Part shown: positions 1-64,000 of the stretch, piece by piece | Position numbering within the stretch: the first letter of the stretch is position 1 | How the letters are laid out: every line of letters starts with the position of its first letter | Sequence record: OZ335960.1 | Reading direction: 5' to 3' (one strand) | DNA length: 64,000 bases | Source of the DNA: a phage | The notes under the pieces: generated by a model | What the model was told of the DNA's origin: nothing | Databases searched by the model: none | What the model saw: the letters and a program-made list of their open reading frames with translations, nothing else | Translations under genes and position numbers: made by a program

Positions 1-395
1 TAAGTTGCAATAATCATTGCTTCTTCGCGGGTCCAATAATTACTATATTGGTCAATAAACCCTTGGTCATCATCACAAACTTGTTGAGTAACTAATTGAG
101 GTTTAACTACATCTAAAACTTCTGCCATATCTTTAGAATAATGACGAGCACCTGGAATAACAAGATTTCGACCATCTTTTAATTTAAAACGGTTGGCGGC
201 ACAAACAATTCGTCGTTGATACTTTTGGTTTTCGTCCCAATACGCAGTCTGCCAACAGATTTCAGGAACTTCTTTCAGAATATCTTCTTCTGTGCATTTA
301 TAACCATGTGCTTTAAATTTTTCAACAAGACTTTCTGGAGTTTCACGAGATAAAGGAACATTCAGCATTTTTAAACGATTAATAAATGGGTTCAT
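1..395 (-). CDS. hypothetical protein, N-terminal 131 codons only (gene runs off window start)
   Basis: ATG at 395-393 overlapping stop of upstream ORF (ATGA); open frame to position 1; begins [21 protein letters not shown]; absent from ORF track because no stop in window. Confidence 0.45.
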
Positions 396-721
396 TTAAG
401 CCATCCTTTAATACGCTGCCACAAAGTTTTCTGTTGAGCTTTGTTAATACCAATTGAGCGAATAACTGGTTGAGATTCCTGGAATTCTTTATAATCAGCA
501 AGGTAAATTTCGTAAGCTGCATCCGTAAATGAACTTATCGCCGCCATAAAATTATTGCGAATACCTACTGGAGCATCTTTACTTTCACGAATAATCATGT
601 ATTTACCAGTCTTAATCTTTACGATAGTTCCAAGATAAGCTCCATGGTACCAGATGTCCCACCCCTCTTGAGTGGGTTCTGCACAACGACGAAGTTCATT
701 GATAATTTCTAACTTGTTCAT
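392..721 (-). CDS. hypothetical early protein, 109 aa
   Basis: Six-frame ORF, translationally coupled to neighbours; no domain recognised. Confidence 0.5.
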
Positions 722-731
722 TATTTATTCC

Positions 732-1367
732 TCACAGTTCAGATGCTACGGTGATTACTGCTTCAATGTTTTCTGCCGAGCGTTTAATGTCAAGATACAC
801 ATTACCGTTTTTAGCGATTTTACATGACATTCCGATATCAGTAAATTTCTGAATATAGTGTTCCATCATTTTGTATCCAAAAATTCGCATATTTCCGTTG
901 TTGTTAATTTCAAAATTGCGAATTCCGTGAGTACGTTTTTCTAAAATAGCAAGATAGTTACTGCGGTAAGTTTCAACCTTTTTAAGAACAAATCCATTTT
1001 CATCTAAAAGTTTTAACATGAAGTCTTTATCTTCTTCCATATCGGAAGTAATCTCACGAGCTTTACGAGTTGCTCGTTTTTTCAGTAGTTCAGGAGCATT
1101 TTCCTGTGCGTATAAAGTTGCCGCATTTGAAATAATATCCTGAGCTTCACCAGTAATGATTAATCCATCACCGGATTTCTCCACCAGGCCTTTTTTAATC
1201 AATACCCCAATATTACTATTAACTACTGCATTACCTAAATCTGGATGCACCTCACGAACTTCTGCAGCTGTAATGAAATCTTTCTTAGCAATGGTAATTA
1301 AAATTGCAGCAGTTTTTTCATTCAGAACATCGTTAGAAGCTTTGATGATGTAAGTTACTTTAGACAT
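732..1367 (-). CDS. motA: MotA, activator of middle transcription
   Basis: 211 aa, the length of T4 MotA; position next to gene 52; early promoter and SD upstream. Confidence 0.8.
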   Translation of the reverse strand: MSKVTYIIKASNDVLNEKTAAILITIAKKDFITAAEVREVHPDLGNAVVNSNIGVLIKKGLVEKSGDGLIITGEAQDIISNAATLYAQENAPELLKKRATRKAREITSDMEEDKDFMLKLLDENGFVLKKVETYRSNYLAILEKRTHGIRNFEINNNGNMRIFGYKMMEHYIQKFTDIGMSCKIAKNGNVYLDIKRSAENIEAVITVASEL

Positions 1368-1399
1368 TTTCTAATCTCCGTAATTCTGTATCAGTAGTT

Positions 1400-1440
1400 G
1401 ATAGTTGTATAGTACCACAGTATGCTTTGGTTGTAAACCG
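1400..1440 (-). promoter_or_regulatory. T4-type early promoter (-35 GTTTACA, -10 TACTAT) upstream of motA
   Basis: Member of conserved ~45-bp repeat; -35 rc at 1432-1438, -10 rc at 1406-1413. Confidence 0.55.
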
Positions 1441-1461
1441 TTTTGTGAAAAAATTTTTGAA

Positions 1462-1489
1462 ATAAAAAAGGGAGAGCCTCAGCTCTCCC
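1462..1489 (-). terminator. intrinsic terminator hairpin
   Basis: GGGAGAGC/GCTCTCCC stem followed by U-run on minus strand, downstream of gene 52 unit. Confidence 0.6.
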
Positions 1490-1494
1490 TAAAA

Positions 1495-1644
1495 TTACTG
1501 CATGACTGTGATAACTGTCATGATAACACGTTGAATTCCGAACGCAAGAAGACCTCCTGCTACGGCAGGAACAACACCTAAACCCGCCAGTAAAATGCTA
1601 CCAGATACTAATGCAGCGCTTGTAATACCAATGAATGGACTCAT
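1495..1644 (-). CDS. small hydrophobic protein, 49 aa
   Basis: ATG overlaps gene 52 stop (ATGA); MSPFIGITSAALVSGSILLAGLGVV...; ends just before terminator. Confidence 0.35.
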   Translation of the reverse strand: MSPFIGITSAALVSGSILLAGLGVVPAVAGGLLAFGIQRVIMTVITVMQ

Positions 1645-2969
1645 TTGATTTCCTCTAAATCTTTGGTGTATTCTGTAACTACATCAGTAGTTTTCCAATA
1701 TTCGTTTTCTTCTTTCTTAGCTTTAGCTTCTTCGGCAAGTTTCTTTGCTTCGTCGGAAGTCATATGAAAAATATTCATTCCGACTAGTTTATCAACATAA
1801 GAAGAATACATATCAATTTTAGAAAGTTCTTCGGTCAGTTCTTTGCGAGTTTTACCTTGCACAACAATTTCACCTGAAATTACTTTCTTAATGAAATGTG
1901 CCTTGGCAAAAGCTAAACGAAATGCTGATTCAGTTTCTTTGATTTTGTTATCAATTCGTTTTTGGACATAAGTTTTACGAACTTCAACGAAGTCTTTGAT
2001 TAAATCAACTACATTATCGTAAACTTGCAGCTTTCCTTTCTCATTAATAACGGTGATATTCTGGGAACGACGCTCAATCAACCCAAAGTCTTTCATGATT
2101 TTTGCGTGGCGTTCTTCTTCGTTATCGCTCAAAGAATATTCTTTGCGGAATTTAACTTTGAAGCCAAAACCATGCTCACCACAAGCATCATCCCACGTAA
2201 TGAAGCCTTTATCTTCAAGCGGGTCTAAGATTTTACTCACATAAGTTTCACGATCATACTTATACGGAATCTCAGTGATATGCATTTGAGTTCGTGAAGT
2301 AAACTTGTATGTTCCACGAATTTCATATTGACCGTCAATTTCAACGACTTCACCACGAAATTCTGGGAATTCTACCTTCGGTTTAGTTACTTTCTTTCCT
2401 TGAAGAGCTTGCAATACAGCTTTCTTGACAGAAGAAACACTATGAGGAAGAATGTAAGTTGCATAACCAGTTGCAATACCGGAAACACCATTAAGAAGAA
2501 CAGTAGGAATAATAGGCAAATAGAAAGCAGGCGGAATGTGTTCTTTATCTTGATGTACCGGAGCATATTCAGTATCTTTATATACACTATAGAAATTTTT
2601 ACTTACACGAGCAAAAATATAACGACTTGCCGCTGCTTTTTGAACGGTACGAGAACCAAAGTTTCCTTGACCATCTAACAAAGGAAAGTTATTATTCCAA
2701 GTATTAGCCATCAAAGCACCTGCGTCTTGCGCAGAGTTTTCACCATGATGATATCCAAGGTCTGCTACACCACCTGCAATAGAAGCGAGTTTGTGAAACT
2801 TATCTTTATTTCCTCGTGCCAAATCAAGAGCTCGAGCAATAACAAATCGTTGAACTGGCTTAAATCCATCAATCATATTTGGGATAGCACGATTTTCAAC
2901 CGTGTACATAGCATAAGCCAATGCTTCATTATCAATGATACTTTTTAAATCGCGATTATTCAGTTGCAT
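1641..2969 (-). CDS. 52: DNA topoisomerase II medium subunit gp52
   Basis: 442 aa as in T4 gp52; GyrA-like N-terminal motif AIPNMIDGFKPVQR. Confidence 0.9.
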   Translation of the reverse strand: MQLNNRDLKSIIDNEALAYAMYTVENRAIPNMIDGFKPVQRFVIARALDLARGNKDKFHKLASIAGGVADLGYHHGENSAQDAGALMANTWNNNFPLLDGQGNFGSRTVQKAAASRYIFARVSKNFYSVYKDTEYAPVHQDKEHIPPAFYLPIIPTVLLNGVSGIATGYATYILPHSVSSVKKAVLQALQGKKVTKPKVEFPEFRGEVVEIDGQYEIRGTYKFTSRTQMHITEIPYKYDRETYVSKILDPLEDKGFITWDDACGEHGFGFKVKFRKEYSLSDNEEERHAKIMKDFGLIERRSQNITVINEKGKLQVYDNVVDLIKDFVEVRKTYVQKRIDNKIKETESAFRLAFAKAHFIKKVISGEIVVQGKTRKELTEELSKIDMYSSYVDKLVGMNIFHMTSDEAKKLAEEAKAKKEENEYWKTTDVVTEYTKDLEEIK

Positions 2970-3106
2970 AAATTTACCATACTAGTGAATGTAGTGCCAT
3001 AATAACATCAGAAATGAAAAGCACGACTTGAATTAATCCGAACATTACTCCATAATATAGTGCTACCAATAAAGTAGCAAGGGCTAATGAATAGCCCAAG
3101 ATTTTC

Positions 3107-3265
3107 TTAATCATTAGTAGATAACAACACAAATGTTAAATATGCACACATACCCTGGGCTAAAGCTTGTGAAAACACACTGCTAGCATCAATACAGATA
3201 GTTAAAACACATGCTACTATCCAACAAACAAATGAAATAACTCCTAATAATTTTGCGATATTCAT
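3107..3265 (-). CDS. small membrane protein, Ac-like paralog (52 aa)
   Basis: Internal ATG of track ORF 3107..3295 with SD GAGGAG; hydrophobic; shares ...SVF.QA.AQG motif with adjacent ac. Confidence 0.5.
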   Translation of the reverse strand: MNIAKLLGVISFVCWIVACVLTICIDASSVFSQALAQGMCAYLTFVLLSTND

Positions 3266-3275
3266 AATATTCTCC

Positions 3276-3431
3276 TCAACTATTTTTAGAACCAATGTAC
3301 GCGAATAATGATAAAATCGCTAATACGCCCTGAGCTGATGCTTGCAAAAATACTGAAGTTTCTCCAGTTATTACTGTTCCGATGCATAAAAAGAACCAAC
3401 AGAAAAAGGCTATACCGTGAACAAATTTCAT
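3276..3431 (-). CDS. ac: small membrane protein Ac (acridine sensitivity), 51 aa
   Basis: Hand-translated MKFVHGIAFFCWFFLCIGTVITGETSVFLQASAQG...; 51 aa and position directly downstream of stp as in T4. Confidence 0.5.
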   Translation of the reverse strand: MKFVHGIAFFCWFFLCIGTVITGETSVFLQASAQGVLAILSLFAYIGSKNS

Positions 3432-3438
3432 ATTTTCC

Positions 3439-3519
3439 TCACTGGCGTCCGAAGACGCCTTTGGTTTTAAGATTATTACGATAGAACTGCATCACGTGTT
3501 CGTTATGGAAATTACTCAT
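3439..3519 (-). CDS. stp: Stp peptide (26 aa), activator of host anticodon nuclease PrrC
   Basis: Hand translation [26 protein letters not shown] matches the T4 Stp peptide as I recall it; ATG overlaps ndd stop. Confidence 0.75.
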
Positions 3520-3974
3520 TAGTATGCCTGCAAAACAAATTTAAAGTTATCAGCCAACATACGGTTCATTTCTTCAAGCGTTTGATATTCAGAATGATGA
3601 TTACGAGTAAACGCTAAAGCTAACTGGCCTTTTCCAAATCCTGTCGTCAGAGGTTTCATCTTAGAAGCAGGTAGATAAAATACTGTATATGGAACATTAT
3701 TATTTGCAATAGTACGCGCAAGCTGAGACCGACGCTGACGAATATGACTTAGAACTGCACTGAATCCTTGCTTAGAACGCTGATTACCTACATAAAATCG
3801 TGCAGATACACACGGACTATCAAATGGACCACCAAATTTACTCACTAAAAAGTAAAATCCAGGTGTAGATAAAATGTCTTTATGTGGAGTTCCAAAAACC
3901 CATTCACCGCCCTTGATTGTACCAATAACAGTAGCACCTGCATTATTCAAATCAGTAACAGTCATGTATTTCAT
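3519..3974 (-). CDS. ndd: Ndd nucleoid disruption protein
   Basis: 151 aa as T4 Ndd; position between denB and stp. Confidence 0.75.
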
Positions 3975-4033
3975 ATTAATTTCCTCTAATTATTTTCTAC
4001 TCCAAGGCCGCATGAATACACACGGCCGATAAA

Positions 4034-4351
4034 TTAATCGTCGCAGTCGACGCTCAATTCCCAGAACTCTTCTACAGTATAAGTTTCAGTATCGTTTTCA
4101 ATACAGAAACGTTCATTACTGTTATTTGCTAAAGTAGCATTAACTGTCATTTTCTCGCTAGTGCTCTTAAGAGGTGAAATACGAATTAACTGATCACCAC
4201 TATCCAAGCAAAAAATTTCGCCAACTTTTACATCTTTAAAAATTTTCATATTCACCTCAGGGAGTATAAAATCCAAATGCAGTTGTTGACCATCCCATCC
4301 AATACGGAAAATTTGCACCAACGTAAAACATGAGAATATAAAACCAACCAC
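4034..4351 (-). CDS. hypothetical protein (ndd-denB interval); true start may be internal ATG at 4249
   Basis: Six-frame ORF 105 aa; internal MKIFKDVKVGE start has SD GAGGTG. Confidence 0.45.
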   Translation of the reverse strand: MVGFIFSCFTLVQIFRIGWDGQQLHLDFILPEVNMKIFKDVKVGEIFCLDSGDQLIRISPLKSTSEKMTVNATLANNSNERFCIENDTETYTVEEFWELSVDCDD

Positions 4352-4363
4352 TCAGCAAATTCA

Positions 4364-4561
4364 TCATTTTACACCATTCCAAATTGTTTCAACCACAGAT
4401 TTTAAGCCATTTTGATGAATGTCCATTCCGACAACTGCCATCAAATAAATTCCAACTACAACTGAACCTAAGGCAAAAATCAGCATGAAAATGAATAAAG
4501 CTGGAAAAATATTATCGAAAAACCATTCAATAAATGTAAAAGCACTACGTTTACGCTTCAT
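4364..4561 (-). CDS. small membrane protein, 65 aa
   Basis: Start MKRKRSAF with SD GAGGAAAAT; hydrophobic core. Confidence 0.5.
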   Translation of the reverse strand: MKRKRSAFTFIEWFFDNIFPALFIFMLIFALGSVVVGIYLMAVVGMDIHQNGLKSVVETIWNGVK

Positions 4562-4568
4562 ATTTTCC

Positions 4569-4682
4569 TCACATAAATCCAAAGTAAGCGTTTAATACAT
4601 CAATCATTAAAACGATTGGGAATATACTCAAAACTACTAGTATTATAACTACATTCCATATAGCTTTAACAATCTTTTTCAT
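4569..4682 (-). CDS. small membrane peptide, 37 aa
   Basis: MKKIVKAIWNVVIILVVLSIFPIV...; SD GGAGG; the longer track ORF 5' part is read-through of the early promoter repeat. Confidence 0.45.
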   Translation of the reverse strand: MKKIVKAIWNVVIILVVLSIFPIVLMIDVLNAYFGFM

Positions 4683-4702
4683 TTTCTGTTCCTCCGTAGT
4701 TG

Positions 4703-4742
4703 ATAGTTGTATAGTACCACAGAGGAACAGTCTTGTAAACAA
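4703..4742 (-). promoter_or_regulatory. T4-type early promoter
   Basis: Conserved repeat GTTTACAagactgttcctctgtggTACTATAC on minus strand. Confidence 0.55.
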
Positions 4743-4957
4743 CTTTTTTAAAAATATTCGTAATAAATGTGAATACCAATCACTACTGCCGAAACTTGCG
4801 CAACCCACCACGCACAAGCAATAAGCACAGAATTCAAAATTTTCATAATAACCTCATTACAAAAGTAAATGTTAAACAAATTAATGGAATACTAATTAAC
4901 CAAACAAAACACCACCACAATGAACTCATAGTTCAATCTCAACGATTTTCATTTTAC

Positions 4958-5176
4958 TCAATAATCTGCTAAAAGATCGACGATTGCATCACGAAGACAC
5001 TTATTCGCAATACGTTTAAGAGCAATTTCAGTTTCTGGAGCATTTTGAATAATCATTGAATTCAATTCAGCCTCAGCAAACTGAAGTTCTTTAACTAATT
5101 CAGCTTTATATTTTCCTTGCCCTTTCTTAGCTTTTGCTCGTTTTAATTCAGCTGTAGTAAACATTTTATTCTCCAA
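4958..5176 (-). CDS. hypothetical protein, 72 aa
   Basis: Six-frame ORF directly downstream of early promoter with SD GGAG. Confidence 0.55.
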   Translation of the reverse strand: MENKMFTTAELKRAKAKKGQGKYKAELVKELQFAEAELNSMIIQNAPETEIALKRIANKCLRDAIVDLLADY

Positions 5177-5189
5177 ATCCGTATCAGTT

Positions 5190-5231
5190 GATAGTTGTAT
5201 AGTACCACAGTCCTTGTGGTATGTAAACCGT
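5190..5231 (-). promoter_or_regulatory. T4-type early promoter
   Basis: -35 GTTTACA / -10 TACTAT; spacer contains CCACA..TGTGG inverted repeat. Confidence 0.55.
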
Positions 5232-5245
5232 TTTGTGAAAATTTT

Positions 5246-5803
5246 TTAAATGGAAAGATACCATCCGTTGTAGTTGCTTTTTCTTACAACCTTACGAAGG
5301 TCTTCTCTATCACCGATGAACTTCGGAGTGTACTGGATGACACCTGGGTGAATTTCTTTAGTGTTGAATATAATTATACAGTCAGCGACCTGATGATTCA
5401 GAATGGGCCCTAGATTTATTCCAGAACCATATGGATACTCTCCGCTGCATCCTGTTGTTACAGAAATCCAACGTGAGTCAGTTTGATGTGTCTTAACTTC
5501 TACACGAAGCCCGCAATATCTTGGATGCGCCAATACATCCCATGCGTATGTATACGGGTCATTAACATCCTCTTGGCCTTTGTTAACATACCCGCTTAGC
5601 CAATCTGCTACAAAAAACTCTGCGTACACCGCGATACGACATCTTTCAATAACTTCTGCTTTATCCTGATTTGGATTTTGTTTTAAAGAGTATCTTGCTG
5701 TATCAGCAATTTTGACCTTCATTTCACTAGTCAAGTCACTGTTCGATAGGGTAAATGTCGGAATCTGAAATAGTCTCTGTAAACCCGGATTCGTTTTCTG
5801 CAT
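5246..5803 (-). CDS. denB: endonuclease IV DenB
   Basis: 185 aa as T4 DenB; position next to rIIB side. Confidence 0.75.
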   Translation of the reverse strand: MQKTNPGLQRLFQIPTFTLSNSDLTSEMKVKIADTARYSLKQNPNQDKAEVIERCRIAVYAEFFVADWLSGYVNKGQEDVNDPYTYAWDVLAHPRYCGLRVEVKTHQTDSRWISVTTGCSGEYPYGSGINLGPILNHQVADCIIIFNTKEIHPGVIQYTPKFIGDREDLRKVVRKSNYNGWYLSI

Positions 5804-6065
5804 TTAGACTTTCCTTTTTACCGCTGAGATAAGCGTTATATACTTTAAGAGTGCCGTAATAAATTCGGTCATTTTCGTCTAAAGACTCACGGTCAAGTTC
5901 ATCGAGTTCCTTTTTATCCATGACTATAATATCATTGCAGTAAAGAAACCCAAGTTTTTCGTGACCAAACTCAAATTTATTGCAGTACACAATATTAGCA
6001 TGATGATTTCCGTGCAGTTTAATCTCTTTTATGTCGGAATCACCGATATTCATACAATAAATCAT
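5736..6065 (-). CDS. hypothetical protein, 109 aa
   Basis: Six-frame ORF overlapping denB start; acidic. Confidence 0.45.
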   Translation of the reverse strand: MIYCMNIGDSDIKEIKLHGNHHANIVYCNKFEFGHEKLGFLYCNDIIVMDKKELDELDRESLDENDRIYYGTLKVYNAYLSGKKESLNAENESGFTETISDSDIYPIEQ

Positions 6066-6077
6066 AATTTTTCCTTA

Positions 6078-6098
6078 AAACAAAAGGGCCGAAGCCCC
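6078..6098 (-). terminator. UUCG-loop hairpin terminator
   Basis: minus strand GGGGCUUCGGCCC followed by U-run. Confidence 0.5.
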
Positions 6099-6103
6099 TT
6101 ATT

Positions 6104-6298
6104 TTATTTGAATTGTGCAATTCTTTTTTCTAAACAATCTGCGTAAGATTTCATTGAGATGAACTGTGAAAGCAGTAATTCTTGCTCAACTTCATTAATC
6201 GTTAGAAACTTTGTGCTTTCTAAAAATTTGCTCAGTGCATTAATTTTGAGCATTAATTGATCGTATTCTTCTTTTACTCGTGCTTGATAACCTAACAT
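6104..6298 (-). CDS. hypothetical protein, 64 aa
   Basis: Six-frame ORF bracketed by two UUCG hairpins. Confidence 0.5.
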   Translation of the reverse strand: MLGYQARVKEEYDQLMLKINALSKFLESTKFLTINEVEQELLLSQFISMKSYADCLEKRIAQFK

Positions 6299-6326
6299 AA
6301 TTTTCCTTAGTTAAGGGCCGAAGCCC

Positions 6327-7265
6327 TTATTTAAATTGTTCAGTAACGTCTTCAACTACTTCGTATTGGCAGGTACGCATTTTAGCATCATTGTAATCAA
6401 TCGGAATTGATACTACATCGCGAGGATGTACTTTAACTTTTACAACTCGACTGGTTGAACTGCCAAAGTGACGAATATAAGATTTAGAACACACATGCAG
6501 ACCATGAGAACAAGTTTGTGTATCATCGTCATTCACGCGAGTACGTGGCATTTTAACTACTTTACCGGGACTGTTATCAAAAGTATTTGAATGACAGTCA
6601 AAGTAATTGCTGCGAACTACTTTCCAAGCATAGAAGTAACCATCTTCTGTAATTTCAATATCGTTTGCTACCAAGAAATCAAAGAGTCGAGATACTGCTT
6701 TTTGGCTTGGGTTTTCCAACAGATTTTCCAAGAACGGAAAATAAAATTCAAAGTTTTCACCTTTTTCCATCGAATCGAGAATACGATCAACTAAACCAGA
6801 CCGCAATTCAATATTTTGATAGAACAAGCTTCCACCTTCAATTCGAACATCACCGGAAATATATTTTTCAACAGCGCGGCGAACATTAATTTTTTGTGCC
6901 GCTTCTTCCAATTTATCTGCAACAAGCAGATTAAGAATTTCCTGGAAGTTTGAATGAGTATTAGGAGTTGCGTTATAAGTTACACCGTCAACAGTAATTG
7001 AAATGAATTTTTTAGATGCATTCCAAATAATGTCAGATTTAGCAACTGGAGCGATAGCTGTATCGCTATTAACTTTAACCGTAATATCACCACTAATAGT
7101 AACTTTAGAGCGCTCAGCTTCTTCAGCATTTTTCAAAACACGACGGATTGTGTCAACCGATACACCTTGCCAATCAGCCAATTCCTGCTGGGTGTAATTA
7201 CCACTTGAATACAGTTTGACAATTTCAGCTTGTTCGTTTTTGGTCAGGCATTTAATATTGTACAT
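6327..7265 (-). CDS. rIIB: rIIB membrane-associated protein
   Basis: 312 aa as T4 rIIB; immediately downstream of rIIA. Confidence 0.85.
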   Translation of the reverse strand: MYNIKCLTKNEQAEIVKLYSSGNYTQQELADWQGVSVDTIRRVLKNAEEAERSKVTISGDITVKVNSDTAIAPVAKSDIIWNASKKFISITVDGVTYNATPNTHSNFQEILNLLVADKLEEAAQKINVRRAVEKYISGDVRIEGGSLFYQNIELRSGLVDRILDSMEKGENFEFYFPFLENLLENPSQKAVSRLFDFLVANDIEITEDGYFYAWKVVRSNYFDCHSNTFDNSPGKVVKMPRTRVNDDDTQTCSHGLHVCSKSYIRHFGSSTSRVVKVKVHPRDVVSIPIDYNDAKMRTCQYEVVEDVTEQFK

Positions 7266-7276
7266 AATTTTCCTTA

Positions 7277-9454
7277 TTAGGCCGCAAGGGCCTTCATAGT
7301 TTTAGCGATTTGTGAAACTTCATCATCACTTAAAGAGTTGCGATAACCGATGAAGTCGGAAACAATACGGAATTTCTTAGTAAACTCAGTAACCATTTTA
7401 TCACTGTTTTTTGAAGCATTGTTTGATAATACATCAAAAAGATTAGTTACTGTCCAGATGTCATGACCGATGGTACCTTTTCCACCGTTGAAATATATAC
7501 CCTGCAATGAACTAACCATATTACCAAGGCGAGTATATTCTTCAGAAACTTCATCTACACTGAAGTACTTCATCATAAAATCTAGTTCAGGATACTTAAT
7601 AATTTTATCAATATATCGTTTAGCTGAACTTGAATAACCTACATACTTATCATAATCTACAGCATCAAAAGCATCTACATATAAATCACGTAGAGTTTCA
7701 AAAATACATTGGCATTGACCGAGTTCTTTTACCTTTTTCTGTAAAAGCGGACGAATAACATAAAATTCATTAATGCCAATAAGATTAGCCATACGAGTCA
7801 AAATACTCGTAGATGGATGACAAAGAGATGTAGTACCATCCATAGAGAAAATATCAGAACGATGCATATATGCTACATAGCCAGTAATTTCATCTGCTTC
7901 TGATGTGAGTGTAAACAGTTCCTCTTTTTCCCAGCGTCCGTCTTTAATTTCAAACTTAAATGCAGTGGCAGCTTTAGGACGAGGAGCTTTACTTTTAACT
8001 ACCTTCGGAATATAACTTTTAACTAAAGCTTCAATTTCTGACAAATAATGAATGTTAACTTCATCACTTTCAAACATTGCCATAATATCAGGGAGTAAAT
8101 CAATCTGTGATTCTACTTCCGGATTAATAAACAGAAGACGCTCATTGTGATGAATATTCAAAGTGTTATTAAATTCACTATCATCTAATGCACGTGCTAA
8201 TCCACGGACAATATTAACACGATTTTTAGTATTATCAATAACAATATTAATTTTTGTTGTATTAATACCAAACAGACGATAACTTGATGCAACGGCTGAA
8301 GTTTCATGACTTTGCTTAATGCGTTTCAGTCGAGGGTCAAGATTTACTTCATACACAACCCCTGCATTGCATAGTTTACTATCAGGTTCAAACATGCTTT
8401 GCATCTTCTTATATGACAGATTTTTAGTCGTGAATTTGACTGAATTACTAATCATATAATCTCGAGCAGAATACCCCATCTTCATCAATTCACGGTATGT
8501 ATGACGAGGAGATGTAGATTCTTTAAATCGTTTTACATCTTTATTAAATGCCTTCTCACTGAGCTCTTTAACACGCTCAATAATATTTTTACGAGTACGA
8601 TCATCTAATGAAAGAGCCTCACGCGATGGAGCAATATCAAGTGAACCCATTGGAAACTTAATGTAATTCACTTCATTGCGGATGCTTAACCAGTTACGGT
8701 CTCTAATAACACCATCAATAGGATAAACAATACCACCATAGATAGCATATAATCCACCGCGATCTGGCCAGTATCTTTCTGGATTTACACCGTAATAGTC
8801 ATCAAAATCAGGAAAATAATCAATTTCGCGGTCAAGACCATTAATGATAGCCAAATCTTTGAATGGCCGCATGATATAAGAAACTTCATAAGCAAAGTTT
8901 CTAAAGTCTTTTTCTTCAACTGGAACTACGATTTCAATACCAGTTTTATCGTTTGGACCCATTTCTTTTACGAATGTAGGTTTAATTTGCGGACCATCAC
9001 CATCCATGTAAGCTACATAACCACGAATTTCACCTTTATGATATGAAGTAATACTAAATGTATCAGTATAACTAAACGGAGATTTAGAACCTAAACCAAA
9101 TCCGCCAATGAAATCGTTAGATTCAGCCTTAGATGAACTAAAGTATGAATTATACAACCCAGGAGAATTATCATCACCTTGAATATCAAAATCACTCATA
9201 CCCGGACCAAAATCTCGACAAACAAATCGCGGATCTAATCGTCCTGGAACTTGAATGATAAATTTTTCAGGATTTCCATTGAGAGCATGGGCATCAATCA
9301 TGTTGGTAATCAATTCACGGACTACTGCGCGAATCCTGTTTGTATACAAATCAGATGACAGAATTTTAAATACTTTAGGAGATGCTGTGATGCTAAATGC
9401 TTTTGATTTAGAACCATTACCAAGAATTGTTTCTTTTTCAGTGGTGATAATCAT
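7277..9454 (-). CDS. rIIA: rIIA
   Basis: 725 aa as T4 rIIA; order rIIA-rIIB. Confidence 0.9.
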
Positions 9455-9464
9455 AATTTCCTCA

Positions 9465-9668
9465 TTAATTCATATTGCGTTTAATAACTTCAGCGACTTC
9501 TAGTAGTTCATCTTTAGTTGCAGTGTCAGATTGAATTTTATCTCTAATATCCTTAAAGCGGTTTTTAAACTCTTCGGCTTCTCCCATATCGAAAAAGCGT
9601 TGAATGATTCTATATTCTCGATGAACTGCTTTATCAAAAAGTTCTAAATTTACTTTATATGATTTCAT
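9465..9668 (-). CDS. hypothetical protein (rIIA.1 position), 67 aa
   Basis: Six-frame ORF downstream of early promoter. Confidence 0.55.
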
Positions 9669-9687
9669 TTCAATATCCTCATTTGCC

Positions 9688-9721
9688 CAATTAATTATAC
9701 CACATCCTTGTGGTAAAGTAA
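9688..9721 (-). promoter_or_regulatory. early promoter (-35 GTTTAC, 18 nt, -10 TATAAT)
   Basis: Minus strand GTTTACtttaccacaaggatgtggTATAAT. Confidence 0.6.
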
Positions 9722-9722
9722 A

Positions 9723-11540
9723 CTACTGGCTCATCCATTCTTTACGAAGGTCAGCATTATCTCCCATGAGCATTTCAAAAAGCTCTTTCCAGTTCTCAGG
9801 AAGTTTAACAACATCATATACCGGGTTTTGAATCATCTCACGATATTCAGATTTTTCCAAAGAGCCAAGTCCCTTAATATAACGGATGCTATGTTTAGGT
9901 AGAGCATCTTTGGCACTCTCATATTCAGCGACTGTATAAAACCATTCTTGTTTTTTACCGACCTGGGCGATGATTACAGGAGTTTTGACGAAACGAATTC
10001 TTCCTTGTTCAAACAGTTCTGGCCAATTACTAAAAAATCCGAGCAGAGAAGGATAAATGCTTCCTAGACCATCGTGGTCAGCATCGGTCATAATAGCAAT
10101 ATTATGATAATTCAAGTTTTCAGCTTTTTCACCAAGAACTAATCCAGTGATTGCGCAAATATCAAATAGTTCTTTGTTTTTAAGCATATCAGCATATGAC
10201 ATACCCCAGCTATTAAGAACTTTACCACGCAATGGATAACCACCATGAAGTTCTTTATCACGAACATCAATAAGATATCCGATAGCAGAATCACCCTCAG
10301 TCAAGAAAAGAGTAGTATCAGCATCTTTACCGCAAAGATTCGCTTTAATGTGTTTATGAACCTTAGCTTTAGAAGCCTTTTTAGCTGCTTTAGTTTCTGC
10401 TGCCTTTTCTGCCGCCAATTTACGAGCCAAGGCAGCTTCAATAATTGGCATTAAAATTGCTTCATTATTTAAAATAGCACGTGAAATCTTTTTAGCATCA
10501 AGCTGAATATGACTACGAATTTCACCAAATGGAGAAGTCAAACGCTCTTTAGTCTGAGAATCAAATCGCATGTTTTTCATATCACGAACAAACATAACGA
10601 TAGTCAAACATTCTTTAACCCGTGCTTTAGTTACATCAATTTTAAACTTGCGTTTGATTTGTGGAATAAGGTCTTCACAAATATCATCCATAACGCAGTC
10701 AATGTGATGGCCACCATTCTTAGTATGAATGTTATTGACGTATGTTAATTGACGAAAACCATCCGGTGAACGACCGACTGCAATAGAACAGTTTTCCTGT
10801 TCTTGAACGATAGCATGCTCATCATATTGGCGTGCATATTTCTTAAAATTACCCTGAACCTTTTTACCATTAAAGGTAAATTGAATATCAGGATAAACTA
10901 CTGCAAGTGTCTGGAGACGATCCAGTGTAATGTCAAGATAAACTTGAGATAGCTCATTAGTTTCAAATGACATAAAATCAGGAATGAAAGTAACACGAGT
11001 TCCTTTCCATTTTCCAGGAATAGTTTCCCATGATTTATTTTCCATGCCATTTGAACAACGAACTACAATATTATTTTGACCGTCGCCAGTTTCACCGACA
11101 AACATCACAGAAAAAATGTTAGTTAAACTAGAACCAACACCGTTCATACCGCCAGTGACGCGTTCTTTATCATCACCAAAGTTACCACCTGCTTTTGGAA
11201 TAGTCCATGCAGCAACAGGACCAGGAATTTCTTCACCAGTAGGTGTTTTAACCATCGCTTGCGGAATACCACGACCGTTATCTTCAACTGTTACTTGATT
11301 GTTTTTGATAGTAACATTAATTTTATTCGCGAATTTAAACTTAGTACGAATACCTTCATCTACTGAGTTATCGATAATTTCATCAATAAGCTTAACAAGA
11401 CCAGGTACATACTGAACACTTTCCCATTTACCAAACAGAAAGCGCTCATGCATTTCATTAGCAGAAGAACCAATGTACATGCCGCTACGCTTTTTGATAT
11501 GTTCAATATCGCTCAGAATTTTAATTTCATTCTTAATCAT
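9723..11540 (-). CDS. 39: DNA topoisomerase II large subunit, fused 39/60 form (605 aa)
   Basis: GyrB-like ATPase N-terminus; C-terminus ...NIAIMTDADHDGLGSIYPSL contiguous, no split or bypass; ATG at 11540. Confidence 0.9.
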   Translation of the reverse strand: MIKNEIKILSDIEHIKKRSGMYIGSSANEMHERFLFGKWESVQYVPGLVKLIDEIIDNSVDEGIRTKFKFANKINVTIKNNQVTVEDNGRGIPQAMVKTPTGEEIPGPVAAWTIPKAGGNFGDDKERVTGGMNGVGSSLTNIFSVMFVGETGDGQNNIVVRCSNGMENKSWETIPGKWKGTRVTFIPDFMSFETNELSQVYLDITLDRLQTLAVVYPDIQFTFNGKKVQGNFKKYARQYDEHAIVQEQENCSIAVGRSPDGFRQLTYVNNIHTKNGGHHIDCVMDDICEDLIPQIKRKFKIDVTKARVKECLTIVMFVRDMKNMRFDSQTKERLTSPFGEIRSHIQLDAKKISRAILNNEAILMPIIEAALARKLAAEKAAETKAAKKASKAKVHKHIKANLCGKDADTTLFLTEGDSAIGYLIDVRDKELHGGYPLRGKVLNSWGMSYADMLKNKELFDICAITGLVLGEKAENLNYHNIAIMTDADHDGLGSIYPSLLGFFSNWPELFEQGRIRFVKTPVIIAQVGKKQEWFYTVAEYESAKDALPKHSIRYIKGLGSLEKSEYREMIQNPVYDVVKLPENWKELFEMLMGDNADLRKEWMSQ

Positions 11541-11565
11541 CACTTATCCTCGTTTGGTTTCGGGA

Positions 11566-11593
11566 ATATTATACTCCGGTAATCATAAAGCTA
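11566..11593 (-). promoter_or_regulatory. middle-type promoter (MotA-box-like GCTTTA, 12 nt, TATAAT) upstream of gene 39
   Basis: Minus strand tAGCTTTAtgattaccggagTATAAT. Confidence 0.45.
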
Positions 11594-11611
11594 AAGGCCC
11601 GAAGGCCTTTT
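11594..11611 (-). terminator. UUCG-loop hairpin
   Basis: GGCCUUCGGGCC on minus strand after upstream ORF stop. Confidence 0.45.
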
Positions 11612-11882
11612 ATTTAAAACGGATAGTCGAATCCTTGAAGAATAGACCAGAACATACGGTTCCTTCTACTTTCTGCCCGGTAGGTCCAATAGCACGAAAT
11701 CCAGTATGTTGGAAATCATTTTCAGAGCAACCGAACCAATTGTATCCAGTGATTTCAATATTAGTAAAACCGCTTGAAGACAAAACTTTGGTTGCATTAT
11801 CAGCATCAGTACATCCTGCTAAAGACACTGCTAATACTAATGCCGCGATAGAACGATTAACATATTTCATAATTTCACTCAA
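11610..11882 (-). CDS. predicted lipoprotein, 90 aa
   Basis: Signal peptide plus lipobox LAGC. Confidence 0.55.
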   Translation of the reverse strand: MSEIMKYVNRSIAALVLAVSLAGCTDADNATKVLSSSGFTNIEITGYNWFGCSENDFQHTGFRAIGPTGQKVEGTVCSGLFFKDSTIRFK

Positions 11883-12246
11883 ATTTAATGGCTTGAAGGA
11901 GACTAATAATTCTTAAACGGCTTCTTTCATCTTTAACCGTAAAAGAAAGAGGGTCGCCAGATTTCATAGTGATAGTGCATTCAAAACTAAAATCTTCAGG
12001 AACTTCTTCGAAGAAGTCAAATTCTTCATCATATATTAGAACATTACTCTGAAAACTGTGAAGAATTTTTCCGTCATTTCCAGATGCTGTACTAATCATT
12101 GTAACATTATTACCTTTCATATCTTCAACGATAAATTCGCTTGTAGATATTACGGCATTAATAGAACCATTCCTATAAATAGAAGAAAGCAGATATTTCT
12201 TTTCTTCACCTTCACGAATGCGATATTTCTTACCGATTTTAAACAT
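11875..12246 (-). CDS. hypothetical protein, 123 aa
   Basis: Six-frame ORF; ATG at 12246 (track start is GTG). Confidence 0.5.
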   Translation of the reverse strand: MFKIGKKYRIREGEEKKYLLSSIYRNGSINAVISTSEFIVEDMKGNNVTMISTASGNDGKILHSFQSNVLIYDEEFDFFEEVPEDFSFECTITMKSGDPLSFTVKDERSRLRIISLLQAIKFE

Positions 12247-12248
12247 AA

Positions 12249-12425
12249 TCACCCTTTAAGTAAGTCATAAAATCCGCCATTCACATGCTTAGGAGCAGAA
12301 GGCCGACGAGTAGACAGACGATGGCATTTAGGGCAAACATCATTTTCTCGTTCAGAAATCTTTTTAATTTTTTCGTATTCATGCCCGCAATCTTCGGATT
12401 GGCATTTATAATCATACATTGGCAT
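12249..12425 (-). CDS. FmdB-like zinc-ribbon protein, 58 aa
   Basis: Hand translation MPMYDYKCQSEDCGHEYEKI...CPKCH; two CxxC pairs. Confidence 0.5.
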   Translation of the reverse strand: MPMYDYKCQSEDCGHEYEKIKKISERENDVCPKCHRLSTRRPSAPKHVNGGFYDLLKG

Positions 12426-12427
12426 AA

Positions 12428-12847
12428 TTATTCCTTAAAGTGTGCTTTCAACATCTGATACAAGGACCATGCCTGTTCATTATTTTCAATAGTAACTTTC
12501 ATGACAGGAAATTCTGTGAAATCTTCTATTTGTTCTTGCTCTTCCTGCTCTTGCTCTTCAGATGCCTGATATGGATTTTCAACTTCATCAAAGAACTCAG
12601 CTTCGTTAGTAGAGAGCCAGATAAAGTTTTCGTCAAGGATATCACCATGTGTTGCATATCCAACTGTGCCAGTAGATGTCACAATTTTAGTAGGACGACC
12701 AAGATGGTCAACATCTAAAATTTTAAAAGGATGCATACCTAAACGGCGTGCATAGATTCCGTTATCAGTATGGTCTTTAATAAAATTTTCTTGAGCTTGT
12801 TTATTTTTAAATTGATACCATTTATTAACTTCAAATCTAATAGCCAT
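12428..12847 (-). CDS. hypothetical protein, 139 aa (goF position)
   Basis: Six-frame ORF; acidic E/Q-rich linker; identity to goF not verified. Confidence 0.5.
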
Positions 12848-13062
12848 TAATAAATTTCCTTCCAGTAAGTTGTGCCATCTTCAGTAATTTCACGGAATAC
12901 ACCGTAAATTGGTTGTTTATCGCCGGCTTTCTCATACACATAAACCGAAGTCAAGTGAGTAAACTTAACAGTATGTTCCTTTTGAACTACTACCAAATCT
13001 GGATCGAATAATACATCTTCAAATTCGTCATTAGTGCAGTTCTGAACAATTTTACGTTTCAT
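12847..13062 (-). CDS. hypothetical protein, 71 aa (cef position)
   Basis: Length equals T4 Cef (71 aa) and position fits; sequence identity not verified. Confidence 0.45.
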
Positions 13063-13075
13063 TACAATTTCCTCA

Positions 13076-13357
13076 TTAATTGAACAGTGGAGCGATGCGT
13101 TTCAGAAGAGTGGCAGCACCTTTGGCGAATTTTACATCATGAAAAACAGTTTCTTCTTCCGTTACAACACGAACTTTAATGTTTTCACAATCCCAATTTT
13201 TACGAACAATCTTCAAAAGCTGCAGTAAATCTTTACATTCAGCAATATCGATAACACATCCACGAGAATCTTCCATTATCGCACGATAACCGTAAGCCAT
13301 ACCATAATCGTTGAAAGATTGTTCGATGATAATTAAGTTTTCCATTTTATTCTCCAA
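13076..13357 (-). CDS. hypothetical protein, 93 aa
   Basis: Six-frame ORF downstream of degenerate early promoter repeat. Confidence 0.5.
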   Translation of the reverse strand: MENKMENLIIIEQSFNDYGMAYGYRAIMEDSRGCVIDIAECKDLLQLLKIVRKNWDCENIKVRVVTEEETVFHDVKFAKGAATLLKRIAPLFN

Positions 13358-13442
13358 ATTGTTTTCTGTATCAGTAGTTGATATTGATATAGTACCATAA
13401 TCAACTACTGATGTATATAGTTTTATGAAAAAATTTTAAACT

Positions 13443-13940
13443 TTATGCACAGCGGGCTTTGCTATAGTGTTTAATCCAACTTTCTGGAATGACTTTGTAT
13501 GTTCCTAAAAATACCGCGTTGTACAACTTAACGCCATCTTCTACCCACTGATCGGTAATGTATGCACACATAGCGCGAGTACGGTGTTTTTGAACAACCC
13601 CTTCCTCATCTTCAGTAAATTCGAATTCATAAGGAGCAACGAACTTAATAGCTTGACCGAGTTTCCACTTAAAGTCTACGCCTACATGCGAAGTATCAAT
13701 CGTTTCAATTCCTTTAGCAGGAACAGCTTTCAAAAACGCAGACTCAATAAATTTCGCACGAACATAGCCAAACTGAGGTTTAGATTTTCCATCTTTAGGA
13801 ATGATACGCACTTTTACTTCAGAATCTTCATCTTTAACACCGTGTTTAAGCTGAATGCTTACAATTTCAACCAATTTTCCTGCTGCTTTAGAACGGGATT
13901 TATCAGATACACGAGCAATTTCACCAATATTAATAATCAT
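13443..13940 (-). CDS. hypothetical protein, 165 aa (motB position)
   Basis: Six-frame ORF; C-terminal motif C.YITDQWVEDGV shared with next ORF. Confidence 0.5.
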   Translation of the reverse strand: MIINIGEIARVSDKSRSKAAGKLVEIVSIQLKHGVKDEDSEVKVRIIPKDGKSKPQFGYVRAKFIESAFLKAVPAKGIETIDTSHVGVDFKWKLGQAIKFVAPYEFEFTEDEEGVVQKHRTRAMCAYITDQWVEDGVKLYNAVFLGTYKVIPESWIKHYSKARCA

Positions 13941-13964
13941 AGTTATCTCTCACTTGTTAAAAAG

Positions 13965-14012
13965 ATTTTATACTCCACGGGACCATTATACTCTGGTCCC
14001 AAGAGTTTGTAA
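13965..14012 (-). promoter_or_regulatory. early promoter
   Basis: Minus strand GTTTACAaactcttgggaccagagTATAAT. Confidence 0.5.
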
Positions 14013-14016
14013 ACTA

Positions 14017-14559
14017 TTAATTCAAAATAGCTACCACTGCACTACGAGGTACTACGCTAAAATCGCCTGCATGAACCACGTTCAGAAGTTCAACACCATC
14101 TTCAATCCACTGGTCTGTTACCCAACCACAGACCGAAACAAATGGAGTCTTAATAGCTACTGCACGAGTCAAAAGGTCAGTAGGATCGCATTCTTGGAAG
14201 AGGATAAGCTCTGCTTCAAAGACTATAGTTTTAATTACTTCATCATTATCTAAGCGTTGTGCTCGAATCACATAAGCTTTATTCTTATCATACCAATTAC
14301 TTTTTGAAAAACTTTTAACCACAAACTCGCCTTCACCAAAAACACTAGTCAATGCTTTATAACCCAAACTTAGTTCAGTAGTTTTAATTTCGGTTTCAAC
14401 CAGTTTGTAGGTTTTGCCAATTTCGATGGTCCGAGCAGTCATAAAGGTTTCCTTAATTTCCAGTGGTTTAACAGGGCATACATAAGTGCTTAAAACATCA
14501 AAATCAATCAATTTAGCTACCGGATTTGGTGTGTATTCAGGATTATAATTAAATTTCAT
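14017..14559 (-). CDS. hypothetical protein, 180 aa, paralog of 13443..13940 in C-terminal domain
   Basis: C.WVTDQWIEDGVELLNVV vs C.YITDQWVEDGVKLYNAV. Confidence 0.5.
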   Translation of the reverse strand: MKFNYNPEYTPNPVAKLIDFDVLSTYVCPVKPLEIKETFMTARTIEIGKTYKLVETEIKTTELSLGYKALTSVFGEGEFVVKSFSKSNWYDKNKAYVIRAQRLDNDEVIKTIVFEAELILFQECDPTDLLTRAVAIKTPFVSVCGWVTDQWIEDGVELLNVVHAGDFSVVPRSAVVAILN

Positions 14560-15062
14560 AATTGTCTCATTTCAATAAAATCTACAAGTTCAGCATGGGA
14601 TTTACGGAACATTACTTGGTGTCCGCCAATGATAACTTCATCTTCAGGAACTTCGTATATAGCGAGATAAAATCCTTTAGAAGATAATTCTTCACGCTCT
14701 TCTCGTGTGAACCATCTCATCATATCATATTCGCTAGCGAAAGCAAAATGATAAAGAGCTATAAACCATCCTGGAATATGATATTCTACTCCAACATAAT
14801 CTTTCTTGAACTTAGTATTAATTACTATATTAGCGTTTTTAACTAATAGTTTATCTTCATGTGGTACAGGAATTCTTTTATTATCATCACTATGATGCAT
14901 AAAATTAGGTCTGCTATAACCTACCCGTAATAGCCACTCTTCGCTCCATGAATCTATTATACTCCTGTATGGCGTTATTTGAACACAAAGATTTCGACGT
15001 ATTGTTATAGCATCTTCATAATCAAGAATACTAAACGATGATTCAACACGATAAATTTTCAT
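14556..15062 (-). CDS. hypothetical protein, 168 aa
   Basis: ATG at 15062 with SD GAGGA; track 5' extension overlaps the promoter. Confidence 0.5.
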   Translation of the reverse strand: MKIYRVESSFSILDYEDAITIRRNLCVQITPYRSIIDSWSEEWLLRVGYSRPNFMHHSDDNKRIPVPHEDKLLVKNANIVINTKFKKDYVGVEYHIPGWFIALYHFAFASEYDMMRWFTREEREELSSKGFYLAIYEVPEDEVIIGGHQVMFRKSHAELVDFIEMRQL

Positions 15063-15087
15063 TTTATTATCCTCAGTAGCTATGGTG

Positions 15088-15121
15088 TTATAATACCACA
15101 ACTAACCGAGGAAGTAAACAA
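15088..15121 (-). promoter_or_regulatory. early promoter (-35 GTTTAC, -10 TATTAT)
   Basis: Minus strand GTTTACttcctcggttagttgtggTATTAT. Confidence 0.5.
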
Positions 15122-15125
15122 CTTT

Positions 15126-15809
15126 TTATCGTTTTGTTGGAAGGGAAAGAGGATCGCACTCTTCCTCTGACGGAGCATCTTCAAGACCCATAGCATATCG
15201 CAAAGCATACTTCATCATCAGGATGTCTTTCGCACAGTCATGAATAGAATCATGTGCAACGAATCCGTCTAAAGTTCCCTTTGGAAGAGGACATGTGGTC
15301 ATATCACGAACAAGCAGAAGTGCTTCAATTCTTGTACGGATATCACGCTGATTCCAGAATTTACAAGGTTCTAACTTAAACGTATCAAGCTCATTCTCGG
15401 AAACGCCGTTAAGACGTTGAATATCACGAATGAGATCAACTAAAATTGGAAAATCAAACGACATTCCACGACACCAGCCTTGAGATTTCCAAGGATCGAT
15501 ATTATGCGCATTGATGTAATCATTAAATTTTGCAATACCATCGATAGTGCTTACATCTTCATCTGATGGCGCAATATTTTTTCGAGCTTCAGGAGATTGA
15601 TTTTTCCACCATTCGATAGTGCTTTTAGTAAAAAGACGATGTCCTTTTTGGCTTTTTAAATCAAACTTGATTTTAATGCCGCGTGAAACTAATTCATCAA
15701 ATGTTTCAACTACTTCTGGATTAGGGTCAAAGGCAATAACAGCCAAATCAATAACAGCTGCCTTTTCACCGCTTCCCATTGTTTCAAAATCTATAATAAA
15801 ATCAAACAT
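15126..15809 (-). CDS. dexA: exonuclease A DexA
   Basis: 227 aa as T4 DexA; DEDD-type exonuclease N-terminal motif DFETMG. Confidence 0.8.
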   Translation of the reverse strand: MFDFIIDFETMGSGEKAAVIDLAVIAFDPNPEVVETFDELVSRGIKIKFDLKSQKGHRLFTKSTIEWWKNQSPEARKNIAPSDEDVSTIDGIAKFNDYINAHNIDPWKSQGWCRGMSFDFPILVDLIRDIQRLNGVSENELDTFKLEPCKFWNQRDIRTRIEALLLVRDMTTCPLPKGTLDGFVAHDSIHDCAKDILMMKYALRYAMGLEDAPSEEECDPLSLPTKR

Positions 15810-16084
15810 TAAATTTTCCTCGCTAAATCGCGAATTTGACCTACAGTATAATCTTGGATATAAACTTTATTAATGGGCTCATCAATAAATTTTGCCATAG
15901 ATTCAATATCTTTTTGTATCTCTTCAAGACTGTATACTATCTTTAAAGCTTTTTCGCGAATAGTAACATTATCAGGTCCTGGATTTTCTTGAATGACAGC
16001 TTTAACATTTGCCATAAGAGATTTAAACTGATGCAAACTTAATTCAATCATTAATAACCGCCTTATAAAGATGGCTAATTTCAC
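15809..16084 (-). CDS. hypothetical protein, 91 aa
   Basis: Six-frame ORF, translationally coupled. Confidence 0.45.
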   Translation of the reverse strand: MKLAIFIRRLLMIELSLHQFKSLMANVKAVIQENPGPDNVTIREKALKIVYSLEEIQKDIESMAKFIDEPINKVYIQDYTVGQIRDLARKI

Positions 16085-16304
16085 CTAAAACATAATCACT
16101 GATTGTGACAGTTTTCACTTCACCACAAAAGAATTCTAACGCAATCAAATCTCGTTCAATTTCTTCCAATTGAAGCATTAACTTGCCTGATTCAATTTTC
16201 ACGTTTTTGCGATTTTTACTATAAGCTATTTCATAAATTTCGCTCACTTTATCTTGAAGTAGATAAAACTGATCTTTAGTTATTTCCACGAATAGCTTCC
16301 TCAA
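16044..16304 (-). CDS. hypothetical protein, 86 aa
   Basis: Six-frame ORF. Confidence 0.4.
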   Translation of the reverse strand: MRKLFVEITKDQFYLLQDKVSEIYEIAYSKNRKNVKIESGKLMLQLEEIERDLIALEFFCGEVKTVTISDYVLGEISHLYKAVIND

Positions 16305-16536
16305 ATTTAATTAGTAATTTACAGACACTTTCATCTAGCGTAATTACCGTGTCTGTATTACTGTGATATGATTGTTTTTCAATTCGTTTAATTGCTAGTA
16401 TAGTATCACTTATAAGATTAAGCTTATAAAGGAGCTCAGCTCCTGTTACCATAACACTGAGGTTATCTTGCTTATCAGTATGCTTCTTTATACCATCTAT
16501 TAGACGATTTAAATATTTTGAATTGATGTTAATCAT
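16276..16536 (-). CDS. hypothetical protein, 86 aa
   Basis: Six-frame ORF. Confidence 0.4.
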   Translation of the reverse strand: MININSKYLNRLIDGIKKHTDKQDNLSVMVTGAELLYKLNLISDTILAIKRIEKQSYHSNTDTVITLDESVCKLLIKFEEAIRGNN

Positions 16537-16542
16537 ATATCC

Positions 16543-17862
16543 TCACACATAAAACACATCATAACGACCACGAGTGACACCAACATAAAGAAGCTGCTGA
16601 GCCAATTCAGCGTCTGCATAATGAATACAAGGCGTATAGATGAAAGCACGGTCTACAGACATGCCCTGAGCTTTATGGAATGTTGATGCAGGAAGTGCTT
16701 TCACTTTACTAAACTGTGATTTAGCATCCCAAAAATCACTCCACGGAGCTTTTCCACCTTTATTCCAATTTTTATACGTTTCTGCCGTTTTACCTAAAAA
16801 TAAGTTAAACTTATACAGCTCTTCATCAGATGAAATTATTTTAATCTTTTCACGATAATATTCATCATCGCCGTAAGTTTCTACTGTTAAATCCCAATGA
16901 CGAATTAGATATTCTCCAGAAACACCACGAGCTTTAACAAATGTTGATGTATACTCTGCTTCTATAATACGAACTAATTGTCCGTTATTAAAAATAATTT
17001 CTGACACAGGCTTTCCATCAATTTTATATGTTTTAATTAATGGTTCCTGCATTACAATAATTTCACCAACGATAAAATCTTTATCAGTTTCAAAAATCTT
17101 TTTGCGAATAATGCTATTTAACTTGTCGACAGATTTATTCGTAAATGCCATTACGCGATTTTCAAACAAATCATCTAGCGATTTTACGATTGAAAAATAA
17201 TTTACCATAAAATCGCGTAAAGCGGTATCACCAGTAAATCCACGTACTCCATGCCCGTCAACAACTTTATCATAAATCCACTTACCGTTGCGAACATCAG
17301 TAGCTACATCAATAATAGGAGCATTACTGCGTTTAACTTCAGTGAGTTCACACTGATAAAAATCTTTATGCGTAAAGAATGGACTGATATAAGCAGTGTT
17401 TTCTCCTGGGTCAACAGGTCTAATTTGCTTATTATCGCCTATTCCAATTATAGTACACCACGGCGGGATAGTTGAAAGCAGAATTTTAAATAGCTTTCTA
17501 TCATACATTGACACTTCGTCGCAGATTAATACTCTACATTTAGCTAAATCTGGTACTTCTTTTTGTTCAAAAAGAACGTTTTCTTCATATGTTACTGGGT
17601 TAATTTTAAGAATACTGTGAATAGTACTCGCTTCTTTCCCTGATAGTTTTGAAAGAATCTTTTTAGCCGCATGTGTAGGAGCTGCTAAAATAATGCCAGT
17701 TTCGCCTGTAGATATTAAGGCTTCAATGATGAACTTAGTAAGAGTAGTCTTACCAGTACCAGCAGGTCCATTAATAGTTACATGATGTTTCTTTTCTTTA
17801 ATAGCCCTCATAACTATGTTAAAGGCATTTTTCTGACCTTCTGTCAAATCATCAAATGTCAT
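16543..17862 (-). CDS. dda: Dda DNA helicase
   Basis: 439 aa as T4 Dda; Walker A GPAGTGKT, SF1 helicase motifs. Confidence 0.9.
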   Translation of the reverse strand: MTFDDLTEGQKNAFNIVMRAIKEKKHHVTINGPAGTGKTTLTKFIIEALISTGETGIILAAPTHAAKKILSKLSGKEASTIHSILKINPVTYEENVLFEQKEVPDLAKCRVLICDEVSMYDRKLFKILLSTIPPWCTIIGIGDNKQIRPVDPGENTAYISPFFTHKDFYQCELTEVKRSNAPIIDVATDVRNGKWIYDKVVDGHGVRGFTGDTALRDFMVNYFSIVKSLDDLFENRVMAFTNKSVDKLNSIIRKKIFETDKDFIVGEIIVMQEPLIKTYKIDGKPVSEIIFNNGQLVRIIEAEYTSTFVKARGVSGEYLIRHWDLTVETYGDDEYYREKIKIISSDEELYKFNLFLGKTAETYKNWNKGGKAPWSDFWDAKSQFSKVKALPASTFHKAQGMSVDRAFIYTPCIHYADAELAQQLLYVGVTRGRYDVFYV

Positions 17863-18170
17863 CGTAAATTCCCTGCAATTGGTATACTAACAATACGCCC
17901 AGTATCTAAAATTCGCCGATATAATCTTTGCGTGTCTACATCAGGCTTAACATGTTTAACTTCTATTTTATTAAACCAAAACTTGCGTGGAGTCTCAACT
18001 AATCTCGGAATTCCCATACCTAAAGCTAGTCGATACTGCTCTTTAAGAGTGGTAAATACTTTATCAGCAATCTCCCTTTCAAAAAATACAGCAGGGCGAT
18101 GTTCATCAAGCGGAACTGGCACCGCAAATCCATCTTTATCTCTATACACTATCGCATATACATAAAACAT
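17859..18170 (-). CDS. hypothetical protein, 103 aa (dda.1 position)
   Basis: Six-frame ORF. Confidence 0.5.
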   Translation of the reverse strand: MFYVYAIVYRDKDGFAVPVPLDEHRPAVFFEREIADKVFTTLKEQYRLALGMGIPRLVETPRKFWFNKIEVKHVKPDVDTQRLYRRILDTGRIVSIPIAGNLR

Positions 18171-18171
18171 A

Positions 18172-18918
18172 TTATCCTCGGATAAGTTTAAAAATTGAAC
18201 AATTTAGCGGGTATCCTCTTTTCAGTTTAAGTTTATCAATAAAAGACAAGTTTTGATACCGCTCTACACCTTGAATAATTTTATCACACATGTCATATTG
18301 CATTTCTGCTTCTGACAACTTTTTCACAGTTTTCCAATCAGAGCCTTTAAGAAGAACGTTCAATTTAACAACTTCAGTGCCTTCTGCTATACGAGAACCA
18401 TCAATACGAGCTTTGAGTGCTACAATCGTTAGCTTAACGTCAGAGGTCTGTTTTGATTTAGAAAGCTGAGAAATGTGTTCAATTCGGTTTTCACGTTTTT
18501 TCTGTATAGCTTTAATTTGATTATAAGTCTTTTTGATTTTAGCCCATTTCTTTTCATCTAAATTTAGTTTATGAACTTTTTTCGCAGATGAACGACCAAT
18601 TCGCAAAGCAAATAAATCACGCTTTTCAATCAACTCTTCTAAAGTATAATCAGAACGAAATGTATTGTACTTTTTCTTTACTGCAATAACATTCCCTTTA
18701 ATGTATCCAACGTTATTATCAAAACGTTCTAATGATAATTTCTCTCCTTCAATACGATTATCAAAAGGTTCTCCCGAGTAAGCGCAAACTTTCTGATCTA
18801 AAATGTTCTTAATGTAATTGAAGTCTAAGTTAAAATCTTTAGAACGTCTTTTAGCAGATGCCTGAGTGTGCTCTAGACGACGTGTAATTTTACGAATTTG
18901 ATTTTTAGACAGTTTCAT
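18172..18918 (-). CDS. srd: Srd-like protein
   Basis: 248 aa basic protein at srd position between dda and modA. Confidence 0.55.
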   Translation of the reverse strand: MKLSKNQIRKITRRLEHTQASAKRRSKDFNLDFNYIKNILDQKVCAYSGEPFDNRIEGEKLSLERFDNNVGYIKGNVIAVKKKYNTFRSDYTLEELIEKRDLFALRIGRSSAKKVHKLNLDEKKWAKIKKTYNQIKAIQKKRENRIEHISQLSKSKQTSDVKLTIVALKARIDGSRIAEGTEVVKLNVLLKGSDWKTVKKLSEAEMQYDMCDKIIQGVERYQNLSFIDKLKLKRGYPLNCSIFKLIRG

Positions 18919-18944
18919 ATTTTTCTCACGGACGGGTTAACTAC

Positions 18945-18980
18945 TTATACTATAACATTTTTACTTCAGCTTGTAAACAA
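18945..18980 (-). promoter_or_regulatory. early promoter upstream of srd
   Basis: Minus strand GTTTACAagctgaagtaaaaatgttATAGTAT. Confidence 0.45.
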
Positions 18981-19034
18981 CTTTATGAAAAATGCTTTAA
19001 AACTTTCATGGTATAATGAATCTAAGTCCTTCCA

Positions 19035-19637
19035 TTATAGATTAAATCCTTCAAAGTCAAGAGTATAGATAGTGTATGTTGAATACTTTTTATACTCATA
19101 TCTATCCGCAATTCTAAATACACTTCCAGCCGGTATCATTACTTCTTGTTCATCTGAAACTAATTCCATATTACGATAGCGATGGCTATCTGGAAACTTA
19201 AAACTCGGACTATATTCTTTACAACGTAGAGCTTTTATAGCATACTCCTGGAAATTAAACACCATAGGAGCTTTGAATTCAAAAATAACTTGTGTGTTGT
19301 ATTCTAATCCAGAAGCAAAATGTAGAGCTATATTTTTATCATATGAAGCTGATACTACTTTATCAAATGTAATAATATCAATTCCTTGATTTAACACCTG
19401 TTTAGTCTCAACTGGAACACCTCTCCAAAGAGGTTTATCGTTTGGAACCAAACGAGATTTGATTATTTCATTTAACCAAGAATGATCGTCTGGCTTATTA
19501 GTAATACAATGAATTAAAAGTTCAATTTCGGATAAATTAAATCCTTCAGAAAGTAATTCTTCACGAATAGAAGCACGCACCGATGCATCCATTGATTTGA
19601 TTTTAAAATCTTTTAATTGCATTGCTGAATATTTCAT
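19035..19637 (-). CDS. modA: ADP-ribosyltransferase ModA
   Basis: 200 aa as T4 ModA; tandem with paralog ModB. Confidence 0.75.
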   Translation of the reverse strand: MKYSAMQLKDFKIKSMDASVRASIREELLSEGFNLSEIELLIHCITNKPDDHSWLNEIIKSRLVPNDKPLWRGVPVETKQVLNQGIDIITFDKVVSASYDKNIALHFASGLEYNTQVIFEFKAPMVFNFQEYAIKALRCKEYSPSFKFPDSHRYRNMELVSDEQEVMIPAGSVFRIADRYEYKKYSTYTIYTLDFEGFNL

Positions 19638-20269
19638 TCAACTACCTCAATATCATACACTTTAAATGTTCCAAATGAATCGTGTAATTTTTCTTTTGAA
19701 ATAGAAGTTATTTTATACTTTCCAATTGGAATCATCCATTCTTGTTCACGTACAATCATCATTAAGTTATCAGTACGTTCTGAATCTAATCCATCGGTAT
19801 CTTCATATGTATACTTAAACTCAGTATTAGGAGAAGAAAGTATAATATCGCTGATATGGTCAGAATAATTAAAAGCTTTATCAGTTTTTAAGCGAAATAT
19901 TATTTCAGTGGAATATTCAACATAAGAAAAACCACATGCTGTATGCAAACTAGTAGTAAATGAATCTACTCTGTTCGTTGAAAACACTTCTCCAACTTGT
20001 AAATCTTTAATGAGTTCTTTTGTCGATTTTGATATACCACGATATAGCTGATAAGGCGATTTAGTTAAATGCTTTTTAACGATTTTATTCAACTGCCGAT
20101 GAAGAGCTTCATTCTTTTTGGCTTCCATACATTGCCAAAGAACTGACTGTTCAAAGTCAGTAAATTTTTCACAGACCTTTTTATACATATTATATTGAAA
20201 ATCGACACTTTCAGCTTTTATAGATAACTGTTCAACATCTGCGAGATTAATAATCATGATAGCCTCCAT
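19634..20269 (-). CDS. modB: ADP-ribosyltransferase ModB
   Basis: 211 aa; paralog of ModA immediately upstream. Confidence 0.7.
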   Translation of the reverse strand: MEAIMIINLADVEQLSIKAESVDFQYNMYKKVCEKFTDFEQSVLWQCMEAKKNEALHRQLNKIVKKHLTKSPYQLYRGISKSTKELIKDLQVGEVFSTNRVDSFTTSLHTACGFSYVEYSTEIIFRLKTDKAFNYSDHISDIILSSPNTEFKYTYEDTDGLDSERTDNLMMIVREQEWMIPIGKYKITSISKEKLHDSFGTFKVYDIEVVE

Positions 20270-20283
20270 ATACTTCAGAAGCT

Positions 20284-20316
20284 ATCATATCATTGTTAGG
20301 AAGGAAAGTAAACAAC
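20284..20316 (-). promoter_or_regulatory. early promoter upstream of modB
   Basis: Minus strand GTTTACtttccttcctaacaatgaTATGAT. Confidence 0.5.
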
Positions 20317-20324
20317 TTTTTGAA

Positions 20325-20507
20325 TTATTTTGCCCAGGGAGCCCAGGGCGGAGGGTCAAGATGGTATGAAGCTAGTTCTTCTAGAAGAGCATCTGGGGCT
20401 TCAATTCCATAATTCTGTAATACTATACGGTACTCTTTCTTATAATCACTAGAATCATTCTGGATATTCGTAGAATGATTATCTTCTAACATCTCAAATA
20501 AATCCAT
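20325..20507 (-). CDS. hypothetical protein, 60 aa
   Basis: Six-frame ORF; C-terminal PPPWAPWAK. Confidence 0.4.
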   Translation of the reverse strand: MDLFEMLEDNHSTNIQNDSSDYKKEYRIVLQNYGIEAPDALLEELASYHLDPPPWAPWAK

Positions 20508-20515
20508 ATTAATTC

Positions 20516-20986
20516 CTAGCGATAAAAACCAAAATAACGATTAGCTTCAATAATCTTTCTTTCTTCTTCAGACATTCTCCAGCGTAGTCCAACATCAAAA
20601 TGAGCCCAGACCATCTTAACAAATGCATTTATATCTTTAATATCTTCAATAATGAATGATTTACTTTTAGAAGGTTGACTAGCTAATTTAACTTTATCGT
20701 CTTCAAACAGGTCAAAAAGACCATATTCATGAGCTCTTTTATAGCCTTTAATAGTTAAAGCTTCAGAAGAAGAAAAAGGTGAATCAGTATTCTGCAAAAT
20801 ATCTTCAGTATGCTTTATAATTAGAATAACATTTTCTGGATATTTTCTTTCTTTTATATCTTTAATTAAAAGATCCGGATTTTCTGCTAAAGGAATAATT
20901 AATGAGCACTTTTTATCAAGTGTATTTACTGATTTACCTTCTTTGGACATAAATTCTATTGAATAATGTTTTGCTACTTCAATCAT
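20516..20986 (-). CDS. hypothetical protein, 156 aa
   Basis: Six-frame ORF. Confidence 0.5.
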
Positions 20987-21139
20987 GTGATTTCCTCTTG
21001 CCTACTAATGGGCCGTCAGGAATTTTGTTTTCCTGGATATATTTCTCATTTTCTTCCATCATTTTACTGCCAATTTTAAGAAGCAAATCCATTGCTTCAT
21101 TTGCTTTAGCTTTAGCCTCTTCTAACGTCATATCTCTGT

Positions 21140-21343
21140 TCACGATTTATCCCCATAGATGTCTCTCATCAATTTAAGCGCTGAGCGTTCTAATTTCTTT
21201 TCTTTCTCAGCACTAATCATTGATTTCATCCATTCTTCTGATTCGTTCTGCATTTCTTTATTTGCTTGTTCAACCCAACCATCGTCAATATACATTGAGT
21301 TTGGTCTATTGAACCATTCAAGCATCTTCTTCAGAACTTTCAT
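21140..21343 (-). CDS. hypothetical protein, 67 aa
   Basis: Six-frame ORF. Confidence 0.4.
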
Positions 21344-21815
21344 TTGTTTTACCTAAAACAATAGTAGGAGCATCGTCAAATTTATGAATTTTTAGTAAAT
21401 TTGGATGTAAACTATTCCACACAGAAGAAATAAAGTATGATAAAGCATCTTCACTTGCAATTATAAATTTATTTCCTTTATCTATTTTCCAACTATATAC
21501 TGAATCATACGAATAAAAAGATAAAGGTTTATCATTATATTGTTCTGCGCTAACATTAATGTATTCTGATTTAGTAAATGCTTCAATTGCTCTAAACGGA
21601 ATATTTGGCACAGTTTCAATAATACCAATCTTTTTAAGTTTTATTTCAGCATCTTCTGGAACTGGCATTGAAACGAAATTTTCTACGAGATACATTGGGT
21701 CACAATAACCCTTATCAATCATTACTGCTACGGTAATTGGAACGTCTTTAGCAAACGACAAACTATTACTGCTAATATACATTTCAAACAAAATCGCTTC
21801 CATAATTTTCCTCAA
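21318..21815 (-). CDS. hypothetical protein, 165 aa
   Basis: Six-frame ORF. Confidence 0.5.
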
Positions 21816-22150
21816 TCACAAGATGTAGATGAACAACTAGAATCACAAGAACTTCCACATGAATCGCCCGTCCATACATGAATAGGAACATTAGTGTCAT
21901 ATGAATCAGAACTAGACTGTGCATTCTGTGTATTAGATGATGTAGGTGTTGACCAGCGCCAAGGATTTTTATAATATTCCTGGGCTTCTTCATAAGTCAT
22001 AGTAACTGCTTCTACTGTTCCATCTCCCATATAAACATATTCAACTACAGTTAAAGGAAGGTAGTCATTTGAAATAGGAACTACACCTTCTCCGGGAGTT
22101 GTAGAGAAAAAATCCGTAAAGAAACTTTTAAACCAATTAAAGATAAACAT
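21812..22150 (-). CDS. hypothetical protein with Cys/Ser-rich C-terminal tail, 112 aa
   Basis: C-terminus [18 protein letters not shown]. Confidence 0.5.
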
Positions 22151-22362
22151 TACAAAAAGCCTCTTTGAAATTCGACTCTTTGAAATCCACCCCAGTCAGT
22201 GTATCGCATTTCAGCATTGAACTCGACTGAACCATCTGCATGCATCATGAATGAATGCGTGACGATATCACAATCCCAGCTTTTCATACCCCATTTATCA
22301 GAGATAGCTTTATCAAGAACCTTCTGGAGGTCTTCATTTGGTTTAATCCAGCGATTTAACAT
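22150..22362 (-). CDS. hypothetical protein, 70 aa
   Basis: Six-frame ORF downstream of promoter 22387-22420. Confidence 0.5.
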   Translation of the reverse strand: MLNRWIKPNEDLQKVLDKAISDKWGMKSWDCDIVTHSFMMHADGSVEFNAEMRYTDWGGFQRVEFQRGFL

Positions 22363-22386
22363 AGTGCTCTCCTCTATAAGATAATT

Positions 22387-22420
22387 CTATTATACCATAC
22401 TCATTTTGGAAAGTAAACCG
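22387..22420 (-). promoter_or_regulatory. early promoter (-35 GTTTAC, 18 nt, -10 TATAAT)
   Basis: Minus strand GTTTACtttccaaaatgagtatggTATAAT. Confidence 0.6.
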
Positions 22421-22426
22421 GTAAAA

Positions 22427-22451
22427 TGAAAAAGGACTCCCGAAGGAGTCC
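22427..22451 (-). terminator. UUCG-loop terminator after soc
   Basis: GGACUCCUUCGGGAGUCC plus U-run on minus strand. Confidence 0.6.
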
Positions 22452-22457
22452 TTGAAA

Positions 22458-22703
22458 TTATTCACCAGTTACTTTCCACAAATCTTCGTTTGCAGCAATC
22501 CATGCATCACGTTGATTTTCTTCGTATACTGTAGTATATGCTGCTTTTTCTGAAGGGAATATCTGATAATGAGCGCCAGAAATTTTGTGAACGTCAGAAT
22601 AAAGAGGGAAAGCTACAGAAATTTCTTTTCCTTCAATTTTCTTATTTCCATCTAATTTCTGCTCAAATGTTTTAATATTAACATAACCGCGAGTACTAGC
22701 CAT
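22458..22703 (-). CDS. soc: small outer capsid protein Soc
   Basis: 81 aa; sequence MASTRGYVNIKTFEQ... as I recall Soc. Confidence 0.85.
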   Translation of the reverse strand: MASTRGYVNIKTFEQKLDGNKKIEGKEISVAFPLYSDVHKISGAHYQIFPSEKAAYTTVYEENQRDAWIAANEDLWKVTGE

Positions 22704-22775
22704 GTAATTCTCCTTTTATTTAAATTACATGACTATTTATAATAAATTCTCACAGCTTTTAAGCTGTCGTTTATA

Positions 22776-23294
22776 TTAATAACCTCGGTCTTGACGAGCG
22801 AAGTTTTCGGCATTTTTTAGATAATAAAGTTTAAAGATTTCTTCAGCCGTAAGACCGAGACTCTGGAACATGTTCAGAACGAAATGAAGAATATCAATCA
22901 TTTCAAATTTAATTTCCAACTGGTCTTGTGGAGATAAGTCAGTAATCAGAGTTTCACGACGTTCACCGTGTTGAGCTTTCCACGGCTTCCATACAGCAGA
23001 TGCATCTTTTTCGCCATTGCTCATACCACCAAGAGAAGTCAGTAGTTCGCGGAATTCATCATCAATATAATCTTTCTGATTACGCAGCCAATCAACAACT
23101 TCACCTGCGGTAGCCAAATCATCAGGATGACGGTTATATTCAGGTTTATCTTTAGCTAAACGAACCTGCAGAGATTTCTGCATATCAAGCATAACTTGCA
23201 GCGGATCTTTTTCATCACCGAGAATATCCCAGTATTCGTTTTGAGCTTTATCAGCGCCTTCAATCAGTTGTGAACATTCATTAAAGTAAGCCAT
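22776..23294 (-). CDS. 56: dCTP pyrophosphatase gp56
   Basis: 172 aa from ATG at 23294 with SD AAAGGA; MazG-like; T4 gp56 is 171 aa. Confidence 0.75.
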   Translation of the reverse strand: MAYFNECSQLIEGADKAQNEYWDILGDEKDPLQVMLDMQKSLQVRLAKDKPEYNRHPDDLATAGEVVDWLRNQKDYIDDEFRELLTSLGGMSNGEKDASAVWKPWKAQHGERRETLITDLSPQDQLEIKFEMIDILHFVLNMFQSLGLTAEEIFKLYYLKNAENFARQDRGY

Positions 23295-23365
23295 TATTTT
23301 TCCTTTCAATTCATGGGTTAGTAGATTAATTATACAATAAATATATAAAGCAATAAGGAGGACAT

Positions 23366-23566
23366 ATGGTACAAAAATTAATGGCACTTGTTAATGCCAT
23401 AAAAGGTAATAAAAGACGTATAGCTTTTACTATTTCTGCTATGGTAGGAATTTTACTTTGGAATTTTATTTTATCACCAATTGCTATTGCTCATGGCGTT
23501 AATATTCCAGTAATTACTCTTGATACATTCGTAGATTTAGCATTTGCTTTAGTTGGGTTAATTTAA
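23366..23566 (+). CDS. small membrane protein, 66 aa, plus strand
   Basis: Strong SD AAGGAGG 4 nt before ATG; two hydrophobic segments; intergenic between 56 and 61. Confidence 0.4.
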   Translation: MVQKLMALVNAIKGNKRRIAFTISAMVGILLWNFILSPIAIAHGVNIPVITLDTFVDLAFALVGLI

Positions 23567-24591
23567 ATCTTAGCATATTTAGATAGCCGCATTTTAGCCA
23601 TCAACCCTTGAGCAATATTATTTTTCATATATTCCATAATTTGTTCAGGGGTTGCACCTTCCTTTCTAATCATATCATTAACATCTTTTGATTTCCAGGG
23701 AGATTTGTCCCAAAACATAACCCTTTCTCCTGCATCAACTAATTTAGTCATTCGTTTAATAGTGTCAGGGTGACGAGGTTCATTATCTAAAACCCATACA
23801 CGTCTATCTTTAAATGGAACAATTTCTAGGTCTAATTGACCACCCGTAATAGCTATACCATTTTCAATAAAAAGTGAATCTATAGGTCCTTCTAGAACAT
23901 ATACATCACCATCTTTGACTCGTTCAACTCCATAGATTTTTGTTGCCTCAGGATAAGCTTTGATGGTAATATATTTTTGAGGAGCATCTTTCTTTAGTGC
24001 ACGTCCTTGAAAAGACTCAGCTTTTCCATTAGCGTTATAAATTGGAATAACAAGACGAGGCTCAGGTATTTCCTTTTTATATGTTCCTGGCGCTATACTA
24101 TTAACTAATTTAGGCCATTCGGTTGTAAACCAAAGATATTTCCATTTATCCTTTGGAATACAACGAGCTTTTACATATTTTATAATTGGATGGTCTTCCG
24201 CCAGTTTATCTAATCTAATGCATGACGGAAGAGATTTAATTATTTTCTTCTCAGGTTGTTTAGGAAGTTCTTTAGGTTTTTCTACTGGACGACTTTTACC
24301 TTTTTCTTTTCTTATTTCAAAGATATACTCACGATATAAATCGGGTTCAAACTCCTTTAAATATATTCCAATTGGTGCATGATAGTTACAGTTATAACAA
24401 TGAATATTTCCTTCATTATTATCACCATAATACCATCCACGGGCTTTATTTTGGTCGGTTTTTGAATCTCCACAAACAGGGCATCTAAACCGCAATTTAA
24501 AAGTTGAACTATTATTTACTTGTGTGAATTTAGGTAAATGAGCTAATGCACGGTATGCAAACTCATTATCAATCCAAGGTATTGATGACAT
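23563..24591 (-). CDS. 61: DNA primase gp61
   Basis: 342 aa as T4 gp61; zinc ribbon CPVCGDS...CYNC. Confidence 0.9.
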   Translation of the reverse strand: MSSIPWIDNEFAYRALAHLPKFTQVNNSSTFKLRFRCPVCGDSKTDQNKARGWYYGDNNEGNIHCYNCNYHAPIGIYLKEFEPDLYREYIFEIRKEKGKSRPVEKPKELPKQPEKKIIKSLPSCIRLDKLAEDHPIIKYVKARCIPKDKWKYLWFTTEWPKLVNSIAPGTYKKEIPEPRLVIPIYNANGKAESFQGRALKKDAPQKYITIKAYPEATKIYGVERVKDGDVYVLEGPIDSLFIENGIAITGGQLDLEIVPFKDRRVWVLDNEPRHPDTIKRMTKLVDAGERVMFWDKSPWKSKDVNDMIRKEGATPEQIMEYMKNNIAQGLMAKMRLSKYAKI

Positions 24592-24593
24592 TT

Positions 24594-24758
24594 TTACTCT
24601 TCTTTTTCTTTAGATTCCTCTTTTTTCTTTTTAGGAATCTGTTCAGGACCTTTATTTACTACAGCGCCTGACGTTGTTCCAGTGGAGATATTTTCAGGAT
24701 TACCACCTGAATCTCCAGCGACCATATCTTCTTTAATAAATTCTTTAAACGTTTTCAT
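24594..24758 (-). CDS. hypothetical protein, 54 aa (61.1 position)
   Basis: Hand translation MKTFKEFIKEDMVAGDSGGNPENIS...; stop overlaps gene 61 start. Confidence 0.5.
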   Translation of the reverse strand: MKTFKEFIKEDMVAGDSGGNPENISTGTTSGAVVNKGPEQIPKKKKEESKEKEE

Positions 24759-24770
24759 ATTAGCCTCTAA

Positions 24771-25064
24771 TTATTCACCTACCACTTCAGCGATGATATT
24801 TTTATTATTAAAGTTTTTATCGCAATACAGAACATAATTATACTGCATTACACCGCCAGACTTAAGCTGTTTTTGCACTTCAACTTTCATTTCAGGACGA
24901 TCACGCTCAACGATATTCATAATATCTGCTTCAATTTGAGTTTCAACCTCAGTCTGATCTGCAGTCATAGACCACTCACACAAATCTTTGTCATAACCCG
25001 CCATAGCAGGCTGAGCAGCGCAAGAAGATAAAGCAAAAATTGCAGCAAAGATAAATTTTTTCAT
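24771..25064 (-). CDS. sp: Spackle periplasmic protein
   Basis: 97 aa with signal peptide, as T4 Sp. Confidence 0.75.
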   Translation of the reverse strand: MKKFIFAAIFALSSCAAQPAMAGYDKDLCEWSMTADQTEVETQIEADIMNIVERDRPEMKVEVQKQLKSGGVMQYNYVLYCDKNFNNKNIIAEVVGE

Positions 25065-25122
25065 GATAATCTCCTCAGTAGTTTATGTTTATAGTATCTC
25101 AATTTCCAATAAAAGTAAACAG

Positions 25123-25422
25123 TTATTTTAAAACTTCTGCATAATCGCATGTTACAAACTGTTTCTCTAACTTGACGATTTTACGAAAGTATCTTTTGCA
25201 TTGACGAATCTGTCGCTTCGTAGGGCGCACAGCAAACTTAATAAATTCCACTCGACCAAATGGAGGACTTTCTTCTGCCGGAATATCTAACACCAATTCC
25301 CACGTATCTGCAATAAGTGCTTTAAATTGAGTATTTTTCCTGACGTTATACGGAGTAGGTTTAAATAAAACAATATGCATATTATCCTCGGCAATCCACT
25401 TCGCATACTTTCTTGTCATCAA
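25123..25422 (-). CDS. hypothetical protein, 99 aa
   Basis: Six-frame ORF. Confidence 0.5.
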   Translation of the reverse strand: MMTRKYAKWIAEDNMHIVLFKPTPYNVRKNTQFKALIADTWELVLDIPAEESPPFGRVEFIKFAVRPTKRQIRQCKRYFRKIVKLEKQFVTCDYAEVLK

Positions 25423-25564
25423 TGAAAGCTTTAACTAGTGCTTTATTAACTTCAGCATATTGATTAGTAGCCCATTGAACGTCATCTTTCATCATTGTGA
25501 TTTCTTTAGTAAACATGCTTTCGTTCTTAAACCACCCCATAAAAACTACCTTTACCAATTCCAT
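25382..25564 (-). CDS. dmd: Dmd, inhibitor of RnlA/LsoA toxins
   Basis: 60 aa, MELVKVVFMGWFKNESMF... as I recall T4 Dmd. Confidence 0.75.
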   Translation of the reverse strand: MELVKVVFMGWFKNESMFTKEITMMKDDVQWATNQYAEVNKALVKAFIDDKKVCEVDCRG

Positions 25565-25622
25565 AACAATCTCCTCATTTAACCAACAAGACTACTATAC
25601 CATAGTCTTGTCAGCTTGTAAA

Positions 25623-27050
25623 CTAAAATTTTAATTCATTTGCCAAAGCATCTAACTGAGCTCGAGCAGATTCGTTTCTTTGATAGCGATTCTGTTCAGC
25701 CTGAATCTGTTGTGAACCTGCTACTTCGTTCACTTCAGTTGGAGTAGAATCTTGTTCAATTTCTACCCATTTCTGATTTCCTTTTTGAACACCCATTAAA
25801 AACTTATTCCATTTATTCTTATCACCATATCGTGATTTGATTTGCTTAATGAGTTGTTGTTCAGCAGCTGCTAACTCCTCGGTTTCAATGACCGCAAGCA
25901 TAAAATCAGCTGTTGCTGGAAGCCCGGCAGATTCTGCAATATCGCTCATGTTAACATCAGAAGAATCCCAAGCTTGCTTACCAACCTGTGCTGCAGTCCA
26001 AAGAACGGTTTCGGTTTCAACAGCAAGAGCACGCAATTCCTCTGCGATAGCTTTAACAGTCGTGTAACTATTTTCTGAATAAACTCTAATGCGGCAAGAT
26101 TTACAAATACCCAGATAGTCAACAATAATGATTGTTGGAACAAAATTCTTCTTGAGCTTCAATTCATTCAAGAGAGACCTGAATGTATTAGCGTCTGCTC
26201 CACCAGTAGGATACTGTTTAACGATTAAACGACCGAGAGTAGATTTCTCACGCCATTTTTCCATTTTTCCTTTATATTCAGCGTAAGAAATATGCCCATC
26301 ATCAATGTCATCAAGAGAAACATCAAGCATATTAGCATCAATACGCTTAGCACAGACTTCTTCTGCCATTTCCATGGAAATGTAAAGAACATTATGTCCG
26401 AGCTGCAAATAATCTGCTGCTAATGAACACAATCCTAATGACTTACCAACGTTAACACCAGCCATTAAAACGTTCAGTGTTCCAGTTTCAGCTCCGCCTT
26501 TAGTAATTTTATTTAGAATTTTGAGTTTAAATGGAACCTTACGAGCTTTATTCATATAAGATAGCCAACGTGCTTCGTAGTCATCCATCCAATCATGACC
26601 AACGTAACTATCAAATGAAATTGATAATGCTTGGCGCATGATGTCAGGAATAGCACCAACATCCGGCATTTTCTTATTTCGTTTTTCCGGAGGAAGCTCA
26701 GCATTAGTTTGAATTTCAATTATTTTAGATGTGGCGTTAAACATCGCCCTTTGCTGAACATATTTTTCTGTTTCTTTTACTAACCAGCTGTGGTCTTCTG
26801 GAGAATCGGCTAGTTTCGAAATAAGTGTTTTTACACCAGAATATTCTGTTTCAGTAAATGAACTATTTTCTAATGCAACATTTAACGCATTAATAGATGG
26901 AACGCTATGGTACTCATTAACATGAGATTTAATTAATTTGAATGTATTTTTAGCTGGACCACTTTCAAAATATTCTGAATCCATATATGGCCAAACTTTT
27001 GAAAAATAAGCTTGATCAAATATGAGATGAGAAAGAATAATTTCTACCAC
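25623..27050 (-). CDS. 41: replicative DNA helicase gp41
   Basis: 475 aa as T4 gp41; DnaB-like Walker A GVNVGKS. Confidence 0.9.
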   Translation of the reverse strand: MVEIILSHLIFDQAYFSKVWPYMDSEYFESGPAKNTFKLIKSHVNEYHSVPSINALNVALENSSFTETEYSGVKTLISKLADSPEDHSWLVKETEKYVQQRAMFNATSKIIEIQTNAELPPEKRNKKMPDVGAIPDIMRQALSISFDSYVGHDWMDDYEARWLSYMNKARKVPFKLKILNKITKGGAETGTLNVLMAGVNVGKSLGLCSLAADYLQLGHNVLYISMEMAEEVCAKRIDANMLDVSLDDIDDGHISYAEYKGKMEKWREKSTLGRLIVKQYPTGGADANTFRSLLNELKLKKNFVPTIIIVDYLGICKSCRIRVYSENSYTTVKAIAEELRALAVETETVLWTAAQVGKQAWDSSDVNMSDIAESAGLPATADFMLAVIETEELAAAEQQLIKQIKSRYGDKNKWNKFLMGVQKGNQKWVEIEQDSTPTEVNEVAGSQQIQAEQNRYQRNESARAQLDALANELKF

Positions 27051-27059
27051 ACTTACTCC

Positions 27060-27404
27060 TTAAAAGAATTTAAATTTTTTCTTTGACCTTTTATTAAATG
27101 CATCTTGTAGTTGCATTGTAATACATTTTTCTACATGAGGAGCTAACTCAGCTTTTCTTTCTTGGTCAAGAACAGCAAAGTCCATTACGACTTTTCCATC
27201 AACCCAATCTAATTTTGTCACATACACAATGTGTGTAGAACCGTCTTCTAGTTTAATGACAATCTCCTGGATAACATTTTCCATGGCAGATTTAATTATC
27301 TTAAGAGATTCATTAAAAAGACGTTCTTTTCTTTCTTCTTCCCCCTCCGAAGAGGGGGATTCATCGATAATTTCTAGATCTAAATCTAAATCATCTTTAT
27401 TCAT
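27060..27404 (-). CDS. 40: gp40 head vertex assembly chaperone
   Basis: 114 aa from ATG at 27404; position between uvsX and 41. Confidence 0.6.
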   Translation of the reverse strand: MNKDDLDLDLEIIDESPSSEGEEERKERLFNESLKIIKSAMENVIQEIVIKLEDGSTHIVYVTKLDWVDGKVVMDFAVLDQERKAELAPHVEKCITMQLQDAFNKRSKKKFKFF

Positions 27405-28578
27405 TAAATTCTTCCATATCACTTAACTGATCTAGGTCAGTTTCTAAATCAGCTGCTGATTTACTTTTACTTTCTGGAGATTTAAATTTTTCAACCTTTG
27501 AGTTAATCAATTCATCAACTTCAGCTTCAACAATTTCATTACTATCAATAGCACCTAACTGATAAGCACGTTTAATAGCATCTCGGAATGGTTGATGCTT
27601 AAATAAAGGACCCCAGAATGTAGTGCAATTGGTATCTTTTGCACGCCAAGATTTTTCTTCGCGAATCATCTCGCCGGTTTCTTCGTCAAGAAATTCACGA
27701 GCATACCAGCCATTTTTAGGTTTTACCACAAATCCTAATTCAAGAGCCATATCTAACAATCCAGAATAAGGATCGATACCACCGTCAAATTTAACATCAA
27801 TAAAGAATTTACTTTTTTCTTTAACGGTACGAGATTTTTCTACATTTAGAACAAATTGATACCCCTGAAGATCAGAACCATCTTTAATCTGGCGCTTACC
27901 GATAATGAATACAGTATCAGCCGAATACATTACGCCTGTACCACCTGTCATCACGGTTTTACTAAACATTTCAATTGTTTCAATTGTATGGTTAACCGCA
28001 ACACATGGAATGTTTTTAATACTAAAATAAGGAGTAACAATACGGAATAATGACTTCAGTGATTTAGCACGAGTCATATCTGCCACAGATTTTTCATTCA
28101 AGGCATCTTCCGTTTCTTTCTTAGAAGCCATATTACCAATTGAGTCGATGAATACAATAACTTTTTCACCACGCTCAATAGCTTCAAGCTGATTCACCAT
28201 ATCAATTTTCAGCTGTTCAACTGACTGGATTGGTGTATGAATTACTCGTTCCGGGTCAACTCCCATGGATCGCAAATAAGCAGGAGTAATACCAAATTCG
28301 CTATCATAGAATAGACATACCGCGTCAGGATATTTGTTCAAATACGCCGCAACCATAGTCAAAGACATATTTGATTTAAAGTGTTTAGAAGGACCTGCAA
28401 AAATAGTTAAACCAGACTGCATACCACCGTCAATCGCACCTGAAATAGCGATATTAAGCATTGGGATTTTTGTACGGATTACATCCTTTTCATTAAAGAA
28501 TTTAGATGTAGTCAGTTCAGCAGTCATTTTAGAAGTGGAAGCTTTAATCAAACGGGATTTTAAATCTGCAATAGACAT
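27397..28578 (-). CDS. uvsX: UvsX recombinase (RecA-like)
   Basis: 393 aa; Walker A GPSKHFKS; acidic C-terminal tail. Confidence 0.9.
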   Translation of the reverse strand: MSIADLKSRLIKASTSKMTAELTTSKFFNEKDVIRTKIPMLNIAISGAIDGGMQSGLTIFAGPSKHFKSNMSLTMVAAYLNKYPDAVCLFYDSEFGITPAYLRSMGVDPERVIHTPIQSVEQLKIDMVNQLEAIERGEKVIVFIDSIGNMASKKETEDALNEKSVADMTRAKSLKSLFRIVTPYFSIKNIPCVAVNHTIETIEMFSKTVMTGGTGVMYSADTVFIIGKRQIKDGSDLQGYQFVLNVEKSRTVKEKSKFFIDVKFDGGIDPYSGLLDMALELGFVVKPKNGWYAREFLDEETGEMIREEKSWRAKDTNCTTFWGPLFKHQPFRDAIKRAYQLGAIDSNEIVEAEVDELINSKVEKFKSPESKSKSAADLETDLDQLSDMEEFNE

Positions 28579-28655
28579 TCATTTTTTCCATAGGCATCAT
28601 TATATTTTCCTCACTGGTTAAAGATAGAGTAATTATAACACAATAAATTTAGGCA

Positions 28656-29504
28656 TTAATCAACTGCTATTGGATGAATAGCATTAAACTTATGAAACGC
28701 TTCTGATTTTTCTTTGCGCGAAACACACATGCGAAGAACCTTTAATGGCTCGTCTTCTTCACCTAATGATTTTCGTTTTTCAATATTCGATGTTTTCCAA
28801 CGAGCTTGCTCTGGAAACTCTCTATTGATTTGCTCAAGCGCTCTATTATGTTTAGAATTACTACGAATTGAACTACATCCGCCTGGGGCTTGTGCTTTTC
28901 CAGATACAACCAGATATTTGAACAAGGCCAAATGCGGATAACCTTGATTAATTAAATTGAGAAATGCATACATATCTTCGCATAAATCAATTTTTCCATA
29001 CCCAATTTGTTCTGTTGTAAGTTTTCCAAGGTCATACCAGGTATTCGTGAATCCATATGAATTTTCACGATAATTACCCCAAGATGAAGTAATTTTAAAA
29101 ATAGGCAGACGAGCATGACCATGATAATACCCGCAATCCATGGCATCTTCAACGTATTGAATCAATTCATAGAACTGTTCACGAGTTAACTGATTAATTT
29201 TATCTACGCAGCGACGATCATCTTTCTTTCGCATTGAACTCATACGAATAGTAGTATCATCATCAATCATCCAAATTCGTTGACCTGCATACATATCAGT
29301 AATTGCTTTACGAGTACCAGCAATTCCGTTAACATCATCAGGAATAATTATAATTTTAGCTCTAGACCCGTAAGCGTCATAATAAGCTTTTTCTTCGTGT
29401 TCACGTACTACAATATGAGGTTCATAATCAGTCGGAAACATATCAAGGGCAGAAACTGCCCCTACGCGCTGATAGCTTGGAATTACGAATTGAATCATTT
29501 CCAC
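28656..29504 (-). CDS. DNA glucosyltransferase, probably beta-glucosyl-HMC-alpha-glucosyltransferase
   Basis: 282 aa in b-gt position but shorter than the ~351 aa I recall for T4 b-gt; size fits T2/T6 ba-gt. Confidence 0.6.
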   Translation of the reverse strand: MEMIQFVIPSYQRVGAVSALDMFPTDYEPHIVVREHEEKAYYDAYGSRAKIIIIPDDVNGIAGTRKAITDMYAGQRIWMIDDDTTIRMSSMRKKDDRRCVDKINQLTREQFYELIQYVEDAMDCGYYHGHARLPIFKITSSWGNYRENSYGFTNTWYDLGKLTTEQIGYGKIDLCEDMYAFLNLINQGYPHLALFKYLVVSGKAQAPGGCSSIRSNSKHNRALEQINREFPEQARWKTSNIEKRKSLGEEDEPLKVLRMCVSRKEKSEAFHKFNAIHPIAVD

Positions 29505-30235
29505 TCACCGTTATAATCTTTTTTCGCAATATGAGTTTCGCCAGTTTTCCACCAATGGTCAACCAAATAAAAATGACGGGAATACACATGAAGGCTTCCG
29601 ACATTCCATATAATGGAACCTGCTTTATACTGACGAGTTGAATCACCTGCATTCAAATCAGATACTAATTTATCTAGTACGTATTTTTGCCACGCATAAT
29701 CATTACGGAATCCGAAGACCACGTCATTTGAACGCATGCTTACTACTGCATTGACTTTCTTATCACGAATCAGGTACTGTACTGTATTCGTACACATGAA
29801 ATCTGACATACCATCTTTACGATAGTCAAACTGCATGGATGGGCGAGTATAAATCATGATACCACGCCGAGAATCAGGATTTTGACCAAGTTCAAATAAA
29901 CACATATCATACTGGGCATAGTTATCTTCTGACCAGATGGCCCAACCATAATTCGAGTTAATTTCGCCTTTAGAAGATGCTACCTGCTGCCAAATCTTTG
30001 GTGTTTCGCCTGGAATATCTTTAACAAACAAACTTTTAGATTTATACCATTCAAGTTCACGCTGAATGTATTCATCATTAAGAGCGCCAAAAATAAACGG
30101 TTCATCTGCTACAAATGATGCACCAATAATTTCAATAGTTTTAACACCAGTTTTATCAACTACGAAATCTTTTTCCTTTAATGCAAGCCCCAAATGAAGA
30201 CGGATTTCTTCAACTGTCATAGAGTCACTAATCAT
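29495..30235 (-). CDS. 42: dCMP hydroxymethylase gp42
   Basis: 246 aa as T4 gp42; thymidylate-synthase-like. Confidence 0.9.
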   Translation of the reverse strand: MISDSMTVEEIRLHLGLALKEKDFVVDKTGVKTIEIIGASFVADEPFIFGALNDEYIQRELEWYKSKSLFVKDIPGETPKIWQQVASSKGEINSNYGWAIWSEDNYAQYDMCLFELGQNPDSRRGIMIYTRPSMQFDYRKDGMSDFMCTNTVQYLIRDKKVNAVVSMRSNDVVFGFRNDYAWQKYVLDKLVSDLNAGDSTRQYKAGSIIWNVGSLHVYSRHFYLVDHWWKTGETHIAKKDYNGEWK

Positions 30236-30388
30236 TTAAACCTCAATTGATACATTCATATTTAACTTGTAACAGTAATAAACCCCAACCTATAATAAGG
30301 GTCGGAATCATAAGAGGAACCGTTACGCTATAGTATATACTTATTATAATCATCAAGATTAAAAGCAATACTGCTAAAATTTTGCTTT

Positions 30389-30640
30389 TCATTCCTTCTC
30401 TCTGATGATAATTACTTGATTTTGCTGTGCGGATTTTTTAGTTTCACCCGCAATTGACCAAATAAAGGTAATAAACCAACCAATAATTGACCAATTAAAC
30501 AGTAAAGATGTGAAAAAGATTCCTACTGTCGATTTTGACCCACGCATCAAGGCGATGAACCATGGAAGCATGTATATAATAATAGCCAACACGCCTGAAA
30601 CTAAAACCATAAAAATTGAACCTGCTACTAAAGTTTCCAC
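30389..30640 (-). CDS. imm: Imm superinfection immunity membrane protein
   Basis: 83 aa, two TM segments. Confidence 0.8.
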   Translation of the reverse strand: METLVAGSIFMVLVSGVLAIIIYMLPWFIALMRGSKSTVGIFFTSLLFNWSIIGWFITFIWSIAGETKKSAQQNQVIIIREKE

Positions 30641-30647
30641 GTTTTCC

Positions 30648-31028
30648 TCACTTAATCAAATTTTTTACACATGAATTATAAGAATTCACTACATACTCCA
30701 TTGGAGCATTTTTACCAGTACGCCATTGATAATTATTAGCCCAATTAGCCCAAAGTTCGGCACAGTAGTTTTCAATTTTTTCTTCGCGTGTAATTACATC
30801 TGAATTACGATATGCTTGAGCAGATTCATCTGGACGAATAGCTTCGTCAAAATTCGCCTGCATTTGTTCTACTGTCTGTTTTGGAGCCTCTTTATAACAC
30901 TTAACGTTAGGATTATAAAATTTGCTTGAACAATTTACAATTTTTCCTGCGTCAGACTGATTTACTACTGATCCTTGAGCTACACAGCCAGTAAGACCCA
31001 ATGCAATAACCAAAATAGCGATTTTCAT
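30648..31028 (-). CDS. predicted lipoprotein, 126 aa (imm.1 position)
   Basis: ATG at 31028 with SD GGAG; signal peptide and lipobox LTGC; longer track ORF is promoter read-through. Confidence 0.55.
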   Translation of the reverse strand: MKIAILVIALGLTGCVAQGSVVNQSDAGKIVNCSSKFYNPNVKCYKEAPKQTVEQMQANFDEAIRPDESAQAYRNSDVITREEKIENYCAELWANWANNYQWRTGKNAPMEYVVNSYNSCVKNLIK

Positions 31029-31057
31029 TTCATTCTCCAAATCCGTATCAGTTGATA

Positions 31058-31094
31058 GTTGTATAGTACCACAGAGGAACAGTCTTGTAAACAG
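31058..31094 (-). promoter_or_regulatory. T4-type early promoter
   Basis: Conserved repeat, -35 rc 31086-31092, -10 rc 31061-31068. Confidence 0.55.
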
Positions 31095-31175
31095 TTTTGT
31101 GAAAAAATTTTTAATGAATTTACAGGACCTAGAATCATCTATTTTTCTTAAGTATAGATTTATATTACTTGTATG

Positions 31176-31197
31176 AAAAAGGGACCCGGAGGTCCCT
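31176..31197 (-). terminator. hairpin terminator after gene 43
   Basis: GGGACC-UCCG-GGUCCC plus U-run on minus strand. Confidence 0.55.
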
Positions 31198-31209
31198 AGA
31201 TTTATTCTA

Positions 31210-33906
31210 TCAGCCAAACAGGAAGTCTAACGAAGCTTTTTCCTCATAGTCCATACCTGCCGATTCACACATACCCGCAAGCGGTTTAACAAACGATTTT
31301 TGGAACAAAGTTGAGTAGTCAATCCAAGACAGTACGTCAGAACGAATTTCCTTTGGAAGTTCTGTGCCTGACGGCCAAGCAATGCACTTATCACCAAATG
31401 GATTTCCTTCACGTAATGGAAGAACCATTACCTTATTTCCATCCAAAATTGGAGCTACACCTAAACCGCTAACAGCTCGACGATAAGTTAGCACACCACG
31501 AATATGGAACGGACATTTAAATCCTGGCCAACCTTTATCATCATATTTCGCTATATCGTTCGCAGTTTTTACTTCAGCAATAACTTTATAGTCAAGTTGA
31601 CGATATTCTTTCTCAAAGTTCTTGTAGTATTCTTGGACAGACTCTTCGCCTTCCTGAAGAATACGACGAATACTTTCTTCGAGAGCTTCTTGCACTGCTT
31701 TTGGTGTTGAACTTTGCTGAGTTTCCATACCCATGATTTTTAGATGCGGTTCAGCAAATCGCTTATCTTCCATATCATAAACGTTCAGAGCATAACGTTT
31801 TTTCGCTTTCCAAAATCCACCAACACCCTTTGAACCAAGCGGAGGGCAAGAAATAGCTTCACGGTCCATATGCATCAGATGCTCGCGGTTATTCATATAG
31901 TCACATAACTCACGATATGCAACATCAATCATCGGTTCCATCTTTTTCTTACCGAACTGATTCATGAATTCAACTAAATCATTTTGTTCTTTAAAGCGGT
32001 CAAGACCTACTTTTTCAATTACTTTATCTACACAAACATATACCGAATCAGTATCACCTGCTGCGATGAAATCTTCACCATTAGTTCCACATACTTTATT
32101 CAGATATTCATTAATTTTGCGAGCAATCCATTGAATACCGACTTGACCGAAAATTGTGATAGCAGTAGCATTTCGCAAATCATAGTAGCGAAAATGAATA
32201 TTACCAAGAGCACCATAAAGACTGTTAATAAGAATTTTACGGTTCAGCTGATTTGTGTTAGCAAGCGTAGCTGCTTTTTCACATTCTTCGATCAGACTAT
32301 TAAGAACAGATTCAGTGTAATTCGATAATTCGTTTAAGAAATCATCATTGAACTTAACATATCGTTCAACTTCCGGTTTAGTTGAACAAGACCCTGCACC
32401 TTTCATAATAATTTTTTTAATAGCTTCGGCATTCATTTCTTCCGCGAACATTTTCTTTTTCCAATCTTTACGCTGGAAAAATACTTTAGCGATTTCCTTT
32501 GGAATGATACCTTCTTGGTGCTTATCATACATCCATCCATTCGGAGAACAAGAATATTCATCACTTGGCTTAGGAGCTGTTCCTGCGATATATTCATGAA
32601 TTGGATGAACTTTAAACTGCCCACGAATAGTCTCAGGACTAATGTTAACCTGACGAATAATGCTAGGATACAGAGACGTCAAGTCAAAACTCATAATGTA
32701 TCGACGAGCAATCGGTTTAGGTTCAAACACAAATGCACCTGGAAAACTCTGTTTAACGTGCGAACCTTGTTGAGGAATAACCTTATGTTCACCTTTCAGT
32801 GAGTTAAAAATAATAGCATCCCAAGTTTTAATAGGACTCATTACACCAGAAAAAGGCATTTTAGCGTAATAAGACATACTTAAAACTAGATCGATAAACC
32901 CACGAATTTTATCAATTGCTTGAACTGATTCTACGTCAATGATGTTATAACTAATGTATCGTTGATGATTAGTCTCACGAAGTTTATTAATAGGACCATC
33001 ATACGGCAATTTACCTTTTTTGGTTTCATGTTGAGCAACTGATTCCAAAGAGAACGATGGCAAATTAGTAAATGCGAATTTCTTGTACAAATCTAAATAA
33101 TCAAGAATAGATACACCATCAATAGAATAAATTTCTTTGCTACCGTACATATTTTGAATTAGTTTAGATTTTACTCGACCGATTGGAGAGAAGCGTTTCA
33201 TACTACGTTCACCGAGAACCATTTTAACACGATTCATGATATACGGAACGTCAAATCCCTCAATATTCCAACCAGTAAAAATAGCAGGTCGTTTCTGTTC
33301 CCAGAGATTAATATATTCCATGAGCATATCACGCTCACTATCAAATGGCATATAAATTACTCGGTCAAGAATTTCTTGAGGAACTTCATCACCACCTTCA
33401 CAGTCAAGCTTAGCAGCTAACTTTGCATCCCATTTTGATACTGAACCGTACATTGAATTCAACAAATCAAAGACGTAAAAACGGTCGTCAATTGAATCAT
33501 AATGAGTGATAGCATCAATTTCATATTCTGCTTTCATTGGGTCAGGAAATTTATCACCAGTAACCTCAATGTCACAGTTAGCTACACGAACAAATTTTCG
33601 GTCATAAACAATTTCTGAACCATATGTATCACTGATATAAGCGAGTTTAAAATCGTTCATACCGAGAGCTTCGAGACCGATGTCTTCCATTCGCTTCATC
33701 CAGTCTCGCGCATCTTTCATTGATGGAAATTTTTGAGGAGCGCAATTTTTACCATAAATGTCTTTGTATTTTGACTCTTCCTTACAATGCCTAAACATAG
33801 TCGGAAGATATTCTACTTCGCGAGTACGTTCCTTTCCGTTTTCATCAATATAACGCTCAACAATATTATTTCCGACTGTTTCGATAGAGATATAAAATTC
33901 TTTCAT
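31210..33906 (-). CDS. 43: DNA polymerase gp43 (family B)
   Basis: 898 aa as T4 gp43; exonuclease motifs and polymerase YGDTDS. Confidence 0.95.
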   Translation of the reverse strand: MKEFYISIETVGNNIVERYIDENGKERTREVEYLPTMFRHCKEESKYKDIYGKNCAPQKFPSMKDARDWMKRMEDIGLEALGMNDFKLAYISDTYGSEIVYDRKFVRVANCDIEVTGDKFPDPMKAEYEIDAITHYDSIDDRFYVFDLLNSMYGSVSKWDAKLAAKLDCEGGDEVPQEILDRVIYMPFDSERDMLMEYINLWEQKRPAIFTGWNIEGFDVPYIMNRVKMVLGERSMKRFSPIGRVKSKLIQNMYGSKEIYSIDGVSILDYLDLYKKFAFTNLPSFSLESVAQHETKKGKLPYDGPINKLRETNHQRYISYNIIDVESVQAIDKIRGFIDLVLSMSYYAKMPFSGVMSPIKTWDAIIFNSLKGEHKVIPQQGSHVKQSFPGAFVFEPKPIARRYIMSFDLTSLYPSIIRQVNISPETIRGQFKVHPIHEYIAGTAPKPSDEYSCSPNGWMYDKHQEGIIPKEIAKVFFQRKDWKKKMFAEEMNAEAIKKIIMKGAGSCSTKPEVERYVKFNDDFLNELSNYTESVLNSLIEECEKAATLANTNQLNRKILINSLYGALGNIHFRYYDLRNATAITIFGQVGIQWIARKINEYLNKVCGTNGEDFIAAGDTDSVYVCVDKVIEKVGLDRFKEQNDLVEFMNQFGKKKMEPMIDVAYRELCDYMNNREHLMHMDREAISCPPLGSKGVGGFWKAKKRYALNVYDMEDKRFAEPHLKIMGMETQQSSTPKAVQEALEESIRRILQEGEESVQEYYKNFEKEYRQLDYKVIAEVKTANDIAKYDDKGWPGFKCPFHIRGVLTYRRAVSGLGVAPILDGNKVMVLPLREGNPFGDKCIAWPSGTELPKEIRSDVLSWIDYSTLFQKSFVKPLAGMCESAGMDYEEKASLDFLFG

Positions 33907-33961
33907 AGATATTCCTTAGTTTATAGCCCGAGTTATTAGGCTCTTGATATATTATACTCCA

Positions 33962-33981
33962 AATAAGGGGCCGAAGCCCCT
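33962..33981 (-). terminator. UUCG-loop hairpin
   Basis: GGGGCUUCGGCCCC on minus strand. Confidence 0.5.
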
Positions 33982-33984
33982 TGC

Positions 33985-34206
33985 TTAAATTAATACCAGT
34001 TGTCGGTGAAAAATTGTTAATCCATCTGCATTAATTGACTTAACCACTGCGGTAAAGTGTTTTTGTTCTGGGTGAACTAATTTTTGAAATTCTACCTGAA
34101 ATTTTAGTTGGAGGTTTTCTGGTAAATCAAAAAGTGTTTCTGTTGCAGAAAGATTATATTTTTCTTTAAGGGACGCCATGTATTCTTGCGGAGTTATAGC
34201 AGTCAT
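33985..34206 (-). CDS. small ORF between regA and 43, 73 aa
   Basis: ATG 1 nt after regA stop; ends 4 nt before UUCG hairpin. Confidence 0.4.
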   Translation of the reverse strand: MTAITPQEYMASLKEKYNLSATETLFDLPENLQLKFQVEFQKLVHPEQKHFTAVVKSINADGLTIFHRQLVLI

Positions 34207-34207
34207 A

Positions 34208-34576
34208 TTAATTACCAATCGTATATTTAGGAACGAGTTTCCATTCATGTTTTTGTTTAAAAGAAATAACTCGGAAGTTATTGGTTAAATCTTTCATAAA
34301 AGTTCTTTGACCAGGAACGATTTCAATCAGTCCCCAATCTTCTAACAGCCACGCAATCGAATCACGACGAACTTCATCTTCTTCTGTCATTTCAACCTGA
34401 CGGCCATCCATACGAAGCATTTCTTTAAAATGAACGATATAGTATAGTCCTTTTTTCTGAAGAATGTGGCAGGACTGATACAGAACTTTATCTTTATTAT
34501 TAGCAATTCCCATACGAGTCAAAGTTTCTTTTACTTTCAGAAAATCTTCAGGTTTTTTAAGAGTAATTTCAATCAT
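34208..34576 (-). CDS. regA: translational repressor RegA
   Basis: 122 aa as T4 RegA; position 62-regA-43. Confidence 0.85.
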   Translation of the reverse strand: MIEITLKKPEDFLKVKETLTRMGIANNKDKVLYQSCHILQKKGLYYIVHFKEMLRMDGRQVEMTEEDEVRRDSIAWLLEDWGLIEIVPGQRTFMKDLTNNFRVISFKQKHEWKLVPKYTIGN

Positions 34577-34577
34577 T

Positions 34578-35141
34578 TTACCATTCCAATGCTAGTTTTT
34601 TGAGTTGTTTCTGTTCTTTTACATTCTTAGTCACTTCTTTCAAAAAATCATCCGTGACTAAACCTTTTAGTTCTTTTAATACTAAAGGAAGTTTTCCATT
34701 TTTAGTAAGAATTGATTTATAGTTAATTGCATCATTTGTATTAACTTGATACCGCTTAGCAAGTAACTTAATAATCAATACTTCGGTAGAATCTTCGACC
34801 AGTTTTGCCCATTTACCATATCTTTTACCCCGAGGAACAGCAGCCATCAGATAATTAAAATGGGCTTCATCGCTTAAACCTGATCCAATTAAATTCATCG
34901 CATATACAGCTGGCATGCATTCAGGAAATTGTGATAATGCGTTCTCAACCATGTATTTTGAATAATCTTTTTGAGCAATAGAGCATTTAGTTTTATTATT
35001 AATAGCTCCAATTATTTCAAAAAATTCATTTTCAGCTTTTTCCTTAAAAGAATCAGCAGCAGATTGGACAGCTGTCCAATCTTTTGAATACCAAGCAACT
35101 TGATGCTCGTTTAATTGAATATCATCTTCAAATAAGCTCAT
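34578..35141 (-). CDS. 62: clamp loader small subunit gp62
   Basis: 187 aa as T4 gp62. Confidence 0.9.
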
Positions 35142-35142
35142 A

Positions 35143-36102
35143 TCACTTCCACTGCATTTCGCATGCTAATTGAATGAAAAGATATGCTAAATGTAATTCA
35201 GTATTAGCCGCAATTCCATGATACTGGTTATTTTCACCAACAATTTCATACATACGAATAATACTTTGCGGAGTTACGCGTGTATAGATTTCTTCGGCAA
35301 GTTTACCTACGAACCACGAATAATCAGCCGCATATTTTGGTGCTAAAGCTCTGAGTTGTTTAACATCTTTATTTTTGAGAGACTCAAGAACATCATCAAT
35401 AGCACCACGATCGTTAGTAACCAGTGATAAAATACCAGCATCCAAAACACCTTTAGATGAATAACTATCGAGCTCACCAATAGTTTTACGAAAATCAGGA
35501 AAATTCTTTTTAACCAAAGCTGCTACAACTTTCATATCAGCTATAGCAATTCCTTCATGCTTGCAGATTTCAGTCAATCGACGAATCATCTGCTTCATCA
35601 TTTCAATTTTATCTTCATCGGTCGGTTGACCGAATGTAATAACTCGGCAGCGTGACTGAAGTGGTTTAATAATACCATCAATATTGTTAGCAGTAATAAT
35701 AATACTACAGTTTGAACTATAAGCTTCCATAAAGGAACGAAGATGTCGCTGAGACTCTGCTAACCCTGAGCGGTCAAATTCATCAATAACGATTACTTTT
35801 TGACGACCATCAAATGAAGCTGCACTAGCAAAATTAGTCAAAGGACCACGAACGAAATCAATTTTACAATCTGACCCATTCACAAACATCATATCAGCAT
35901 TTACATCATGACACAATGCTTTTGCTACAGTTGTTTTACCTGTTCCTGGAGAAGGAGAATGAAGAATAATATGTGGAATTTTACCTTTACTTGTAATAGA
36001 TTTAAAGGTTTCTTTATCAAAGGCGGGAAGAATACATTCATCGATAGTAGATGGACGATATTTCTGTTCAAGAATGTGTTCTTTTTCATTTACAGTAATC
36101 AT
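35143..36102 (-). CDS. 44: clamp loader gp44 (AAA+)
   Basis: 319 aa from ATG at 36102; Walker A SPGTGKTT. Confidence 0.9.
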
Positions 36103-36133
36103 AATTTCCTCATTCAAGTTTTAATGTAAATTA

Positions 36134-36151
36134 TAAAGGGCCGAAGCCCTT
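36134..36151 (-). terminator. UUCG-loop hairpin after gene 45
   Basis: GGGCUUCGGCCC plus U-run. Confidence 0.55.
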
Positions 36152-36153
36152 TA

Positions 36154-36840
36154 TTAAAAATCGTGGGTAGAATCAGCTTCAAGAGCTACTACATAATTCG
36201 CGTGTTCACCTTCAAATTTAGCAGCACCTTGTTTACCTTTTGCCCAGAGCAGAAGTTTATAATTTCCTGGTTGCATTTTCATATTTGCCATATTGATAAT
36301 GAAATTAAATGTATTTTCACCGTCATAATCACCAAGAGTCAAAGAATATTTAACACGGGTCAAAGCAGAATCTTCTACTTTATTAAAACCGTTAATTACA
36401 ATTTTACCTTCTTTTACTGTGATAGCAATTGTATCAATCTGCAGACCGCGAGATACACGCAACAGCTGTTGAAGGTCTTCAGCTTTAATTTCGGTAACAA
36501 CAGATGCTACCGGGAATGGAATTGGTTTATTAGGAGCAACTACTGTACTCGGATCGGCTGCTGGCCAAAAAATTGTTGAACGAGCATCAGCAATTTTAAT
36601 ATTTCCATCTTCTGACTGGGAAATTTCTGCATCGTCATTAACTAGAGACAGAATACCGAGAAAACCGTTCAAATCGTAAATTGCTACATCAAAATCAATA
36701 GTGTCAGAAATATTTGCTTCTGCATAAGTTGTACCATTAACAGCGCGAGTCATAATAAATTGACCGGATTTAAGCATAATGCCAGAGTTAATAGTAGCGA
36801 AATTTTTGAGCAGAGCAGTAGTATCTTTAGACAGTTTCAT
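36154..36840 (-). CDS. 45: sliding clamp gp45
   Basis: 228 aa as T4 gp45. Confidence 0.9.
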   Translation of the reverse strand: MKLSKDTTALLKNFATINSGIMLKSGQFIMTRAVNGTTYAEANISDTIDFDVAIYDLNGFLGILSLVNDDAEISQSEDGNIKIADARSTIFWPAADPSTVVAPNKPIPFPVASVVTEIKAEDLQQLLRVSRGLQIDTIAITVKEGKIVINGFNKVEDSALTRVKYSLTLGDYDGENTFNFIINMANMKMQPGNYKLLLWAKGKQGAAKFEGEHANYVVALEADSTHDF

Positions 36841-36895
36841 GTAATTTCCTTCAATTCAAATGAGATTTAATTTTATAACTAATTTAATAAAGCAA

Positions 36896-37285
36896 TTAAC
36901 GATTAAAATCAGAAGCAATTGTTTCCGCAACAATTTGAGCAGCGATAATTAGACGTTCATCTGCATTACCACAATAATCGTCTTCAAGGCGTTCACCACA
37001 TGAAGTCATAATAAATTTAGCACCAGCATTTAAAGATTCTGTCGTATGTTTGCGCATTAGTTCAATCCATTTATTACTTACTTCACGATCGATAGCTTCA
37101 TAATACGCATGACGAGCAGGTGCAGATTTAATTTTATTCTGAATAACTTCCATCGCGTTATCAGAAAGAGACAAAACCCATGCTCGACGAATTTTATTTT
37201 GGTTTTGTGGATTTGATTCAGAACGCACGTGTTTTGGCTGAATATCTTTTACATCAACAGTATAATTCACAGTAATTTTAGTCAT
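36896..37285 (-). CDS. rpbA: RNA polymerase-binding protein RpbA
   Basis: 129 aa as T4 RpbA; position between 45.2 and 45. Confidence 0.75.
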
Positions 37286-37294
37286 AATACACCT

Positions 37295-37483
37295 TTAGTC
37301 ATAATAATCAGTAACAGTCCAAGCTTCATTTCTGTTGGACATTATTTTCGTATATTCTGCTTTAAATGCATTCTTAAGCATAGATTCAGTAACTATATGC
37401 TCTTCATTAGAAAAATTATTTCTCAGAATATATCGTTTTATTTCAGGAATAGTTAATAGATGCTGTCCAGTTGAATATTCCAT
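37295..37483 (-). CDS. gp45.2-like small protein
   Basis: 62 aa as T4 gp45.2. Confidence 0.65.
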   Translation of the reverse strand: MEYSTGQHLLTIPEIKRYILRNNFSNEEHIVTESMLKNAFKAEYTKIMSNRNEAWTVTDYYD

Positions 37484-37498
37484 GTTTTTCCTCCATAG

Positions 37499-37526
37499 AG
37501 ATTATACTCTAATAAATTAAAGCATA
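37499..37526 (-). promoter_or_regulatory. middle promoter (MotA box TGCTTTA, 12 nt, TATAAT)
   Basis: Minus strand aTGCTTTAatttattagagTATAAT. Confidence 0.55.
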
Positions 37527-37538
37527 ATCTCTTATAAA

Positions 37539-39221
37539 TTAAACCATTACAGTAAATCGACCAACTTTCTTCATTTGAAGATGCTGACCATATGCTTGCG
37601 GGTCGTGGTCTCTATGTGAAATAACAAAAACATTAGTATTTTTTAAACTATCTAAAATAGTTGAAATAGCTTTTACACCTTCAACATCGGTCGCTGAATC
37701 AAAAACTTCATCAAGAATTAACGTGTTTATTTTAACACCTGAAACTTTTTCAGCAATATCACGCCAAGTAAATAAAAGAGCAATATCAATTCGTGCTTTT
37801 TCACCTTGACTGAATGAAGCATAACTAAAATCTTCACGACCACGGGATTTAATTGTCTCATTAAATTCTTCATCTAATGTAAACACATAATCCGCTTCCA
37901 TTATTTTAAGATAATGGTTAATCTGCTTATTAAATAATGGAATGTACTTTTTAATAATAGCACCTTTAATACCAGAATCTTTGAGCATATCAGTCAAAAT
38001 TCCTCTGTGGTATTTTTCCATTACTAAATTAGTTTTTGTCTTAACAATTTTATCAAGTTCTTCTTGAAGCAGTGCTATTTCATCAGCATGGTCAATAAAC
38101 TCAGATGATGCTTTTTCTATAGCTGCTTTAACTTTTTTAGCTTTATCTACCGTCGTGATTAGAGATTGCTTTTTATTGCGAATATCATTCGCCAACGTCT
38201 GCTGGGTTTTAATATTATCTCGGTATTCATCAACGAGAACTTTTAAATTATCACGATGTGTTGAAAGCTGTTCAAACGAATGCGTGCATTCAGAAACTTT
38301 ATCTTTAATTTTAGAAACAACTTTATCGCCGGAACTTAATTGTGACAAACAGGTTGGACATAATCCACCTTCGTGATACATATTAATGACTTTATTATAC
38401 GAGTCAATTTTTGATTTAATTAAAAATGCTTCTTGACCGATTTTATTAAATGCATCAGTTGGGTCTTCATCCAAAACAATATTAACTAATCTTTCATTAG
38501 CTTCTTCTATTTCCGATTTTAACGTTCTAGCTTCTTTTGCCAAATCATCATACATATTCTGTAGACGAGTAAGGTTATCACCAGTTAATTTTTTCTGGCG
38601 TTCAACGTTATCATTATATATTTTAATTTGCTGGATAATACTATCTTTTTTAACATCAAGCACTTGGTTTTGTGAATTTAATTCACGTATTAGTGCTTTA
38701 TTAAGCTTATCCATTTCAGCTAATGTTCCTACCTCGAGTAGGTCTTCGACAAGCTTTCTTCTTGCAGGAGTGGATAAGCCCATAAAAGGGGTATATCCAG
38801 CCGTGCCGAGTACGACGATCTGTTTGAAACTGGCGTATGACATTCCGATAAGCTGTTCAAATTCTGCTTGGAAATCTTTACTGCTGGCAGATTCATTAAG
38901 ACGTGTACCGTTAACGGTGATTTCGAAAACATTCGGTTTTTGTCCTCTTTTGATATAGTACTTTTTCTCATCATATTCCATCCACAGTTCAACTAAAAGT
39001 TCTTTCTTATTTGTGCTGTTTATTAATTGACCTTTCTTTACATCACGAAATGGCTTGCCAAAAAGCCCAAATGTGATGGCTTCTAACATAGTAGACTTAC
39101 CACCGCCATTTCGTCCAGTAATAAGAGTTTTTTGAACCTTATCTAGTTGAATGTCAATAGGATTTCCACCTACTGACATTATATTTTGATACCTAACTCG
39201 GTTTAGTTTAAAATTCTTCAC
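37539..39221 (-). CDS. 46: recombination nuclease subunit gp46 (Rad50/SbcC-like)
   Basis: 560 aa as T4 gp46; Walker A GRNGGGKST. Confidence 0.9.
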   Translation of the reverse strand: MKNFKLNRVRYQNIMSVGGNPIDIQLDKVQKTLITGRNGGGKSTMLEAITFGLFGKPFRDVKKGQLINSTNKKELLVELWMEYDEKKYYIKRGQKPNVFEITVNGTRLNESASSKDFQAEFEQLIGMSYASFKQIVVLGTAGYTPFMGLSTPARRKLVEDLLEVGTLAEMDKLNKALIRELNSQNQVLDVKKDSIIQQIKIYNDNVERQKKLTGDNLTRLQNMYDDLAKEARTLKSEIEEANERLVNIVLDEDPTDAFNKIGQEAFLIKSKIDSYNKVINMYHEGGLCPTCLSQLSSGDKVVSKIKDKVSECTHSFEQLSTHRDNLKVLVDEYRDNIKTQQTLANDIRNKKQSLITTVDKAKKVKAAIEKASSEFIDHADEIALLQEELDKIVKTKTNLVMEKYHRGILTDMLKDSGIKGAIIKKYIPLFNKQINHYLKIMEADYVFTLDEEFNETIKSRGREDFSYASFSQGEKARIDIALLFTWRDIAEKVSGVKINTLILDEVFDSATDVEGVKAISTILDSLKNTNVFVISHRDHDPQAYGQHLQMKKVGRFTVMV

Positions 39222-39481
39222 AAAAGATTCCTTTTAATGTATCTTTTAGACCATTCTATCATATCATCATAATCTAAAAAGTATTCATCAAATTCAGCCA
39301 TGCAAACAACACCTTGTGCTGCTTTTGATGTGATATAAATTATTCCAACATATCTAGAATCTTCTTCGGTGTAATCAATATTTGCTATAAATTCATCGTT
39401 AATGTCAAATGTCGAAAACTTCACAGTATGCATCCTTAATACAAGATACAGCCATATCTTGTAATGATTTAGGTGTGTCAT
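39218..39481 (-). CDS. hypothetical small protein between 47 and 46 (start uncertain)
   Basis: Six-frame ORF overlapping next ORF in another frame. Confidence 0.35.
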   Translation of the reverse strand: MTHLNHYKIWLYLVLRMHTVKFSTFDINDEFIANIDYTEEDSRYVGIIYITSKAAQGVVCMAEFDEYFLDYDDMIEWSKRYIKRNLL

Positions 39482-39668
39482 TATCTAAAATGTTGAAGTT
39501 AAAAGATACGGCCCAATCAGTGCAGACCGTAACCTTTTTAATACAATTATCTTCAACCTCTAGCGGTTCAAACCAATATTCAATAATTTCTTTATGCCCA
39601 ATATCATCTTTTACTTCGCATTCAAAATGCTGACTCATCATAACATTTTTAAATTCATCAAAAGTCAT
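39405..39668 (-). CDS. hypothetical protein, 87 aa
   Basis: ATG overlaps gene 47 stop. Confidence 0.4.
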   Translation of the reverse strand: MTFDEFKNVMMSQHFECEVKDDIGHKEIIEYWFEPLEVEDNCIKKVTVCTDWAVSFNFNILDNDTPKSLQDMAVSCIKDAYCEVFDI

Positions 39669-40684
39669 TGTGTTGCCTCTACATATAACTGATTTGCATA
39701 TTGAATAAGTGCTTCGCGATCAGAATCAGTGATGTCTGGAATTGCATTAATGTATTCTTCCATCAACGTCTGAAGAGATTGAACTTCAACTTCTTCACTA
39801 TCATCTGACTCGACAGAGTTATCAATCTTTGACACAACTCGTAATGAATGCACAACTTTTTCTAGTTCAGATTCGAACTTCGTTAGATTTTTGTCTACTT
39901 CAGTTACTATAACACGTACTGATAGATTTGTAAAATCTTTATAGTCAATTTTTCCCTTAAATGGATACTGAATTCGACGATGCCAGGTAGTGTTGTTTGG
40001 AATAAATTCCATTCGTTCTGTTTCTGTATCAAACATCCAGAACCCGCGAGGGTCATTCTCGTCACCTGCAGTTAGTGTCCATGGTGTCCCAATATATCTG
40101 ACATTAGCAGCCTCAGAGATAGTATGGAAGTGACCAGACCACACCTCTTTATAAGTCTTAAGGAAATCAGGTTCAAGACCGTGAGATTTCATTCCTTTAT
40201 AAAAATAAAATCCATTCAGTTCCCAGTGACCAACACAAAAAGAAGCAGATGAAGTTTTGATGTGTTCAAGAATTTCACCAGTATTTTCTTCGCACATCCA
40301 AGGAATTAAATCAATCAAACATCCGTCAAAATCTACTGTAGCAGGCTTATCATATACTTTAACATTAGGATATTTAGCCAAAAGCTCAGTAGAAGCATTT
40401 GGATGCATTACATTTTTGTAGTGGAGATCGTGATTTCCTACAATAGTATGTAATGTGATTCCAGCGTCATCAAGCATTTGAACTATTTCACGGGCAAACT
40501 CCATTGTTTTATGCGTGATCGCTTTTCGCACATCAAAAATATCACCATATTGAATCCATACCGTAATTCCATTTTTCTTAGAATATTCTATCGCTTGCTT
40601 AATTCCATCAATTTGAATACCGCGAATCCACTCATCATCAGCTTTAACGCCTAAATGCCAATCACCCAAGTTTAGTATTTTCAT
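39665..40684 (-). CDS. 47: recombination nuclease subunit gp47 (Mre11/SbcD-like)
   Basis: 339 aa as T4 gp47; phosphoesterase motifs GDWHLG, GNHD. Confidence 0.9.
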   Translation of the reverse strand: MKILNLGDWHLGVKADDEWIRGIQIDGIKQAIEYSKKNGITVWIQYGDIFDVRKAITHKTMEFAREIVQMLDDAGITLHTIVGNHDLHYKNVMHPNASTELLAKYPNVKVYDKPATVDFDGCLIDLIPWMCEENTGEILEHIKTSSASFCVGHWELNGFYFYKGMKSHGLEPDFLKTYKEVWSGHFHTISEAANVRYIGTPWTLTAGDENDPRGFWMFDTETERMEFIPNNTTWHRRIQYPFKGKIDYKDFTNLSVRVIVTEVDKNLTKFESELEKVVHSLRVVSKIDNSVESDDSEEVEVQSLQTLMEEYINAIPDITDSDREALIQYANQLYVEATQ

Positions 40685-41285
40685 GATGTCTTTTCCATCC
40701 TAATTTAGCTGCTTTTGAAACCAGTTCTTTAATTTTTCCTTTTGCCCATTCAGGACCAGGAGGTTCATGACATAACATTTGCTTAACTCCGTTATTATAC
40801 CATTTTTTACCTTTATTATGTGATGAAGCTTTAAATTTATTTGACCTTCCTTTTACATAACCTTCTGGAATATAAGGTAAAAAGGCAGATTTTCCTGTTA
40901 ATGGATCATGTGAATGTATATTTCCTTTACAATTATGAGAACCATATAATGGATGATTTTGTCCTTTATTATCTCTTCCAAATGAACCTTTTGGAGCAGC
41001 ATATGACATATTAAAGAATAATGGATTTTTAACTGCATCATGCAATCGTTGATAATATAACTCGCATTTAATAGCTTCTTCACGCGTATCAAATTCAGCT
41101 AAAATGCATGAATCAAATAAGTGAGGATTATCTGAAAGCTCTTTATTATAAATTTTCTTATACTTTTTAGATAAAACTGAACCATGATATCCAGCTAAAT
41201 GCCTATCTAAAGACGTAGATCCAATATAAAAAGGAGGAAGTTTATCTCCATTATATATTGTTAAATAAGTTATATATTTTTTCAT
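40662..41285 (-). CDS. GIY-YIG family endonuclease-like protein (Seg-like), 207 aa
   Basis: N-terminal ITYLTIYNGDKLPPFYIGSTS..R...E...N pattern; basic Gly/His-rich C-terminal region. Confidence 0.55.
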   Translation of the reverse strand: MKKYITYLTIYNGDKLPPFYIGSTSLDRHLAGYHGSVLSKKYKKIYNKELSDNPHLFDSCILAEFDTREEAIKCELYYQRLHDAVKNPLFFNMSYAAPKGSFGRDNKGQNHPLYGSHNCKGNIHSHDPLTGKSAFLPYIPEGYVKGRSNKFKASSHNKGKKWYNNGVKQMLCHEPPGPEWAKGKIKELVSKAAKLGWKRHHENTKLG

Positions 41286-41444
41286 ATATCAAGAACCGTC
41301 ATTGAAATGCAAAATAAAATTATTGAAATAAATCCATCTGGAGTGCTAAAGAACCCAATCCAACATGCTCTAGTGAATAGATAAAATGCGAGAAAAAGTA
41401 TCACATATCCAAGAAATATCATTATATCAAACTCCGTATAAAGC

Positions 41445-41460
41445 TAAAGGGCCGAAGCCC
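41445..41460 (-). terminator. UUCG-loop hairpin after a-gt
   Basis: GGGCUUCGGCCC on minus strand. Confidence 0.5.
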
Positions 41461-41461
41461 T

Positions 41462-42664
41462 TTATTTTGTAATAATGTCAAATTGTTCTTTAAAGCAGAA
41501 GCTTGAATCTTGATGCTGATACAAAAATTCATAAGCTTTTTCGCGTTCACGGTCATAAAGAGTTCGGTCAGATGACAGTTCTTTAATACGCTCAAATGTT
41601 GATTCCATGTCATTTTCATCAAACCAAACGATACCGCTATCATGAGAAATTAACGGAGTATTATCAACACGGAATTTTAAATTTTCGCCAGTAGATTTCC
41701 AAAATACTGGAATTGTTCCACATGCACCAAGCTCGAGATGAGTATATTCTAAAGAACGTTGTAGATATTTTTTATCCAACTTACTCAGCTGATAACCAAA
41801 TCCGGATTTACTCATGCGTTCAAGCATTTCGCTATTTACATAACGGTCGAGAATTTGCGTTGGCAAATTAGGAGCAATTTTAATTTGGTCTACTTGATGA
41901 AGACGATAATACTCGTATGGAATTCCTTTTTCTTTAATAGGAATGAACGCTGGAGAACGTTCCAGACCTTCCATAATAGTACTTAGTCCAGCAGGTTTAA
42001 GATGTTTTTCGTGAAAATCAAACATCTGATAAAAACCTTTCCATGTAGTCGTACGACCAATCCAACGGTTGACATTCATGTTAATTTCAGAAACATCTTT
42101 CCAGTAGGTTGATCGAACCTTCGCAATATCCATAGGAGGCTGAAAGTTGTATACAGTCGGTGCTTCTTCAATATCATCAAACAGTGAAACAGTTTCTGGA
42201 TACCATTCTTTCATCAAAACTTTATTAAAATCACCATTATCAGAATGACTAAAAATAACATCAGCTCGACGAACAGTTTCTTCTAACCCCAAATTTCGGC
42301 GCAAAGAAAGAGAAGAATGGTCATGTTGATAAACTACAACACGAACCGAAGGTTTAATGTTATCAATAATTTTTTTATAGTTATTAATAGTGTCTTCTTC
42401 GACTGAAGTAGCAGGAACTGAATTGATAATTAGAATATCACAATCATTTACCAGCTTAAGTGTTTTATCGTATTCTTTTGCCAATAAAACCGGAATTGAA
42501 AATGATTTATAATCATGCGCGCAATTACGGGTAAATGATTTATCTTTAGCATAAACCAAAGTTACTTCATGACCATTTTTAATAAACCAATCACGTTGCT
42601 CGAGAGAAAATTTAGTTACGCCGCAACCTTCAAGACCTCTAGCCATAAAAATACATACTTTCAT
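41462..42664 (-). CDS. a-gt: DNA alpha-glucosyltransferase
   Basis: 400 aa as T4 a-gt; position between 47 and 55. Confidence 0.85.
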   Translation of the reverse strand: MKVCIFMARGLEGCGVTKFSLEQRDWFIKNGHEVTLVYAKDKSFTRNCAHDYKSFSIPVLLAKEYDKTLKLVNDCDILIINSVPATSVEEDTINNYKKIIDNIKPSVRVVVYQHDHSSLSLRRNLGLEETVRRADVIFSHSDNGDFNKVLMKEWYPETVSLFDDIEEAPTVYNFQPPMDIAKVRSTYWKDVSEINMNVNRWIGRTTTWKGFYQMFDFHEKHLKPAGLSTIMEGLERSPAFIPIKEKGIPYEYYRLHQVDQIKIAPNLPTQILDRYVNSEMLERMSKSGFGYQLSKLDKKYLQRSLEYTHLELGACGTIPVFWKSTGENLKFRVDNTPLISHDSGIVWFDENDMESTFERIKELSSDRTLYDREREKAYEFLYQHQDSSFCFKEQFDIITK

Positions 42665-42713
42665 TTAATATCCTCATTGTTTTGGTTTATTTTACCAAAA
42701 ATTTATAAAGCAA

Positions 42714-42733
42714 TATAGGAGCCGAAGCTCCTA
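42714..42733 (-). terminator. UUCG-loop hairpin
   Basis: GGAGCUUCGGCUCC; weak U-run. Confidence 0.4.
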
Positions 42734-42907
42734 TCCGCATAATACACCATACAGAGGCTCATTAGAGCTTCTAAATTTTATACGCTTATATGTTATAGTT
42801 CCTTCTGCTTTAGCTTTATCATGAGACTCTTTAAAGCGTCTCATCATTTCTACTTTAGAGGAACGAATTTTATTATAATCTATTTCAGAAGTCTGGATGT
42901 TCATCTT

Positions 42908-43114
42908 TCACAGTTGCCACCATTTTTTAACTTGATAAGAATCAACCCACACTTTCATATTAGGGTCTGCTCTTACAATAGGAGGATTAACTTCTTTAAT
43001 TGAACTATCATGGTATTCTTTTTCAGAAATTTTCACACAAAGATGACCATTCAAAGATTCAGTAAATCCTGCATTAATTTTAAGACGCTTGAATTTTACG
43101 TGTGTAAGCATCAA
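42908..43114 (-). CDS. hypothetical protein, 68 aa
   Basis: Six-frame ORF. Confidence 0.4.
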   Translation of the reverse strand: MMLTHVKFKRLKINAGFTESLNGHLCVKISEKEYHDSSIKEVNPPIVRADPNMKVWVDSYQVKKWWQL

Positions 43115-43397
43115 TCATATCCTCAATCTGCGATCTAGTAGTCTTCCAAAGAATACTAATGAGTTCATCGTTATATGGCTGTTTTAGAATATCCCGACTT
43201 TTCTTGATAGCATATTCGTATTGAGCGAAATTATTGTTTTCAGCTGCAATCTGAGCGTGCTTATAAAGACGGTTCAGTTCGCGTTTGTTTTTAGACAATA
43301 ACTTATTTGCTTTTCTTTCTGCTTCAAGACGGTTCTTTTCTTCAATAGAAGAAATAAGCTTTTCCACTTCATCATTAATTTCGGGTTTATCAGTCAT
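43080..43397 (-). CDS. hypothetical protein, 105 aa
   Basis: Six-frame ORF. Confidence 0.5.
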   Translation of the reverse strand: MTDKPEINDEVEKLISSIEEKNRLEAERKANKLLSKNKRELNRLYKHAQIAAENNNFAQYEYAIKKSRDILKQPYNDELISILWKTTRSQIEDMIDAYTRKIQAS

Positions 43398-43398
43398 A

Positions 43399-43617
43399 TT
43401 ATTTCTCTAATATAAAATAAAAATCATCATCTGTTAAATGATACCGATAGTTTAATTCTACACCATTAGATTTAAAAGCGGTATCATACGGATTTTCTGG
43501 ATCAATATCAATGTCAAGAGCTAAAACTTCCCTGAGATACATTTTAAGTAAATAGGGAATAGCTTCAACTTCAGGTATTTCTTCCAAGAATCCGGAGAGG
43601 TTAATCGTTAGCCTCAT
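43399..43617 (-). CDS. hypothetical protein, 72 aa
   Basis: Six-frame ORF. Confidence 0.5.
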
Positions 43618-44158
43618 ATAAAAAATCCAAACTAGGAGAATCGTCTACAACACTTTTCTTTTCAGCCCCCGGTGTTCTATAGGTTGATTCTTCGTAATGC
43701 GTCATTTTATCGTAGATGTCTTGAATAAAAGTTTCATCTACTAACGCAACCATATCGTCGTCACGACTGTCATAGACATTGTGAACGAAGTAACTGTATT
43801 TCTTTGCAACTTCCTTACGTTCTTTTTTAATACGTTGGACGAATGCATTAAAACAAGCTTGAGTTATATATGCATGTGGGTTTTTATATTTCGTTTCATC
43901 AAAATTATGAAGCCCCTTAATAGAAGCTTCTATACCATCTGCAATCATTTCTTGTTTCCAAGATTGGGTGTATCCTGAAAAGTTGAAACGTTTAGATAAG
44001 CCTTCTGCGATAAGCATAATGGCCAATCCGATAGTATCATTCTGACGAACTACTTTATTTGGGTCTTTATTATTTGCTAATTCTGTTTTCCAATCAATAA
44101 TAGCTTGTAAAAGCTCTTTATTGTTTACGTAATTATATTTAGGCTTAGTTTCTGACAT
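43601..44158 (-). CDS. 55: late sigma factor gp55
   Basis: 185 aa from ATG at 44158 ([13 protein letters not shown]...), as T4 gp55. Confidence 0.9.
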
Positions 44159-44236
44159 TTTCACCTCTTAGCTCAATTCATAGATCTATTATATCATAAT
44201 ATTTGAAGATCTATCTTAAAGCATAGAGGATATCAG

Positions 44237-44506
44237 TTATCTAAGTAAGCAGTATGCTTGGAATACTTTCTCCATCATCTTTTTAAATTCATGAATATCT
44301 ATATAATGACTAGTTAAATCAGCATGATATAAAAAGTCTAAAAACTTTTCATGTGTGCTAACATATTCGCTTTCATTTAATTCAGAAACATGGCTTTCCC
44401 AATATCCAACACCAGTCTTATTTGGGAAAAATGAAATTTTCATGTATTGATCAACATAGAAAATGCCATAATTTTCAATAGTAATAGAAATATTAATAAA
44501 TTTCAT
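44237..44506 (-). CDS. hypothetical protein, 89 aa
   Basis: Six-frame ORF. Confidence 0.45.
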   Translation of the reverse strand: MKFINISITIENYGIFYVDQYMKISFFPNKTGVGYWESHVSELNESEYVSTHEKFLDFLYHADLTSHYIDIHEFKKMMEKVFQAYCLLR

Positions 44507-44724
44507 GCATTCATCAACTTAGCCGCTTCAAGAGCTGCATCTAGTGAATCAAACTGGTCAACGTATTCAATCAATTCGCCATAATTAGCGTATAACCACC
44601 ATTGGCTAAATTCATACTCAAGGATGAATCCATTTCCTTCAATTTGAGTTAAACCAATGCCATTTGTATTTACTTCATATCCGGCAAGACGTAAATCGTT
44701 AATAAGAGCTTCGTTCATATTCAT
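44503..44724 (-). CDS. hypothetical protein, 73 aa
   Basis: Six-frame ORF. Confidence 0.45.
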   Translation of the reverse strand: MNMNEALINDLRLAGYEVNTNGIGLTQIEGNGFILEYEFSQWWLYANYGELIEYVDQFDSLDAALEAAKLMNA

Positions 44725-45047
44725 ACCTTAGTAATTTTCAGATCAGCAAATTTTTTCTTGCGTTGATTTTTCATACGACGAATAGTTTTATCGGAAATTT
44801 CATGCTTTTGATAAGCTTTAGATTCTACACCAAAAGCTTTAACATCAAATTCTGACAAGATATATTGAACCAACAATTCGCGGACAGTATTGCGTCCAAT
44901 CTTCTGATCATTCTGTTTCATCGTCTGATGAAGCTCTTTTTCCCATTTATCCAAAATTTGAGGAGTTACAATACCGCCTTTTTCTAGCAAAGAAACTACT
45001 TTATCATATGCGTAAGAATTGATGGCGTTTTTAATTTGAATAGTCAT
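44721..45047 (-). CDS. hypothetical protein, 108 aa
   Basis: Six-frame ORF; basic C-terminus. Confidence 0.5.
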   Translation of the reverse strand: MTIQIKNAINSYAYDKVVSLLEKGGIVTPQILDKWEKELHQTMKQNDQKIGRNTVRELLVQYILSEFDVKAFGVESKAYQKHEISDKTIRRMKNQRKKKFADLKITKV

Positions 45048-45080
45048 ACATTATCCTCAATTACATTAAAATTTTATTAT

Positions 45081-45100
45081 CCAAAAGGGCCGAAGCCCTT
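45081..45100 (-). terminator. UUCG-loop hairpin
   Basis: GGGCUUCGGCCC plus U-run. Confidence 0.5.
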
Positions 45101-45299
45101 AGCTAAACTTTTTTGCACCCTTCCAGCCTTCGTACATCATTGCGGCTGATATTAATATTGCTCCTGAGCAACTTGAATATTTGTGATTCCAAAACCAGTT
45201 TAGAAAAACTTCGTCATCAATACCTTGGGCTATCATATTTTCAAAGAACTGACGACGAGATTCAGCAATTCGTTGCGATAATTTAGATTCAGGATTCAT
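45099..45299 (-). CDS. hypothetical protein, 66 aa
   Basis: Six-frame ORF. Confidence 0.45.
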   Translation of the reverse strand: MNPESKLSQRIAESRRQFFENMIAQGIDDEVFLNWFWNHKYSSCSGAILISAAMMYEGWKGAKKFS

Positions 45300-45515
45300 T
45301 TAAATTTTCCAGTTACCATTTTCATCAATAAATTTAATCCAATCATTTACTGACCACTTGGTCGTATCACCTTTTGGAGCAACATTTAAAGTGTATAATC
45401 CTTGTTTAAAAAGCATGCGTTTGATATTCATATTTTCCTCAGCTGTAACGATAGCACTCGTTTGATTTACGCTTAGCAACTCGTTGAGAAGTATTGTAAT
45501 CAAAATCATCGTCAA
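45300..45515 (-). CDS. hypothetical small protein (probable start at internal ATG 45431)
   Basis: Internal start MNIKRMLF has SD GAGGAAAAT. Confidence 0.35.
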   Translation of the reverse strand: MTMILITILLNELLSVNQTSAIVTAEENMNIKRMLFKQGLYTLNVAPKGDTTKWSVNDWIKFIDENGNWKI

Positions 45516-45732
45516 TGTAAACTGATTTTTTCAACTTTCTTACTTCACCACGTAATTGGCGATTTAACTCATCTTTAACTTCTGAATCAATGCCTTTCAT
45601 TCTACGCCATTTATCAGAGCGAAAAATGTTTTCGACCATATCTTTATGACTTACACCATCAGGAGCTTTACGCTTTCCAAAATAGTCATAATCACGCACT
45701 TTTAAATCTTTACGACGATACGTTTTACCCAT
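45439..45732 (-). CDS. basic protein, 97 aa
   Basis: ATG at 45732; Lys/Arg-rich. Confidence 0.45.
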   Translation of the reverse strand: MGKTYRRKDLKVRDYDYFGKRKAPDGVSHKDMVENIFRSDKWRRMKGIDSEVKDELNRQLRGEVRKLKKSVYIDDDFDYNTSQRVAKRKSNECYRYS

Positions 45733-45901
45733 GGAGTTTAATTTCCTTAGCAACTGAACTAAATACAGCACGATCACAAATCAAGCGTTTATTCCATTTA
45801 AGTAAAGTATAGTGAACCTCAAAATCATCTACTGCTGTAACAATAACAATATGTCCGTTAACACGATAATACTGATCTCTTTTAATCTCTTTATCAACCA
45901 T
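45725..45901 (-). CDS. hypothetical protein, 58 aa
   Basis: Hand translation MVDKEIKRDQYYRVNGH...; SD GAGGA; downstream of early promoter. Confidence 0.35.
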   Translation of the reverse strand: MVDKEIKRDQYYRVNGHIVIVTAVDDFEVHYTLLKWNKRLICDRAVFSSVAKEIKLHG

Positions 45902-45927
45902 ATCAAATCCTCAAAGGCAATTCATAT

Positions 45928-45963
45928 GTTAATAATACCACAGTTTGAACTTGTTGTAAACAA
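45928..45963 (-). promoter_or_regulatory. early promoter
   Basis: Minus strand GTTTACAacaagttcaaactgtggTATTAT. Confidence 0.5.
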
Positions 45964-46035
45964 CTTTGTGAAAATTATTTTAGGGAACGATAAGAAGGGA
46001 ACGATAGCTTAGAATGGTAATATACAGAATGTGAG

Positions 46036-46056
46036 AAAGAAAGGCCCAGAGGGCCC
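46036..46056 (-). terminator. hairpin terminator
   Basis: GGGCCC stem with short loop, U-rich tail on minus strand. Confidence 0.4.
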
Positions 46057-46059
46057 GTC

Positions 46060-46383
46060 TTAGTCTTCTATGATATCTCTATCATATCCAAGTGAAATGA
46101 GAGTTTCTTTGAAGTGTTTAATGTTCTTTTGTCTAGAATCATTAATGAAAATGACTGGATAACGAATATTAAGAGATGTGAATCCAGCGCGTTTAGCAAG
46201 AGATACAATCAGTGGACGATCATACTCAATCTTACCATTATTTGTAAGAACTTTATAGAAAGTAAAAGGAGCATTGAGCTCCTTTAAAAGTTTTGTAACT
46301 GATTGACATCCAGGACAACGACCAACTTCATCTGGAATTCCATAGACTTCAATCTTATTCTTTAAGTTCGAGTTTTGTTCCAC
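46060..46383 (-). CDS. nrdH: NrdH-like glutaredoxin (start codon uncertain, possibly GTG)
   Basis: CPGC redox motif after IEVYG beta strand; adjacent to nrdG/nrdD. Confidence 0.55.
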   Translation of the reverse strand: MEQNSNLKNKIEVYGIPDEVGRCPGCQSVTKLLKELNAPFTFYKVLTNNGKIEYDRPLIVSLAKRAGFTSLNIRYPVIFINDSRQKNIKHFKETLISLGYDRDIIED

Positions 46384-46666
46384 GAGAAATAATTCCTTGA
46401 TAAGCCCAATATGGCGGATTAACAGAATCATCGCCAGAATTTTCTTCAGGAAAATAAACCTGGATAACAAATCCAGATGCATCAAAGGTAAAATAAACCG
46501 TAGGTAATTCACCTAACAATTCAGCACGATTATTAATTTCTTCGAGTTCTCGTTCTCGTCCAGCCCAAAAACTAGGATTTAGACTACATTCATAGAAATA
46601 ATAGTCATTACCGAACATATCAAAACCCTTCCAACTCTCTACCACATACCGCTCAAAACTAATCAT
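46355..46666 (-). CDS. hypothetical protein, 103 aa
   Basis: Six-frame ORF. Confidence 0.5.
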   Translation of the reverse strand: MISFERYVVESWKGFDMFGNDYYFYECSLNPSFWAGRERELEEINNRAELLGELPTVYFTFDASGFVIQVYFPEENSGDDSVNPPYWAYQGIISRGTKLELKE

Positions 46667-46668
46667 AA

Positions 46669-46884
46669 TTAATCCTTTTTATCAAGAACAGCATTCAGCT
46701 TATTAGTAATTTTATCCAGACGCTCATTGAACTCGCTAGAAGATAGACCTTTTTCTGGAGAAATCAAACTAATCACGAAAAATATAACAATAAAAGGAAT
46801 AAGGAAAATAGCTCCAACTGCCATAAACAAAAAGAATGTTACAGTTGTAAGAAAATCAGCTAAACCTTTACGAAATTTATACAT
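46669..46884 (-). CDS. small membrane protein, 71 aa
   Basis: Long hydrophobic stretch. Confidence 0.5.
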   Translation of the reverse strand: MYKFRKGLADFLTTVTFFLFMAVGAIFLIPFIVIFFVISLISPEKGLSSSEFNERLDKITNKLNAVLDKKD

Positions 46885-46999
46885 ATTTTACCCTTAATTG
46901 ATTAACCAAGCATTGATAAGCACTAAACTATATTGTGAATAAAATTCTGGACCAAAATGAAAAATCATATCATTTATAGTGTCCATAATATAATTCAAT

Positions 47000-47470
47000 T
47001 TAATCATGTTTCCACACCCCATCGGTATTTGACCAAAGTCGCTGATTATCTGATCCTCGCCACAGCTTTTTGGTCGGAAGATTTTTCTCATACTTCCCAT
47101 CAATAATAACATCAACATATTTAAGCATTTCTAGTTGTTTAATATCTTCAAACTTATATCCTGTCCATAACCAAATGCTTTTATTGGGATAAAGATTTTT
47201 TACTGTTTGAACAATACAATGAACAACATCTCGGTTATCAGGATAGAGAGGGTCTCCTCCAGTTATAGTTAATCCTTCTATATAATCATTATTCAAACAT
47301 TCAATTAATTGTTCTAGTGTTTCACCAGTGAATGGAACGCCATTTCTAGCATTCCATGTTGATTTATTATAACACCCTTCGCATTTATGCAAACAACCAG
47401 TAACGAAAAGAACGACCCTGCATCCAGGGCCATTCACAAAATCGCAGGGATAAAATCTATCGTAATTCAT
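47000..47470 (-). CDS. nrdG: anaerobic ribonucleotide reductase activase NrdG
   Basis: 156 aa; radical-SAM cysteine cluster CLHKCEGC. Confidence 0.9.
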   Translation of the reverse strand: MNYDRFYPCDFVNGPGCRVVLFVTGCLHKCEGCYNKSTWNARNGVPFTGETLEQLIECLNNDYIEGLTITGGDPLYPDNRDVVHCIVQTVKNLYPNKSIWLWTGYKFEDIKQLEMLKYVDVIIDGKYEKNLPTKKLWRGSDNQRLWSNTDGVWKHD

Positions 47471-49284
47471 TGGTGTTTAACCCTATGCATGATTTCTTTA
47501 TTTTTGCCAAGATTAAATCCACGTTCGTTCGGATTTCCTAAATAACCGCAAGTTCTTCTTATTGTGTTCATCTTTTTAGGATCAGTTTCTCCACAAATAG
47601 AACAAACAAATCCGTTTTCAGTAGGAGTCATTTCATGTGTACTTCCGCATGTAAAACACTTATCTACTGGCATATTAACGCCAAAATAATCTAAATGTTG
47701 TGCAGCATAATCCCATACAGCCTCAAGACCTTTTAGGTTATTTTTCATATCAGGAAGTTCAACATAAGAAATGTGACCACCTGTCGCAATGAAATGATAC
47801 GGTGCTTCGCGAGAAATCTTTTCAAACGGGGTGATATTTTCTTCTACTGAAACATGGAAACTGTTAGTGTACCAGCCTTTATCAGTAACATCCTTTACAC
47901 TTCCATATTTTTCAGTATCAAGTTTACAGAAGCGATAACAAAGGTTTTCAGCAGGAGTAGAATACAAGCTAAAAGCAAAACCAGTTCTTTCAGACCACTG
48001 CTTAAGACGAGCATTCATTTTAGTTAAAATTTCCTGTCCAATATTACGTCCGACAAGAATATTCAATTCGTGAATTCCAATGTATCCCAAAGACACTGAA
48101 CTTCTACCGTTTTTAAATAACTCAATTATGTCGTCATCAGGTTTAAGACGAACCCCGAATGCACCTTCTTGGTAAAGAATAGGAGCTACAGTTGCTTTAA
48201 CACCCTTTAAAGAACTAATTCTACACATCAAGGCTTCAAAACACAAATCCATTCGTTCATTAAATAGCTCAACAAATTTCTGTTCATTGAACTGTGTTCC
48301 AATATAAGAATCTAACGCAATACGAGGAAGATTCAGTGTTACAACACCAAGATTATTACGTCCATCAAGAATTTCATTACCAGTCGAATCTTTCCATACA
48401 CTCAAGAAACTACGACAACCCATTGGAGAAACAGGAATAGATGAGCCGGTGATAGCTTTATTGTTCTTAGCTGAAATAATATCAGGATACATTCTTTTGC
48501 TTGCACACTCTAGAGCAAGCTGCTTAATATCATAGTTCGGGTCGTCTTTATAAAGATTAACACCTTCTTCAACGAACATAACAAGTTTAGGGAAAATAGG
48601 AGTTATCCCATCACGACCAAGACCTTTAATACGATTTTTCAGAATTGCTTTCTGAATCATTCGTTCAGTCCAATCAGTTCCCGTACCAAATGTAATGGTT
48701 ACAAAAGGCGTTTGTCCGTTTGAACTAAAGAGAGTATTTACTTCATATTCATAAGCTTGGAATGCATCGTATACGTCTTTTTCTGTTTTAGACTGGGCGT
48801 AATTCAACGCATCAGCGATTTGCCATTTTTCTGCATCCTCAATATGTTTTGCATAGGTGCGTTTAACATAAGGAGAAAGTACTTTATCTACATTCGCAAA
48901 AGTCGTTCCGCCATATTGATGGGAAGCAACCTGTGCAGTAATTTGCGCCATAATTGCAGTAGCAACGCCGATTGATTTAGGAGTTTCAATCTGTGCATTA
49001 CCGAGCTTAAATCCGTTTTCAAGCATTCCTTTTAAATCTACTAAACAGCAATTAGTAAATGGAAGAGCAGGGGAATAATCAATATCATGGAAATGGATAA
49101 TTCCGCTTTCATGCGCTTTCATAATAAAAGACGGGACCATATTTTTGGCAATGTGTTTAGACACAATACCAGCCATAAGGTCCCGTTGAGTTGGAAAAAC
49201 ACGAGAATCTTTATTAGCATTCTCGTTTAAAAGGTCTTTATTAGTTTTATGAATCAATCCTTCAATTTCTTTTTCAATTGTCAT
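47467..49284 (-). CDS. nrdD: anaerobic ribonucleotide reductase NrdD
   Basis: 605 aa uninterrupted; glycyl-radical motif RRTCGYLG; C-terminal zinc cysteines. Confidence 0.95.
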   Translation of the reverse strand: MTIEKEIEGLIHKTNKDLLNENANKDSRVFPTQRDLMAGIVSKHIAKNMVPSFIMKAHESGIIHFHDIDYSPALPFTNCCLVDLKGMLENGFKLGNAQIETPKSIGVATAIMAQITAQVASHQYGGTTFANVDKVLSPYVKRTYAKHIEDAEKWQIADALNYAQSKTEKDVYDAFQAYEYEVNTLFSSNGQTPFVTITFGTGTDWTERMIQKAILKNRIKGLGRDGITPIFPKLVMFVEEGVNLYKDDPNYDIKQLALECASKRMYPDIISAKNNKAITGSSIPVSPMGCRSFLSVWKDSTGNEILDGRNNLGVVTLNLPRIALDSYIGTQFNEQKFVELFNERMDLCFEALMCRISSLKGVKATVAPILYQEGAFGVRLKPDDDIIELFKNGRSSVSLGYIGIHELNILVGRNIGQEILTKMNARLKQWSERTGFAFSLYSTPAENLCYRFCKLDTEKYGSVKDVTDKGWYTNSFHVSVEENITPFEKISREAPYHFIATGGHISYVELPDMKNNLKGLEAVWDYAAQHLDYFGVNMPVDKCFTCGSTHEMTPTENGFVCSICGETDPKKMNTIRRTCGYLGNPNERGFNLGKNKEIMHRVKHQ

Positions 49285-49754
49285 TTTAAACTCTTTCTAA
49301 GCTGCTTCTTAAATGAAGCTATTAATTGTGTTTTGGTGTCAGATTCATTATATTCAAATCCTCTTTGAAGCATCTCAGCCATCATTTCCTCTTTTCCTAA
49401 ACGAGAAAATTCCTTTGATTTATCTCCAACGAAGTTAGGGTGAATATTATTTTGAGTGTAATCAGATTTTAAATAAGTAAGTAAATTTTCTAACCATTCA
49501 AGATAATCAACACCTTGTCCCTTTAAGCCAGAACGATTAAATTTGTGCTTCATTTGACCTTCCGCTGCATTGCAGAGATTACAAAGCAATCCACGTACCT
49601 TTCCTGCTTTTGGTCCATTTAATTCGTGGTCATGGTCGAGGTGATTAGCTTGAACATCAGGATTTAGTTCTCGTTGGCAAATTAAGCATTTACCGTTTTG
49701 TGCATCATAAAATTTCTGTTTTTCTTCTTTGTATAATTTGCCAGTCAATAACAT
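49281..49754 (-). CDS. 49: endonuclease VII gp49
   Basis: 157 aa as T4 gp49; HLDHDH and Cys zinc-binding motifs. Confidence 0.85.
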   Translation of the reverse strand: MLLTGKLYKEEKQKFYDAQNGKCLICQRELNPDVQANHLDHDHELNGPKAGKVRGLLCNLCNAAEGQMKHKFNRSGLKGQGVDYLEWLENLLTYLKSDYTQNNIHPNFVGDKSKEFSRLGKEEMMAEMLQRGFEYNESDTKTQLIASFKKQLRKSLK

Positions 49755-49796
49755 AATAAAACCCTTACCTTGAATAGATAAGGGTATTTATTATTT

Positions 49797-49973
49797 TCAA
49801 GTATTGTAAAACATTCGATGCAATCGCTTGTATTGTCGAATCATCTTTTTAGTAGGACGAGAATAAGTTCCTACACAAGTGGTCATATTAAGGTCAGTAG
49901 GACTTCCTTTAATAAAAAGTTTCCAGACCTTACCGCCATTTAACTTTTCAGTATAAATTAATTCGGTTTTCAT
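49797..49973 (-). CDS. hypothetical protein, 58 aa
   Basis: Hand translation MKTELIYTEKLNGGKVWKLF...; ATG overlaps pin stop. Confidence 0.35.
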   Translation of the reverse strand: MKTELIYTEKLNGGKVWKLFIKGSPTDLNMTTCVGTYSRPTKKMIRQYKRLHRMFYNT

Positions 49974-50437
49974 TAAAACGCTCGGTCAGAAAAAGAAATT
50001 TGAGTTTCAAGCCATTCAATATATTCTGCCGCAGCTTGCATTAAATTTCCTTCATAACCATCATTATTTTCTTGTGCAGCTAATTTAGCTAATGCATATG
50101 AAATACGTTCACCTTGAAAAGCAGCTTCAGGCTTCCGAATAACTTGATCAATTCGTTCTACAACTTCTTCAATTTCGCCATTTTCTGCGGATTCAGTATT
50201 CCACAAGCACCAATACGTAATTGGCTTATCATAGATGTTAATAATCTTTCCATCAGAAAGTTCAATTTCAATAATTCCAGTATCAGGTTCTATATCATCT
50301 TCGCATTCTTTTGCAAGTTCACGAACTTTAAAGACAGTACCTGCACTAAGTTCCGGCCAGTAATTACACAGCCCTTTATCAGCACGATTAATTCTAAACC
50401 ACTTATCTACTGCAATCATATCCCATCTCCATATCAA
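49973..50437 (-). CDS. hypothetical protein, 154 aa (pin position; possible Lon protease inhibitor Pin)
   Basis: Assigned by position after gene 49 and approximate size only; sequence identity to T4 Pin not verified. Confidence 0.5.
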   Translation of the reverse strand: MIWRWDMIAVDKWFRINRADKGLCNYWPELSAGTVFKVRELAKECEDDIEPDTGIIEIELSDGKIINIYDKPITYWCLWNTESAENGEIEEVVERIDQVIRKPEAAFQGERISYALAKLAAQENNDGYEGNLMQAAAEYIEWLETQISFSDRAF

Positions 50438-50542
50438 TTAAGTCGTTTATCGTTGGTTCATTATATACTGTTTCTTCATCAGTGTAAACCGGTTCTTCCG
50501 GCTCTGGCTCTACAGTTTCCCATCTAGCCGCCCACCAAGATT

Positions 50543-50890
50543 TTATAGCGTAATCCATTCTCGTATTGTCTGAGTTACTACACGTTCACGGGGCTCGACT
50601 AGTTCAACAGTCGGAACTGCATAATACCAGTCAGAATGGTAAGAACCTGAGCGAGTTTCATTTACGGAAACATGTACATTGTGTTTTGGACTAAAATAAA
50701 CACACTGACGATATTGGCATTTGCCGTCTTGTACCCAATCTTCTATTTCGATAGGTTTAAGATAATCCGAAAAATCGAAATCATAATTTTCTGAAAATGC
50801 ATCATGGTCTTCGATGATTTCACTCAGAACTGCATCAACATCGTAAATCATATTTACCCCAGTTTGACCATACAATCGCCATATTTCCAT
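50543..50890 (-). CDS. hypothetical protein, 115 aa
   Basis: Six-frame ORF. Confidence 0.5.
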   Translation of the reverse strand: MEIWRLYGQTGVNMIYDVDAVLSEIIEDHDAFSENYDFDFSDYLKPIEIEDWVQDGKCQYRQCVYFSPKHNVHVSVNETRSGSYHSDWYYAVPTVELVEPRERVVTQTIREWITL

Positions 50891-51069
50891 TTAGAAATAG
50901 ACTTTTCACCATTAGAATAATAAACTTCAAGTTTAGCACGGTTATTTTTAATTTGAATAACCTTGGCTGTCATCAAAGTTCCATACCCATAATAAACTGC
51001 AACCTCATCACCGACATATACCGCGCTTCCGCGGTAGTCATGGATATAATCAGTTCCTTCGAGCATCAT
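50854..51069 (-). CDS. hypothetical protein, 71 aa
   Basis: Six-frame ORF. Confidence 0.45.
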   Translation of the reverse strand: MMLEGTDYIHDYRGSAVYVGDEVAVYYGYGTLMTAKVIQIKNNRAKLEVYYSNGEKSISKWKYGDCMVKLG

Positions 51070-51329
51070 TTAAAATATTCCCGCAATTGGTCAAATCCAC
51101 CAATATGACTTCCATCAGGAGCAAATACTTGTGGCATCGTCAATCCGATTTGAGTATCACGACCTAGTTTCGTCAGAAGCTCAGCGATTTTCTCATCATC
51201 AAAAACACCTTTTTCTGGCATAATGTTGATAAATTCAAACGGCTGTTTCTTTACAGTCAAAAGACGTTTTGCATTATCGCAATACACACATTTATGGATG
51301 CTGCTATCATAACCATATACTTTAAACAT
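51066..51329 (-). CDS. nrdC: glutaredoxin NrdC
   Basis: 87 aa; CVYC active site. Confidence 0.8.
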   Translation of the reverse strand: MFKVYGYDSSIHKCVYCDNAKRLLTVKKQPFEFINIMPEKGVFDDEKIAELLTKLGRDTQIGLTMPQVFAPDGSHIGGFDQLREYFK

Positions 51330-51330
51330 A

Positions 51331-51573
51331 TTATTCCTTAATTCCTAGTACTTGTTTAAAAGTCTCGTCGTAATCAAGACTTTGGCCCGTTTGTTCTTTA
51401 TGTTTGTATATAATATCACTTACTTCTGATAGCATATTTTTATATGAACGAGTTAAAGCAGATTTAAGCACGCTGTATCTATCAGGAAATTTACCATGTT
51501 CATTATAATAAGCTATTGCTAATTCACGGACTGCCTTTTCAGCAGTCTCCATATATTCTTTACGCTTTGTCAT
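51331..51573 (-). CDS. hypothetical protein, 80 aa
   Basis: Six-frame ORF. Confidence 0.5.
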
Positions 51574-51575
51574 TT

Positions 51576-51965
51576 TTAATCCAAAATATTATTAGGCATT
51601 GGTTGAACACTCACAAGTTCTTTAAAGAACTCAGTAGAGTCAGGTAATTTAACCATTTCCGGAGCATGCTTGCTAAATTTGTGTTTACAATGACGGCATT
51701 TATATTCAAGTTCCGGTTTACGCCAGTTAATCAATTGAACCTGTTCAGTACCACATTCAGGACAATTAGGAACGTTTTTAGAAGCCCTTTCGCGACGTTC
51801 AACCATAGCCATAATGGCATCCCAAGCTGGAGGTTTAAAGTCTAAATCATCACAACCATGAATCTTTCCACGCATTTCCAAATCGTCTTCTTCACCAGCC
51901 ATAATAATTTTAATTAGACTGGAATTACTTGAAGCTGCAATATCTTCTAATAGACGCTTTTTCAT
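51576..51965 (-). CDS. zinc-ribbon protein, 129 aa
   Basis: CPECG...CRHCKHKF motif. Confidence 0.5.
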
Positions 51966-52891
51966 TTCAATACCTCAATAGCATTACGTAAACCATTTGC
52001 TTTTGCATTAAGAGCTTTTAACAATTTGGTGTGTTCGGCAATCTGGGCTTCAACTTCAATTAAACGAGCATTGAGATATTCACGTTCTTCGCTCAGGTTA
52101 TCAACCTTTTCTACTTTAGGCTCTTTTACAACTGTCTTATATGTATTAGGGTTCTTCAGTTTAATTAGAATGCGTGAGCTATATAACATTGAACCATTAT
52201 CTTCGGTTTCGTCATACATTTCTACTACGTCCATGATTTTTAACATCATGCGGAGTTTATAAGACAACGAACGAATAGTTTTGTTGTGCTTATTAATTTC
52301 TCTAGAGTTCATGGTGCCGAGATTACGTGAGTAATAATAAGGAACCTGGATATTAATTAACACTGATGAACCACCTGGCTTATGTGTTACTTCATCAGCA
52401 ATAACCCAGTCCTTAACATGAACTGTATTTGTACGGTCATCACCAGCGGTAAATAGTTTGCGAGCATGCTTAAAAAGCATATTCACTTGGGTATTGAATT
52501 GACAAGCAAATTTATCAGCAAATTTAGTTTCAGGAATGGTAGATAACCAATCAGCCAAATGGGTCTTTTTAACATCGTTAACAATAGTAAATTCAACCAA
52601 ATCGGTTATAGATGTCGTAGATTTAATGAAGCTCGGCTTCATAAAGTTTTTAATGTTATCGCGAGCTACAGTAGAAGATAACATACGAGAACGTTTAAAC
52701 CATTCAAGCAAATTGCCTAATGAATGAGAATAGGCGTTCTGAGTATCTTTACAGATATGATTTTCCTGGCCAATATATTGAAGGAAATCACGAAGAATAT
52801 TATTGATTACTGCTCTGTGTCCGATCTGATAATTACGGTGTTTAGCAATAAGACTGTCAAAATAATCAATATAATGTTTACGAGTTTTCAT
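51962..52891 (-). CDS. coiled-coil protein, 309 aa (tandem paralog family member 1)
   Basis: Starts MKTR; internal FKHARKLFTAGDD motif; heptad-rich C-terminal ~40 aa. Confidence 0.55.
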   Translation of the reverse strand: MKTRKHYIDYFDSLIAKHRNYQIGHRAVINNILRDFLQYIGQENHICKDTQNAYSHSLGNLLEWFKRSRMLSSTVARDNIKNFMKPSFIKSTTSITDLVEFTIVNDVKKTHLADWLSTIPETKFADKFACQFNTQVNMLFKHARKLFTAGDDRTNTVHVKDWVIADEVTHKPGGSSVLINIQVPYYYSRNLGTMNSREINKHNKTIRSLSYKLRMMLKIMDVVEMYDETEDNGSMLYSSRILIKLKNPNTYKTVVKEPKVEKVDNLSEEREYLNARLIEVEAQIAEHTKLLKALNAKANGLRNAIEVLK

Positions 52892-52943
52892 GTTCTTCTC
52901 ACTTGGTTAATGATTTATACTCCGAGCCATCCTTGGCTTTAAA

Positions 52944-53945
52944 TTACTTAATTAACTGTAAAGCTTGTTCAAGACGATCCAGGCGATTAACAGATTCTTC
53001 CCAAATCCTTTTAGCCTGCTCATATTCTTTCTGGGCTTTATTAGAAATTTCTAGAGCTTCTTTATAAGCTTTTTCTAGTGCAATAACTTCTGGACGAATT
53101 TCTACCGGTTCAGGCGAATCGTCAAGATTATCCATTAGTTCCTCAAGGGTAGTTTCTTCTTTAGGAGTATTCACAATTTCATCACATTTTTGTTGGTAAA
53201 TTTCTTTATCAGTCGGTGAGTACGCACACTTTACTTCACGAAGACTAACTACAATTTTATATCCTTCCCAACCGCACATATTCTTAAAAGGATAAGTATG
53301 AATATTTTCTACTGTTTCCATACAAAGTAATGCAGTCTCTAACTGACGAGTTATATCGCTAGCAATTGAGAAAAATTTATTAATGTTCTTTTGATTAGCT
53401 TCTGGTGTAAAAAATTCATAATTCACAAAAATAGCTGCTTTATTTTTATCAAGTTCATATTCTTTTATGATAATCATATCAGAAGCCCAAGGATGAATTT
53501 GACGATAATCGCCATAGCATAATTTAGAAGCGGATTTTATAATTTGCTTCTTGAAAAGTCTAAAATTACTAATCCAACGACGAGTAAAAATATTCTCAGG
53601 GTCTTCTTTAATATTAAGATGATAAGAATTAACATCACCGAACCAATTATATCCTACTACATCTTTAGTTCGTTTAATTTCTTTCCCAAATTTACTAAGA
53701 ATATCTTGATTAACTAAATATGAAAGAAGACGAGACCCTTTAAAGGTTTCCTTAATATCATCTTTATCTTCGCGACTAGAAATTTTATGAACTTCATGAA
53801 TAAATTTACTGGAAGAAACAATGCTTACATCAATATTATTGAGCCATTGATTGATAATGGAAATAACGCTATTCTGACTAGACATAGATTTAACTTTATC
53901 ATCAATAACGCTATTGAATGATTTGATATATTCGTTACGAGTCAT
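52944..53945 (-). CDS. coiled-coil protein, 333 aa (paralog family member 2)
   Basis: ATG at 53945 (MTRNEY) with SD GAGGAG; internal FKKQIIKSASKLCYGD; C-terminal coiled coil. Confidence 0.55.
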   Translation of the reverse strand: MTRNEYIKSFNSVIDDKVKSMSSQNSVISIINQWLNNIDVSIVSSSKFIHEVHKISSREDKDDIKETFKGSRLLSYLVNQDILSKFGKEIKRTKDVVGYNWFGDVNSYHLNIKEDPENIFTRRWISNFRLFKKQIIKSASKLCYGDYRQIHPWASDMIIIKEYELDKNKAAIFVNYEFFTPEANQKNINKFFSIASDITRQLETALLCMETVENIHTYPFKNMCGWEGYKIVVSLREVKCAYSPTDKEIYQQKCDEIVNTPKEETTLEELMDNLDDSPEPVEIRPEVIALEKAYKEALEISNKAQKEYEQAKRIWEESVNRLDRLEQALQLIK

Positions 53946-53972
53946 ATTAATCTCCTCAGTAGAAAGTAAGAA

Positions 53973-54005
53973 CATTATACCACATCCTTGTGGCAAAGTA
54001 AACTA
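53973..54005 (-). promoter_or_regulatory. early promoter (-35 GTTTAC, -10 TATAAT)
   Basis: Minus strand GTTTACtttgccacaaggatgtggTATAAT. Confidence 0.6.
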
Positions 54006-55019
54006 GTTCAGTGCATTTAGTGCGTTGTTCAGTTTAGAACGTTGCTTCGTAAGATTTTTGACTTTTTCTTGAGCTTTTTCTAGCATCTTTTCAGCTTCTA
54101 ACACTTCATTAGTTGCTTTAACGAGTTCATCATCTACTGCCTTGATAGACTTCTCAATCGCATCCGCGTGCCATTTTTCAACAGGTTTAAGACTCGGATT
54201 TTCAACAGGAAGAAAATTCACTTTATTGAATTTCCATGCATCCTTATTACCTGAACTATACATCCAAAATTTAGGATCGTTTGATAAGTAATTAGATAAA
54301 TTTAAGTTATAGTTATCTTGTACTTCCTGCTTTTTCTCTTGCGGGATTTCGTCCTTTCTCAAAAAATCATATTTAAATGAAACGATCATATCAAGTTCAT
54401 ATGTTGTTGTGTCTAATAAACGGGGTAAAATCTTAGACTGAACAGCGGCAACAACATCCATATACTTAAATGCTTCTGTCAACTGCGATTTAAGGCATTC
54501 GCAAATTGAAAGAGAATTTTTTGTATTAGGTTTAAAGCTAATTCGTGCAGTTCTGTTATTTTCTTTTAATGGTCTTACTTCCATCTGAAGAGTATAACCA
54601 TCAAATTTCAGGTTCTTTAAATTAATGTCAGAACCTTTTAATCGACTAGCCGTCGACAAAATTTGCTTTAATTGTTTACGGAATAGAGCAATAAATCTCC
54701 ATTCAATACGATAATGATTTGGATTGAAAAATCCAGATGATAAATCAACCTTACTCTGACCAACACCTTGAACAAATAGAGGATTTTTATAATCAATAGT
54801 TTTACAGAAATCGGTGAGCTGCTCACGAGCCGTCATTTGTGTAATATACCCCGCTTTACTAAAATTACGCACCCATTCACTGCTATTCGTATACTTAAAG
54901 TGATGAATAACACGATTAACTTTATCAGGGTCTAAATTATTTTGGCACAAAAATGTCATAACATCACGAGTATAGCTGGCATTACGAACCATATCTTCAA
55001 TTTGAGAACGAGTTTTCAT
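54003..55019 (-). CDS. coiled-coil protein, 338 aa (paralog family member 3)
   Basis: Starts MKTR; internal FRKQLKQILSTASRLKGSD; C-terminal coiled coil. Confidence 0.55.
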   Translation of the reverse strand: MKTRSQIEDMVRNASYTRDVMTFLCQNNLDPDKVNRVIHHFKYTNSSEWVRNFSKAGYITQMTAREQLTDFCKTIDYKNPLFVQGVGQSKVDLSSGFFNPNHYRIEWRFIALFRKQLKQILSTASRLKGSDINLKNLKFDGYTLQMEVRPLKENNRTARISFKPNTKNSLSICECLKSQLTEAFKYMDVVAAVQSKILPRLLDTTTYELDMIVSFKYDFLRKDEIPQEKKQEVQDNYNLNLSNYLSNDPKFWMYSSGNKDAWKFNKVNFLPVENPSLKPVEKWHADAIEKSIKAVDDELVKATNEVLEAEKMLEKAQEKVKNLTKQRSKLNNALNALN

Positions 55020-55027
55020 GGTGTTCC

Positions 55028-55939
55028 TTAAGATTTAAGTAAATCGACAATTTTAATTAACTTTTCACGCTCAGATTTAGCTTTACTACTCAGTCCAGAT
55101 AGTCTGAAAATTTCATCATCATATTGTTGAATAGAAATATTCAGCTCTTCAATCTGTTTATTAAAATAATCAATTTGTTCAGAATGTTTTTCGTTACTAC
55201 GAACTGGTACAGGTGTCGTAGGCAATTTAGTTGAACTGGATTCATCCGGGCGATAAATTAAAATACAACTTGAACCAATAGGGCATTTTGCACCAGATGA
55301 ATATTCTAATGTTCCAGCTTCTTTTAAAACTTCAAAAGCTAAACAGAGATGATGCCCCATATTAACATAATCTGTAGAGCGAGCTCTGATATAATAATCA
55401 TCGCCACGAATACTAAATTTGAAGCATTTAAGGTCTTCTGTATTATTGGTCTTAAAAATCATTTGTTTATCTAGACCTTTAGCTAATCGAGCGCCTAATG
55501 CTAATAATCGTCTTTGATTTTCCCACAAATCCGCAATCATTTGATCGAATGATAATTTTGGCATCAGTCGACCATAAAGGTCATATCCTTTATTATAATT
55601 ACGAAGGATTTCACTTGCATTAATACGAGACAATGCTCCAATTTTATTAAGGGCTTTCATAATGCGATTAGATAAACTCATTCCAGACCCATTTGTTCGC
55701 TGCAAATGTTTTTCTAATCCAAATCCAATATCAACTTTAAACTTATCTAAAATTTCTGCATGAACATCTCTGTCAATAACATTCAAATCCAAAGTTGGGT
55801 TAAATCTATGAAAAAATTTATCTGGCTCTCCACGGCGAAATACAGTCCATTCATTCATCATTTTTTTATTAACTAAAGATTTAATTACTGCATTGACATT
55901 ATTAATTACTACTGACATATTTTCCTCACTCAATTTCAA
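55028..55939 (-). CDS. coiled-coil protein, 303 aa (paralog family member 4)
   Basis: Internal NQRRLLALGARLAKGLD; C-terminal coiled coil. Confidence 0.55.
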   Translation of the reverse strand: MKLSEENMSVVINNVNAVIKSLVNKKMMNEWTVFRRGEPDKFFHRFNPTLDLNVIDRDVHAEILDKFKVDIGFGLEKHLQRTNGSGMSLSNRIMKALNKIGALSRINASEILRNYNKGYDLYGRLMPKLSFDQMIADLWENQRRLLALGARLAKGLDKQMIFKTNNTEDLKCFKFSIRGDDYYIRARSTDYVNMGHHLCLAFEVLKEAGTLEYSSGAKCPIGSSCILIYRPDESSSTKLPTTPVPVRSNEKHSEQIDYFNKQIEELNISIQQYDDEIFRLSGLSSKAKSEREKLIKIVDLLKS

Positions 55940-56333
55940 TTTTACTAAATATACAGAATAAGATGGAACAGACTATATAAGCACCACACACAGATTGAAC
56001 TAATACCATTCCAAAGAACCAAACAATATTATCAAACCATGTCTGTTTTACGTCGAAAGGACGTAAACTTACAGTAATATTATCACCTTTTTCTATTGAA
56101 GAATACATCTCTGGGGAAATATATTCACTAAATCTATAACCGTCTTTAAGTTCATATATGGCAATAAACGATAAACTAGACCCTTTTCCTTGTGTTCCTG
56201 TAATGGTATTAACTACAGTAACATCATAATCTTTATAATGCATATAATCATTAATTGCGTAATAACCATATGCAACTACTACACATAAACAACATATCAA
56301 TAAATTCAATCTTTTAATTATCAACTGTTTCAT
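55926..56333 (-). CDS. membrane protein, 135 aa
   Basis: N- and C-terminal hydrophobic helices. Confidence 0.5.
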   Translation of the reverse strand: MKQLIIKRLNLLICCLCVVVAYGYYAINDYMHYKDYDVTVVNTITGTQGKGSSLSFIAIYELKDGYRFSEYISPEMYSSIEKGDNITVSLRPFDVKQTWFDNIVWFFGMVLVQSVCGAYIVCSILFCIFSKIEIE

Positions 56334-56388
56334 AATAATCTCAATTAAAAGGGCTTAGAACCATTATACCATCCTTGGTATAAAGCGG

Positions 56389-56916
56389 TTATGCGAGTAC
56401 CGTCTTTAACCGTTCTTCAAACTTCCGAAGAGTATTTTGGCGTTCAGCTCTTTGCTTTTTGTAAGTTTCAATACGCTCTGAAATGAGAGTGTATCGTTCA
56501 TTTACTGATTCTTTCATAAAATCAGGAATTTCACGAGAAGCTTTAATCTCGTCAAATTTATCAATAACAGCTTGCTCTTCAGCAATTAAGTTATCATACA
56601 TTAAAATATCTTTCTTGATGAACTCAATATCTTCTTGAGTTACACGAGATAATTTAGATGCTTTATCCTTTTTGTACTGTTCATTAGTATCACGAGACCA
56701 GTGTAATGTACGATTTTTATTCGTATTCTTGTAAATTTCTACAATACCAATCTCATCAATAATAACGATCCAATTCCAACGGGATTTGTAAATTTGTCCT
56801 CCATCAACAGTGATTTCACCTCCGATTGAGATGTCATTAAAGAACTTGCTTTGTGCCTCAGATTTAAATTTACCATCGTTGTAATTTACCAAGTTGAAAA
56901 TATCTTTAGCGTTCAT
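56389..56916 (-). CDS. hypothetical protein with C-terminal coiled coil, 175 aa
   Basis: Six-frame ORF with SD GGAGGAAC downstream of early promoter. Confidence 0.5.
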   Translation of the reverse strand: MNAKDIFNLVNYNDGKFKSEAQSKFFNDISIGGEITVDGGQIYKSRWNWIVIIDEIGIVEIYKNTNKNRTLHWSRDTNEQYKKDKASKLSRVTQEDIEFIKKDILMYDNLIAEEQAVIDKFDEIKASREIPDFMKESVNERYTLISERIETYKKQRAERQNTLRKFEERLKTVLA

Positions 56917-56939
56917 TTTGTGTTCCTCCGTAGTTGATA

Positions 56940-56976
56940 GTTGTATAGTACCACAGAGGAACAGTCTTGTAAACCA
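56940..56976 (-). promoter_or_regulatory. T4-type early promoter
   Basis: Conserved repeat; -35 rc 56968-56974, -10 rc 56943-56950. Confidence 0.55.
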
Positions 56977-57291
56977 CTAAAAGAAACTTCTTTCACATTT
57001 TTTTCCACTGAACCAGGCGCTCACTGCTTTCTTAGTCTCAGGAGCAGTATTATCCATAAACCATTCAAAGGCAGCCTTTTTGTGATTCTGGAGGGCTTCT
57101 CGGGCTTTAATCTGCTCACGGTCTATTAACACTAACATATGAGCCTTTCTTGTCACCATGGGCTTCTTATGATTTTTTGAATACTCCCAGTCATTTGTCC
57201 ATCGCATTGTTGTTGCGAACTGAAATACTGCTTCTTTAATTTTAGTTTCGTAAATTTCACGAGCCTTTGAGTATAACATCATTACCTCCAT
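56977..57291 (-). CDS. hypothetical protein, 104 aa
   Basis: Six-frame ORF. Confidence 0.45.
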   Translation of the reverse strand: MEVMMLYSKAREIYETKIKEAVFQFATTMRWTNDWEYSKNHKKPMVTRKAHMLVLIDREQIKAREALQNHKKAAFEWFMDNTAPETKKAVSAWFSGKKCERSFF

Positions 57292-57380
57292 TCACCAGTT
57301 TAATTCTAGTCATCTTTTTAATGGCAGTCCATATAATCTATTTCTGAACTGCCTTTTTGTCATAGAAGTCCTCTTATGAA

Positions 57381-58361
57381 TTATTTCAGAAGAGTAACCT
57401 CAGCGATTTCTTCCCAACCGTTTTTGTCGGTCATAATAAAGTCAGCAAGATAAAGAGCAGTACGCAGTGAAACATTGCGTAAACGATTAACATTAACTTT
57501 CATCCATGATAATGCTTTATAAGTTTCTTCATCAGAAAGACCGCGCTTTTGCATCATGTCAGTTGAAAGAATAACATCTTCAACCCTGACCATAATTTCT
57601 TCATTAGTGTGAACACCCAAATCCAAATAAACCGAGCGGGACACTAATGCTTGTAAATGTGGAGCAAGTTTAGTACCACGGTCTAATTCGCGGTCAATGT
57701 CAACGTTTGTGATAAAAACAATCGTTCCTTTAAATTCAAACTCACGCTCAATGCCTTTTTCTTCTAAGTAAGAAGATGCAGTGCTCCAGCAGACTTTACG
57801 GGTCTCTCCGGTGTCCAGAGCGGCTTTTAGAAGATTAAGAATGTCCATATCAGAGAAAACATCCACATCATCAATCAAAAGGACAGAATTCTCTTCACGA
57901 TTATTCCAAAGCTGCTCATAAAGACCAATACCAGAGATTTTACCATTAATGCTTTTATATTCAATGTATCCAATATCATTTGCTTTATTCAAAGCTTTAT
58001 CTAAAGAATACGTTTTACCAATACCTGCTGCGCCAGAGATAATCAATGAACGAATATTTCCATTAATAATACCATTCGTCATCATTCCCATAACATTAAA
58101 TCTTTTATTAATGCGGGTTTTCATATCTTCATACGATTCTTTAACTTCTTCAACTTTTACACCATCATATGAAATATCTGATTTGTAAACCCAAACACCG
58201 CGACGTTTACCGTCAATTTCAACAAAAACTTTACCATCTCCTTGTGCATCTACCGGAGCATTATCTGGGAACCATTCGCCTAAGAGCTCAAAAGTTCCAG
58301 AGATTTCTTTGCCGAAGTAGATACCCTTATTGATAGTTACAGTTTTCATTTTATTCTCCAA
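57381..58361 (-). CDS. AAA+/P-loop ATPase with N-terminal ~90-aa extra domain, 326 aa
   Basis: Walker A GAAGIGKT, Walker B VLLIDDVD, sensor-1-like FITN; own early promoter and SD. Confidence 0.65.
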   Translation of the reverse strand: MENKMKTVTINKGIYFGKEISGTFELLGEWFPDNAPVDAQGDGKVFVEIDGKRRGVWVYKSDISYDGVKVEEVKESYEDMKTRINKRFNVMGMMTNGIINGNIRSLIISGAAGIGKTYSLDKALNKANDIGYIEYKSINGKISGIGLYEQLWNNREENSVLLIDDVDVFSDMDILNLLKAALDTGETRKVCWSTASSYLEEKGIEREFEFKGTIVFITNVDIDRELDRGTKLAPHLQALVSRSVYLDLGVHTNEEIMVRVEDVILSTDMMQKRGLSDEETYKALSWMKVNVNRLRNVSLRTALYLADFIMTDKNGWEEIAEVTLLK

Positions 58362-58379
58362 ATCCGTATCAGTTGATAG

Positions 58380-58416
58380 TTGTATAGTACCATAAAGCTT
58401 TATGCTTGTAAACAGT
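58380..58416 (-). promoter_or_regulatory. T4-type early promoter driving the ATPase gene
   Basis: Conserved repeat; -35 rc 58408-58414, -10 rc 58382-58389. Confidence 0.55.
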
Positions 58417-58435
58417 TTTGTGAAAAATTTTTAAA

Positions 58436-58461
58436 ATAAAAAAGGGAGCCCGAAGGCTCCC
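58436..58461 (-). terminator. UUCG-loop intrinsic terminator after NTase operon
   Basis: GGGAGCCUUCGGGCUCCC followed by UUUUUUAUUUU on minus strand. Confidence 0.65.
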
Positions 58462-58463
58462 TA

Positions 58464-59477
58464 TCATTTATAATAACTTCGGTGGTTTTCAAGATAAACC
58501 CTCTCAAGGAAGTCATCCCAGAAACCCATGTCTACTTTTTGCTGCATACCGTTCTTAGAAGCTTCAATGGATGCTGCTTCTACCTGATCGACCACATCTT
58601 CCAAAAACTCTTGAACAGTTTTAAATGGATGTTTACCCAACTTCACGTCGAGAATAAATGGAGCGTCTTGAAGTGGATAAACTAAGTCACCTGTTTTGTA
58701 AATTTCCAATAGTTGGAGTCCACCACGACAAGCATGACTTAGAGCTTTCCAATCAATGCCCTCATTCGCTTCAGCCTTACGAGCGCGTTCGCCGTATTCA
58801 GCATCAAGTTTATTCAAAGATTGCTTAAGCTCGATAAGAGAAAGCGTTGTTTGATATTTACGACCCAACACAGTGTAGAACGTTTGTGGGCCTGTTTTCT
58901 CATGATTATGGAATACCCATTCACAGAATTCGTTCTCTGGAAGACGATGCTTAATATCTTCAACTTTAGTGCGACGCTGCTTAATGGAACCGTCTTCTTG
59001 ATAATCAACCCATTGCTCAGGGATTTGATTAACTACTTTCAATACATCACGTAATGCGGCCAAACGAGAACCCTTGACGCCGTATTTAGAAGCTTGCTTG
59101 CGAACATATCCTAAATAGGATTTCATGTTAGTCGTATAAAAACGAGAACGATTGTCTTGAATAAATTTCCATACATCAGGCAAATCAGATTTAACCACTA
59201 ACTCAGGTGGAGTGTGGAGCATATCCAATGCTACAGTTTCACCATCTGCTGCTAATTTAAAGAAATACTTAAGACTGTATAGTTCATGGTCAATATCATC
59301 TTTAGTGTTTTTAGATGATGTGTTGTTAGTGTTTTTACTCATATGCTCTTTAACATTTCCGATAAGAATGTCGCGAGCAGGAGGAACAAAGATTTCTTTA
59401 AAATCTACATCAGATTCTGGAGTAGAAGTTCCATAAAGATGACTACCAAAATAGCTTTTCATTACTGTTTTCATCAT
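58464..59477 (-). CDS. Pol-beta-superfamily nucleotidyltransferase-like protein, 337 aa
   Basis: N-terminus YFGSHLYGTSTPESDVDF fits GS-x-G-x-SDxD NTase signature; helical C-terminal region. Confidence 0.6.
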   Translation of the reverse strand: MMKTVMKSYFGSHLYGTSTPESDVDFKEIFVPPARDILIGNVKEHMSKNTNNTSSKNTKDDIDHELYSLKYFFKLAADGETVALDMLHTPPELVVKSDLPDVWKFIQDNRSRFYTTNMKSYLGYVRKQASKYGVKGSRLAALRDVLKVVNQIPEQWVDYQEDGSIKQRRTKVEDIKHRLPENEFCEWVFHNHEKTGPQTFYTVLGRKYQTTLSLIELKQSLNKLDAEYGERARKAEANEGIDWKALSHACRGGLQLLEIYKTGDLVYPLQDAPFILDVKLGKHPFKTVQEFLEDVVDQVEAASIEASKNGMQQKVDMGFWDDFLERVYLENHRSYYK

Positions 59478-59935
59478 TCAGCCTTATATTCAATAACAGG
59501 ACATACTTTAGCTTTACGCGCTTTTAAAAATTCGACGATAATAGATTTCTTAGGTTGAATAGGAGGTAAACCTTTATACGCCCTATCAATATTTTCTACA
59601 TGTAAAGCATAATCCTTTTTCCATTTATAATCTTTATATTTTTCATGCAGTTGTGCAGGAATAACAAATGAACCAATAATAAGTAAAACAAGCAAAATGG
59701 CAAGTATAAATGCTGATGGAATAAGAGTCCATAGACTGCTAAAAATAATCCAACGCTGTAAACTTTCTGCGCAGATAATAGTTAGACCTGCGAGTATAGT
59801 ACATCCGAAAAAAGAAACGAAAAATGTAGGGATAACAATAGACCAAAAGTATGCACATAATGTCTTAGGTCGTTTCCATTCGTCGTTAAACATTTTGAAT
59901 AATTTATAATGCCAAGAGTTTTCATTAATAATCAT
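59474..59935 (-). CDS. multi-pass membrane protein, 153 aa
   Basis: Two long hydrophobic blocks; stop overlaps NTase ATG (ATGA). Confidence 0.5.
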   Translation of the reverse strand: MIINENSWHYKLFKMFNDEWKRPKTLCAYFWSIVIPTFFVSFFGCTILAGLTIICAESLQRWIIFSSLWTLIPSAFILAILLVLLIIGSFVIPAQLHEKYKDYKWKKDYALHVENIDRAYKGLPPIQPKKSIIVEFLKARKAKVCPVIEYKAE

Positions 59936-59937
59936 AA

Positions 59938-60459
59938 TTATCCTTTCATTGAAGGTGTAACAGTTGTTAAATACTTAATCATAGCTTCAGCTTCTGATTT
60001 TGATAATGAAATTTCTCCATTGTTTTGACGAATAGAAATAAAATCCGGATGACGGTCACCACCAGCTTTTAAAATACACATATAAGTATCAGTTTCATCT
60101 TCAATATCTGAAATGATTGAAGCAGTTCCGCATGAATGCGGTTTTTGATAAATCAATGCAGCTTTTCTTCCGCCGTTTGACTGTTCATAAACTTTTAACA
60201 CATCAAACAAATCGCTTCTTTTATCAATAGCTAAGATGTTGTTTTCATCTTCAATGTTAAATCCTTCGGATACTTCATAAAGTGTCACCCATAAATCGCC
60301 AATATCAATGACAGCATTCACCTTTCCATGATTTTCAAGAGCATTACAAATTTTCTTAATTTCATCATAACTCATTTTAATAATATCATCTCCTTGAATA
60401 AAGAAGATGTCATTTTTAAATTCAACGCGAATTAAACCACTTCCACTTGAAATAAACAT
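59938..60459 (-). CDS. hypothetical protein, 173 aa (paralog A)
   Basis: C-terminal SKSEAEAMIKYLTTVTPSM shared with next ORF. Confidence 0.5.
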   Translation of the reverse strand: MFISSGSGLIRVEFKNDIFFIQGDDIIKMSYDEIKKICNALENHGKVNAVIDIGDLWVTLYEVSEGFNIEDENNILAIDKRSDLFDVLKVYEQSNGGRKAALIYQKPHSCGTASIISDIEDETDTYMCILKAGGDRHPDFISIRQNNGEISLSKSEAEAMIKYLTTVTPSMKG

Positions 60460-60465
60460 ATTTCC

Positions 60466-60957
60466 TCACTTTGAAATCATAGTTGGAATGACAGAATCAA
60501 GATAAGTCTTTAGCGCAATAGCTTCGTCTTTTGTAAATGTGACAATATGCGATCGAAAATCATCAATTTGACGAATAGTTAAGACGTCTCCATCTTCATA
60601 ACATTTTGATACGTTTAAAACAGTTTCATCATTCTGATTGCAAGCGTTAGTAATAATAGCATTGCAATTTTTAAACCATTTTAAACTATGTTTTCTTTCA
60701 TTAGAATAATAAAAATATTTAATCTTATCTATAAAACTGTCCCAATGGATAACTGATAAACACATTGACTCACTTTTAATATTAAATCCTGGGCATGAAG
60801 AATAAAAATGAATTTTGTGCTCATCATTGATGCTTACTATTTTATCAGTATAAGGATATTCAATTTGGGTTAAATGAATGATTTCACTAGGCGTAAAATA
60901 CAGCATATCGTCTTCTTGCGTCAAACGATACATGTTATTTACTTTTTCTATAGCCAA
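60466..60957 (-). CDS. hypothetical protein, 163 aa (paralog B)
   Basis: C-terminal TKDEAIALKTYLDSVIPTM. Confidence 0.5.
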   Translation of the reverse strand: MAIEKVNNMYRLTQEDDMLYFTPSEIIHLTQIEYPYTDKIVSINDEHKIHFYSSCPGFNIKSESMCLSVIHWDSFIDKIKYFYYSNERKHSLKWFKNCNAIITNACNQNDETVLNVSKCYEDGDVLTIRQIDDFRSHIVTFTKDEAIALKTYLDSVIPTMISK

Positions 60958-60999
60958 TTCACCAAAAAGGGACTAACTTCTAATACTAATCGTTTCATA

Positions 61000-61278
61000 T
61001 TAATCCTTTTTACTAACATGAATTTGTTCTAAAATTTTAGAGTATTCCTTTGTATCAGATTTACGCACAATCGATACGCTATAAGGCATACTATCAGTGT
61101 CTTTTATAAAGCGTTCCAAATGACACTCTAACAAAATTTCTGGATTATAAATCGTGTACATCAAATTACCTGTTGCTCCACGATATTGGCAGATTTCTAC
61201 TGATTGAGCATCATTCCACAATTTTGTTAAGACTAAATCACCTACTTCTAATTTCGGAAAGCTCACATTATTCACCAA
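61000..61278 (-). CDS. hypothetical protein, 92 aa
   Basis: Six-frame ORF. Confidence 0.45.
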   Translation of the reverse strand: MVNNVSFPKLEVGDLVLTKLWNDAQSVEICQYRGATGNLMYTIYNPEILLECHLERFIKDTDSMPYSVSIVRKSDTKEYSKILEQIHVSKKD

Positions 61279-61453
61279 TTAAAGTTTCAATATAAGAATC
61301 AAGATTTACTTTAGCTTCTTCCATAAGAGTTTTGTATTTAATCTTGTTAGCATATCCAGAGAAAGCTGATTCATCAATAACTGTTGATGTATGAACAGCT
61401 TTACTATACATCTCAATTAATTCTCTTAATTTAAAAGCCTGCTCACTTGTCAT
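61268..61453 (-). CDS. small helical protein, 61 aa (small paralog family member)
   Basis: MTSEQAFKLRELIEMYSKAV... Confidence 0.45.
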   Translation of the reverse strand: MTSEQAFKLRELIEMYSKAVHTSTVIDESAFSGYANKIKYKTLMEEAKVNLDSYIETLIGE

Positions 61454-61583
61454 TACATACTCCTTTGAATAATATCAATAATGTTGTTCACCAAATTATA
61501 CGTAAACATTGGGTAATTATATTGAATCATCACATACACAACAAACAAAACTTTCATTCTCTTCTCCTTGGCAGTTGACAAGA

Positions 61584-61617
61584 TTACTATACCATAACCT
61601 TGCCAACTTGTAAACCA
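61584..61617 (-). promoter_or_regulatory. early promoter
   Basis: Minus strand GTTTACAagttggcaaggttatggTATAGT. Confidence 0.45.
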
Positions 61618-61791
61618 TTAAATGACGTTTTCAATAAAATTCTGAAGCTTTGTGTGAGCATCAACCATGATTTTCATTTCTTCCTTTGCGAAAGCTGTAC
61701 CTCTTTCACGAGAAGAATACTCATAGTCAGAAACTGCATTAGCATATTCTTCAATTAGCTTCATTAAAAACATCTGCTTTTCAGTTTTCAT
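61618..61791 (-). CDS. small helical protein, 57 aa (small paralog family member)
   Basis: Hand translation MKTEKQMFLMKLIEEYANAV...; below track cutoff. Confidence 0.4.
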   Translation of the reverse strand: MKTEKQMFLMKLIEEYANAVSDYEYSSRERGTAFAKEEMKIMVDAHTKLQNFIENVI

Positions 61792-61975
61792 TATTCCACC
61801 TAATCATTTCAAGATATTGAACTAACTTAGCTTTAGATTTATCCAAATCTTTTTTAGCTGCTGCTATACCTTCGTATGAATATCCTTCACAATGCTCAAC
61901 TGCCAATTGGTATGAATCTGTTTCAACATCACGTGCTAATTTAATGATTTTTTCAAACTGTTCACGTGTTAGCAT
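61781..61975 (-). CDS. small helical protein, 64 aa (small paralog family member)
   Basis: MLTREQFEKIIKLARDV... Confidence 0.45.
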   Translation of the reverse strand: MLTREQFEKIIKLARDVETDSYQLAVEHCEGYSYEGIAAAKKDLDKSKAKLVQYLEMIRWNNEN

Positions 61976-61977
61976 AC

Positions 61978-62181
61978 TTAAACTCTCGTATTATGATCAA
62001 TAATTTCATCAAGAAACATATCTAAAGCTTCTACAGCATTATCAACTTTAGCTTCAAGTTCTTCAGCACCTTTATTTGCAATGCCTGACGAAAACCAAGC
62101 AAAGTCACTAAGTTCCTCATCTGCTTTGCGAATTAAAGCTACCAATTCTTTAATTTTATCTGCTTGTTCAATGCTAATCAT
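61978..62181 (-). CDS. small helical protein, 67 aa (small paralog family member; start could be 62217)
   Basis: [20 protein letters not shown]...; ATG overlaps upstream stop. Confidence 0.45.
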   Translation of the reverse strand: MISIEQADKIKELVALIRKADEELSDFAWFSSGIANKGAEELEAKVDNAVEALDMFLDEIIDHNTRV

Positions 62182-62369
62182 TATTCCACCACATATGAAA
62201 GAGAGAATATTGCACACGCCATATGAGTTGCAGCTTCATCACACATATTATAACGTTTCTTAAGAAGTTCTACAAGTTCTTCACTAGTAACTTCATCCAT
62301 GTTGACGAAAAAATCACCATTAATGATGACGTAGATATTTCCTTCTTGATTAAGTGCTTCAATTTTCAT
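62181..62369 (-). CDS. hypothetical protein, 62 aa
   Basis: ATG at 62369 with SD GAGGAG; downstream of early promoter. Confidence 0.45.
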
Positions 62370-62395
62370 GATGTTCTCCTCTTTATCCGATGGTT

Positions 62396-62431
62396 GTATA
62401 GTATCACAGCTCAAATGGAAAGTAAACCGGT
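62396..62431 (-). promoter_or_regulatory. early promoter (-35 GTTTAC, -10 TACTAT)
   Basis: Minus strand GTTTACtttccatttgagctgtgaTACTAT. Confidence 0.5.
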
Positions 62432-62435
62432 AAAA

Positions 62436-62460
62436 TGAAAAAAGTCTCCCGAAGGAGACT
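62436..62460 (-). terminator. UUCG-loop terminator
   Basis: GUCUCCUUCGGGAGAC plus U-run. Confidence 0.6.
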
Positions 62461-62464
62461 AATG

Positions 62465-62851
62465 TTATTCGAGGGAAAGAAGATATTTGCTCTGGTAAAA
62501 CATCCCAGTAATATCATCTATCGTGCTTTGAATGGCCGGAGGCATTTCTTTATAAATGCTGTTAGATTGGTCTAGTATGCGATCAATCATTTTAATTGTG
62601 TCGGTAGGAAGTTTACTGGCATCTGGAATAGAAGGCGTGTATTTTCTACCAGAATACCCCAAATATTGCTCACCAAATTTATCAATCAAATCTGGCAACT
62701 CAGAGAAAATAAAATCGTATGCTTTGTGTCTAGCATAACTTTTAGTTTCAAAATGTGCAGAATGAAAATAAGCTTGTGCAGCCATTAATAAACCTAAGTA
62801 TTCATCTGCCTTTGAAGGTTTTCCACTTTGTGAAAAGTCGCTGAATTTCAT
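62465..62851 (-). CDS. hypothetical protein, 128 aa
   Basis: Six-frame ORF. Confidence 0.5.
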
Positions 62852-63141
62852 TCAGTCTCCAATTTAATGTTCATAATTCTAGCGTATGATTGTGCCATCT
62901 CCGCGCCTCGCTCTATACATTCGAAATCGGAAGAGCACGGGTCATTTTTATAGGTCGTTCGCATAAAACTATAGAACTGTTCAGATGATTCTACGCTTTT
63001 ATTTTCAAAAAGCATATAAACGTGTCTAATACCAGATTCCATAAATTTATCAAAATGAGGATCGACATTCGCTTCAATCGGTGGAGATAAAGCAAATGCT
63101 AATCCTAGCATGGCAAATAGTGCCGTTGCTTTTAAGGCCAT
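62848..63141 (-). CDS. secreted/periplasmic protein, 97 aa
   Basis: N-terminal signal peptide MALKATALFAMLGLAFALSPP; cysteine pair CSSDFEC. Confidence 0.5.
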   Translation of the reverse strand: MALKATALFAMLGLAFALSPPIEANVDPHFDKFMESGIRHVYMLFENKSVESSEQFYSFMRTTYKNDPCSSDFECIERGAEMAQSYARIMNIKLETE

Positions 63142-63153
63142 AAAGGCCTCCTA

Positions 63154-63366
63154 TCATTTTTGTCCTGTATTTACTTTATGCCGATGCACGGCCTTAACTT
63201 TATCAAGGTATTTTTCAAAATTTCGCAATCTAGTATAGTCTGCCGGAGATTGGTTGAGTGATACTTCTCGACGCAAAGCTGAAATGATATTTCCAACTTC
63301 CCTACGAATTTCATCTAATTGAAGAACAGTAAGATTGCGAAGTTGCTTTTCAGTTAATTGTAGCAT
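63154..63366 (-). CDS. hypothetical protein, 70 aa
   Basis: Six-frame ORF; TATAAATA late-promoter-like motif 26 nt upstream. Confidence 0.5.
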
Positions 63367-63391
63367 ATATACCCCTTTAGTTAGATAAACC

Positions 63392-63399
63392 TATTTATA
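63392..63399 (-). promoter_or_regulatory. late-promoter-like TATAAATA box
   Basis: Exact TATAAATA on minus strand between tk stop and next ATG. Confidence 0.35.
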
Positions 63400-63408
63400 A
63401 CTTTTGCA

Positions 63409-63990
63409 CTAACCGAGCTTTTTAGTTAATTCATTCCAGTGTTTTCTACACAAAGAAACATAAATTTCATCACCAATACAGATTTGATTACCTTCTTTAA
63501 CTGGTGTTCCATCTTCCATTAATCGAGCTGTCATAATCGCTTTTTTACCACAATGACAAACTGCTTTTAGTTCAATAAGTTTATCTGCAATCGCCAAAAG
63601 TTCTTTAGAACCTTCAAATAATTTTCCAGCGAAATCAGTCCTTAGACCATAAGCCATAACAGGAACATTATATGTATCAACAATTCGGCTTAATTGATGC
63701 ACCTGTTCAGTTTTTAAAAACTGGGCTTCATCTACAAATACACAATGAATATCTTTTTGTGCTTCTGCCCATTTATAGAACTCAAAAATATCCATATCAT
63801 CCGTAATAATATTCGCTTCCTGTTTAATTCCAATGCGAGAAACGACTTCACAGACAGAATCGCGAGTATCAATAGCAGGCTTAAGAACTAATACGCCCAT
63901 TCCGCGTTCTTTATAATTATGCGCAGCAGTCAAAAGAGAAGCAGATTTTCCAGCATTCATTGCTGCATAAGTAAAAATTAAACTCGCCAT
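63409..63990 (-). CDS. tk: thymidine kinase
   Basis: 193 aa as T4 Tk; P-loop MNAGKS; C-terminal zinc cysteines. Confidence 0.9.
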   Translation of the reverse strand: MASLIFTYAAMNAGKSASLLTAAHNYKERGMGVLVLKPAIDTRDSVCEVVSRIGIKQEANIITDDMDIFEFYKWAEAQKDIHCVFVDEAQFLKTEQVHQLSRIVDTYNVPVMAYGLRTDFAGKLFEGSKELLAIADKLIELKAVCHCGKKAIMTARLMEDGTPVKEGNQICIGDEIYVSLCRKHWNELTKKLG

Positions 63991-64000
63991 CTTAGTCCTT

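Follow-up and report, generated by a model that had tools for sequence, protein, structure and literature searches.

Repeated promoter cassettes in a Tequatrovirus early-gene region: predicted T4-like early promoters that probably exchange sequence

Phage sequence OZ335960.1 carries a long repeat ahead of several of its genes, which raised the questions of what this repeat does and whether its copies serve as sites of recombination. The whole stretch that was analysed (64,000 nucleotides, referred to here as the window) was identified by sequence comparison as the early-gene region of a Tequatrovirus, with ~97-98% identity to phages ECp13, Sfk20 and pSs-1 and ~94% identity to T4. The repeats are real but ordinary, as a promoter role and a recombination role have both been described already (PMC2988021, PMC2839356, PMC4122927). 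Comparison of the sequences made it very probable that the repeats are T4-like immediate-early promoters, including a subfamily with a shared leader, which exchange sequence by the modular shuffling described for PeSLs (promoter-early stem-loops).

Copies of the repeat and the promoter pattern

An earlier note had reported near-identical copies of the repeat at six sites. The repeat itself is far beyond chance, but near-identity at six sites was an overstatement: at up to 3 mismatches the 42-mer GTTTACAAGACTGTTCCTCTGTGGTACTATACAACTATCAAC has only three copies, each of them an exact match on the minus strand (4699-4740, 31051-31092 and 56933-56974), and none in shuffled sequence. The other three copies begin at ~1398, 5188 and 58373 (plus-strand coordinates) and share with the exact sites an A/T-rich upstream element, GTTTACA and TGGTACTATACAACTATCAAC, but have unrelated 17-nt spacers (accaaagcatactgtgg, taccacaaggactgtgg and agcataaagctttatgg). 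The six positions first reported were 2 to 7 nt away from the plus-strand left ends, which lie at 1398, 4700, 5188, 31052, 56934 and 58373. The longest exact stretch shared by pairs of the six cassettes ranges from 22 to 54 nt, with the maximum between the ndd.4 and nrdC.8 cassettes. Diverged copies, which had also been proposed, are present at 13378-13436, 45921-45979 and 62387-62445, and a repeat family designated D1 has 7 copies of 93 nt each.

A peptide read from the repeat in two open reading frames had been dismissed as spurious, and this judgement stood because in both mechanical frames it lies upstream of the real start codons (31028 and 4682); the full FTKLFTRLFLCGTIQLST occurs in the frame at 30648-31217 only, that at 4569-4817 having LKKLFTRLFLCGTIQLST. 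The existence of two frames running through the repeat could be taken to mean that real proteins contain a repeated peptide, LFTRLFLCGTIQLST, encoded by it. Both frames begin at a TTG far upstream, one of them overlapping the end of the preceding gene; the remaining copies are out of frame with any reading frame; and a good SD and ATG, matching T4 gene starts, stand just 3' of the repeat. The chance that such a peptide is made is, in our estimate, negligible.

A position weight matrix (>12 bits) detected 21 sites in the window, all on the minus strand, which is the gene strand, against 0.05 expected in shuffled sequences. Similar numbers (21 to 24, all on one strand) were obtained in each of six Tequatrovirus genomes, and the whole genome of LF73P3 had 35, again all on one strand. 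The spacer is 17 nt and the -10 box is TA(C/T)(T/A/G)(A/G)T at every one of the 21 sites. A -35 box of TTTAC(A/T) is present at 20, preceded by G at 19 of these (site 39934 has T), the sole exception being the motB site with TATACA. TG stands two bases ahead of the -10 box in two-thirds of the sites (14 of 21), and an A/T-rich UP element (consensus aAaaAtTTTT.A.aaA), strongest in the cassette subfamily, precedes the -35 box. An SD and ATG follow on the gene strand 18 to 37 nt downstream of the predicted start. The sites were as follows, with the terminators found beside some of them.

1365..1460, minus strand: motA cassette; GTTTACA (first T at 1437), spacer accaaagcatactgtgg, TGG-TACTAT, 50.4 bits; UP element; 3' part with shared leader ACAACTATCAAC, SD GGAG and ATG 1367; T4 counterpart at 163672
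1469..1490, minus strand: intrinsic terminator hairpin AGGGAGAGCTGAGGCTCTCCCT with a T-run after it, adjoining the motA promoter on its upstream side and forming the stem-loop of a PeSL
4680..4762, minus strand: ndd.4-like cassette; exact 42-mer at 4699-4740; ATG 4682, which opens a 37-aa membrane peptide
5162..5250, minus strand: cassette preceding a 68-aa gene (4958-5164, RB32ORF266c-like); 52.8 bits; SD matches the strong RegB site perfectly, GGAGAATAAAA (5164-5174)
9694..9723, minus strand: rIIA.1 early promoter; GTTTACT, 17 nt, TGG-TATAAT
13343..13440, minus strand: motB region, diverged family member; TATACA, TGG-TACTAT, leader ATCAATATCAACTACTGATACAG; RegB site GGAGAATAAAA at 13345-13355; 13-nt inverted repeat enclosing the -10 box
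13985..14014, minus strand: motB.1-region early promoter; GGGACC/GGTCCC encloses the -10 box
15090..15119, minus strand: dexA early promoter; hairpin of read-through RNA covers the SD
18949..18978, minus strand: srd early promoter, from matrix and genome comparison
20284..20313, minus strand: modA.2 early promoter; hairpin of read-through RNA covers SD and ATG
22389..22452, minus strand: mrh.2 early promoter with terminator GGACTCCTTCGGGAGTCC directly upstream (hairpin coordinates approximate)
25091..25120, minus strand: sp (spackle) early promoter, from matrix and genome comparison
25594..25623, minus strand: dmd early promoter; 15-bp inverted repeat encloses the -10 box
31026..31114, minus strand: imm.1 cassette; exact 42-mer at 31051-31092; ATG 31028; 54.4 bits
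39906..39935, minus strand: weaker promoter-like site inside gene 47; 27 bits; kept in all six genomes
45493..45522, minus strand: weaker promoter-like site inside a 55.5-like gene; 27 bits
45932..45961, minus strand: 55.6 early promoter, from matrix and genome comparison
53974..54003, minus strand: early promoter of an nrdC.5-like gene
56914..56996, minus strand: nrdC.8 cassette; exact 42-mer at 56933-56974; SD-sequestering hairpin as in ndd.4
58347..58435, minus strand: nrdC.10 cassette; palindromic spacer CATAAAGCTTTATG; RegB site GGAGAATAAAA at 58349-58359; 51.0 bits
58443..58462, minus strand: terminator hairpin AGGGAGCCTTCGGGCTCCCT with a T-run after it, on the upstream side of the nrdC.10 promoter
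61586..61615, minus strand: mobD.2a early promoter; ~15-bp inverted repeat encloses the -10 box
62367..62460, minus strand: rI.-1, diverged family member, with upstream terminator AGTCTCCTTCGGGAGACT at 62443-62460

Each site has a one-to-one positional counterpart in T4, where early promoters consist of UP, -35, TGn and -10 elements (PMC2988021). The counterpart of site 15118 (dexA) is T4 position 8217, which by its map position is presumably P8.1, a promoter cited as mutationally analysed by Hinton 2010 (PMC2988021). Layout, orientation and gene-by-gene positions agree with those of T4 early promoters such as the motA promoter and P8.1, and the sequences are near-identical, so that nothing essential separates the two sets apart from the window being from another Tequatrovirus. 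Pattern and correspondence with T4 thus bore out the early-promoter reading proposed for the repeat, and the sites are predicted T4 early promoters with an A/T-rich upstream element, a -35 GTTTAC, a 17-nt spacer and a TGn extended -10 box. A generic sigma-70 hexamer scan of this AT-rich DNA did not separate signal from background (79 found, 78 expected), and hence the call depends on the extended, phage-specific pattern. Our literature search did not find a genome-wide 5'-end map for T4. By analogy with T4 biology, host sigma-70 RNA polymerase would recognise the UP element, a -35 box GTTTAC(A/T) that departs little from TTGACA, the 17-nt spacer and TGn-TA(C/T)(T/A)AT, and minus-strand transcription would start ~6-7 nt past the -10 box.

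Probable sequence exchange at the cassettes

The proposal that the cassettes are potential substrates for recombination or deletion gained support for recombination from a comparison of six genomes; clean cassette-to-cassette deletion was not seen. Two spacer types and two downstream modules occur in all four combinations among these genomes, and crossovers therefore map within the shared core. The ndd.4 promoter exists in three forms (cttcc+TACC, cctct+TACC and cctct+ACAA), the last being identical to nrdC.8, and the window's imm.1 spacer matches that of its own paralogues (nrdC.8 type) and not that of its T4 counterpart, a pattern of paralogue-to-paralogue conversion of spacer and initial transcribed bases. 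In comparisons of the window with five relatives, junctions of gene insertions and replacements fell inside cassettes. One cassette drives three different genes, depending on the phage; in ES12 and LF73P3 the motA cassette is followed by an insertion made up of a 75-aa gene and a second promoter, and this promoter repeats the -10 box and leader of that cassette (TACTAT...CTATCAAATAAATGAACTGAAAC); and BCH953P4 and LF73P3 lack the nrdC.5-like gene downstream of its promoter, the junction lying at the cassette. Between cassettes 5227 and 4739, genomes differ by zero, one or two small genes, with no outright deletion.

Eight of 66 unique indel breakpoints fell in cassettes, which make up 4.1% of the window (~3-fold enrichment, p~0.006, with breakpoints assumed to be independent, which is not strictly so). 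An indel junction was present in five of the eight family cassettes and in one of the 13 other promoters (p = 0.014, under the same assumption). The majority of indels that separate the window from its relatives lie away from cassettes; they affect homing-endonuclease genes or, at gene boundaries, single small genes.

The likeness of the copies would then reflect common function, descent and sequence exchange. The exact core of 22 to 54 nt probably acts as a homology patch for the phage's own recombination machinery, and recombination there would let copies separated by tens of kb undergo gene conversion or would lead, by the published PeSL mechanism, to insertion, removal or swapping of the small genes behind cassettes.

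Selection for a very strong promoter and an efficient leader could by itself keep copies similar with no exchange. In T4, the early-promoter consensus includes positions outside the canonical elements (PMC2988021), the majority of the 21 promoters remain stable from one genome to another, and a clean deletion, such as one between the nearby cassettes 58412 and 56973, was found in none of ~520 relatives, all of which would suit that explanation. Against it, spacer positions without known function are identical in three window paralogues, which agree over 42 to 54 nt, whereas their T4 counterparts differ mutually at 1 to 3 spacer positions and T4 ndd.4 differs additionally in the bases after the -10 box. 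Neither the conversion of the ndd.4 promoter to the nrdC.8 form by six linked substitutions, nor the four combinations of cassette halves, nor the indel junctions inside cassettes would be expected from selection only, which is already weakened by these chimeric cassettes and which we regard as quite unlikely. Even less probable is a dedicated site-specific recombinase or small mobile element acting at the cassettes in place of general homologous recombination. Crossovers are indeed concentrated in a short core, and a possible helper protein was raised by Arbiol et al. (PMC2839356); the junctions, however, lie at several places (spacer/initial transcribed bases, core and SD/ATG), the inserted genes come without a recombinase gene, and T4 recombination has been reported on patches of <50 bp (Singer 1982, as cited in PMC2839356).

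Exchange through general recombination agrees with the PeSLs of T4-type phages described in two reports (Arbiol 2010, PMC2839356; Comeau 2014, PMC4122927). Alike are the ~100-bp repeated composite of AT-rich region, early promoter, SD and ATG; the consensus TTTACW-N17-TAYWAT of the T4/PST pair, which fits the window sites (PMC4122927); the insertions, deletions and replacements of small genes, with mini-circle crossovers mapped between the -10 box and the ATG (PMC2839356); and the ndd.4/.5 exchange, one of the published examples explained by PeSLs (PMC4122927). Early-promoter and recombination ideas are both published for T4-type phages; the recombination reading is supported, but not new. There are differences. 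A terminator hairpin stands directly upstream of only four of the 21 sites (1437, 22417, 58412 and 62426), including two of the six main cassettes, so the stem-loop half of the PeSL is often missing. Mini-circles are known for T4-type phages (PMC2839356), whereas the present evidence comes from genome sequences alone, and the accessible portions of both reports give no emphasis to the gene conversion that is seen here between distant copies. Lambdoid morons (PMC2839356) are similarly small genes that bring a promoter and terminator of their own and sit between other genes, but their flanking sequences lack conservation and are not regarded as mediating mobility, in contrast to the conserved cassette that is the crossover site here.

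Shared leader, predicted RegB sites and hairpins

One subfamily of promoters (motA, ndd.4, the 68-aa gene, imm.1, nrdC.8 and nrdC.10, with the diverged motB and rI.-1; six to eight sites) also shares the first transcribed bases, ACAACTATCAAC, the SD and the start codon. Its leaders are of two or three types, each ending in a GGAG SD and ATG. The strong RegB/S1 cleavage consensus of T4 early mRNAs is GG*AGRAYARAA (PMC3014915), and GGAGRAYARAA has three perfect matches in the 64 kb (0.44 expected), all on the minus strand at cassette 3' ends (68-aa gene, motB and nrdC.10) and overlapping the SD. Leaders that start locally are predicted to lack structure, and cleavage is predicted at these three cassettes, where the strong site stands in such an early leader. 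As in T4, GGAG is present in most early leaders; the long consensus is not matched by GGAGGAACA, the leaders of ndd.4 and nrdC.8. Carrying both a promoter and an SD that is a RegB site, a cassette would hold the switch-on of an immediate-early gene and its switch-off, by mRNA inactivation by the RegB nuclease.

The bases after the -10 box could instead be the operator or RNA target of a putative phage factor that shuts off early transcription, an idea compatible with promoter exchange. The shut-off mechanism of early promoters is described as not fully understood (PMC2988021, PMC3014915), and ACAACTATCAAC is identical in six cassettes, as expected of a binding site. Only 6 to 8 of the 21 early promoters carry it, however, and the alternative versions TACCCTATCAA take its place at the same loci in relatives, which makes such a target unlikely.

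An inverted repeat encloses the -10 box in 8 of 19 early promoters in the window and in 11 of 35 in a related whole genome, about a third. The 5' arm lies within the untranscribed promoter spacer, upstream of the local start, and hence the hairpin would form only in RNA read through from an upstream promoter. A tentative possibility is that, with such hairpins, the start site of a transcript decides whether it is translated and perhaps also whether RegB cleaves it, which would confine a gene to immediate-early expression from its own promoter. This logic was not found described for early promoters in the literature examined, although Liebig & Rueger 1989, Wilkens & Rueger 1994 and Miller 2003 may mention it. 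Ribosome-binding sites sequestered by hairpins are known from T4 genes e, soc, 49 and I-TevI, in which the 5' arm likewise lies upstream of the local start and only read-through RNA hides the SD (PMC3014915); the internal promoter is late in those genes and early here. In roughly half of the window cases, the 3' arm ends before reaching the SD. It is predicted to cover the SD, with the GGAG that RegB needs, in ndd.4 (where spacer CTGTTCCTCTGTGGT pairs with the SD region ACTACGGAGGAACAG), nrdC.8, dexA and modA.2.

Early promoters and repeated cassettes

T4 early promoters rank among the best-studied promoters of bacterial viruses. The window was assigned to the genus Tequatrovirus, with 97-98% identity to phages ECp13, Sfk20 and pSs-1 (megablast), and was colinear with T4 at ~94% identity from motA through rIIB/rIIA, gene 43 and the nrdC cluster to tk. 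All window genes were carried by the minus strand, GC content was ~35% and GC skew was negative throughout. As a generic sigma-70 hexamer scan was uninformative in 35% GC DNA (79 and 81 matches versus 78 and 87 expected), a weight matrix derived from clear cassette copies was used instead, with a cut-off of 12 bits. This matrix detected 21 sites above 12 bits, all on the gene strand, where 0.05 were expected. Each site had an A/T-rich upstream element, GTTTAC(A/T), a 17-nt spacer, usually a TGn, and a TAnnAT box, and in 19 of the 21 a Shine-Dalgarno sequence (SD) and ATG lay 18 to 37 nt past the predicted start; the other two, weak sites inside genes (39934 and 45521), were without a nearby gene start. 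The strict pattern GTTTAC-N17-TANNAT had zero matches in the window because the true register is TTTACA-N17. An intrinsic terminator was located directly upstream of the promoter at four sites.

A T4 counterpart, found with the weight matrix in a GenBank record without promoter features, was present for every window site. The one at T4 8217 was equated, on the strength of map position, with P8.1, a promoter that has been analysed by mutation. No genome-wide T4 5'-end map was found in the literature searched. As far as sequence goes, the window sites fit the UP/-35/TGn/-10 architecture published for T4 early promoters (PMC2988021). The early-promoter interpretation put forward in the earlier note was thus supported by the 21 matrix sites, their T4 counterparts and this layout. 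The motif search that it had proposed, extended to the whole genome of one relative, gave 35 sites there, again confined to a single strand.

Near-identical copies had been claimed at six sites, and this was partly confirmed. Three were exact copies of a 42-mer:

4699-4740, minus strand, exact 42-mer copy
31051-31092, minus strand, exact 42-mer copy
56933-56974, minus strand, exact 42-mer copy

No additional match was detected in the window at ≤3 mismatches, and none in shuffles. The other three sites were genuine members of the same repeat family (repeat families D1 and D2) but only partial copies, with differing 17-nt spacers between GTTTACA and TGGTACTATACAACTATCAAC; many diverged copies were present elsewhere, as proposed. 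The longest exact stretches in pairwise comparisons among the six cassettes were 22 to 54 nt, and three copies were homogenised, with 42 to 54 identical bases at distances of 26 to 52 kb. The spurious peptide LFTRLFLCGTIQLST, said to occur in two ORFs, could be read in two TTG-started mechanical ORFs, but the full 18-residue string was found in one only. The real starts, each with an SD and an ATG, are downstream of this reading, at 4682 and 31028, and a repeated-peptide reading of the cassettes was therefore rejected; in gene prediction, ORFs should not be run across cassettes.

The six sites (motA, ndd.4, the 68-aa gene at 4958-5164, imm.1, nrdC.8 and nrdC.10) had more in common than a promoter: the bases transcribed first were shared, and the leader was one of a small number of types, each with GGAG plus ATG at its end; the diverged motB and rI.-1 sites grouped with this subfamily. 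The strong RegB/S1 site consensus GGAGRAYARAA (PMC3014915) had only three perfect matches in the 64 kb, all overlapping the SD at cassette 3' ends:

5164-5174, minus strand, perfect RegB/S1 consensus match
13345-13355, minus strand, perfect RegB/S1 consensus match
58349-58359, minus strand, perfect RegB/S1 consensus match

Given these matches, the three cassettes probably hold both a promoter and a predicted mRNA-inactivation site.

Recombination between cassettes

Promoter-early stem-loops (PeSLs) were defined in RB49 and phi1, with mini-circles shown and crossovers placed between the -10 and the ATG, by Arbiol et al. 2010 (PMC2839356). Comeau et al. 2014 (PMC4122927) extended PeSLs to the T4/PST pair, with the consensus TTTACW-N17-TAYWAT and the ndd.4/.5 exchange as an example. 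Early promoters as crossover points that shuffle small accessory genes were thus published in 2010 and 2014 (PMC2839356, PMC4122927). Since PeSLs and their shuffling role were already in print, the cassette finding is a correct rediscovery of both the element and the recombination idea. It carries little weight as a discovery, although the window is still a clean, quantifiable example.

An IMG/VR pattern scan yielded 8 loci only, in which the ndd.4 promoter had two allelic forms; as these were too few for statistics, regions of five GenBank genomes were fetched. The window was compared with T4, PaulHMueller, BCH953P4, LF73P3 and ES12. The motA-type and nrdC.10-type spacers were each found with the nrdC.10 leader and gene, and each also with another gene, of 75 aa, that is inserted upstream of motA. 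The existence of all four spacer/downstream combinations indicated crossovers inside the shared core TGGTACTATACAACTATCAA, which the chimeric cassettes in relatives define as ~22 nt. In LF73P3 and ES12, the 75-aa gene (MKFKIENEIV...) had its own weaker promoter and separated motA from the strong motA cassette:

LF73P3 (regions L021+L022) ~2090-2610, minus strand, 75-aa gene insertion
ES12 (region L023) ~1770-2290, minus strand, 75-aa gene insertion

In both phages the -10 and leader TACTAT...CTATCAAATAAATGAACTGAAAC were present in the strong cassette as well as in the inserted promoter, and the LF73P3 cassette upstream of the 75-aa gene had an nrdC.10-type spacer.

Three forms of the ndd.4 promoter were detected. 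The window form was the same as nrdC.8 across the spacer, -10 and initial transcribed bases and differed from the T4 ndd.4 promoter by six linked substitutions, while the window's imm.1 spacer was that of its own paralogues and differed from its T4 counterpart. As judged from sequence, the ndd.4 and imm.1 cassettes underwent conversion. The cassette of the 68-aa gene (5227) drives three different genes depending on the phage, two of them in tandem in slur04 and PaulHMueller, and the right-hand junction of the gene replacement behind it was at 5186, inside the cassette. Cassettes make up 4.1% of the window and held 8 of 66 unique indel breakpoints (p ~0.006), and an indel junction was present in 5/8 family cassettes versus 1/13 other promoters (p = 0.014).

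The chimeras, conversion and junctions within cassettes supported the proposal that these are potential substrates for recombination; its extension to deletion fared less well. For a query spanning the deletion junction between the nrdC.10 (58412) and nrdC.8 (56973) cassettes, none of 520 records matched 80% or more of the query at a single place, indicating that the intervening 1.4 kb has been lost in no relative. With the equivalent query for the 5227 and ndd.4 (4739) cassettes, the two halves were 0.5 to 0.7 kb apart in all of the best 12 records; a rare genome with the deletion may lie among the records beyond these 12. Most indels were unrelated to cassettes and affected genes for homing endonucleases or small genes located at gene boundaries. 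A simple deletion model was disfavoured by this and by the retained 58412-56973 interval. Where T4-like phages are engineered for therapy, their genomes may rearrange at cassettes.

Predicted hairpins around early promoters

RNA was folded from -30 to just beyond the ATG for 19 window promoters. Predicted hairpins enclosing the -10 were detected in eight (-17 to -24 kcal/mol, z ≤ -4), with inverted repeats around the -10 at:

4700-4735, minus strand
56934-56969, minus strand
15062-15113, minus strand
20250-20300, minus strand
13375-13412, minus strand
13980-14008, minus strand
25585-25617, minus strand
61578-61610, minus strand

RNA from the predicted +1 was essentially unstructured in folding, such that the hairpin would be formed only by read-through RNA, and in ndd.4, nrdC.8, dexA and modA.2 the 3' arm was predicted to cover the SD. 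With folding over a fixed length, such folds were present in 5/19 early-promoter regions versus 1/75 translation-initiation regions without an early promoter (Fisher p = 0.001). In LF73P3, 11 of 35 promoters had such a helix, and in every case stability was higher for the sense RNA than for the antisense (mean, -21.1 versus -13.2 kcal/mol). Among main-stem variable positions in six genomes, 11 of 13 kept pairing through G-U (p = 0.011). The rarity in control regions, the greater sense stability and the G-U-preserved pairing point to a structure that would belong to the sense read-through RNA. The T4 genes e, soc, 49 and I-TevI are established cases of the same logic (PMC3014915); in these the internal promoter is late, whereas in the window hairpins it is early.

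The literature searched contained no description of hairpins at early promoters, key older papers lying outside that search. If new, these hairpins would extend known translational control to immediate-early genes, and they are the sole lead that might merit bench work. The few strongly folded control regions included soc, with its known sequestered ribosome-binding site; the strongest fold was that of a 45.2-like gene at 37483 (-19.3 kcal/mol, z = -5.5):

22458-22703, minus strand, locus with a strongly folded control region
37295-37483, minus strand, locus with a strongly folded control region

An LF73P3 early promoter at 132374 (L022 ~32374, beyond the range of the window) is presumably that of regB, judging from where it lies in comparison with the PaulHMueller annotation. 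The promoter's spacer TTTTCCTCTTGACTG pairs with the SD region AGTTAAGAGGAGAA of the gene itself (-21.4 kcal/mol), so that read-through RNA would conceal this SD.

Other differences from T4

The large differences between T4 and the window were mostly homing-endonuclease genes, not promoter cassettes. The large topoisomerase II subunit was a single 606-aa gene (9723-11543), 99.7% identical to the PaulHMueller protein, whereas in T4 it is split into genes 39 and 60, with 60.1, a mobA pseudogene and translational bypass; that 1.1-kb T4 segment was missing. Also absent were segF, dam, 61.2, mobB, mobC, the nrdD intron with I-TevII, and mobD. Loci of T4-gene absences were:

22741-24770
42655-42680
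47450-47470
48746-48749
59478-60441

A 282-aa gene (28656-29504), 98.6% identical to a PaulHMueller protein annotated as beta-alpha-glucosyltransferase, stood in place of T4 segA and beta-glucosyltransferase. A 207-aa gene 3' of gene 47 (40662-41285), not in T4, was 99% identical to an annotated putative homing endonuclease.

An Rfam scan of the whole window matched zero families. A second repeat family, AAGGGCCGAAGCCCTT, lay between genes and on the gene strand forms hairpins with a tetraloop (GGGC-UUCG-GCCC), some of them followed by a T-run:

6076-6105
6313-6340
11586-11615
33958-33987
36128-36157
41439-41468
45077-45106

They probably correspond to the terminator or stabiliser hairpins that are common in T4.

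Follow-up and report, generated by a model that had tools for sequence, protein, structure and literature searches.

The stretch of phage DNA analysed here, referred to as the window (sequence record OZ335960.1; 64,000 nucleotides), carries on its minus strand a tight string of genes which, as read over 2400-4200 with the open reading frames listed, are in order ndd, stp, acA, acB, 52.1 and gene 52. The names acA and acB denote the two Ac-family genes that lie in the ac slot, where T4 has a single gene. The genes and smaller features of the locus are:

1641-2969, minus strand: gene 52, topoisomerase II medium subunit, 442 aa
2974-3114, minus strand: 52.1, small hydrophobic protein (DUF7396), 46 aa; PF24129, E=3.5e-23
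3107-3265, minus strand: acB, orthologue of T4 ac, 52 aa; phrog_2501
3152-3181, minus strand: SVFSQALAQG motif at the start of acB helix 2, acB residues 29-38
~3267-3432, minus strand: 166-bp unit without counterpart in T4, comprising acA and the ribosome-binding site of acB, from a window/T4/KNP5 three-way alignment and a ten-genome alignment
3276-3431, minus strand: acA, Ac-family paralogue without counterpart in T4, 51 aa; MKFVHGIAFFCWFFLCIGTVITGETSVFLQASAQGVLAILSLFAYIGSKNS
3327-3356, minus strand: SVFLQASAQG motif at the start of acA helix 2, acA residues 26-35
3439-3519, minus strand: stp, 26 aa; PF08133, phrog_6763
3444-3459, minus strand: GGCGUC-UUCG-GACGCC tetraloop hairpin, within the last stp codons and 4 nt before the acA Shine-Dalgarno sequence
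3519-3974, minus strand: ndd, nucleoid disruption protein, 151 aa; Pfam PF06591, E=8e-89, phrog_1102
4698-4759, minus strand: early-promoter-like cassette (GTTTACA … TGGTACTATA), the nearest copy upstream of the locus; promoter-like match 4739..4711

Neighbouring genes overlap or nearly touch: ndd and stp share 1 nt and acB and 52.1 share 8 nt, and gaps of 7, 10 and 4 nt separate stp from acA, acA from acB, and 52.1 from gene 52, respectively, so that 3107-3519 has the acB stop and the stp start as its exact limits. The ndd gene is annotated at the same position, directly upstream of stp, in Shigella phage KNP5 and in T4, and 52.1, which starts at the ATG at 3114, encodes a product 98% identical to T4 gp52.1. 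At the DNA level the region is 99% identical to that of KNP5 and 98.5% identical to that of pSs-1, and it is matched by 546 records, almost all from Tequatrovirus (in this and all other record counts, some phages are counted twice, with a GenBank and a RefSeq entry). Judged by this similarity, the source phage is a Tequatrovirus (T4-like) whose nearest relatives are the Shigella phages KNP5 and pSs-1, and the locus is, by gene content and order, the ordinary T4 early string ndd-stp-ac-52.1-52, with an ac slot that holds two diverged tandem Ac-family genes.

Some public annotations of neighbouring genes are misleading: ndd is labelled ‘naphthalene 1,2-dioxygenase’ in the genomes of several relatives, and KNP5 lists the motA.1 product, of 49 aa, as ‘flagellar motor protein MotA’. 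Elsewhere in the window, the large subunit of topoisomerase II is encoded by a single 606-aa open reading frame (9723-11543, minus strand; HATPase_c, DNA_gyraseB and TOPRIM_C), which adjoins rIIA. In T4 this subunit is split into genes 39 and 60, and thus both the gene 39/60 split and the gene 60 bypass are apparently absent here.

The gene directly after ndd encodes the 26-aa Stp peptide, just as the preliminary description had read it: the stp ATG shares one base with the ndd stop (TAATG), all 26 of the 26 residues equal those of T4 Stp (100% identity), and the product matches PF08133 (Nuclease_act) over its full length 1-26 (75.3 bits vs a cutoff of 25, E=2e-21) as well as phrog_6763 (E=4e-21). 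The slot, directly after ndd and before ac, is the usual one for the family, and T4 Stp has the same sequence in the same place overlapping the ndd stop, with no difference in the window. In T4, the target of Stp is EcoprrI, a type Ic restriction enzyme, and its inhibition unmasks PrrC, the tRNA-Lys anticodon nuclease; loss-of-function mutations of Stp concentrate in residues 4-14, and removing the eight C-terminal stp codons lowers activity only moderately (PMC3014915). The conserved N-proximal 18 residues, a requirement taken from the same review, are all present here. By analogy, Stp of the window would act as in T4, inhibiting type Ic restriction and unmasking the PrrC anticodon nuclease in prr+ hosts. 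The earlier label of a ‘defence-interaction locus’ is apt for stp and does not extend to the Ac genes, as nothing links Ac to PrrC. The UUCG hairpin in the last stp codons lies within a predicted fold (3415-3475) of -17.5 kcal/mol with z=-3.4; in the ten-genome alignment it is kept in T4, RB51 and RB33 and absent from the stp of the T2/T6/F1 type.

The promoter-like cassette upstream of ndd is one of three copies of a ~62-nt element (1396-1457, 4698-4759 and 5186-5247, all on the minus strand; repeat family D1), which are 71-84% identical to one another and have the look of a T4 early promoter, with GTTTACA, a 17-nt spacer and TGGTACTATA. Its sequence and position make the 4698-4759 copy the probable start of a transcript carrying ndd-stp-acA-acB-52.1-52. 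From ndd to gene 52, the gaps of 0-10 nt leave no room for a promoter or terminator. Promoter-like matches in a scan within the locus were no more numerous than in shuffled sequence, and terminator-like matches within coding sequence were put down to chance or to the UUCG hairpin of stp. A single early polycistronic mRNA probably serves for the translation of both acA and acB, with a strong ribosome-binding site for each. In the minimum-free-energy fold, the acA Shine-Dalgarno sequence (GAGG, 5 nt before the ATG) pairs with codons 4-5, and translation of acA may therefore be weak or depend on coupling to stp; a dependence on ribosomes finishing stp is a speculative extension of this fold model. 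Two further elements were seen in passing. Inside 52.1 (2985-3015, minus strand), GTGCTTTTCA followed ~13 nt later by TATTAT resembles, by eye, a MotA-box middle promoter for gene 52. Between denB and rIIB, there are two copies of AAGGGCCGAAGCCC(C)TTATTT (6084-6108 and 6313-6337), in each of which a GC hairpin with a loop of four bases precedes a T-run on the plus strand, in a stretch whose genes lie on the minus strand.

The paralogous pair in the ac slot

The preliminary description had proposed two tandem Ac-like membrane paralogues of ~51 aa sharing the motif S-V-F-x-Q-A-x-A-Q-G, and this is borne out: the two hydrophobic proteins are 51 and 52 aa long, both contain the motif, they align with each other by pairwise BLASTP without gaps (E=8e-10, 43% identity over 40 aa), and both match phrog_2501 over their full length (E=4.9e-26 for acA and E=1e-24 for acB). 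Both also lie between stp (or ndd) and 52.1 and have the size and layout of the family, that is, ~47-52 aa with two hydrophobic helices and a short polar loop (taken for acB from the alignment). By these alignments, acA and acB are true Ac-family paralogues. The core SV(F/I)xQxxxQG is present in both copies and in nearly all aligned relatives, with A in place of the motif G in the distant cluster P0015. This G aligns with G38 of T4 Ac, where the substitution G38R inactivates the protein and leads to acriflavine resistance (preprint 10.1101/2025.06.30.662393).

The alignment with T4 that had been suggested as a check identifies the downstream copy as the orthologue of T4 ac and the upstream copy as the one that is extra relative to T4. 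Compared with T4 Ac (NP_049877, 51 aa), the acB protein has the substitution I13V and an additional Thr ahead of its C-terminal ND, and T4 ac resembles acB in its slot between stp and 52.1 and in its 8-nt overlap with 52.1. Ac variants with the Thr insertion are described as common, and phage PP01, which carries such a variant, is reported to stay acriflavine-sensitive (preprint 10.1101/2025.06.30.662393). The acB start was placed at the ATG at 3265, 6 nt downstream of a GAGGAG Shine-Dalgarno sequence, and the mechanically called open reading frame 3107-3295 (TTG start, 62 aa) was rejected as too long. The acA protein is 41-42% identical to both acB and T4 Ac; it has in common with T4 Ac its length, two-helix layout and SVFxQAxAQG, including G38, and differs in having a TGETS loop where T4 Ac has CIDAS, and in its C-terminus GSKNS.

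Based on the searches as run, the Ac family appears to be tiny and found only in T4-like phages. A word-indexed protein search returned only 7 close relatives, and an exhaustive profile search, run against 1.84 billion representatives, gave about seven Ac clusters at 50% identity, all of 48-52 aa and only a few of them additional, and no cellular homologue; two weak matches in long repetitive proteins (2254 and 859 aa; E ~1e-4; 16 residues matched) were regarded as spurious. A PDB sequence search gave no match, and local Pfam/NCBIfam searches placed no model on either Ac protein, with sub-threshold noise only (DUF1846_C 13 bits, Bac51 15 bits); PF26944 is flagged on the relatives P0004 and P0007. 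The neighbouring 52.1 was considered as a third Ac paralogue and rejected (hhalign probability against the Ac profile 0.06%; the Ac proteins have no PF24129 match).

The extra copy is identical (100%) to the KNP5 ‘acridine resistance protein’ YP_010278388, and a tblastn search found intact acA at least 95% identical in 48 phage records, with at least 99% identity in 40 of the 48 and an unbroken reading frame in all 48. The dN/dS ratio (Nei-Gojobori) of the window acA against its orthologues is 0.31-0.49 where dS is measurable; the closest pair, with no more than 10 differing sites, gives 0.67, and comparisons among the orthologues themselves give 0.11-0.43. The preliminary description had allowed that the second Ac-like gene might lack conservation, and with these 48 records and dN/dS below 1 that objection falls away. 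That acA is a silent or decaying duplicate without a product would agree with its being skipped by several public annotations (e.g. LR746311, LN881732 and PQ666542, where the matching stretch is unannotated), with the predicted RNA fold that partly masks its Shine-Dalgarno sequence and with its loss in T4-type and T2/T6-type phages alike; we nevertheless consider this very improbable, given the intact frame in 48 of 48 close copies, 40 of them at least 99% identical in protein, dN/dS below 1, the invariant motif, and the occurrence of the acA type as the sole ac gene in several genera. By these comparative measures, acA is conserved and under purifying selection, and is a maintained gene.

Proposed gain and loss of ac genes among relatives

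Three arrangements of the slot account for the 450 records that contain an acB 5′ end. The tandem acA plus acB is found in ~50 of roughly 450-546 Tequatrovirus records (51 records cover the whole of a 150-bp probe laid over the junction of acA and acB, and an independent probe gave 50). Its carriers include KNP5, pSs-1, PST, ECML-134, slur07, Aplg8, Sf22, SHBML-50-1 and the BASEL phage FriedrichZschokke and span phages of Escherichia, Shigella, Yersinia and Citrobacter; recurrence of the same junction in ~50 independent records led us to reject an assembly artefact. The T2/T6/F1 type is found in 32 records, and the T4 type, with acB only, makes up the remainder of the 450 (~370 records). A further ~47 records have an acA-type gene at 60-90% identity, which is the sole ac gene in most of those checked; T4_ev151, with an acA-type gene at 88%, has the tandem pair. 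Several tandem records are annotated ‘acridine resistance (x2)’, and in KNP5 both genes are named; elsewhere in public records acA is often left unannotated. The label ‘acridine resistance protein’ runs counter to the wild-type phenotype, as it is the loss of ac that gives resistance.

The acA type is the sole ac gene in RB51, RB33, RPN226 (Tequatrovirus) and F2, and likewise in ESh15 (Mosigvirus), UPEC01 (Gaprivervirus) and Roth20/KP179 (Klebsiella T4-like), and all of these proteins carry a TGET(S/T)V loop. The window acA is 71-76% identical to the proteins of RB51, RB33 and UPEC01 and 47-53% identical to those of Mosigvirus, F2 (Tequatrovirus) and Klebsiella-phage/Jiaodavirus members, whereas acB is only 26-39% identical to the same single-copy Ac proteins. 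In a neighbour-joining tree, acA clusters with the single-copy Ac of RB51, RB33, Gaprivervirus and Mosigvirus, and T4 Ac/acB together with the intermediate cluster P0009 form a separate long branch. On this tree and these identities, T4 Ac is a divergent branch and acA belongs to the more widespread one. The ac genes of RB51, RB33, RB68, Gaprivervirus, Mosigvirus and Jiaodavirus share with acA both the slot and the TGET(S/T)V loop; in those single-copy phages ac stands alone and overlaps the start of 52.1, whereas acA of the window precedes a second ribosome-binding site and acB.

The DNA that is extra relative to T4 has the form of a gene-sized unit. It is flanked by the repeat TGAGGA(A/G)AATAT..ATGAA, and its boundaries are near-repeats of a ribosome-binding site and start codon, GTGAGGAAAATATGAA and TTGAGGAGAATATTATGAA; because these edges are repeated, the exact end points may shift by a few bases. 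In the T4 type, the acA ribosome-binding site is joined straight to the acB ATG, a junction that is, from its sequence, what an ATG-to-ATG deletion of acA would leave, and T4-type phages may have lost acA in this way. The second arrangement suggests another deletion. The C-terminus of T2/T6-type Stp (…NFGILG-SKNS) differs from that of T4 and the window, with tails reading …NLKNFGILG-SKNS in F1 and …GFKNS in T6 (L016:1838-1924), and in T2, T6 and F1 the variant stp is directly followed by GGTTCTAAAAATAGTTGAGGAGAATATTATG, which corresponds to the last four acA codons, the stop and the acB ribosome-binding site; in the T2/T6 type, 31 bases are shared with the acA 3′ end and the acB ribosome-binding site (window 3276-3300 compared). 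We propose that a deletion fused stp codon 24 to acA codon 48, leaving the last four acA codons on stp. In the alignment the T2/T6/F1 stp tail thus looks like an stp-acA fusion scar, which agrees with the changes at the C-terminus that Stp is reported to tolerate (PMC3014915).

The tandem itself would have arisen when the 166-bp unit, which spans ribosome-binding site through stop codon, was duplicated or was crossed by unequal recombination. The two genes are saturated at synonymous sites (dS 1.6), and for this reason an old duplication in place is not separable from the stacking of two alleles by unequal recombination.

Other small genes occupy the same interval in relatives. Escherichia phage REP4 has a different 53-aa two-helix open reading frame (phrog_9347; L006:510-671) between stp and ac, the 3′ end of which repeats the ac/52.1 junction AAAAATGATTAAGAAA, and Klebsiella and Gaprivervirus relatives have another 57-aa hydrophobic open reading frame (phrog_5941) beside or replacing stp. 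Because its contents vary in this way among relatives, the stp-ac slot appears to be a small hot spot in which gene-sized units are swapped at short conserved boundaries. Gain, loss and swapping of gene-sized units at short conserved boundaries is likewise a feature of PeSL-type shuffling in the hyperplastic regions of T4-like phages (Arbiol et al. 2010, PMC2839356; PMC4122927). In place of the promoter-stem-loop cassettes of that system, the boundaries here are a ribosome-binding site with ATG and the ac/52.1 overlap, and we take the likeness as a lead only. Finally, ac of the sequenced T2 reference is cut short by a premature stop (GVI*FICW; L013) and T6 Ac has a frameshifted C-terminus (…AQGMWCIFNICVVI; L016:1678-1827), and classical laboratory stocks may thus carry ac mutations.

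Predicted action of the Ac proteins

An AlphaFold2 model of the acA protein, built from an 8-sequence alignment, consists of a helix (2-22), a loop (23-26, G-E-T-S) and a second helix (27-50), with a mean pLDDT of 78, and both proteins are strongly hydrophobic (GRAVY 1.15 for acA and 1.41 for acB). Both have a Lys near the N-terminus and an acidic residue in the loop, and acA has in addition K49 near its C-terminus, from which we infer that both ends of each protein are cytoplasmic. Each Ac protein is accordingly read as a putative hairpin of ~50 residues and two helices that would insert into the inner membrane. In helix 2 (acA numbering), a polar stripe formed by S26, Q30 and Q34 adjoins a stripe of small residues, A31, G35 and A38, which would be suited to close helix-helix packing.

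Acriflavine sensitivity conferred by wild-type ac has been shown only for the T4 and T2 genes, both of the acB type. Expression of T4 Ac from a plasmid is reported to make E. coli more sensitive to both acriflavine and ampicillin, and a block of the AcrAB-TolC pump by Ac has been proposed as a hypothesis in the same work (preprint 10.1101/2025.06.30.662393) and taken up as an assumption in a 2026 PNAS paper (PMC13250531). By analogy with T4, both Ac copies would raise the level of acridine-type cationic dyes inside the infected cell. We prefer a model in which helix 2 docks on a partner in the host inner membrane, e.g. AcrAB-TolC, and export is blocked; among the possible outcomes of helix-2 packing, efflux blocking is the likeliest by this analogy, at a confidence that falls somewhat short of even odds.

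In another model, the Ac copies would be small pore-forming or membrane-perturbing oligomers, similar to viroporins, with the Ser/Gln stripe of helix 2 lining a leak for cationic dyes. The position of S26, Q30 and Q34 on one face of helix 2 (80-160 degrees), beside the A-G-A packing face, is in line with such a pore, as is the older interpretation by Silver, which, in the summary given in the preprint (10.1101/2025.06.30.662393), is one of increased permeability. The same preprint reports the ampicillin sensitisation by Ac and argues for efflux inhibition, which speaks against a pore. E. coli AcrZ (49 aa), which binds AcrB, offers a possible functional analogy only, as an inner-membrane peptide of ~50 aa that might modulate AcrB. 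AcrZ has one transmembrane helix and Ac a predicted two, and hhalign found no similarity between them (probability 0.17%), a result that would also suit the pore. On balance a pore is the main alternative, which we hold to be rather unlikely, and efflux blocking stays the preferred action.

The presence of two copies raises the question of whether their functions are split, either because acA and acB form an obligatory hetero-oligomer or because each is tuned to a different host target, e.g. the pumps of different Enterobacteria. The two copies are of old origin and have drifted far apart (41% identity, with saturated dS), both keep the motif, and the pair persists in ~50 records, which would agree with a division of labour. 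Set against this are the ~370 records with acB only and the ~47 with the acA type only: most relatives manage with either copy alone, which argues against an obligatory partnership, and a split of functions seems doubtful to us. We are equally hesitant about a broader version in which T4 Ac is a derived side branch and acA is the mainstream form with its own activity, tandem carriers make two distinct hairpin peptides (as a hetero-oligomer or for different envelope targets) and the long-known divergent tail of T2/T6 Stp is an acA-deletion scar; as a whole we consider this combination improbable. Efflux blocking by each hairpin, at the confidence given above, is retained in the overall reading below.

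Novelty and meaning

Taken together, the explanation put forward here comprises a T4-type early string, a tandem ac, Ac proteins that would be membrane hairpins and would sensitise the cell to dyes, loss of acA in other phages and an Stp that would act as in T4, and we give it a probability of about three in four. Both stp and ac belong to the textbook gene set of T4. Nor is the tandem pair new: KNP5, Aplg8 and other records list proteins identical to those of the window under the name ‘acridine resistance protein’, and dozens of GenBank entries contain and name the doubled ac. We searched the literature for accounts of an ac duplication and found none. Two points appear to be unwritten so far, namely that T4 Ac is divergent and acA widespread, and that the T2/T6 Stp tail resembles an acA remnant.

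The practical value is modest and what is known of Stp and PrrC is unchanged. Ac is among the oldest genetic markers of T4, a phage with the divergent paralogue alone; among therapeutic-type Tequatroviruses, many have two copies or only the other type, which affects the choice of test phage for the AcrAB-TolC hypothesis, and screens for sensitivity to acriflavine or intercalators may not carry over from T4 to its relatives. For the evolution of these phages, the locus is an example on a small scale of gene-sized insertions and deletions at ribosome-binding-site repeats, which would also account for the difference at the C-terminus of T2/T6 Stp.

Follow-up and report, generated by a model that had tools for sequence, protein, structure and literature searches.

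Phage T4 divides the large subunit of its DNA topoisomerase II between genes 39 and 60, with a translational bypass of a 50-nt coding gap in gene 60, whereas phages T2 and T6 encode it in one gene. A 605-codon open reading frame (ORF) on the minus strand of the DNA analyzed here, a window of 64,000 nucleotides, raises the question of which arrangement it represents, how the phage came to have it and what it says about the relation of the phage to T4. In a published comparison, the parental form is taken to be the unsplit gene, into which a MobA element was later inserted to give the T4 split. The element, ~1.1 kb long, enters the parental gene between amino acids 466-473 and D490/G491; in phage HY01, it deletes 64 nt and puts a diverged homologous region and the bypass there. 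Closely related element-free genomes are found in every clade (Manning and Atkins, 2022, bioRxiv 10.1101/2022.08.31.505936). Sequence comparison indicates that 9723..11540 on the minus strand is very probably gene 39 in its ordinary, uninterrupted form, from a Tequatrovirus other than T4. The original prediction had called this gene "fused"; its single ORF is borne out, with the caveat that the unsplit form is the one regarded as parental (bioRxiv 10.1101/2022.08.31.505936).

Gene 39 coding sequence and upstream signals

The ORF list gives this frame as 9723..11543 on the minus strand, 606 amino acids from a GTG, and an ATG at 11540, one codon downstream, yields a protein of 605 amino acids beginning MIKNEIK. 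Read from this ATG, gene 39 is a single ORF of 605 codons plus a stop at 9723..9725, and the predicted extent of one 605-aa gene at 9723-11540 matches the ORF list. Every long ORF in this region is on the minus strand, with a GC skew that is negative throughout. The gene and the signals that precede it are as follows.

9723..11540, minus strand: gene 39, unsplit, DNA topoisomerase II large subunit (ATPase and Toprim), from the ORF list and the T2/T6 alignment
11547..11551, minus strand: Shine-Dalgarno sequence GAGGA, with 7 nt between GAGG and the gene 39 ATG, read from the sequence
11568..11594, minus strand: putative T4-type middle promoter, consisting of a MotA-box-like ttAGCTTtA (11594..11586), a 12-nt spacer and TATAAT (11573..11568)
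11607..11596, minus strand: hairpin GGCC-TTCG-GGCC, after the gene 39.1 stop and preceding the putative middle promoter

The assignment of a middle promoter upstream of gene 39 is suggested by the known MotA-box consensus. This element was not recovered in a sigma-70 scan because it has no -35 hexamer; over 9400..12400, scans for sigma-70 promoters and terminators returned fewer sites than shuffled sequence. Across the whole window, no Rfam family reached its gathering score, and neither a group I intron nor a known RNA element was found near gene 39.

Alignment of gene 39 with its counterparts in T6 (MH550421) and T2 (MH751506) extended over 1818 nt with zero gaps. Identity to T6 was 96.15% at the nucleotide level, with 69 synonymous codon differences and a single non-synonymous one (Q526H); the glutamine at this position is shared by the window, T2 and T4 gp60, while T6 has H526. 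The T2 gene, also unsplit and 1818 nt long, was 95.71% identical, with 74 synonymous and 2 non-synonymous codon differences (F70L, T173D). Because the alignments are gapless and the codon differences nearly all synonymous, a chance ORF can be rejected, and by this comparison gene 39 is an intact gene under purifying selection. Its nucleotide distance to T2, T4 and T6 is roughly equal (~96% identity), and judged by these alignments the source phage is none of the three.

Domains and affinities of the gene 39 product

The domains of a type IIA topoisomerase large subunit follow one another along gp39, and the gene for the medium subunit lies elsewhere in the window.

11094..11402, minus strand: GHKL ATPase core, residues 47-149 (38.4 bits with Pfam HATPase_c, whose cutoff is 26.4)
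10389..10793, minus strand: transducer domain, residues 250-384 (51.1 bits with Pfam DNA_gyraseB, whose cutoff is 27)
10065..10313, minus strand: Toprim domain, residues 410-492 (Pfam Toprim, 17.5 bits, under the cutoff of 23.1; motifs read directly)
9729..9986, minus strand: domain C-terminal of Toprim, residues 519-604, corresponding to most of T4 gp60 (30.7 bits with Pfam TOPRIM_C, whose cutoff is 29)
1641..2969, minus strand: gene 52, topoisomerase II medium subunit (GyrA-like, cleavage-religation), 442 aa (Pfam DNA_topoisoIV, E=9.5e-77)

The ATPase core carries the N-box and G-box motifs DNSVDE (57-62), DNGRGIP (87-93) and GGMNGVG (130-136), and the transducer contains the QTK loop with its lysine at 329-331, within QTKERL (329-334). 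Both Toprim motifs, EGDSA at 415-419 and the acidic DADHDG at 486-491, lie on one polypeptide. The Toprim score below the Pfam cutoff is offset by these motifs and by a solved homolog that covers the gap. A search of solved structures with gp39 identified PDB 8ylu_C, 604/605 identical over its full length, and the Toprim region of gp39 is identical to that of this T6 chain, in which the same residues are modelled. This chain is phage T6 gp39 (YP_010067157.1), which was assembled with gp52 and was active in relaxation assays (Xin et al., Nat Commun 2024, PMC11461880). The window protein is collinear with T6 gp39, has the same length of 605 aa and the same domain order, and has a nearly identical gp52 partner. 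An A-type partner is encoded in the window, where gp52 is identical to T4 gp52 at 440/442 residues. A protein 100% identical to the 605-aa gp39 occurs in at least 30 phage records, and 449 records contain one at 99% identity or more.

By analogy with the T6 enzyme, from which it differs at one residue, gp39 would function in ATP-dependent strand passage. The polypeptide would provide an N-terminal GHKL ATPase gate, a transducer with the QTK loop, a metal-binding Toprim domain and a C-terminal tail, and two copies would join two of gp52 in an A2B2 type IIA topoisomerase, as in T6. Such an enzyme would cut one duplex, pass another through it at the cost of ATP and reseal the break, and the phage DNA would in this way be relaxed and decatenated during replication.

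Many phage records name the identical protein "DNA gyrase subunit B" or gyrB, and the gyrB and parE models are the best NCBIfam matches of gp39, as would be expected if gp39 were a bacterial-type DNA gyrase B and the phage possessed a supercoiling gyrase. The GHKL ATPase, transducer and Toprim domains, along with the E of EGDSA, the DxDxD motif and QTK, are indeed shared with bacterial GyrB/ParE and with eukaryotic Topo II, but these proteins are distant from gp39 in sequence, and gp39 is shorter than GyrB. The NCBIfam scores fall far under the family cutoffs (218 bits against 882 for gyrB, and 234 against 740 for PRK05644), and a PDB search with gp39 places eukaryotic Topo II chains (~205 bits) above gyrase B (~130 bits). 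Furthermore, because the partner gp52 has only 442 aa, with the DNA_topoisoIV cleavage core as its sole Pfam match, it has no room for the DNA-wrapping domain found at the GyrA C-terminus, and it was relaxation for which the near-identical T6 enzyme was assayed (PMC11461880). A phage gyrase is hence scarcely credible, and "gyrase B" is a loose name in many database records.

The 64-nt site and the MobA element

Comparison with T4 (NC_000866) divides the locus into two matching blocks. Window 11872..10123 matches T4 5661..3911, which includes gene 39.1 and gene 39 codons 1-473 (95.8% nucleotide identity over these codons), and window 10058..9415 matches T4 2793..2150, the rest of gene 60 plus rIIA.1, at 97.7%. 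At the protein level, codons 1-473 differ from gp39 residues 1-473 of T4T at 4 amino acids, and codons 477-605 differ from T4 gene 60 codons 32-160 at 2. The enzyme is the same in T4, as are the gene 39 neighbors rIIA, rIIA.1 and 39.1. The two blocks are separated by the following site.

10059..10122, minus strand: uninterrupted 64-nt stretch from the third base of codon 473 to codon 494, reading ...A ENLNYHNIAIMTDADHDGLGS; by blastn against T4, 64 nt stand opposite 1117 nt
10067..10070, minus strand: equivalent of the T4 50-nt coding gap, between Gly491 (GGT, 10070..10068) and Leu492 (CTA from 10067)

The 1117 nt of T4 comprise a 43-aa C-terminal extension of gp39, mobA, a 31-aa N-terminal extension of gp60, a diverged copy of the target (only 83% identical, window 10103..10069 against T4 2888..2854) and the 50-nt coding gap, which runs from a GGA take-off codon and a UAG stop to a GGA landing codon. 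The HNH endonuclease gene mobA is a pseudogene in the reference NC_000866 and intact in T4T (HM137666), and it has been listed among the free-standing HNH endonucleases of T4 (PMC2988022). In T4, the Toprim motifs are distributed so that EGDSA lies on gp39 and DxDxD on gp60, whereas both are on one chain in the window.

Across this site gene 39 reads GEKA-ENL-NYHN without a stop; codons 490-492 are a contiguous GAT GGT CTA, and the GGA-UAG take-off is absent. The peptide NIAIMTDADHDGLGSIYPSL, residues 480-499 of gp39, spans the Toprim DxDxD motif and the bypass point (Gly491 here, Gly46 in gp60) and crosses that point unbroken, which confirms the claim that the ORF continues through the segment equivalent to gp60. 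Alignment to T4 genes 39 and 60 and to T2 gene 39, proposed as a check on the prediction, was gapless against T2, while the T4 match is broken at the 64-nt stretch. The arrangement is directly of the T2 type, as had been stated: gene 39 aligns without gaps to both T2 and T6, with codons 466-500 compared base by base, and T4 has an extra 1117 nt. The asserted absence of gene 60, bypass and mobA holds across the 64 kb. Nothing better than E=0.28 was obtained by tblastn (best E 3.1 for MobA of T4T, 272 aa, and best E 0.45 and 0.28, both located elsewhere, for the gp39 C-terminal and gp60 N-terminal extensions), the T4 cassette produced only 11-12-nt chance matches to the window by blastn, and the bypass take-off hairpin was absent from the 64-kb window with up to 3 mismatches allowed. 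A hidden remnant of the MobA element in the window was considered and rejected, as no protein-level similarity was found.

A separate observation concerns the T4 reference itself. Residues 326-328 of gp39 from NC_000866, which adjoin the catalytic QTK loop, read LIR, while T4T, T2, T6 and the window have FDS. The DNA of the reference gene contains a paired -1/+1 shift at codons 326-328 and 355 (ATTGATTCGT against ATTTGATTCT), most likely an old sequencing error. The reference protein, NP_049621.1, is the one used for the fused T4 structure construct.

Both states were counted in phage records. In the GenBank phage collection, 444 records contain the 91-nt junction across the empty site as one contiguous stretch at 90% identity or more, 3 of them in identical form, while the T4 cassette was found in 43 records, including those of other species, such as HY01 (Tequatrovirus hy01). 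The unsplit gene 39 is therefore the majority state, at about 91% (444 vs 43 records). These counts bear on the possibility that the cassette is present in the phage and was collapsed or removed from the sequence during assembly or editing, which can be entertained as a general possibility alone. The junction is in frame and has independent counterparts in the three identical records and the wider set, the T2 and T6 alignments of gene 39 are gapless, and the other T4 homing-endonuclease genes of the interval are also absent, cleanly or by replacement. Their absence fits a genome poor in such elements rather than a local error, and an artefact of this kind is exceedingly improbable.

Another proposal is that the MobA element was formerly present in this lineage and was removed by recombination with a phage lacking it, which re-fused the gene. 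Homing elements have been repeatedly gained and lost in T4-like phages: insertions arose independently in several clades, mobA is degenerate or deleted in some cases, and "hit and run" remnants occur (bioRxiv 10.1101/2022.08.31.505936). The T-even genomes are also mosaic, and identity of the window to T4 ranges from 77% to 98% by block. Against secondary restoration, the window contains no trace of the C- and N-terminal extension peptides, its 64-nt site is of the parental T2/T6 type, with 2 synonymous differences from T2, and not the element's 83%-identical diverged copy, and the element-free state prevails by a large majority (444 records vs 43). A clean replacement would leave no mark; secondary restoration is nevertheless an unlikely history, and it would not change the identity of the gene. 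The reading preferred here is thus an ordinary Tequatrovirus gene 39 without interruption. In T4, as in about 9% of its relatives, a ~1.1-kb mobile element has entered the sequence encoding Toprim and split the gene into 39 and 60, bringing as cargo the gp39 C-terminal extension, the HNH gene mobA, the gp60 N-terminal extension, the diverged target copy and the 50-nt bypass. The source genome never acquired this element, or no longer has it, and its 64-nt target at 10059..10122 is therefore intact.

Experimental work on T2 bears on this target. According to Bonocora et al. (PNAS, 2011), as cited in bioRxiv 10.1101/2022.08.31.505936, T2 gene 39 is nicked by intact MobA, ~20 nt upstream of the bypass point, and mixed infection allows the cassette to home into T2. 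As related in the same source, protection against re-cutting comes from the bypass insert and not from polymorphisms, and the diverged target copy of T4 is nicked once the bypass is removed. The 64-nt target region of T2 encodes the same peptide as that of the window, with two synonymous differences, at codon 485 (ACC in the window, ACT in T2) and codon 489 (CAC in the window, CAT in T2). By analogy with T2, window 10059..10122 is an "empty" homing site that contains the region in which MobA nicks T2. MobA from a coinfecting mobA+ phage would be expected to nick and convert it, because the T2 site differs at only two synonymous positions and the more divergent T4 copy is reportedly cut without the bypass.

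Codon 485 lies ~20 nt upstream of the bypass point, and the diverged T4 copy also differs at codons 485 and 489. It is conceivable, if improbable, that the unsplit gene is a secondary state reached when the element was lost by recombination, or that the ACC and CAC changes at codons 485 and 489 reduce MobA cleavage. If true, synonymous site changes would be a natural route to homing resistance without the bypass insert. An IMG/VR scan for a 36-nt core of this site, in which both variable positions were set to Y, returned 3 contigs only, none with the exact variant of the window.

Relation of the phage to T4

The original prediction inferred from the topoisomerase gene that the phage lies outside T4 proper. 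Gene 39 alone is weak evidence for this conclusion, since the cassette is mobile and occurs in other species and its absence is the majority state; the conclusion rests on the whole window. Under the ICTV criterion, members of a species share about 95% nucleotide identity or more across their genomes. Window 7266-64000 aligned to T4 1-59000 with 93.65% mean identity over 88% of the length, which falls short of the ~95% that defines the species Tequatrovirus T4, on a comparison of about one third of the genome. The placement outside T4 proper is upheld by this value over 57 kb and by the absence of seven T4 homing-endonuclease genes. The nearest records over the first 25 kb are ECp13, Sfk20, ESh26 and KNP5, at about 97-98%. 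A record name may mislead in this regard. LR597657.1, deposited as "Escherichia phage T4_ev240", has an unsplit gene 39 with a 91-nt site identical to that of the window, and "T4" in a record name is therefore an unreliable guide to the split or unsplit state.

Six of the missing genes, segF, segA, mobB, mobC, I-TevII and mobD, gave no match in the window by tblastn at E<=1e-3, and no nrdD group I intron, the host of I-TevII, was found there by Rfam. The corresponding positions are as follows.

Near 22742..22812, 28567..29512, 42656..42679, 47450..47470, 48747..48748 and 59479..60440: T4-equivalent endonuclease sites

The source genome is poor in T4 homing endonucleases, like T2, and the empty mobA site represents one of seven missing genes; many other T4 relatives also lack the homing-endonuclease load of T4 in this region. 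A further ORF was noted at 40662..41285 on the minus strand, between gene 47 and alpha-gt, a position that is empty in T4. Its 207-aa product contains a GIY-YIG nuclease domain (Pfam E=2.8e-4, just under the cutoff) and looks like a free-standing, seg-like homing endonuclease; copies at least 95% identical are present in about 68 phage records, most of which leave the ORF unannotated or mislabel it "HNH endonuclease."

Other differences from T4 in the window concern DNA modification and nucleotide metabolism. T4 dam (DNA adenine methyltransferase) is absent at 23295..23565, in the region from gene 56 to gene 61, where 899 nt in T4 stand against 20 nt here, and no Dam homolog was found in the 64 kb. 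An uninterrupted junction without dam is shared by 311 phage records and is therefore a common polymorphism. Adjacent to it, gp56 (dCTPase; 22776..23294, minus strand) is only 73% identical to T4 gp56, while most genes of the window are 90-99% identical, and the adjoining segF is missing; the gp56 region is a known SegF target in T2-type phages. T4 segA and beta-glucosyltransferase (1941 nt) are replaced by a 280-aa ORF at 28656..29498, minus strand, of the TET-associated glycosyltransferase family (Pfam PF20691, E=6.4e-10), which may correspond to the enzyme responsible for adding a second glucose in T2/T6-type phages. If so, T2/T6-like DNA glucosylation would be implied. The alpha-gt gene is present and 90.5% identical to that of T4.

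Small ORFs without a T4 counterpart lie in the interval from gene 39 to dda, a typical trait of hyperplastic early regions in T-even phages. They include a 123-aa ORF between 39.1 and 39.2 (RB32ORF005c-like in the T6 annotation) and a 180-aa ORF with a motB-like C-terminus.

11875..12246, minus strand: small ORF without a T4 counterpart
13076..13345, minus strand: small ORF without a T4 counterpart
14017..14559, minus strand: small ORF without a T4 counterpart
16276..16536, minus strand: small ORF without a T4 counterpart

The occurrence of an unsplit gene 39 is already known (Bonocora et al., 2011; Manning and Atkins, 2022; Xin et al., 2024). The source phage adds one more element-free sequence to the published comparison, and no open question is made more testable by it. 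For annotation, the correct name is DNA topoisomerase II large subunit (gp39, unsplit) rather than "gyrase B," and there is no recoding signal to seek. With respect to the biology of these phages, gene 39 of the source phage is predicted to be a naive recipient site for the mobA/bypass cassette.

What the first reader, a model, noticed from the sequence alone, without database searches (positions are those of the whole stretch)
13443..14559. Adjacent early proteins sharing a conserved C-terminal domain
The 165-aa and 180-aa ORFs have unrelated N-terminal regions but near-identical C-terminal motifs (C-x-Y/W-I/V-TDQW-V/I-EDGV-K/E-L-x-N-A/V-V...VIP). This suggests domain shuffling or duplication at the motB locus.
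Basis: seen in the sequence. Interest (0 to 1): 0.4.

Follow-up and report, generated by a model that had tools for sequence, protein, structure and literature searches.

The report
MotB and MotB.1 share C-terminal domain
Two neighbouring early genes of this T4-like phage (motB and a motB.1-type gene) really do share a conserved C-terminal domain behind different N-terminal domains, but the relationship was already published for T4-like phages in 2021, so the finding is correct and ordinary.

Summary
The 165-aa ORF (13443..13940, minus strand) is MotB. The 180-aa ORF (14017..14559, minus strand) is a MotB.1-type paralogue sitting where T4 has motB.1. Their C-termini align at 16/32 identities (BLASTP E 5e-11; shuffle z = 16.5). 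Family profiles align over 52 columns (hhalign 98.7%, E 3.5e-16). The N-terminal parts show no detectable similarity: MotB has a KOW-like barrel, and the 180-aa protein has a disordered N-terminal motif followed by a GoF/LSm-like barrel.

Patterson-West et al. 2021 (PMC7827196) and Kim et al. 2025 (PMC12152347) already describe it.

Additions from this work:
- The shared domain looks like an SH3/Tudor-type small beta-barrel rather than the published OB-fold.
- Its conserved core is acidic, with no conserved basic residue.
- The family is small (about 25 clusters at 50% identity among 1.84 billion representatives) and mosaic, including KOW + MotB.1-type-CTD hybrids.
- The N-terminal cassette differs between T4 and this phage, and DNA homology resumes inside the CTD core.
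- The 119-aa MotB.1 of the T4 reference record comes from one extra G that five other T4 records lack; those encode 143 aa.

Novelty: already known. Interest: low.

The parts
13443..13940 (-). motB, 165 aa (stop codon included)
   Evidence: Pfam PF17613 E 1.9e-98 over residues 1-163; phrog_1671 E 4e-76. About 93% DNA identity to T4 motB.
13737..13940 (-). MotB N-terminal KOW/SH3-like barrel, residues 1-68 (basic, pI 9.8)
13680..13736 (-). MotB inter-domain linker, residues 69-87 (predicted disordered)
   Evidence: pLDDT below 50 for residues 69-85. This is where relatives carry a variable insertion (alignment A5).
13446..13679 (-). MotB C-terminal domain, residues 88-165 (all-beta, pLDDT 85-95)
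   Evidence: AF2 model; hhalign-aligned region 91-159.
13479..13574 (-). Shared core motif in MotB, residues 123-154 (AMCAYITDQWVEDGVKLYNAVFLGTYKVIPES)
   Evidence: BLASTP segment; family consensus G..tDqW.EdGv.L.N.V..G.f.Vvp.s.
13985..14013 (-). Sigma-70 early-promoter-like site upstream of motB (TTTACA-17-TATAAT, 11/12 matches)
   Evidence: Best-scoring site in the consensus scan of 13000-15300. The sequence is identical in T4. Function is inferred, not shown.
14017..14559 (-). motB.1-type gene, 180 aa (stop codon included)
   Evidence: phrog_2333 E 9.6e-80 over the full length. 66% identity over 74 residues to 143-aa T4 MotB.1, E 4e-31. Same genomic position as T4 motB.1. 232 homologues, all carrying precomputed PF17613.
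14431..14559 (-). N-terminal extension, residues 1-43, predicted disordered, carrying the portable motif IDFDVLSTYVCPVKPLEIKE
   Evidence: pLDDT 30-36. An HMM of this segment matches linker or N-terminal positions in P0246, P0247, P0249, P0251, P0252, P0254 and P0262.
14188..14430 (-). GoF/LSm-like N-terminal barrel, residues 44-124
   Evidence: hhalign against the window ORF 11878..12252 (phrog_622, GoF-like): probability 82%, E 1e-5, 79 columns; hmmsearch E 0.0018. The AF2 model is weak here, pLDDT 57-68. T4 MotB.1 NTD is described as LSm-like in PMC12152347.
14020..14187 (-). C-terminal domain of the 180-aa protein, residues 125-180 (acidic, pI 4.3)
   Evidence: hhalign 127-178. AF2 gives strands 133-137, 142-153, 156-163 and 166-171, a short helical turn, then 175-179, with pLDDT 66-79. 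Charge.
14041..14136 (-). Shared core motif in the 180-aa protein, residues 142-173 (SVCGWVTDQWIEDGVELLNVVHAGDFSVVPRS)
   Evidence: BLASTP segment. DNA homology to T4 resumes at window 14129, which lies inside this core.
14556..15062 (-). motB.2 (upstream neighbour). Its stop overlaps the start of the 180-aa gene as ATGA at 14556-14559.
   Evidence: phrog_1106. T4 MotB.2 starts at MKIYRVESS, which places the likely start at the ATG at 15062 rather than the TTG at 15101. The overlap is read from the sequence.

Best explanation
The two ORFs are motB and a motB.1-type paralogue of a T4-like phage (Tequatrovirus). Both are early genes on the minus strand. They share a C-terminal all-beta domain of roughly 52-78 residues, the C-terminal part of Pfam PF17613. 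An old duplication produced the two copies, and N-terminal modules were later exchanged. MotB carries a basic KOW-like barrel. The 180-aa protein carries a disordered N-terminal peptide motif and a GoF/LSm-like barrel.

Shown here: the homology and its extent, the different N-terminal modules, the mosaic architectures across the family, and the cassette-type replacement relative to T4.

Inferred mechanism: the shared domain is an SH3/Tudor-type small beta-barrel. Its conserved surface (G-[WFY]-[VI]-[TS]-D-Q-W-x-E-[DE]-G ... L-x-N-x-V ... V-[VI]-P) is acidic and aromatic. I think it most likely acts as a common protein-interaction or oligomerisation module, about 45% likely. It would couple different nucleic-acid-binding barrels to the same partner or complex, such as the nucleoid/H-NS-DNA complex that MotB is known to associate with. 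In that view the KOW barrel of MotB handles DNA and the LSm-like barrel of MotB.1-type proteins may handle RNA. The alternative is that the shared domain itself binds nucleic acid, about 25% likely. The published properties of MotB (tight non-specific DNA binding, altered H-NS footprints, two-fold burst gain) come from the literature and were not tested here.
Confidence: 0.85

Rival explanations
1. The shared C-terminal domain is an OB-fold (cold-shock-type) nucleic-acid-binding domain, as proposed in the literature. Both proteins would then be DNA-binding nucleoid or transcription modulators through this domain.
Confidence: 0.25
2. A whole-gene tandem duplication was followed by divergence of the N-terminal halves beyond recognition, with no domain exchange.
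For: The genes are adjacent and co-oriented. Both N-terminal modules are predicted small beta-barrels of the SH3 class.
Against: The N-terminal barrel of the 180-aa protein is detectably related to a GoF-like ORF that lacks the CTD (hhalign E 1e-5), but not to the MotB NTD. KOW-type NTDs occur with MotB.1-type CTDs (P0247, P0248, P0254, P0262, P0263). T4 and this window carry non-homologous N-terminal cassettes at the same locus between 93-94% identical flanks.
Confidence: 0.12
3. The similarity is recent: gene conversion or a recent partial duplication of the 3' end, or conservation of a DNA or RNA element rather than of the protein.
For: The 3' end of motB.1 and the motB promoter region are highly conserved at the DNA level between phages.
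Against: Between the two paralogues the core is only 55% identical at the DNA level. Third positions are 34% identical, and only 8 of 16 identical residues use the same codon. No Rfam match exists in the window.
Confidence: 0.02
4. The similarity is a chance or compositional match of a short motif.
For: The core also gives repeat-boosted weak hits to unrelated tail-fibre repeats (SGYATEQWVLDKNYITG) and to FIVAR proteins.
Against: z = 16.5 against shuffles; hhalign E 3.5e-16; reciprocal PHROG and Pfam hits.
Confidence: 0.01

Closest known systems
T4 MotB (Pfam PF17613, phrog_1671), an early DNA-binding protein that alters H-NS-DNA complexes
   Same: The 165-aa ORF is an orthologue: full-length Pfam hit at E 1.9e-98, about 93% DNA identity to T4 motB, the same position downstream of an early promoter, and a two-domain KOW-like + CTD model.
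   Different: It is 165 aa against 162 aa in T4, with a small indel and substitutions at residues 105-118 in the CTD hairpin. Nothing functional is known to differ.
T4 MotB.1 and the 'MotB.1 branches' (categories 2-4) of Patterson-West et al. 2021; phrog_2333
   Same: The 180-aa ORF has the same genomic slot (between motB.2 and motB), the same CTD (66% identity over the last 74 residues to 143-aa T4 MotB.1) and a full-length phrog_2333 match. The consensus line of Figure S1 in the 2021 paper contains this protein's N-terminal sequence type.
   Different: The N-terminal 110 or so residues are not alignable with T4 MotB.1 by BLASTP, and the DNA cassette is non-homologous. This protein has an extra disordered N-terminal motif and a barrel closer to a GoF-like window ORF. 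It is probably the paper's Category 4 ('another distinct NTD').
GoF / Frd.2 / MotB.1-NTD family of LSm-like (SH3-topology) barrels (Kim et al. 2025)
   Same: Residues 44-124 of the 180-aa protein align with a phrog_622 GoF-like ORF of the window, including the closing E-x-E-[FL]-x-[FL]-F-x-E motif.
   Different: The support is moderate (hhalign 82%), the comparison with the window's GoF orthologue itself gave nothing, and the AF2 model is weak in this region.
SH3-like small beta-barrels (KOW, Tudor, PWWP, chromo 'Royal family' domains)
   Different: There is no sequence similarity (PDB sequence searches were empty). The resemblance is of fold class only, and no ligand (methyl-lysine, nucleic acid or peptide) can be inferred.

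Membership tests
Pfam PF17613 (motB, Modifier of transcription) | Whole-protein score at or above the curated gathering cutoff (25 bits) | tested here: met
   The 165-aa protein scores 327.4 bits over profile positions 1-160. The 180-aa protein scores 34.3 bits, but only over profile positions 120-153 of 162.
MotB proper (Category 1 of Patterson-West 2021) | KOW-like N-terminal domain plus MotB-type CTD carrying the beta-hairpin insertion | tested here: met
MotB proper | Tight non-specific DNA binding, co-purification with H-NS/StpA, gain in burst size | not testable with these tools
   Known only from experiments on T4 MotB (PMC6070864, PMC7827196).
MotB.1 group (categories 2-4; phrog_2333) | CTD closer to MotB.1 than to MotB, including the DPTDLL lead-in and WVTDQWIEDGVELLNVVH core | tested here: met
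   66% identity over 74 residues to T4 MotB.1, E 4e-31, against 50% over 32 residues to MotB. The ctd1 HMM scores 137 bits against 50 bits for ctdB.
MotB.1 group | Gene located immediately upstream of motB in the dexA-cef early region | tested here: met
   Gene order dexA - motB.2 - 180-aa - motB - (93-aa ORF) - cef, matching the T4 annotation.
GoF/Frd.2/MotB.1 LSm-like NTD family | N-terminal five-stranded bent anti-parallel barrel (LSm/SH3 topology) | tested here: inconclusive
   Profile link to a GoF-like window ORF at 82% probability, E 1e-5, but no link to the GoF orthologue. The AF2 model for residues 44-124 has pLDDT 57-68 and mixed helix and strand.
OB-fold, cold-shock DNA-binding type (literature assignment for the CTD) | Five-stranded barrel with the connecting helix between strands 3 and 4 | tested here: inconclusive

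The most novel reading that the evidence does not exclude
The shared CTD would be a dedicated SH3/Tudor-like docking module with an invariant acidic-aromatic surface (W-x-[TS]-D-Q-W-x-E-D-G). It would recruit interchangeable nucleic-acid-binding barrels (KOW for DNA, LSm-like for RNA) and a portable disordered peptide motif to one common host target, for instance the H-NS/StpA-DNA complex. MotB and MotB.1 would then form a modular two-gene counter-silencing system, possibly a heteromer. On this reading, the published lack of phenotype for T4 MotB.1 partly reflects constructs based on the reference sequence, whose extra G removes the last 28 residues of this module.
Probability: 0.15. Interest if true: 0.5.

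Novelty: already known. Interest (0 to 1): 0.15.

Why it matters
MotB is one of the few phage-encoded nucleoid-associated proteins known to interfere with H-NS silencing, and which of its domains does what remains open. The paralogy itself adds nothing new. Three by-products could sharpen experiments that others are already doing. First, the conserved core of the shared domain is acidic and SH3-like, which points to the basic KOW domain as the DNA binder and to the CTD as an interaction module. Second, natural domain-swap variants (KOW + MotB.1-type CTD, doubled LSm) exist and could serve as ready-made chimeras. Third, the T4 reference record encodes a truncated MotB.1 that five other T4 genome records contradict. 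That matters for anyone cloning motB.1 from NC_000866.

Tried and rejected
- A word-indexed homologue search with the two-sequence CTD profile returned only 5 fragments and was uninformative. The exhaustive profile search replaced it.
- PDB sequence searches with single proteins and with family profiles found nothing relevant.
- Long multi-stretch hits of the CTD profile (P0261, P0265-P0271; 567-1966 aa) were examined and rejected as repeat-boosted chance matches. They are tail-fibre 'SGYATEQWVLDKNYITG' repeats, FIVAR proteins and similar, and none has the TD-x-W-x-x-[DEN]-G core.
- Antisense ORFs on the plus strand (13584..14012, 13855..14253, 14562..14687) have no family support and were set aside as artefacts.
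- No Rfam family or tRNA occurs anywhere in the window, and no terminator-like site occurs in 13000-15300.
- The comparison of the 180-aa family with the window's GoF orthologue gave no signal.
- BFVD Foldseek with the MotB model returned mainly T4-like two-domain relatives at low TM-scores, because the inter-domain orientation is undefined, and added little.
- The first shuffle script timed out and was re-run vectorised.
- One BLASTP call used the wrong MotB segment and was repeated correctly.
- The 2021 NAR paper on MotB DNA compaction is not held in the library.

Full report
**What is there.**

The window is a Tequatrovirus (T4-like) genome segment. Region 13000-15200 is about 97% identical to Escherichia phages sutha and GADU22, and 595 phage records match it. 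All genes below are on the minus strand, listed in transcription order:

| Gene | Coordinates | Size | Evidence |
|---|---|---|---|
| dexA | 15126..15809 | 227 aa | Rv2179c-like exonuclease |
| motB.2 | 14556..15062 | likely start at the ATG matching T4 MKIYRVESS | phrog_1106 |
| the 180-aa ORF | 14017..14559 | 180 aa | phrog_2333 |
| motB | 13443..13940 | 165 aa | PF17613, E 1.9e-98 |
| unnamed ORF | 13076..13357 | 93 aa | phrog_3720 |
| cef | 12847..13062 | 71 aa | PF24050 |

In the T4 reference annotation the slot of the 180-aa ORF is occupied by motB.1. The motB.2 stop and the start of the 180-aa gene overlap as ATGA. A near-consensus sigma-70 site (TTTACA-17-TATAAT) lies in the 76-bp gap upstream of motB and is identical in T4. 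Plus-strand ORFs across the region have no family support. The window has no Rfam or tRNA hit.

**Checking the observation.**

- BLASTP of the two proteins gives a single significant segment, MotB 123-154 against 180-aa 142-173. It has 16/32 identities, 24/32 positives, no gaps, E 5e-11.
- A shuffle test on the best ungapped 32-mer gives 105 against 20.0 +/- 5.1 (maximum 43 of 2000), z = 16.5.
- Pfam's motB model hits the 180-aa protein above its gathering cutoff, but only at its C-terminus (34.3 bits, profile positions 120-153). The PHROG hits are reciprocal.
- I built family alignments of 17 sequences for the 180-aa family (A4) and 33 for MotB (A5). hhalign extends the homology to 52 columns, 180-aa 127-178 against MotB 91-159. 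Probability is 98.7% and E is 3.5e-16. MotB carries an extra hairpin of about 14 residues.
- The N-terminal parts show nothing (BLASTP E 26; no second hhalign hit).
- At the DNA level the core is 55% identical, and only 11/32 third positions match. The similarity is therefore old and maintained at the protein level. It is not a recent conversion or a conserved nucleic-acid element.
- An HMM scan of all 1221 stop-to-stop ORFs of the window finds exactly these two copies.

'Near-identical' applies only to the TDQW-x-EDGV-x-L-x-N core.

**Anatomy.**

The AF2 model of MotB (33-sequence alignment, mean pLDDT 79.9) has three parts:
- an N-terminal barrel, residues 1-68;
- a disordered linker, residues 69-85;
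- an all-beta C-terminal domain, residues 86-165, with pLDDT 85-95.

The model of the 180-aa protein is weak overall (mean pLDDT 58.7):
- residues 1-42 are disordered;
- residues 44-124 are mixed, with pLDDT 57-68;
- the C-terminal 50 residues reach pLDDT 66-79, with strands 133-137, 142-153, 156-163 and 166-171, a short helical turn, and 175-179.

Through the hhalign register these strands correspond one-to-one to MotB 97-101, 123-134, 137-144, 147-152 and 156-159. The additional MotB hairpin accounts for the insertion.

The N-terminal barrel of the 180-aa protein (residues 44-124) aligns with the window's 125-aa GoF-like ORF (11878..12252, phrog_622). hhalign probability is 82%, E is 1e-5, over 79 columns, and hmmsearch gives E 0.0018. 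The window's GoF orthologue gave no signal.

**Distribution and mosaicism.**

- tblastn of the 56-residue CTD against 50,697 phage records finds 781 records and 1687 places. Most genomes have two places, some have three, and a few have one (for example a T2 record). All are phages of Enterobacterales.
- An exhaustive HMMER scan of 1.84 billion 50%-identity representatives with the two-sequence CTD profile finds only 33 clusters at E <= 1e-3. Seven of the eight long, repeat-rich proteins among them were checked and are chance matches.
- The roughly 25 genuine clusters are proteins of 126-251 aa.

Mapping five local HMMs onto these clusters gives the following architectures:

| Architecture | Examples |
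|---|---|
| KOW + MotB-type CTD | MotB |
| KOW + MotB.1-type CTD | P0248, P0263 |
| KOW + 'D-x-D-V-x-S-M-Y...P-L' motif + MotB.1-type CTD | P0247, P0254, P0262 |
| KOW + intermediate CTD (DPTDLL lead-in and hairpin insertion) | P0255, P0257, P0258 |
| motif + LSm-like + CTD | this window, P0251 |
| extra domain + motif + LSm + CTD | P0246 |
| motif + LSm + LSm + CTD | P0249 |
| T4-type NTD + CTD | P0250 |
| T4-type NTD + motif + CTD | P0252 |

P0264 carries a Pfam-significant KOW motif.

Between T4 and this window, blastn shows 93-94% identical blocks on both sides (window 14574-15900 and 13338-14129). A non-homologous cassette lies between them (window 14130-14573 against T4 7332-7672). Homology resumes at the codons for C144-G-W-V-T-D-Q-W. 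Some genomes keep only remnants in which the MotB.2 N-terminus is fused to the CTD tail (P0124, P0125). All of this supports duplication plus repeated exchange of N-terminal modules, with the conserved CTD sequence as a likely recombination anchor.

**How it probably works.**

From the literature, T4 MotB has these properties (PMC6070864, PMC7827196):
- it is an early, basic protein that binds DNA tightly and non-specifically;
- it co-purifies with H-NS and StpA on DNA and changes H-NS footprints;
- it is toxic when overexpressed;
- it doubles burst size.

Which domain binds DNA is not known. Here the basic charge of MotB sits in the KOW domain (pI 9.8), while its CTD is neutral (pI 6.9). The 180-aa protein is acidic overall (pI 4.9; CTD pI 4.3). 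Across 239 family members the 35-residue conserved core carries a net charge of -2.6 to -4.0 in every architecture class. The family consensus (G..tDqW.EdGv.L.N.V..G.f.Vvp.s) holds no conserved basic residue.

My best inference, at about 45%, is that the CTD is a common protein-interaction or oligomerisation module and that the variable N-terminal barrels supply nucleic-acid contacts. The published alternative, an OB-type nucleic-acid-binding CTD, I put at about 25%. The remaining weight goes to functions I cannot name. None of this is shown; it is inference from charge, conservation and predicted fold.

**Comparison with what is known.**

The central point of the finding is published. Patterson-West et al. 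2021 aligned 102 phage homologues and reported the following:
- four categories can be distinguished, including a second distinct NTD type;
- one gene may have arisen by duplication of the other.

The consensus line of their Figure S1 contains the N-terminal sequence type of this window's 180-aa protein. Kim et al. 2025 described the T4 MotB.1 NTD as an LSm-like barrel related to GoF and Frd.2, and found no phenotype for a motB.1 deletion. A full-text search finds motB.1 in only these two papers. The novelty class is therefore 'already known'. The SH3-like reading, the acidic core, the hybrid architectures and the cassette breakpoints are incremental.

**A by-product outside the window.**

The T4 reference record (AF158101.6 = NC_000866.4) annotates MotB.1 as 119 aa ending ...GGWVTDQWIGRWR. 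It has an extra G (ATTGGAAGATGG, NC_000866.4 7304-7305) relative to this window (ATTGAAGATGG). The rest of the domain (EDGVELLNVVHAGEYSVVPRSAVVAILN) is still encoded out of frame.

Only the two reference records match their own 571-nt stretch at 100%. Eleven other T4-named or near-identical records (T4T, RB55 and RB59 among them) match in full over 570 nt. Five that I fetched (KJ477684, MT984581, HM137666, OZ209023, OL964735) lack the G and encode a 143-aa MotB.1 with a complete CTD.

The 119-aa form weighs 13.8 kDa and the 143-aa form 16.2 kDa. Kim et al. 2025 cite NC_000866.4 for their motB.1 amber-mutant fragment and report a 13.8-kDa MotB.1 monomer. Neither paper's main text mentions a frameshift or a truncation of MotB.1. 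In the 2021 supplement, T4 MotB.1 stands out with PSI-BLAST coverage 0.48 against 0.94 for relatives. I cannot tell what the laboratory stocks or plasmids actually contain, so this is a caution and not a demonstrated error.

**Verdict.**

The result is already known and of low interest. The best explanation (a paralogous MotB/MotB.1 pair with a shared SH3-like CTD and exchanged N-terminal modules) has confidence 0.85 for identity and evolutionary origin, and about 0.45 for the proposed role of the CTD.

Noticed in passing
L001 2305-2306 (NC_000866.4 7304-7305); L003-L007: The T4 reference record has one extra G inside the motB.1 CTD core, which truncates MotB.1 to 119 aa (13.8 kDa). Five other T4 records lack the G and encode 143 aa (16.2 kDa) with a complete shared domain. 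The published MotB.1 work cites NC_000866.4 for its motB.1 amber construct and reports a 13.8-kDa protein.
   Followed up: yes
window 14431-14559 (residues 1-43 of the 180-aa protein, especially IDFDVLSTYVCPVKPLEIKE): A short motif, D-x-D-[VI]-x-S-x-Y...P-[IL]-x-P-L, lies in a predicted disordered segment. It recurs at different positions in relatives: at the N-terminus, between KOW and CTD, and between LSm and CTD. It may be a portable linear interaction motif. A related DG[YF]V-x-[DE]-x-x-D[VI] stretch occurs in the variable linker of many MotB proteins.
   Followed up: partly
window 13370-13412 (minus-strand RNA between motB and the 93-aa ORF): An AT-rich hairpin with a 13-bp outer stem plus an inner 5-bp stem has dG -20.2 kcal/mol and z = -5.0 against shuffles. 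The terminator scan does not call it (no T run, low GC). It could be an RNA processing or stability element, or a weak terminator downstream of motB.
   Followed up: partly
window 13076-13357 (93-aa ORF, phrog_3720); 13138-13337 has no T4 counterpart: An extra small ORF of unknown function sits between cef and motB. T4 has only a 170-bp gap at that place. This is another insertion/deletion polymorphism of this hyperplastic early region.
   Followed up: partly
P0124 (43 aa, phage BYEP01) and P0125 (30 aa): These are deletion remnants in which the first residues of MotB.2 (MKIYRVESS...) are fused in frame to the tail of the MotB.1 CTD (...EDGVELLNVVHAGDFSVVPRSAVVAILN). They resemble the 29-aa RB69 peptide that the 2021 paper called Category 3. 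The motB.2/motB.1 interval appears to be deleted recurrently.
   Followed up: no
window 14556-14559 and 15062-15101: The motB.2 stop and the start of the 180-aa gene overlap as ATGA, which suggests translational coupling. The mechanical 181-aa ORF for motB.2 begins at a TTG, but the T4 orthologue starts at the internal ATG (window 15062).
   Followed up: partly
window 11875-12252 and 12428-12847: Two further GoF/phrog_622-type (LSm-like) ORFs lie 1-2 kb downstream of motB. The 125-aa ORF is the closest in-window relative of the 180-aa protein's N-terminal barrel. Several paralogous small barrels are thus clustered in this early region.
   Followed up: partly
P0265 (601 aa, tail-fibre-like): The CTD core (GWVTDQWIEDG) superficially resembles the phage tail-fibre repeat SGYATEQWVLDKNYITG. 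This produces repeat-boosted false positives, including a Pfam motB hit of 29.3 bits, which is above the gathering cutoff.
   Followed up: yes
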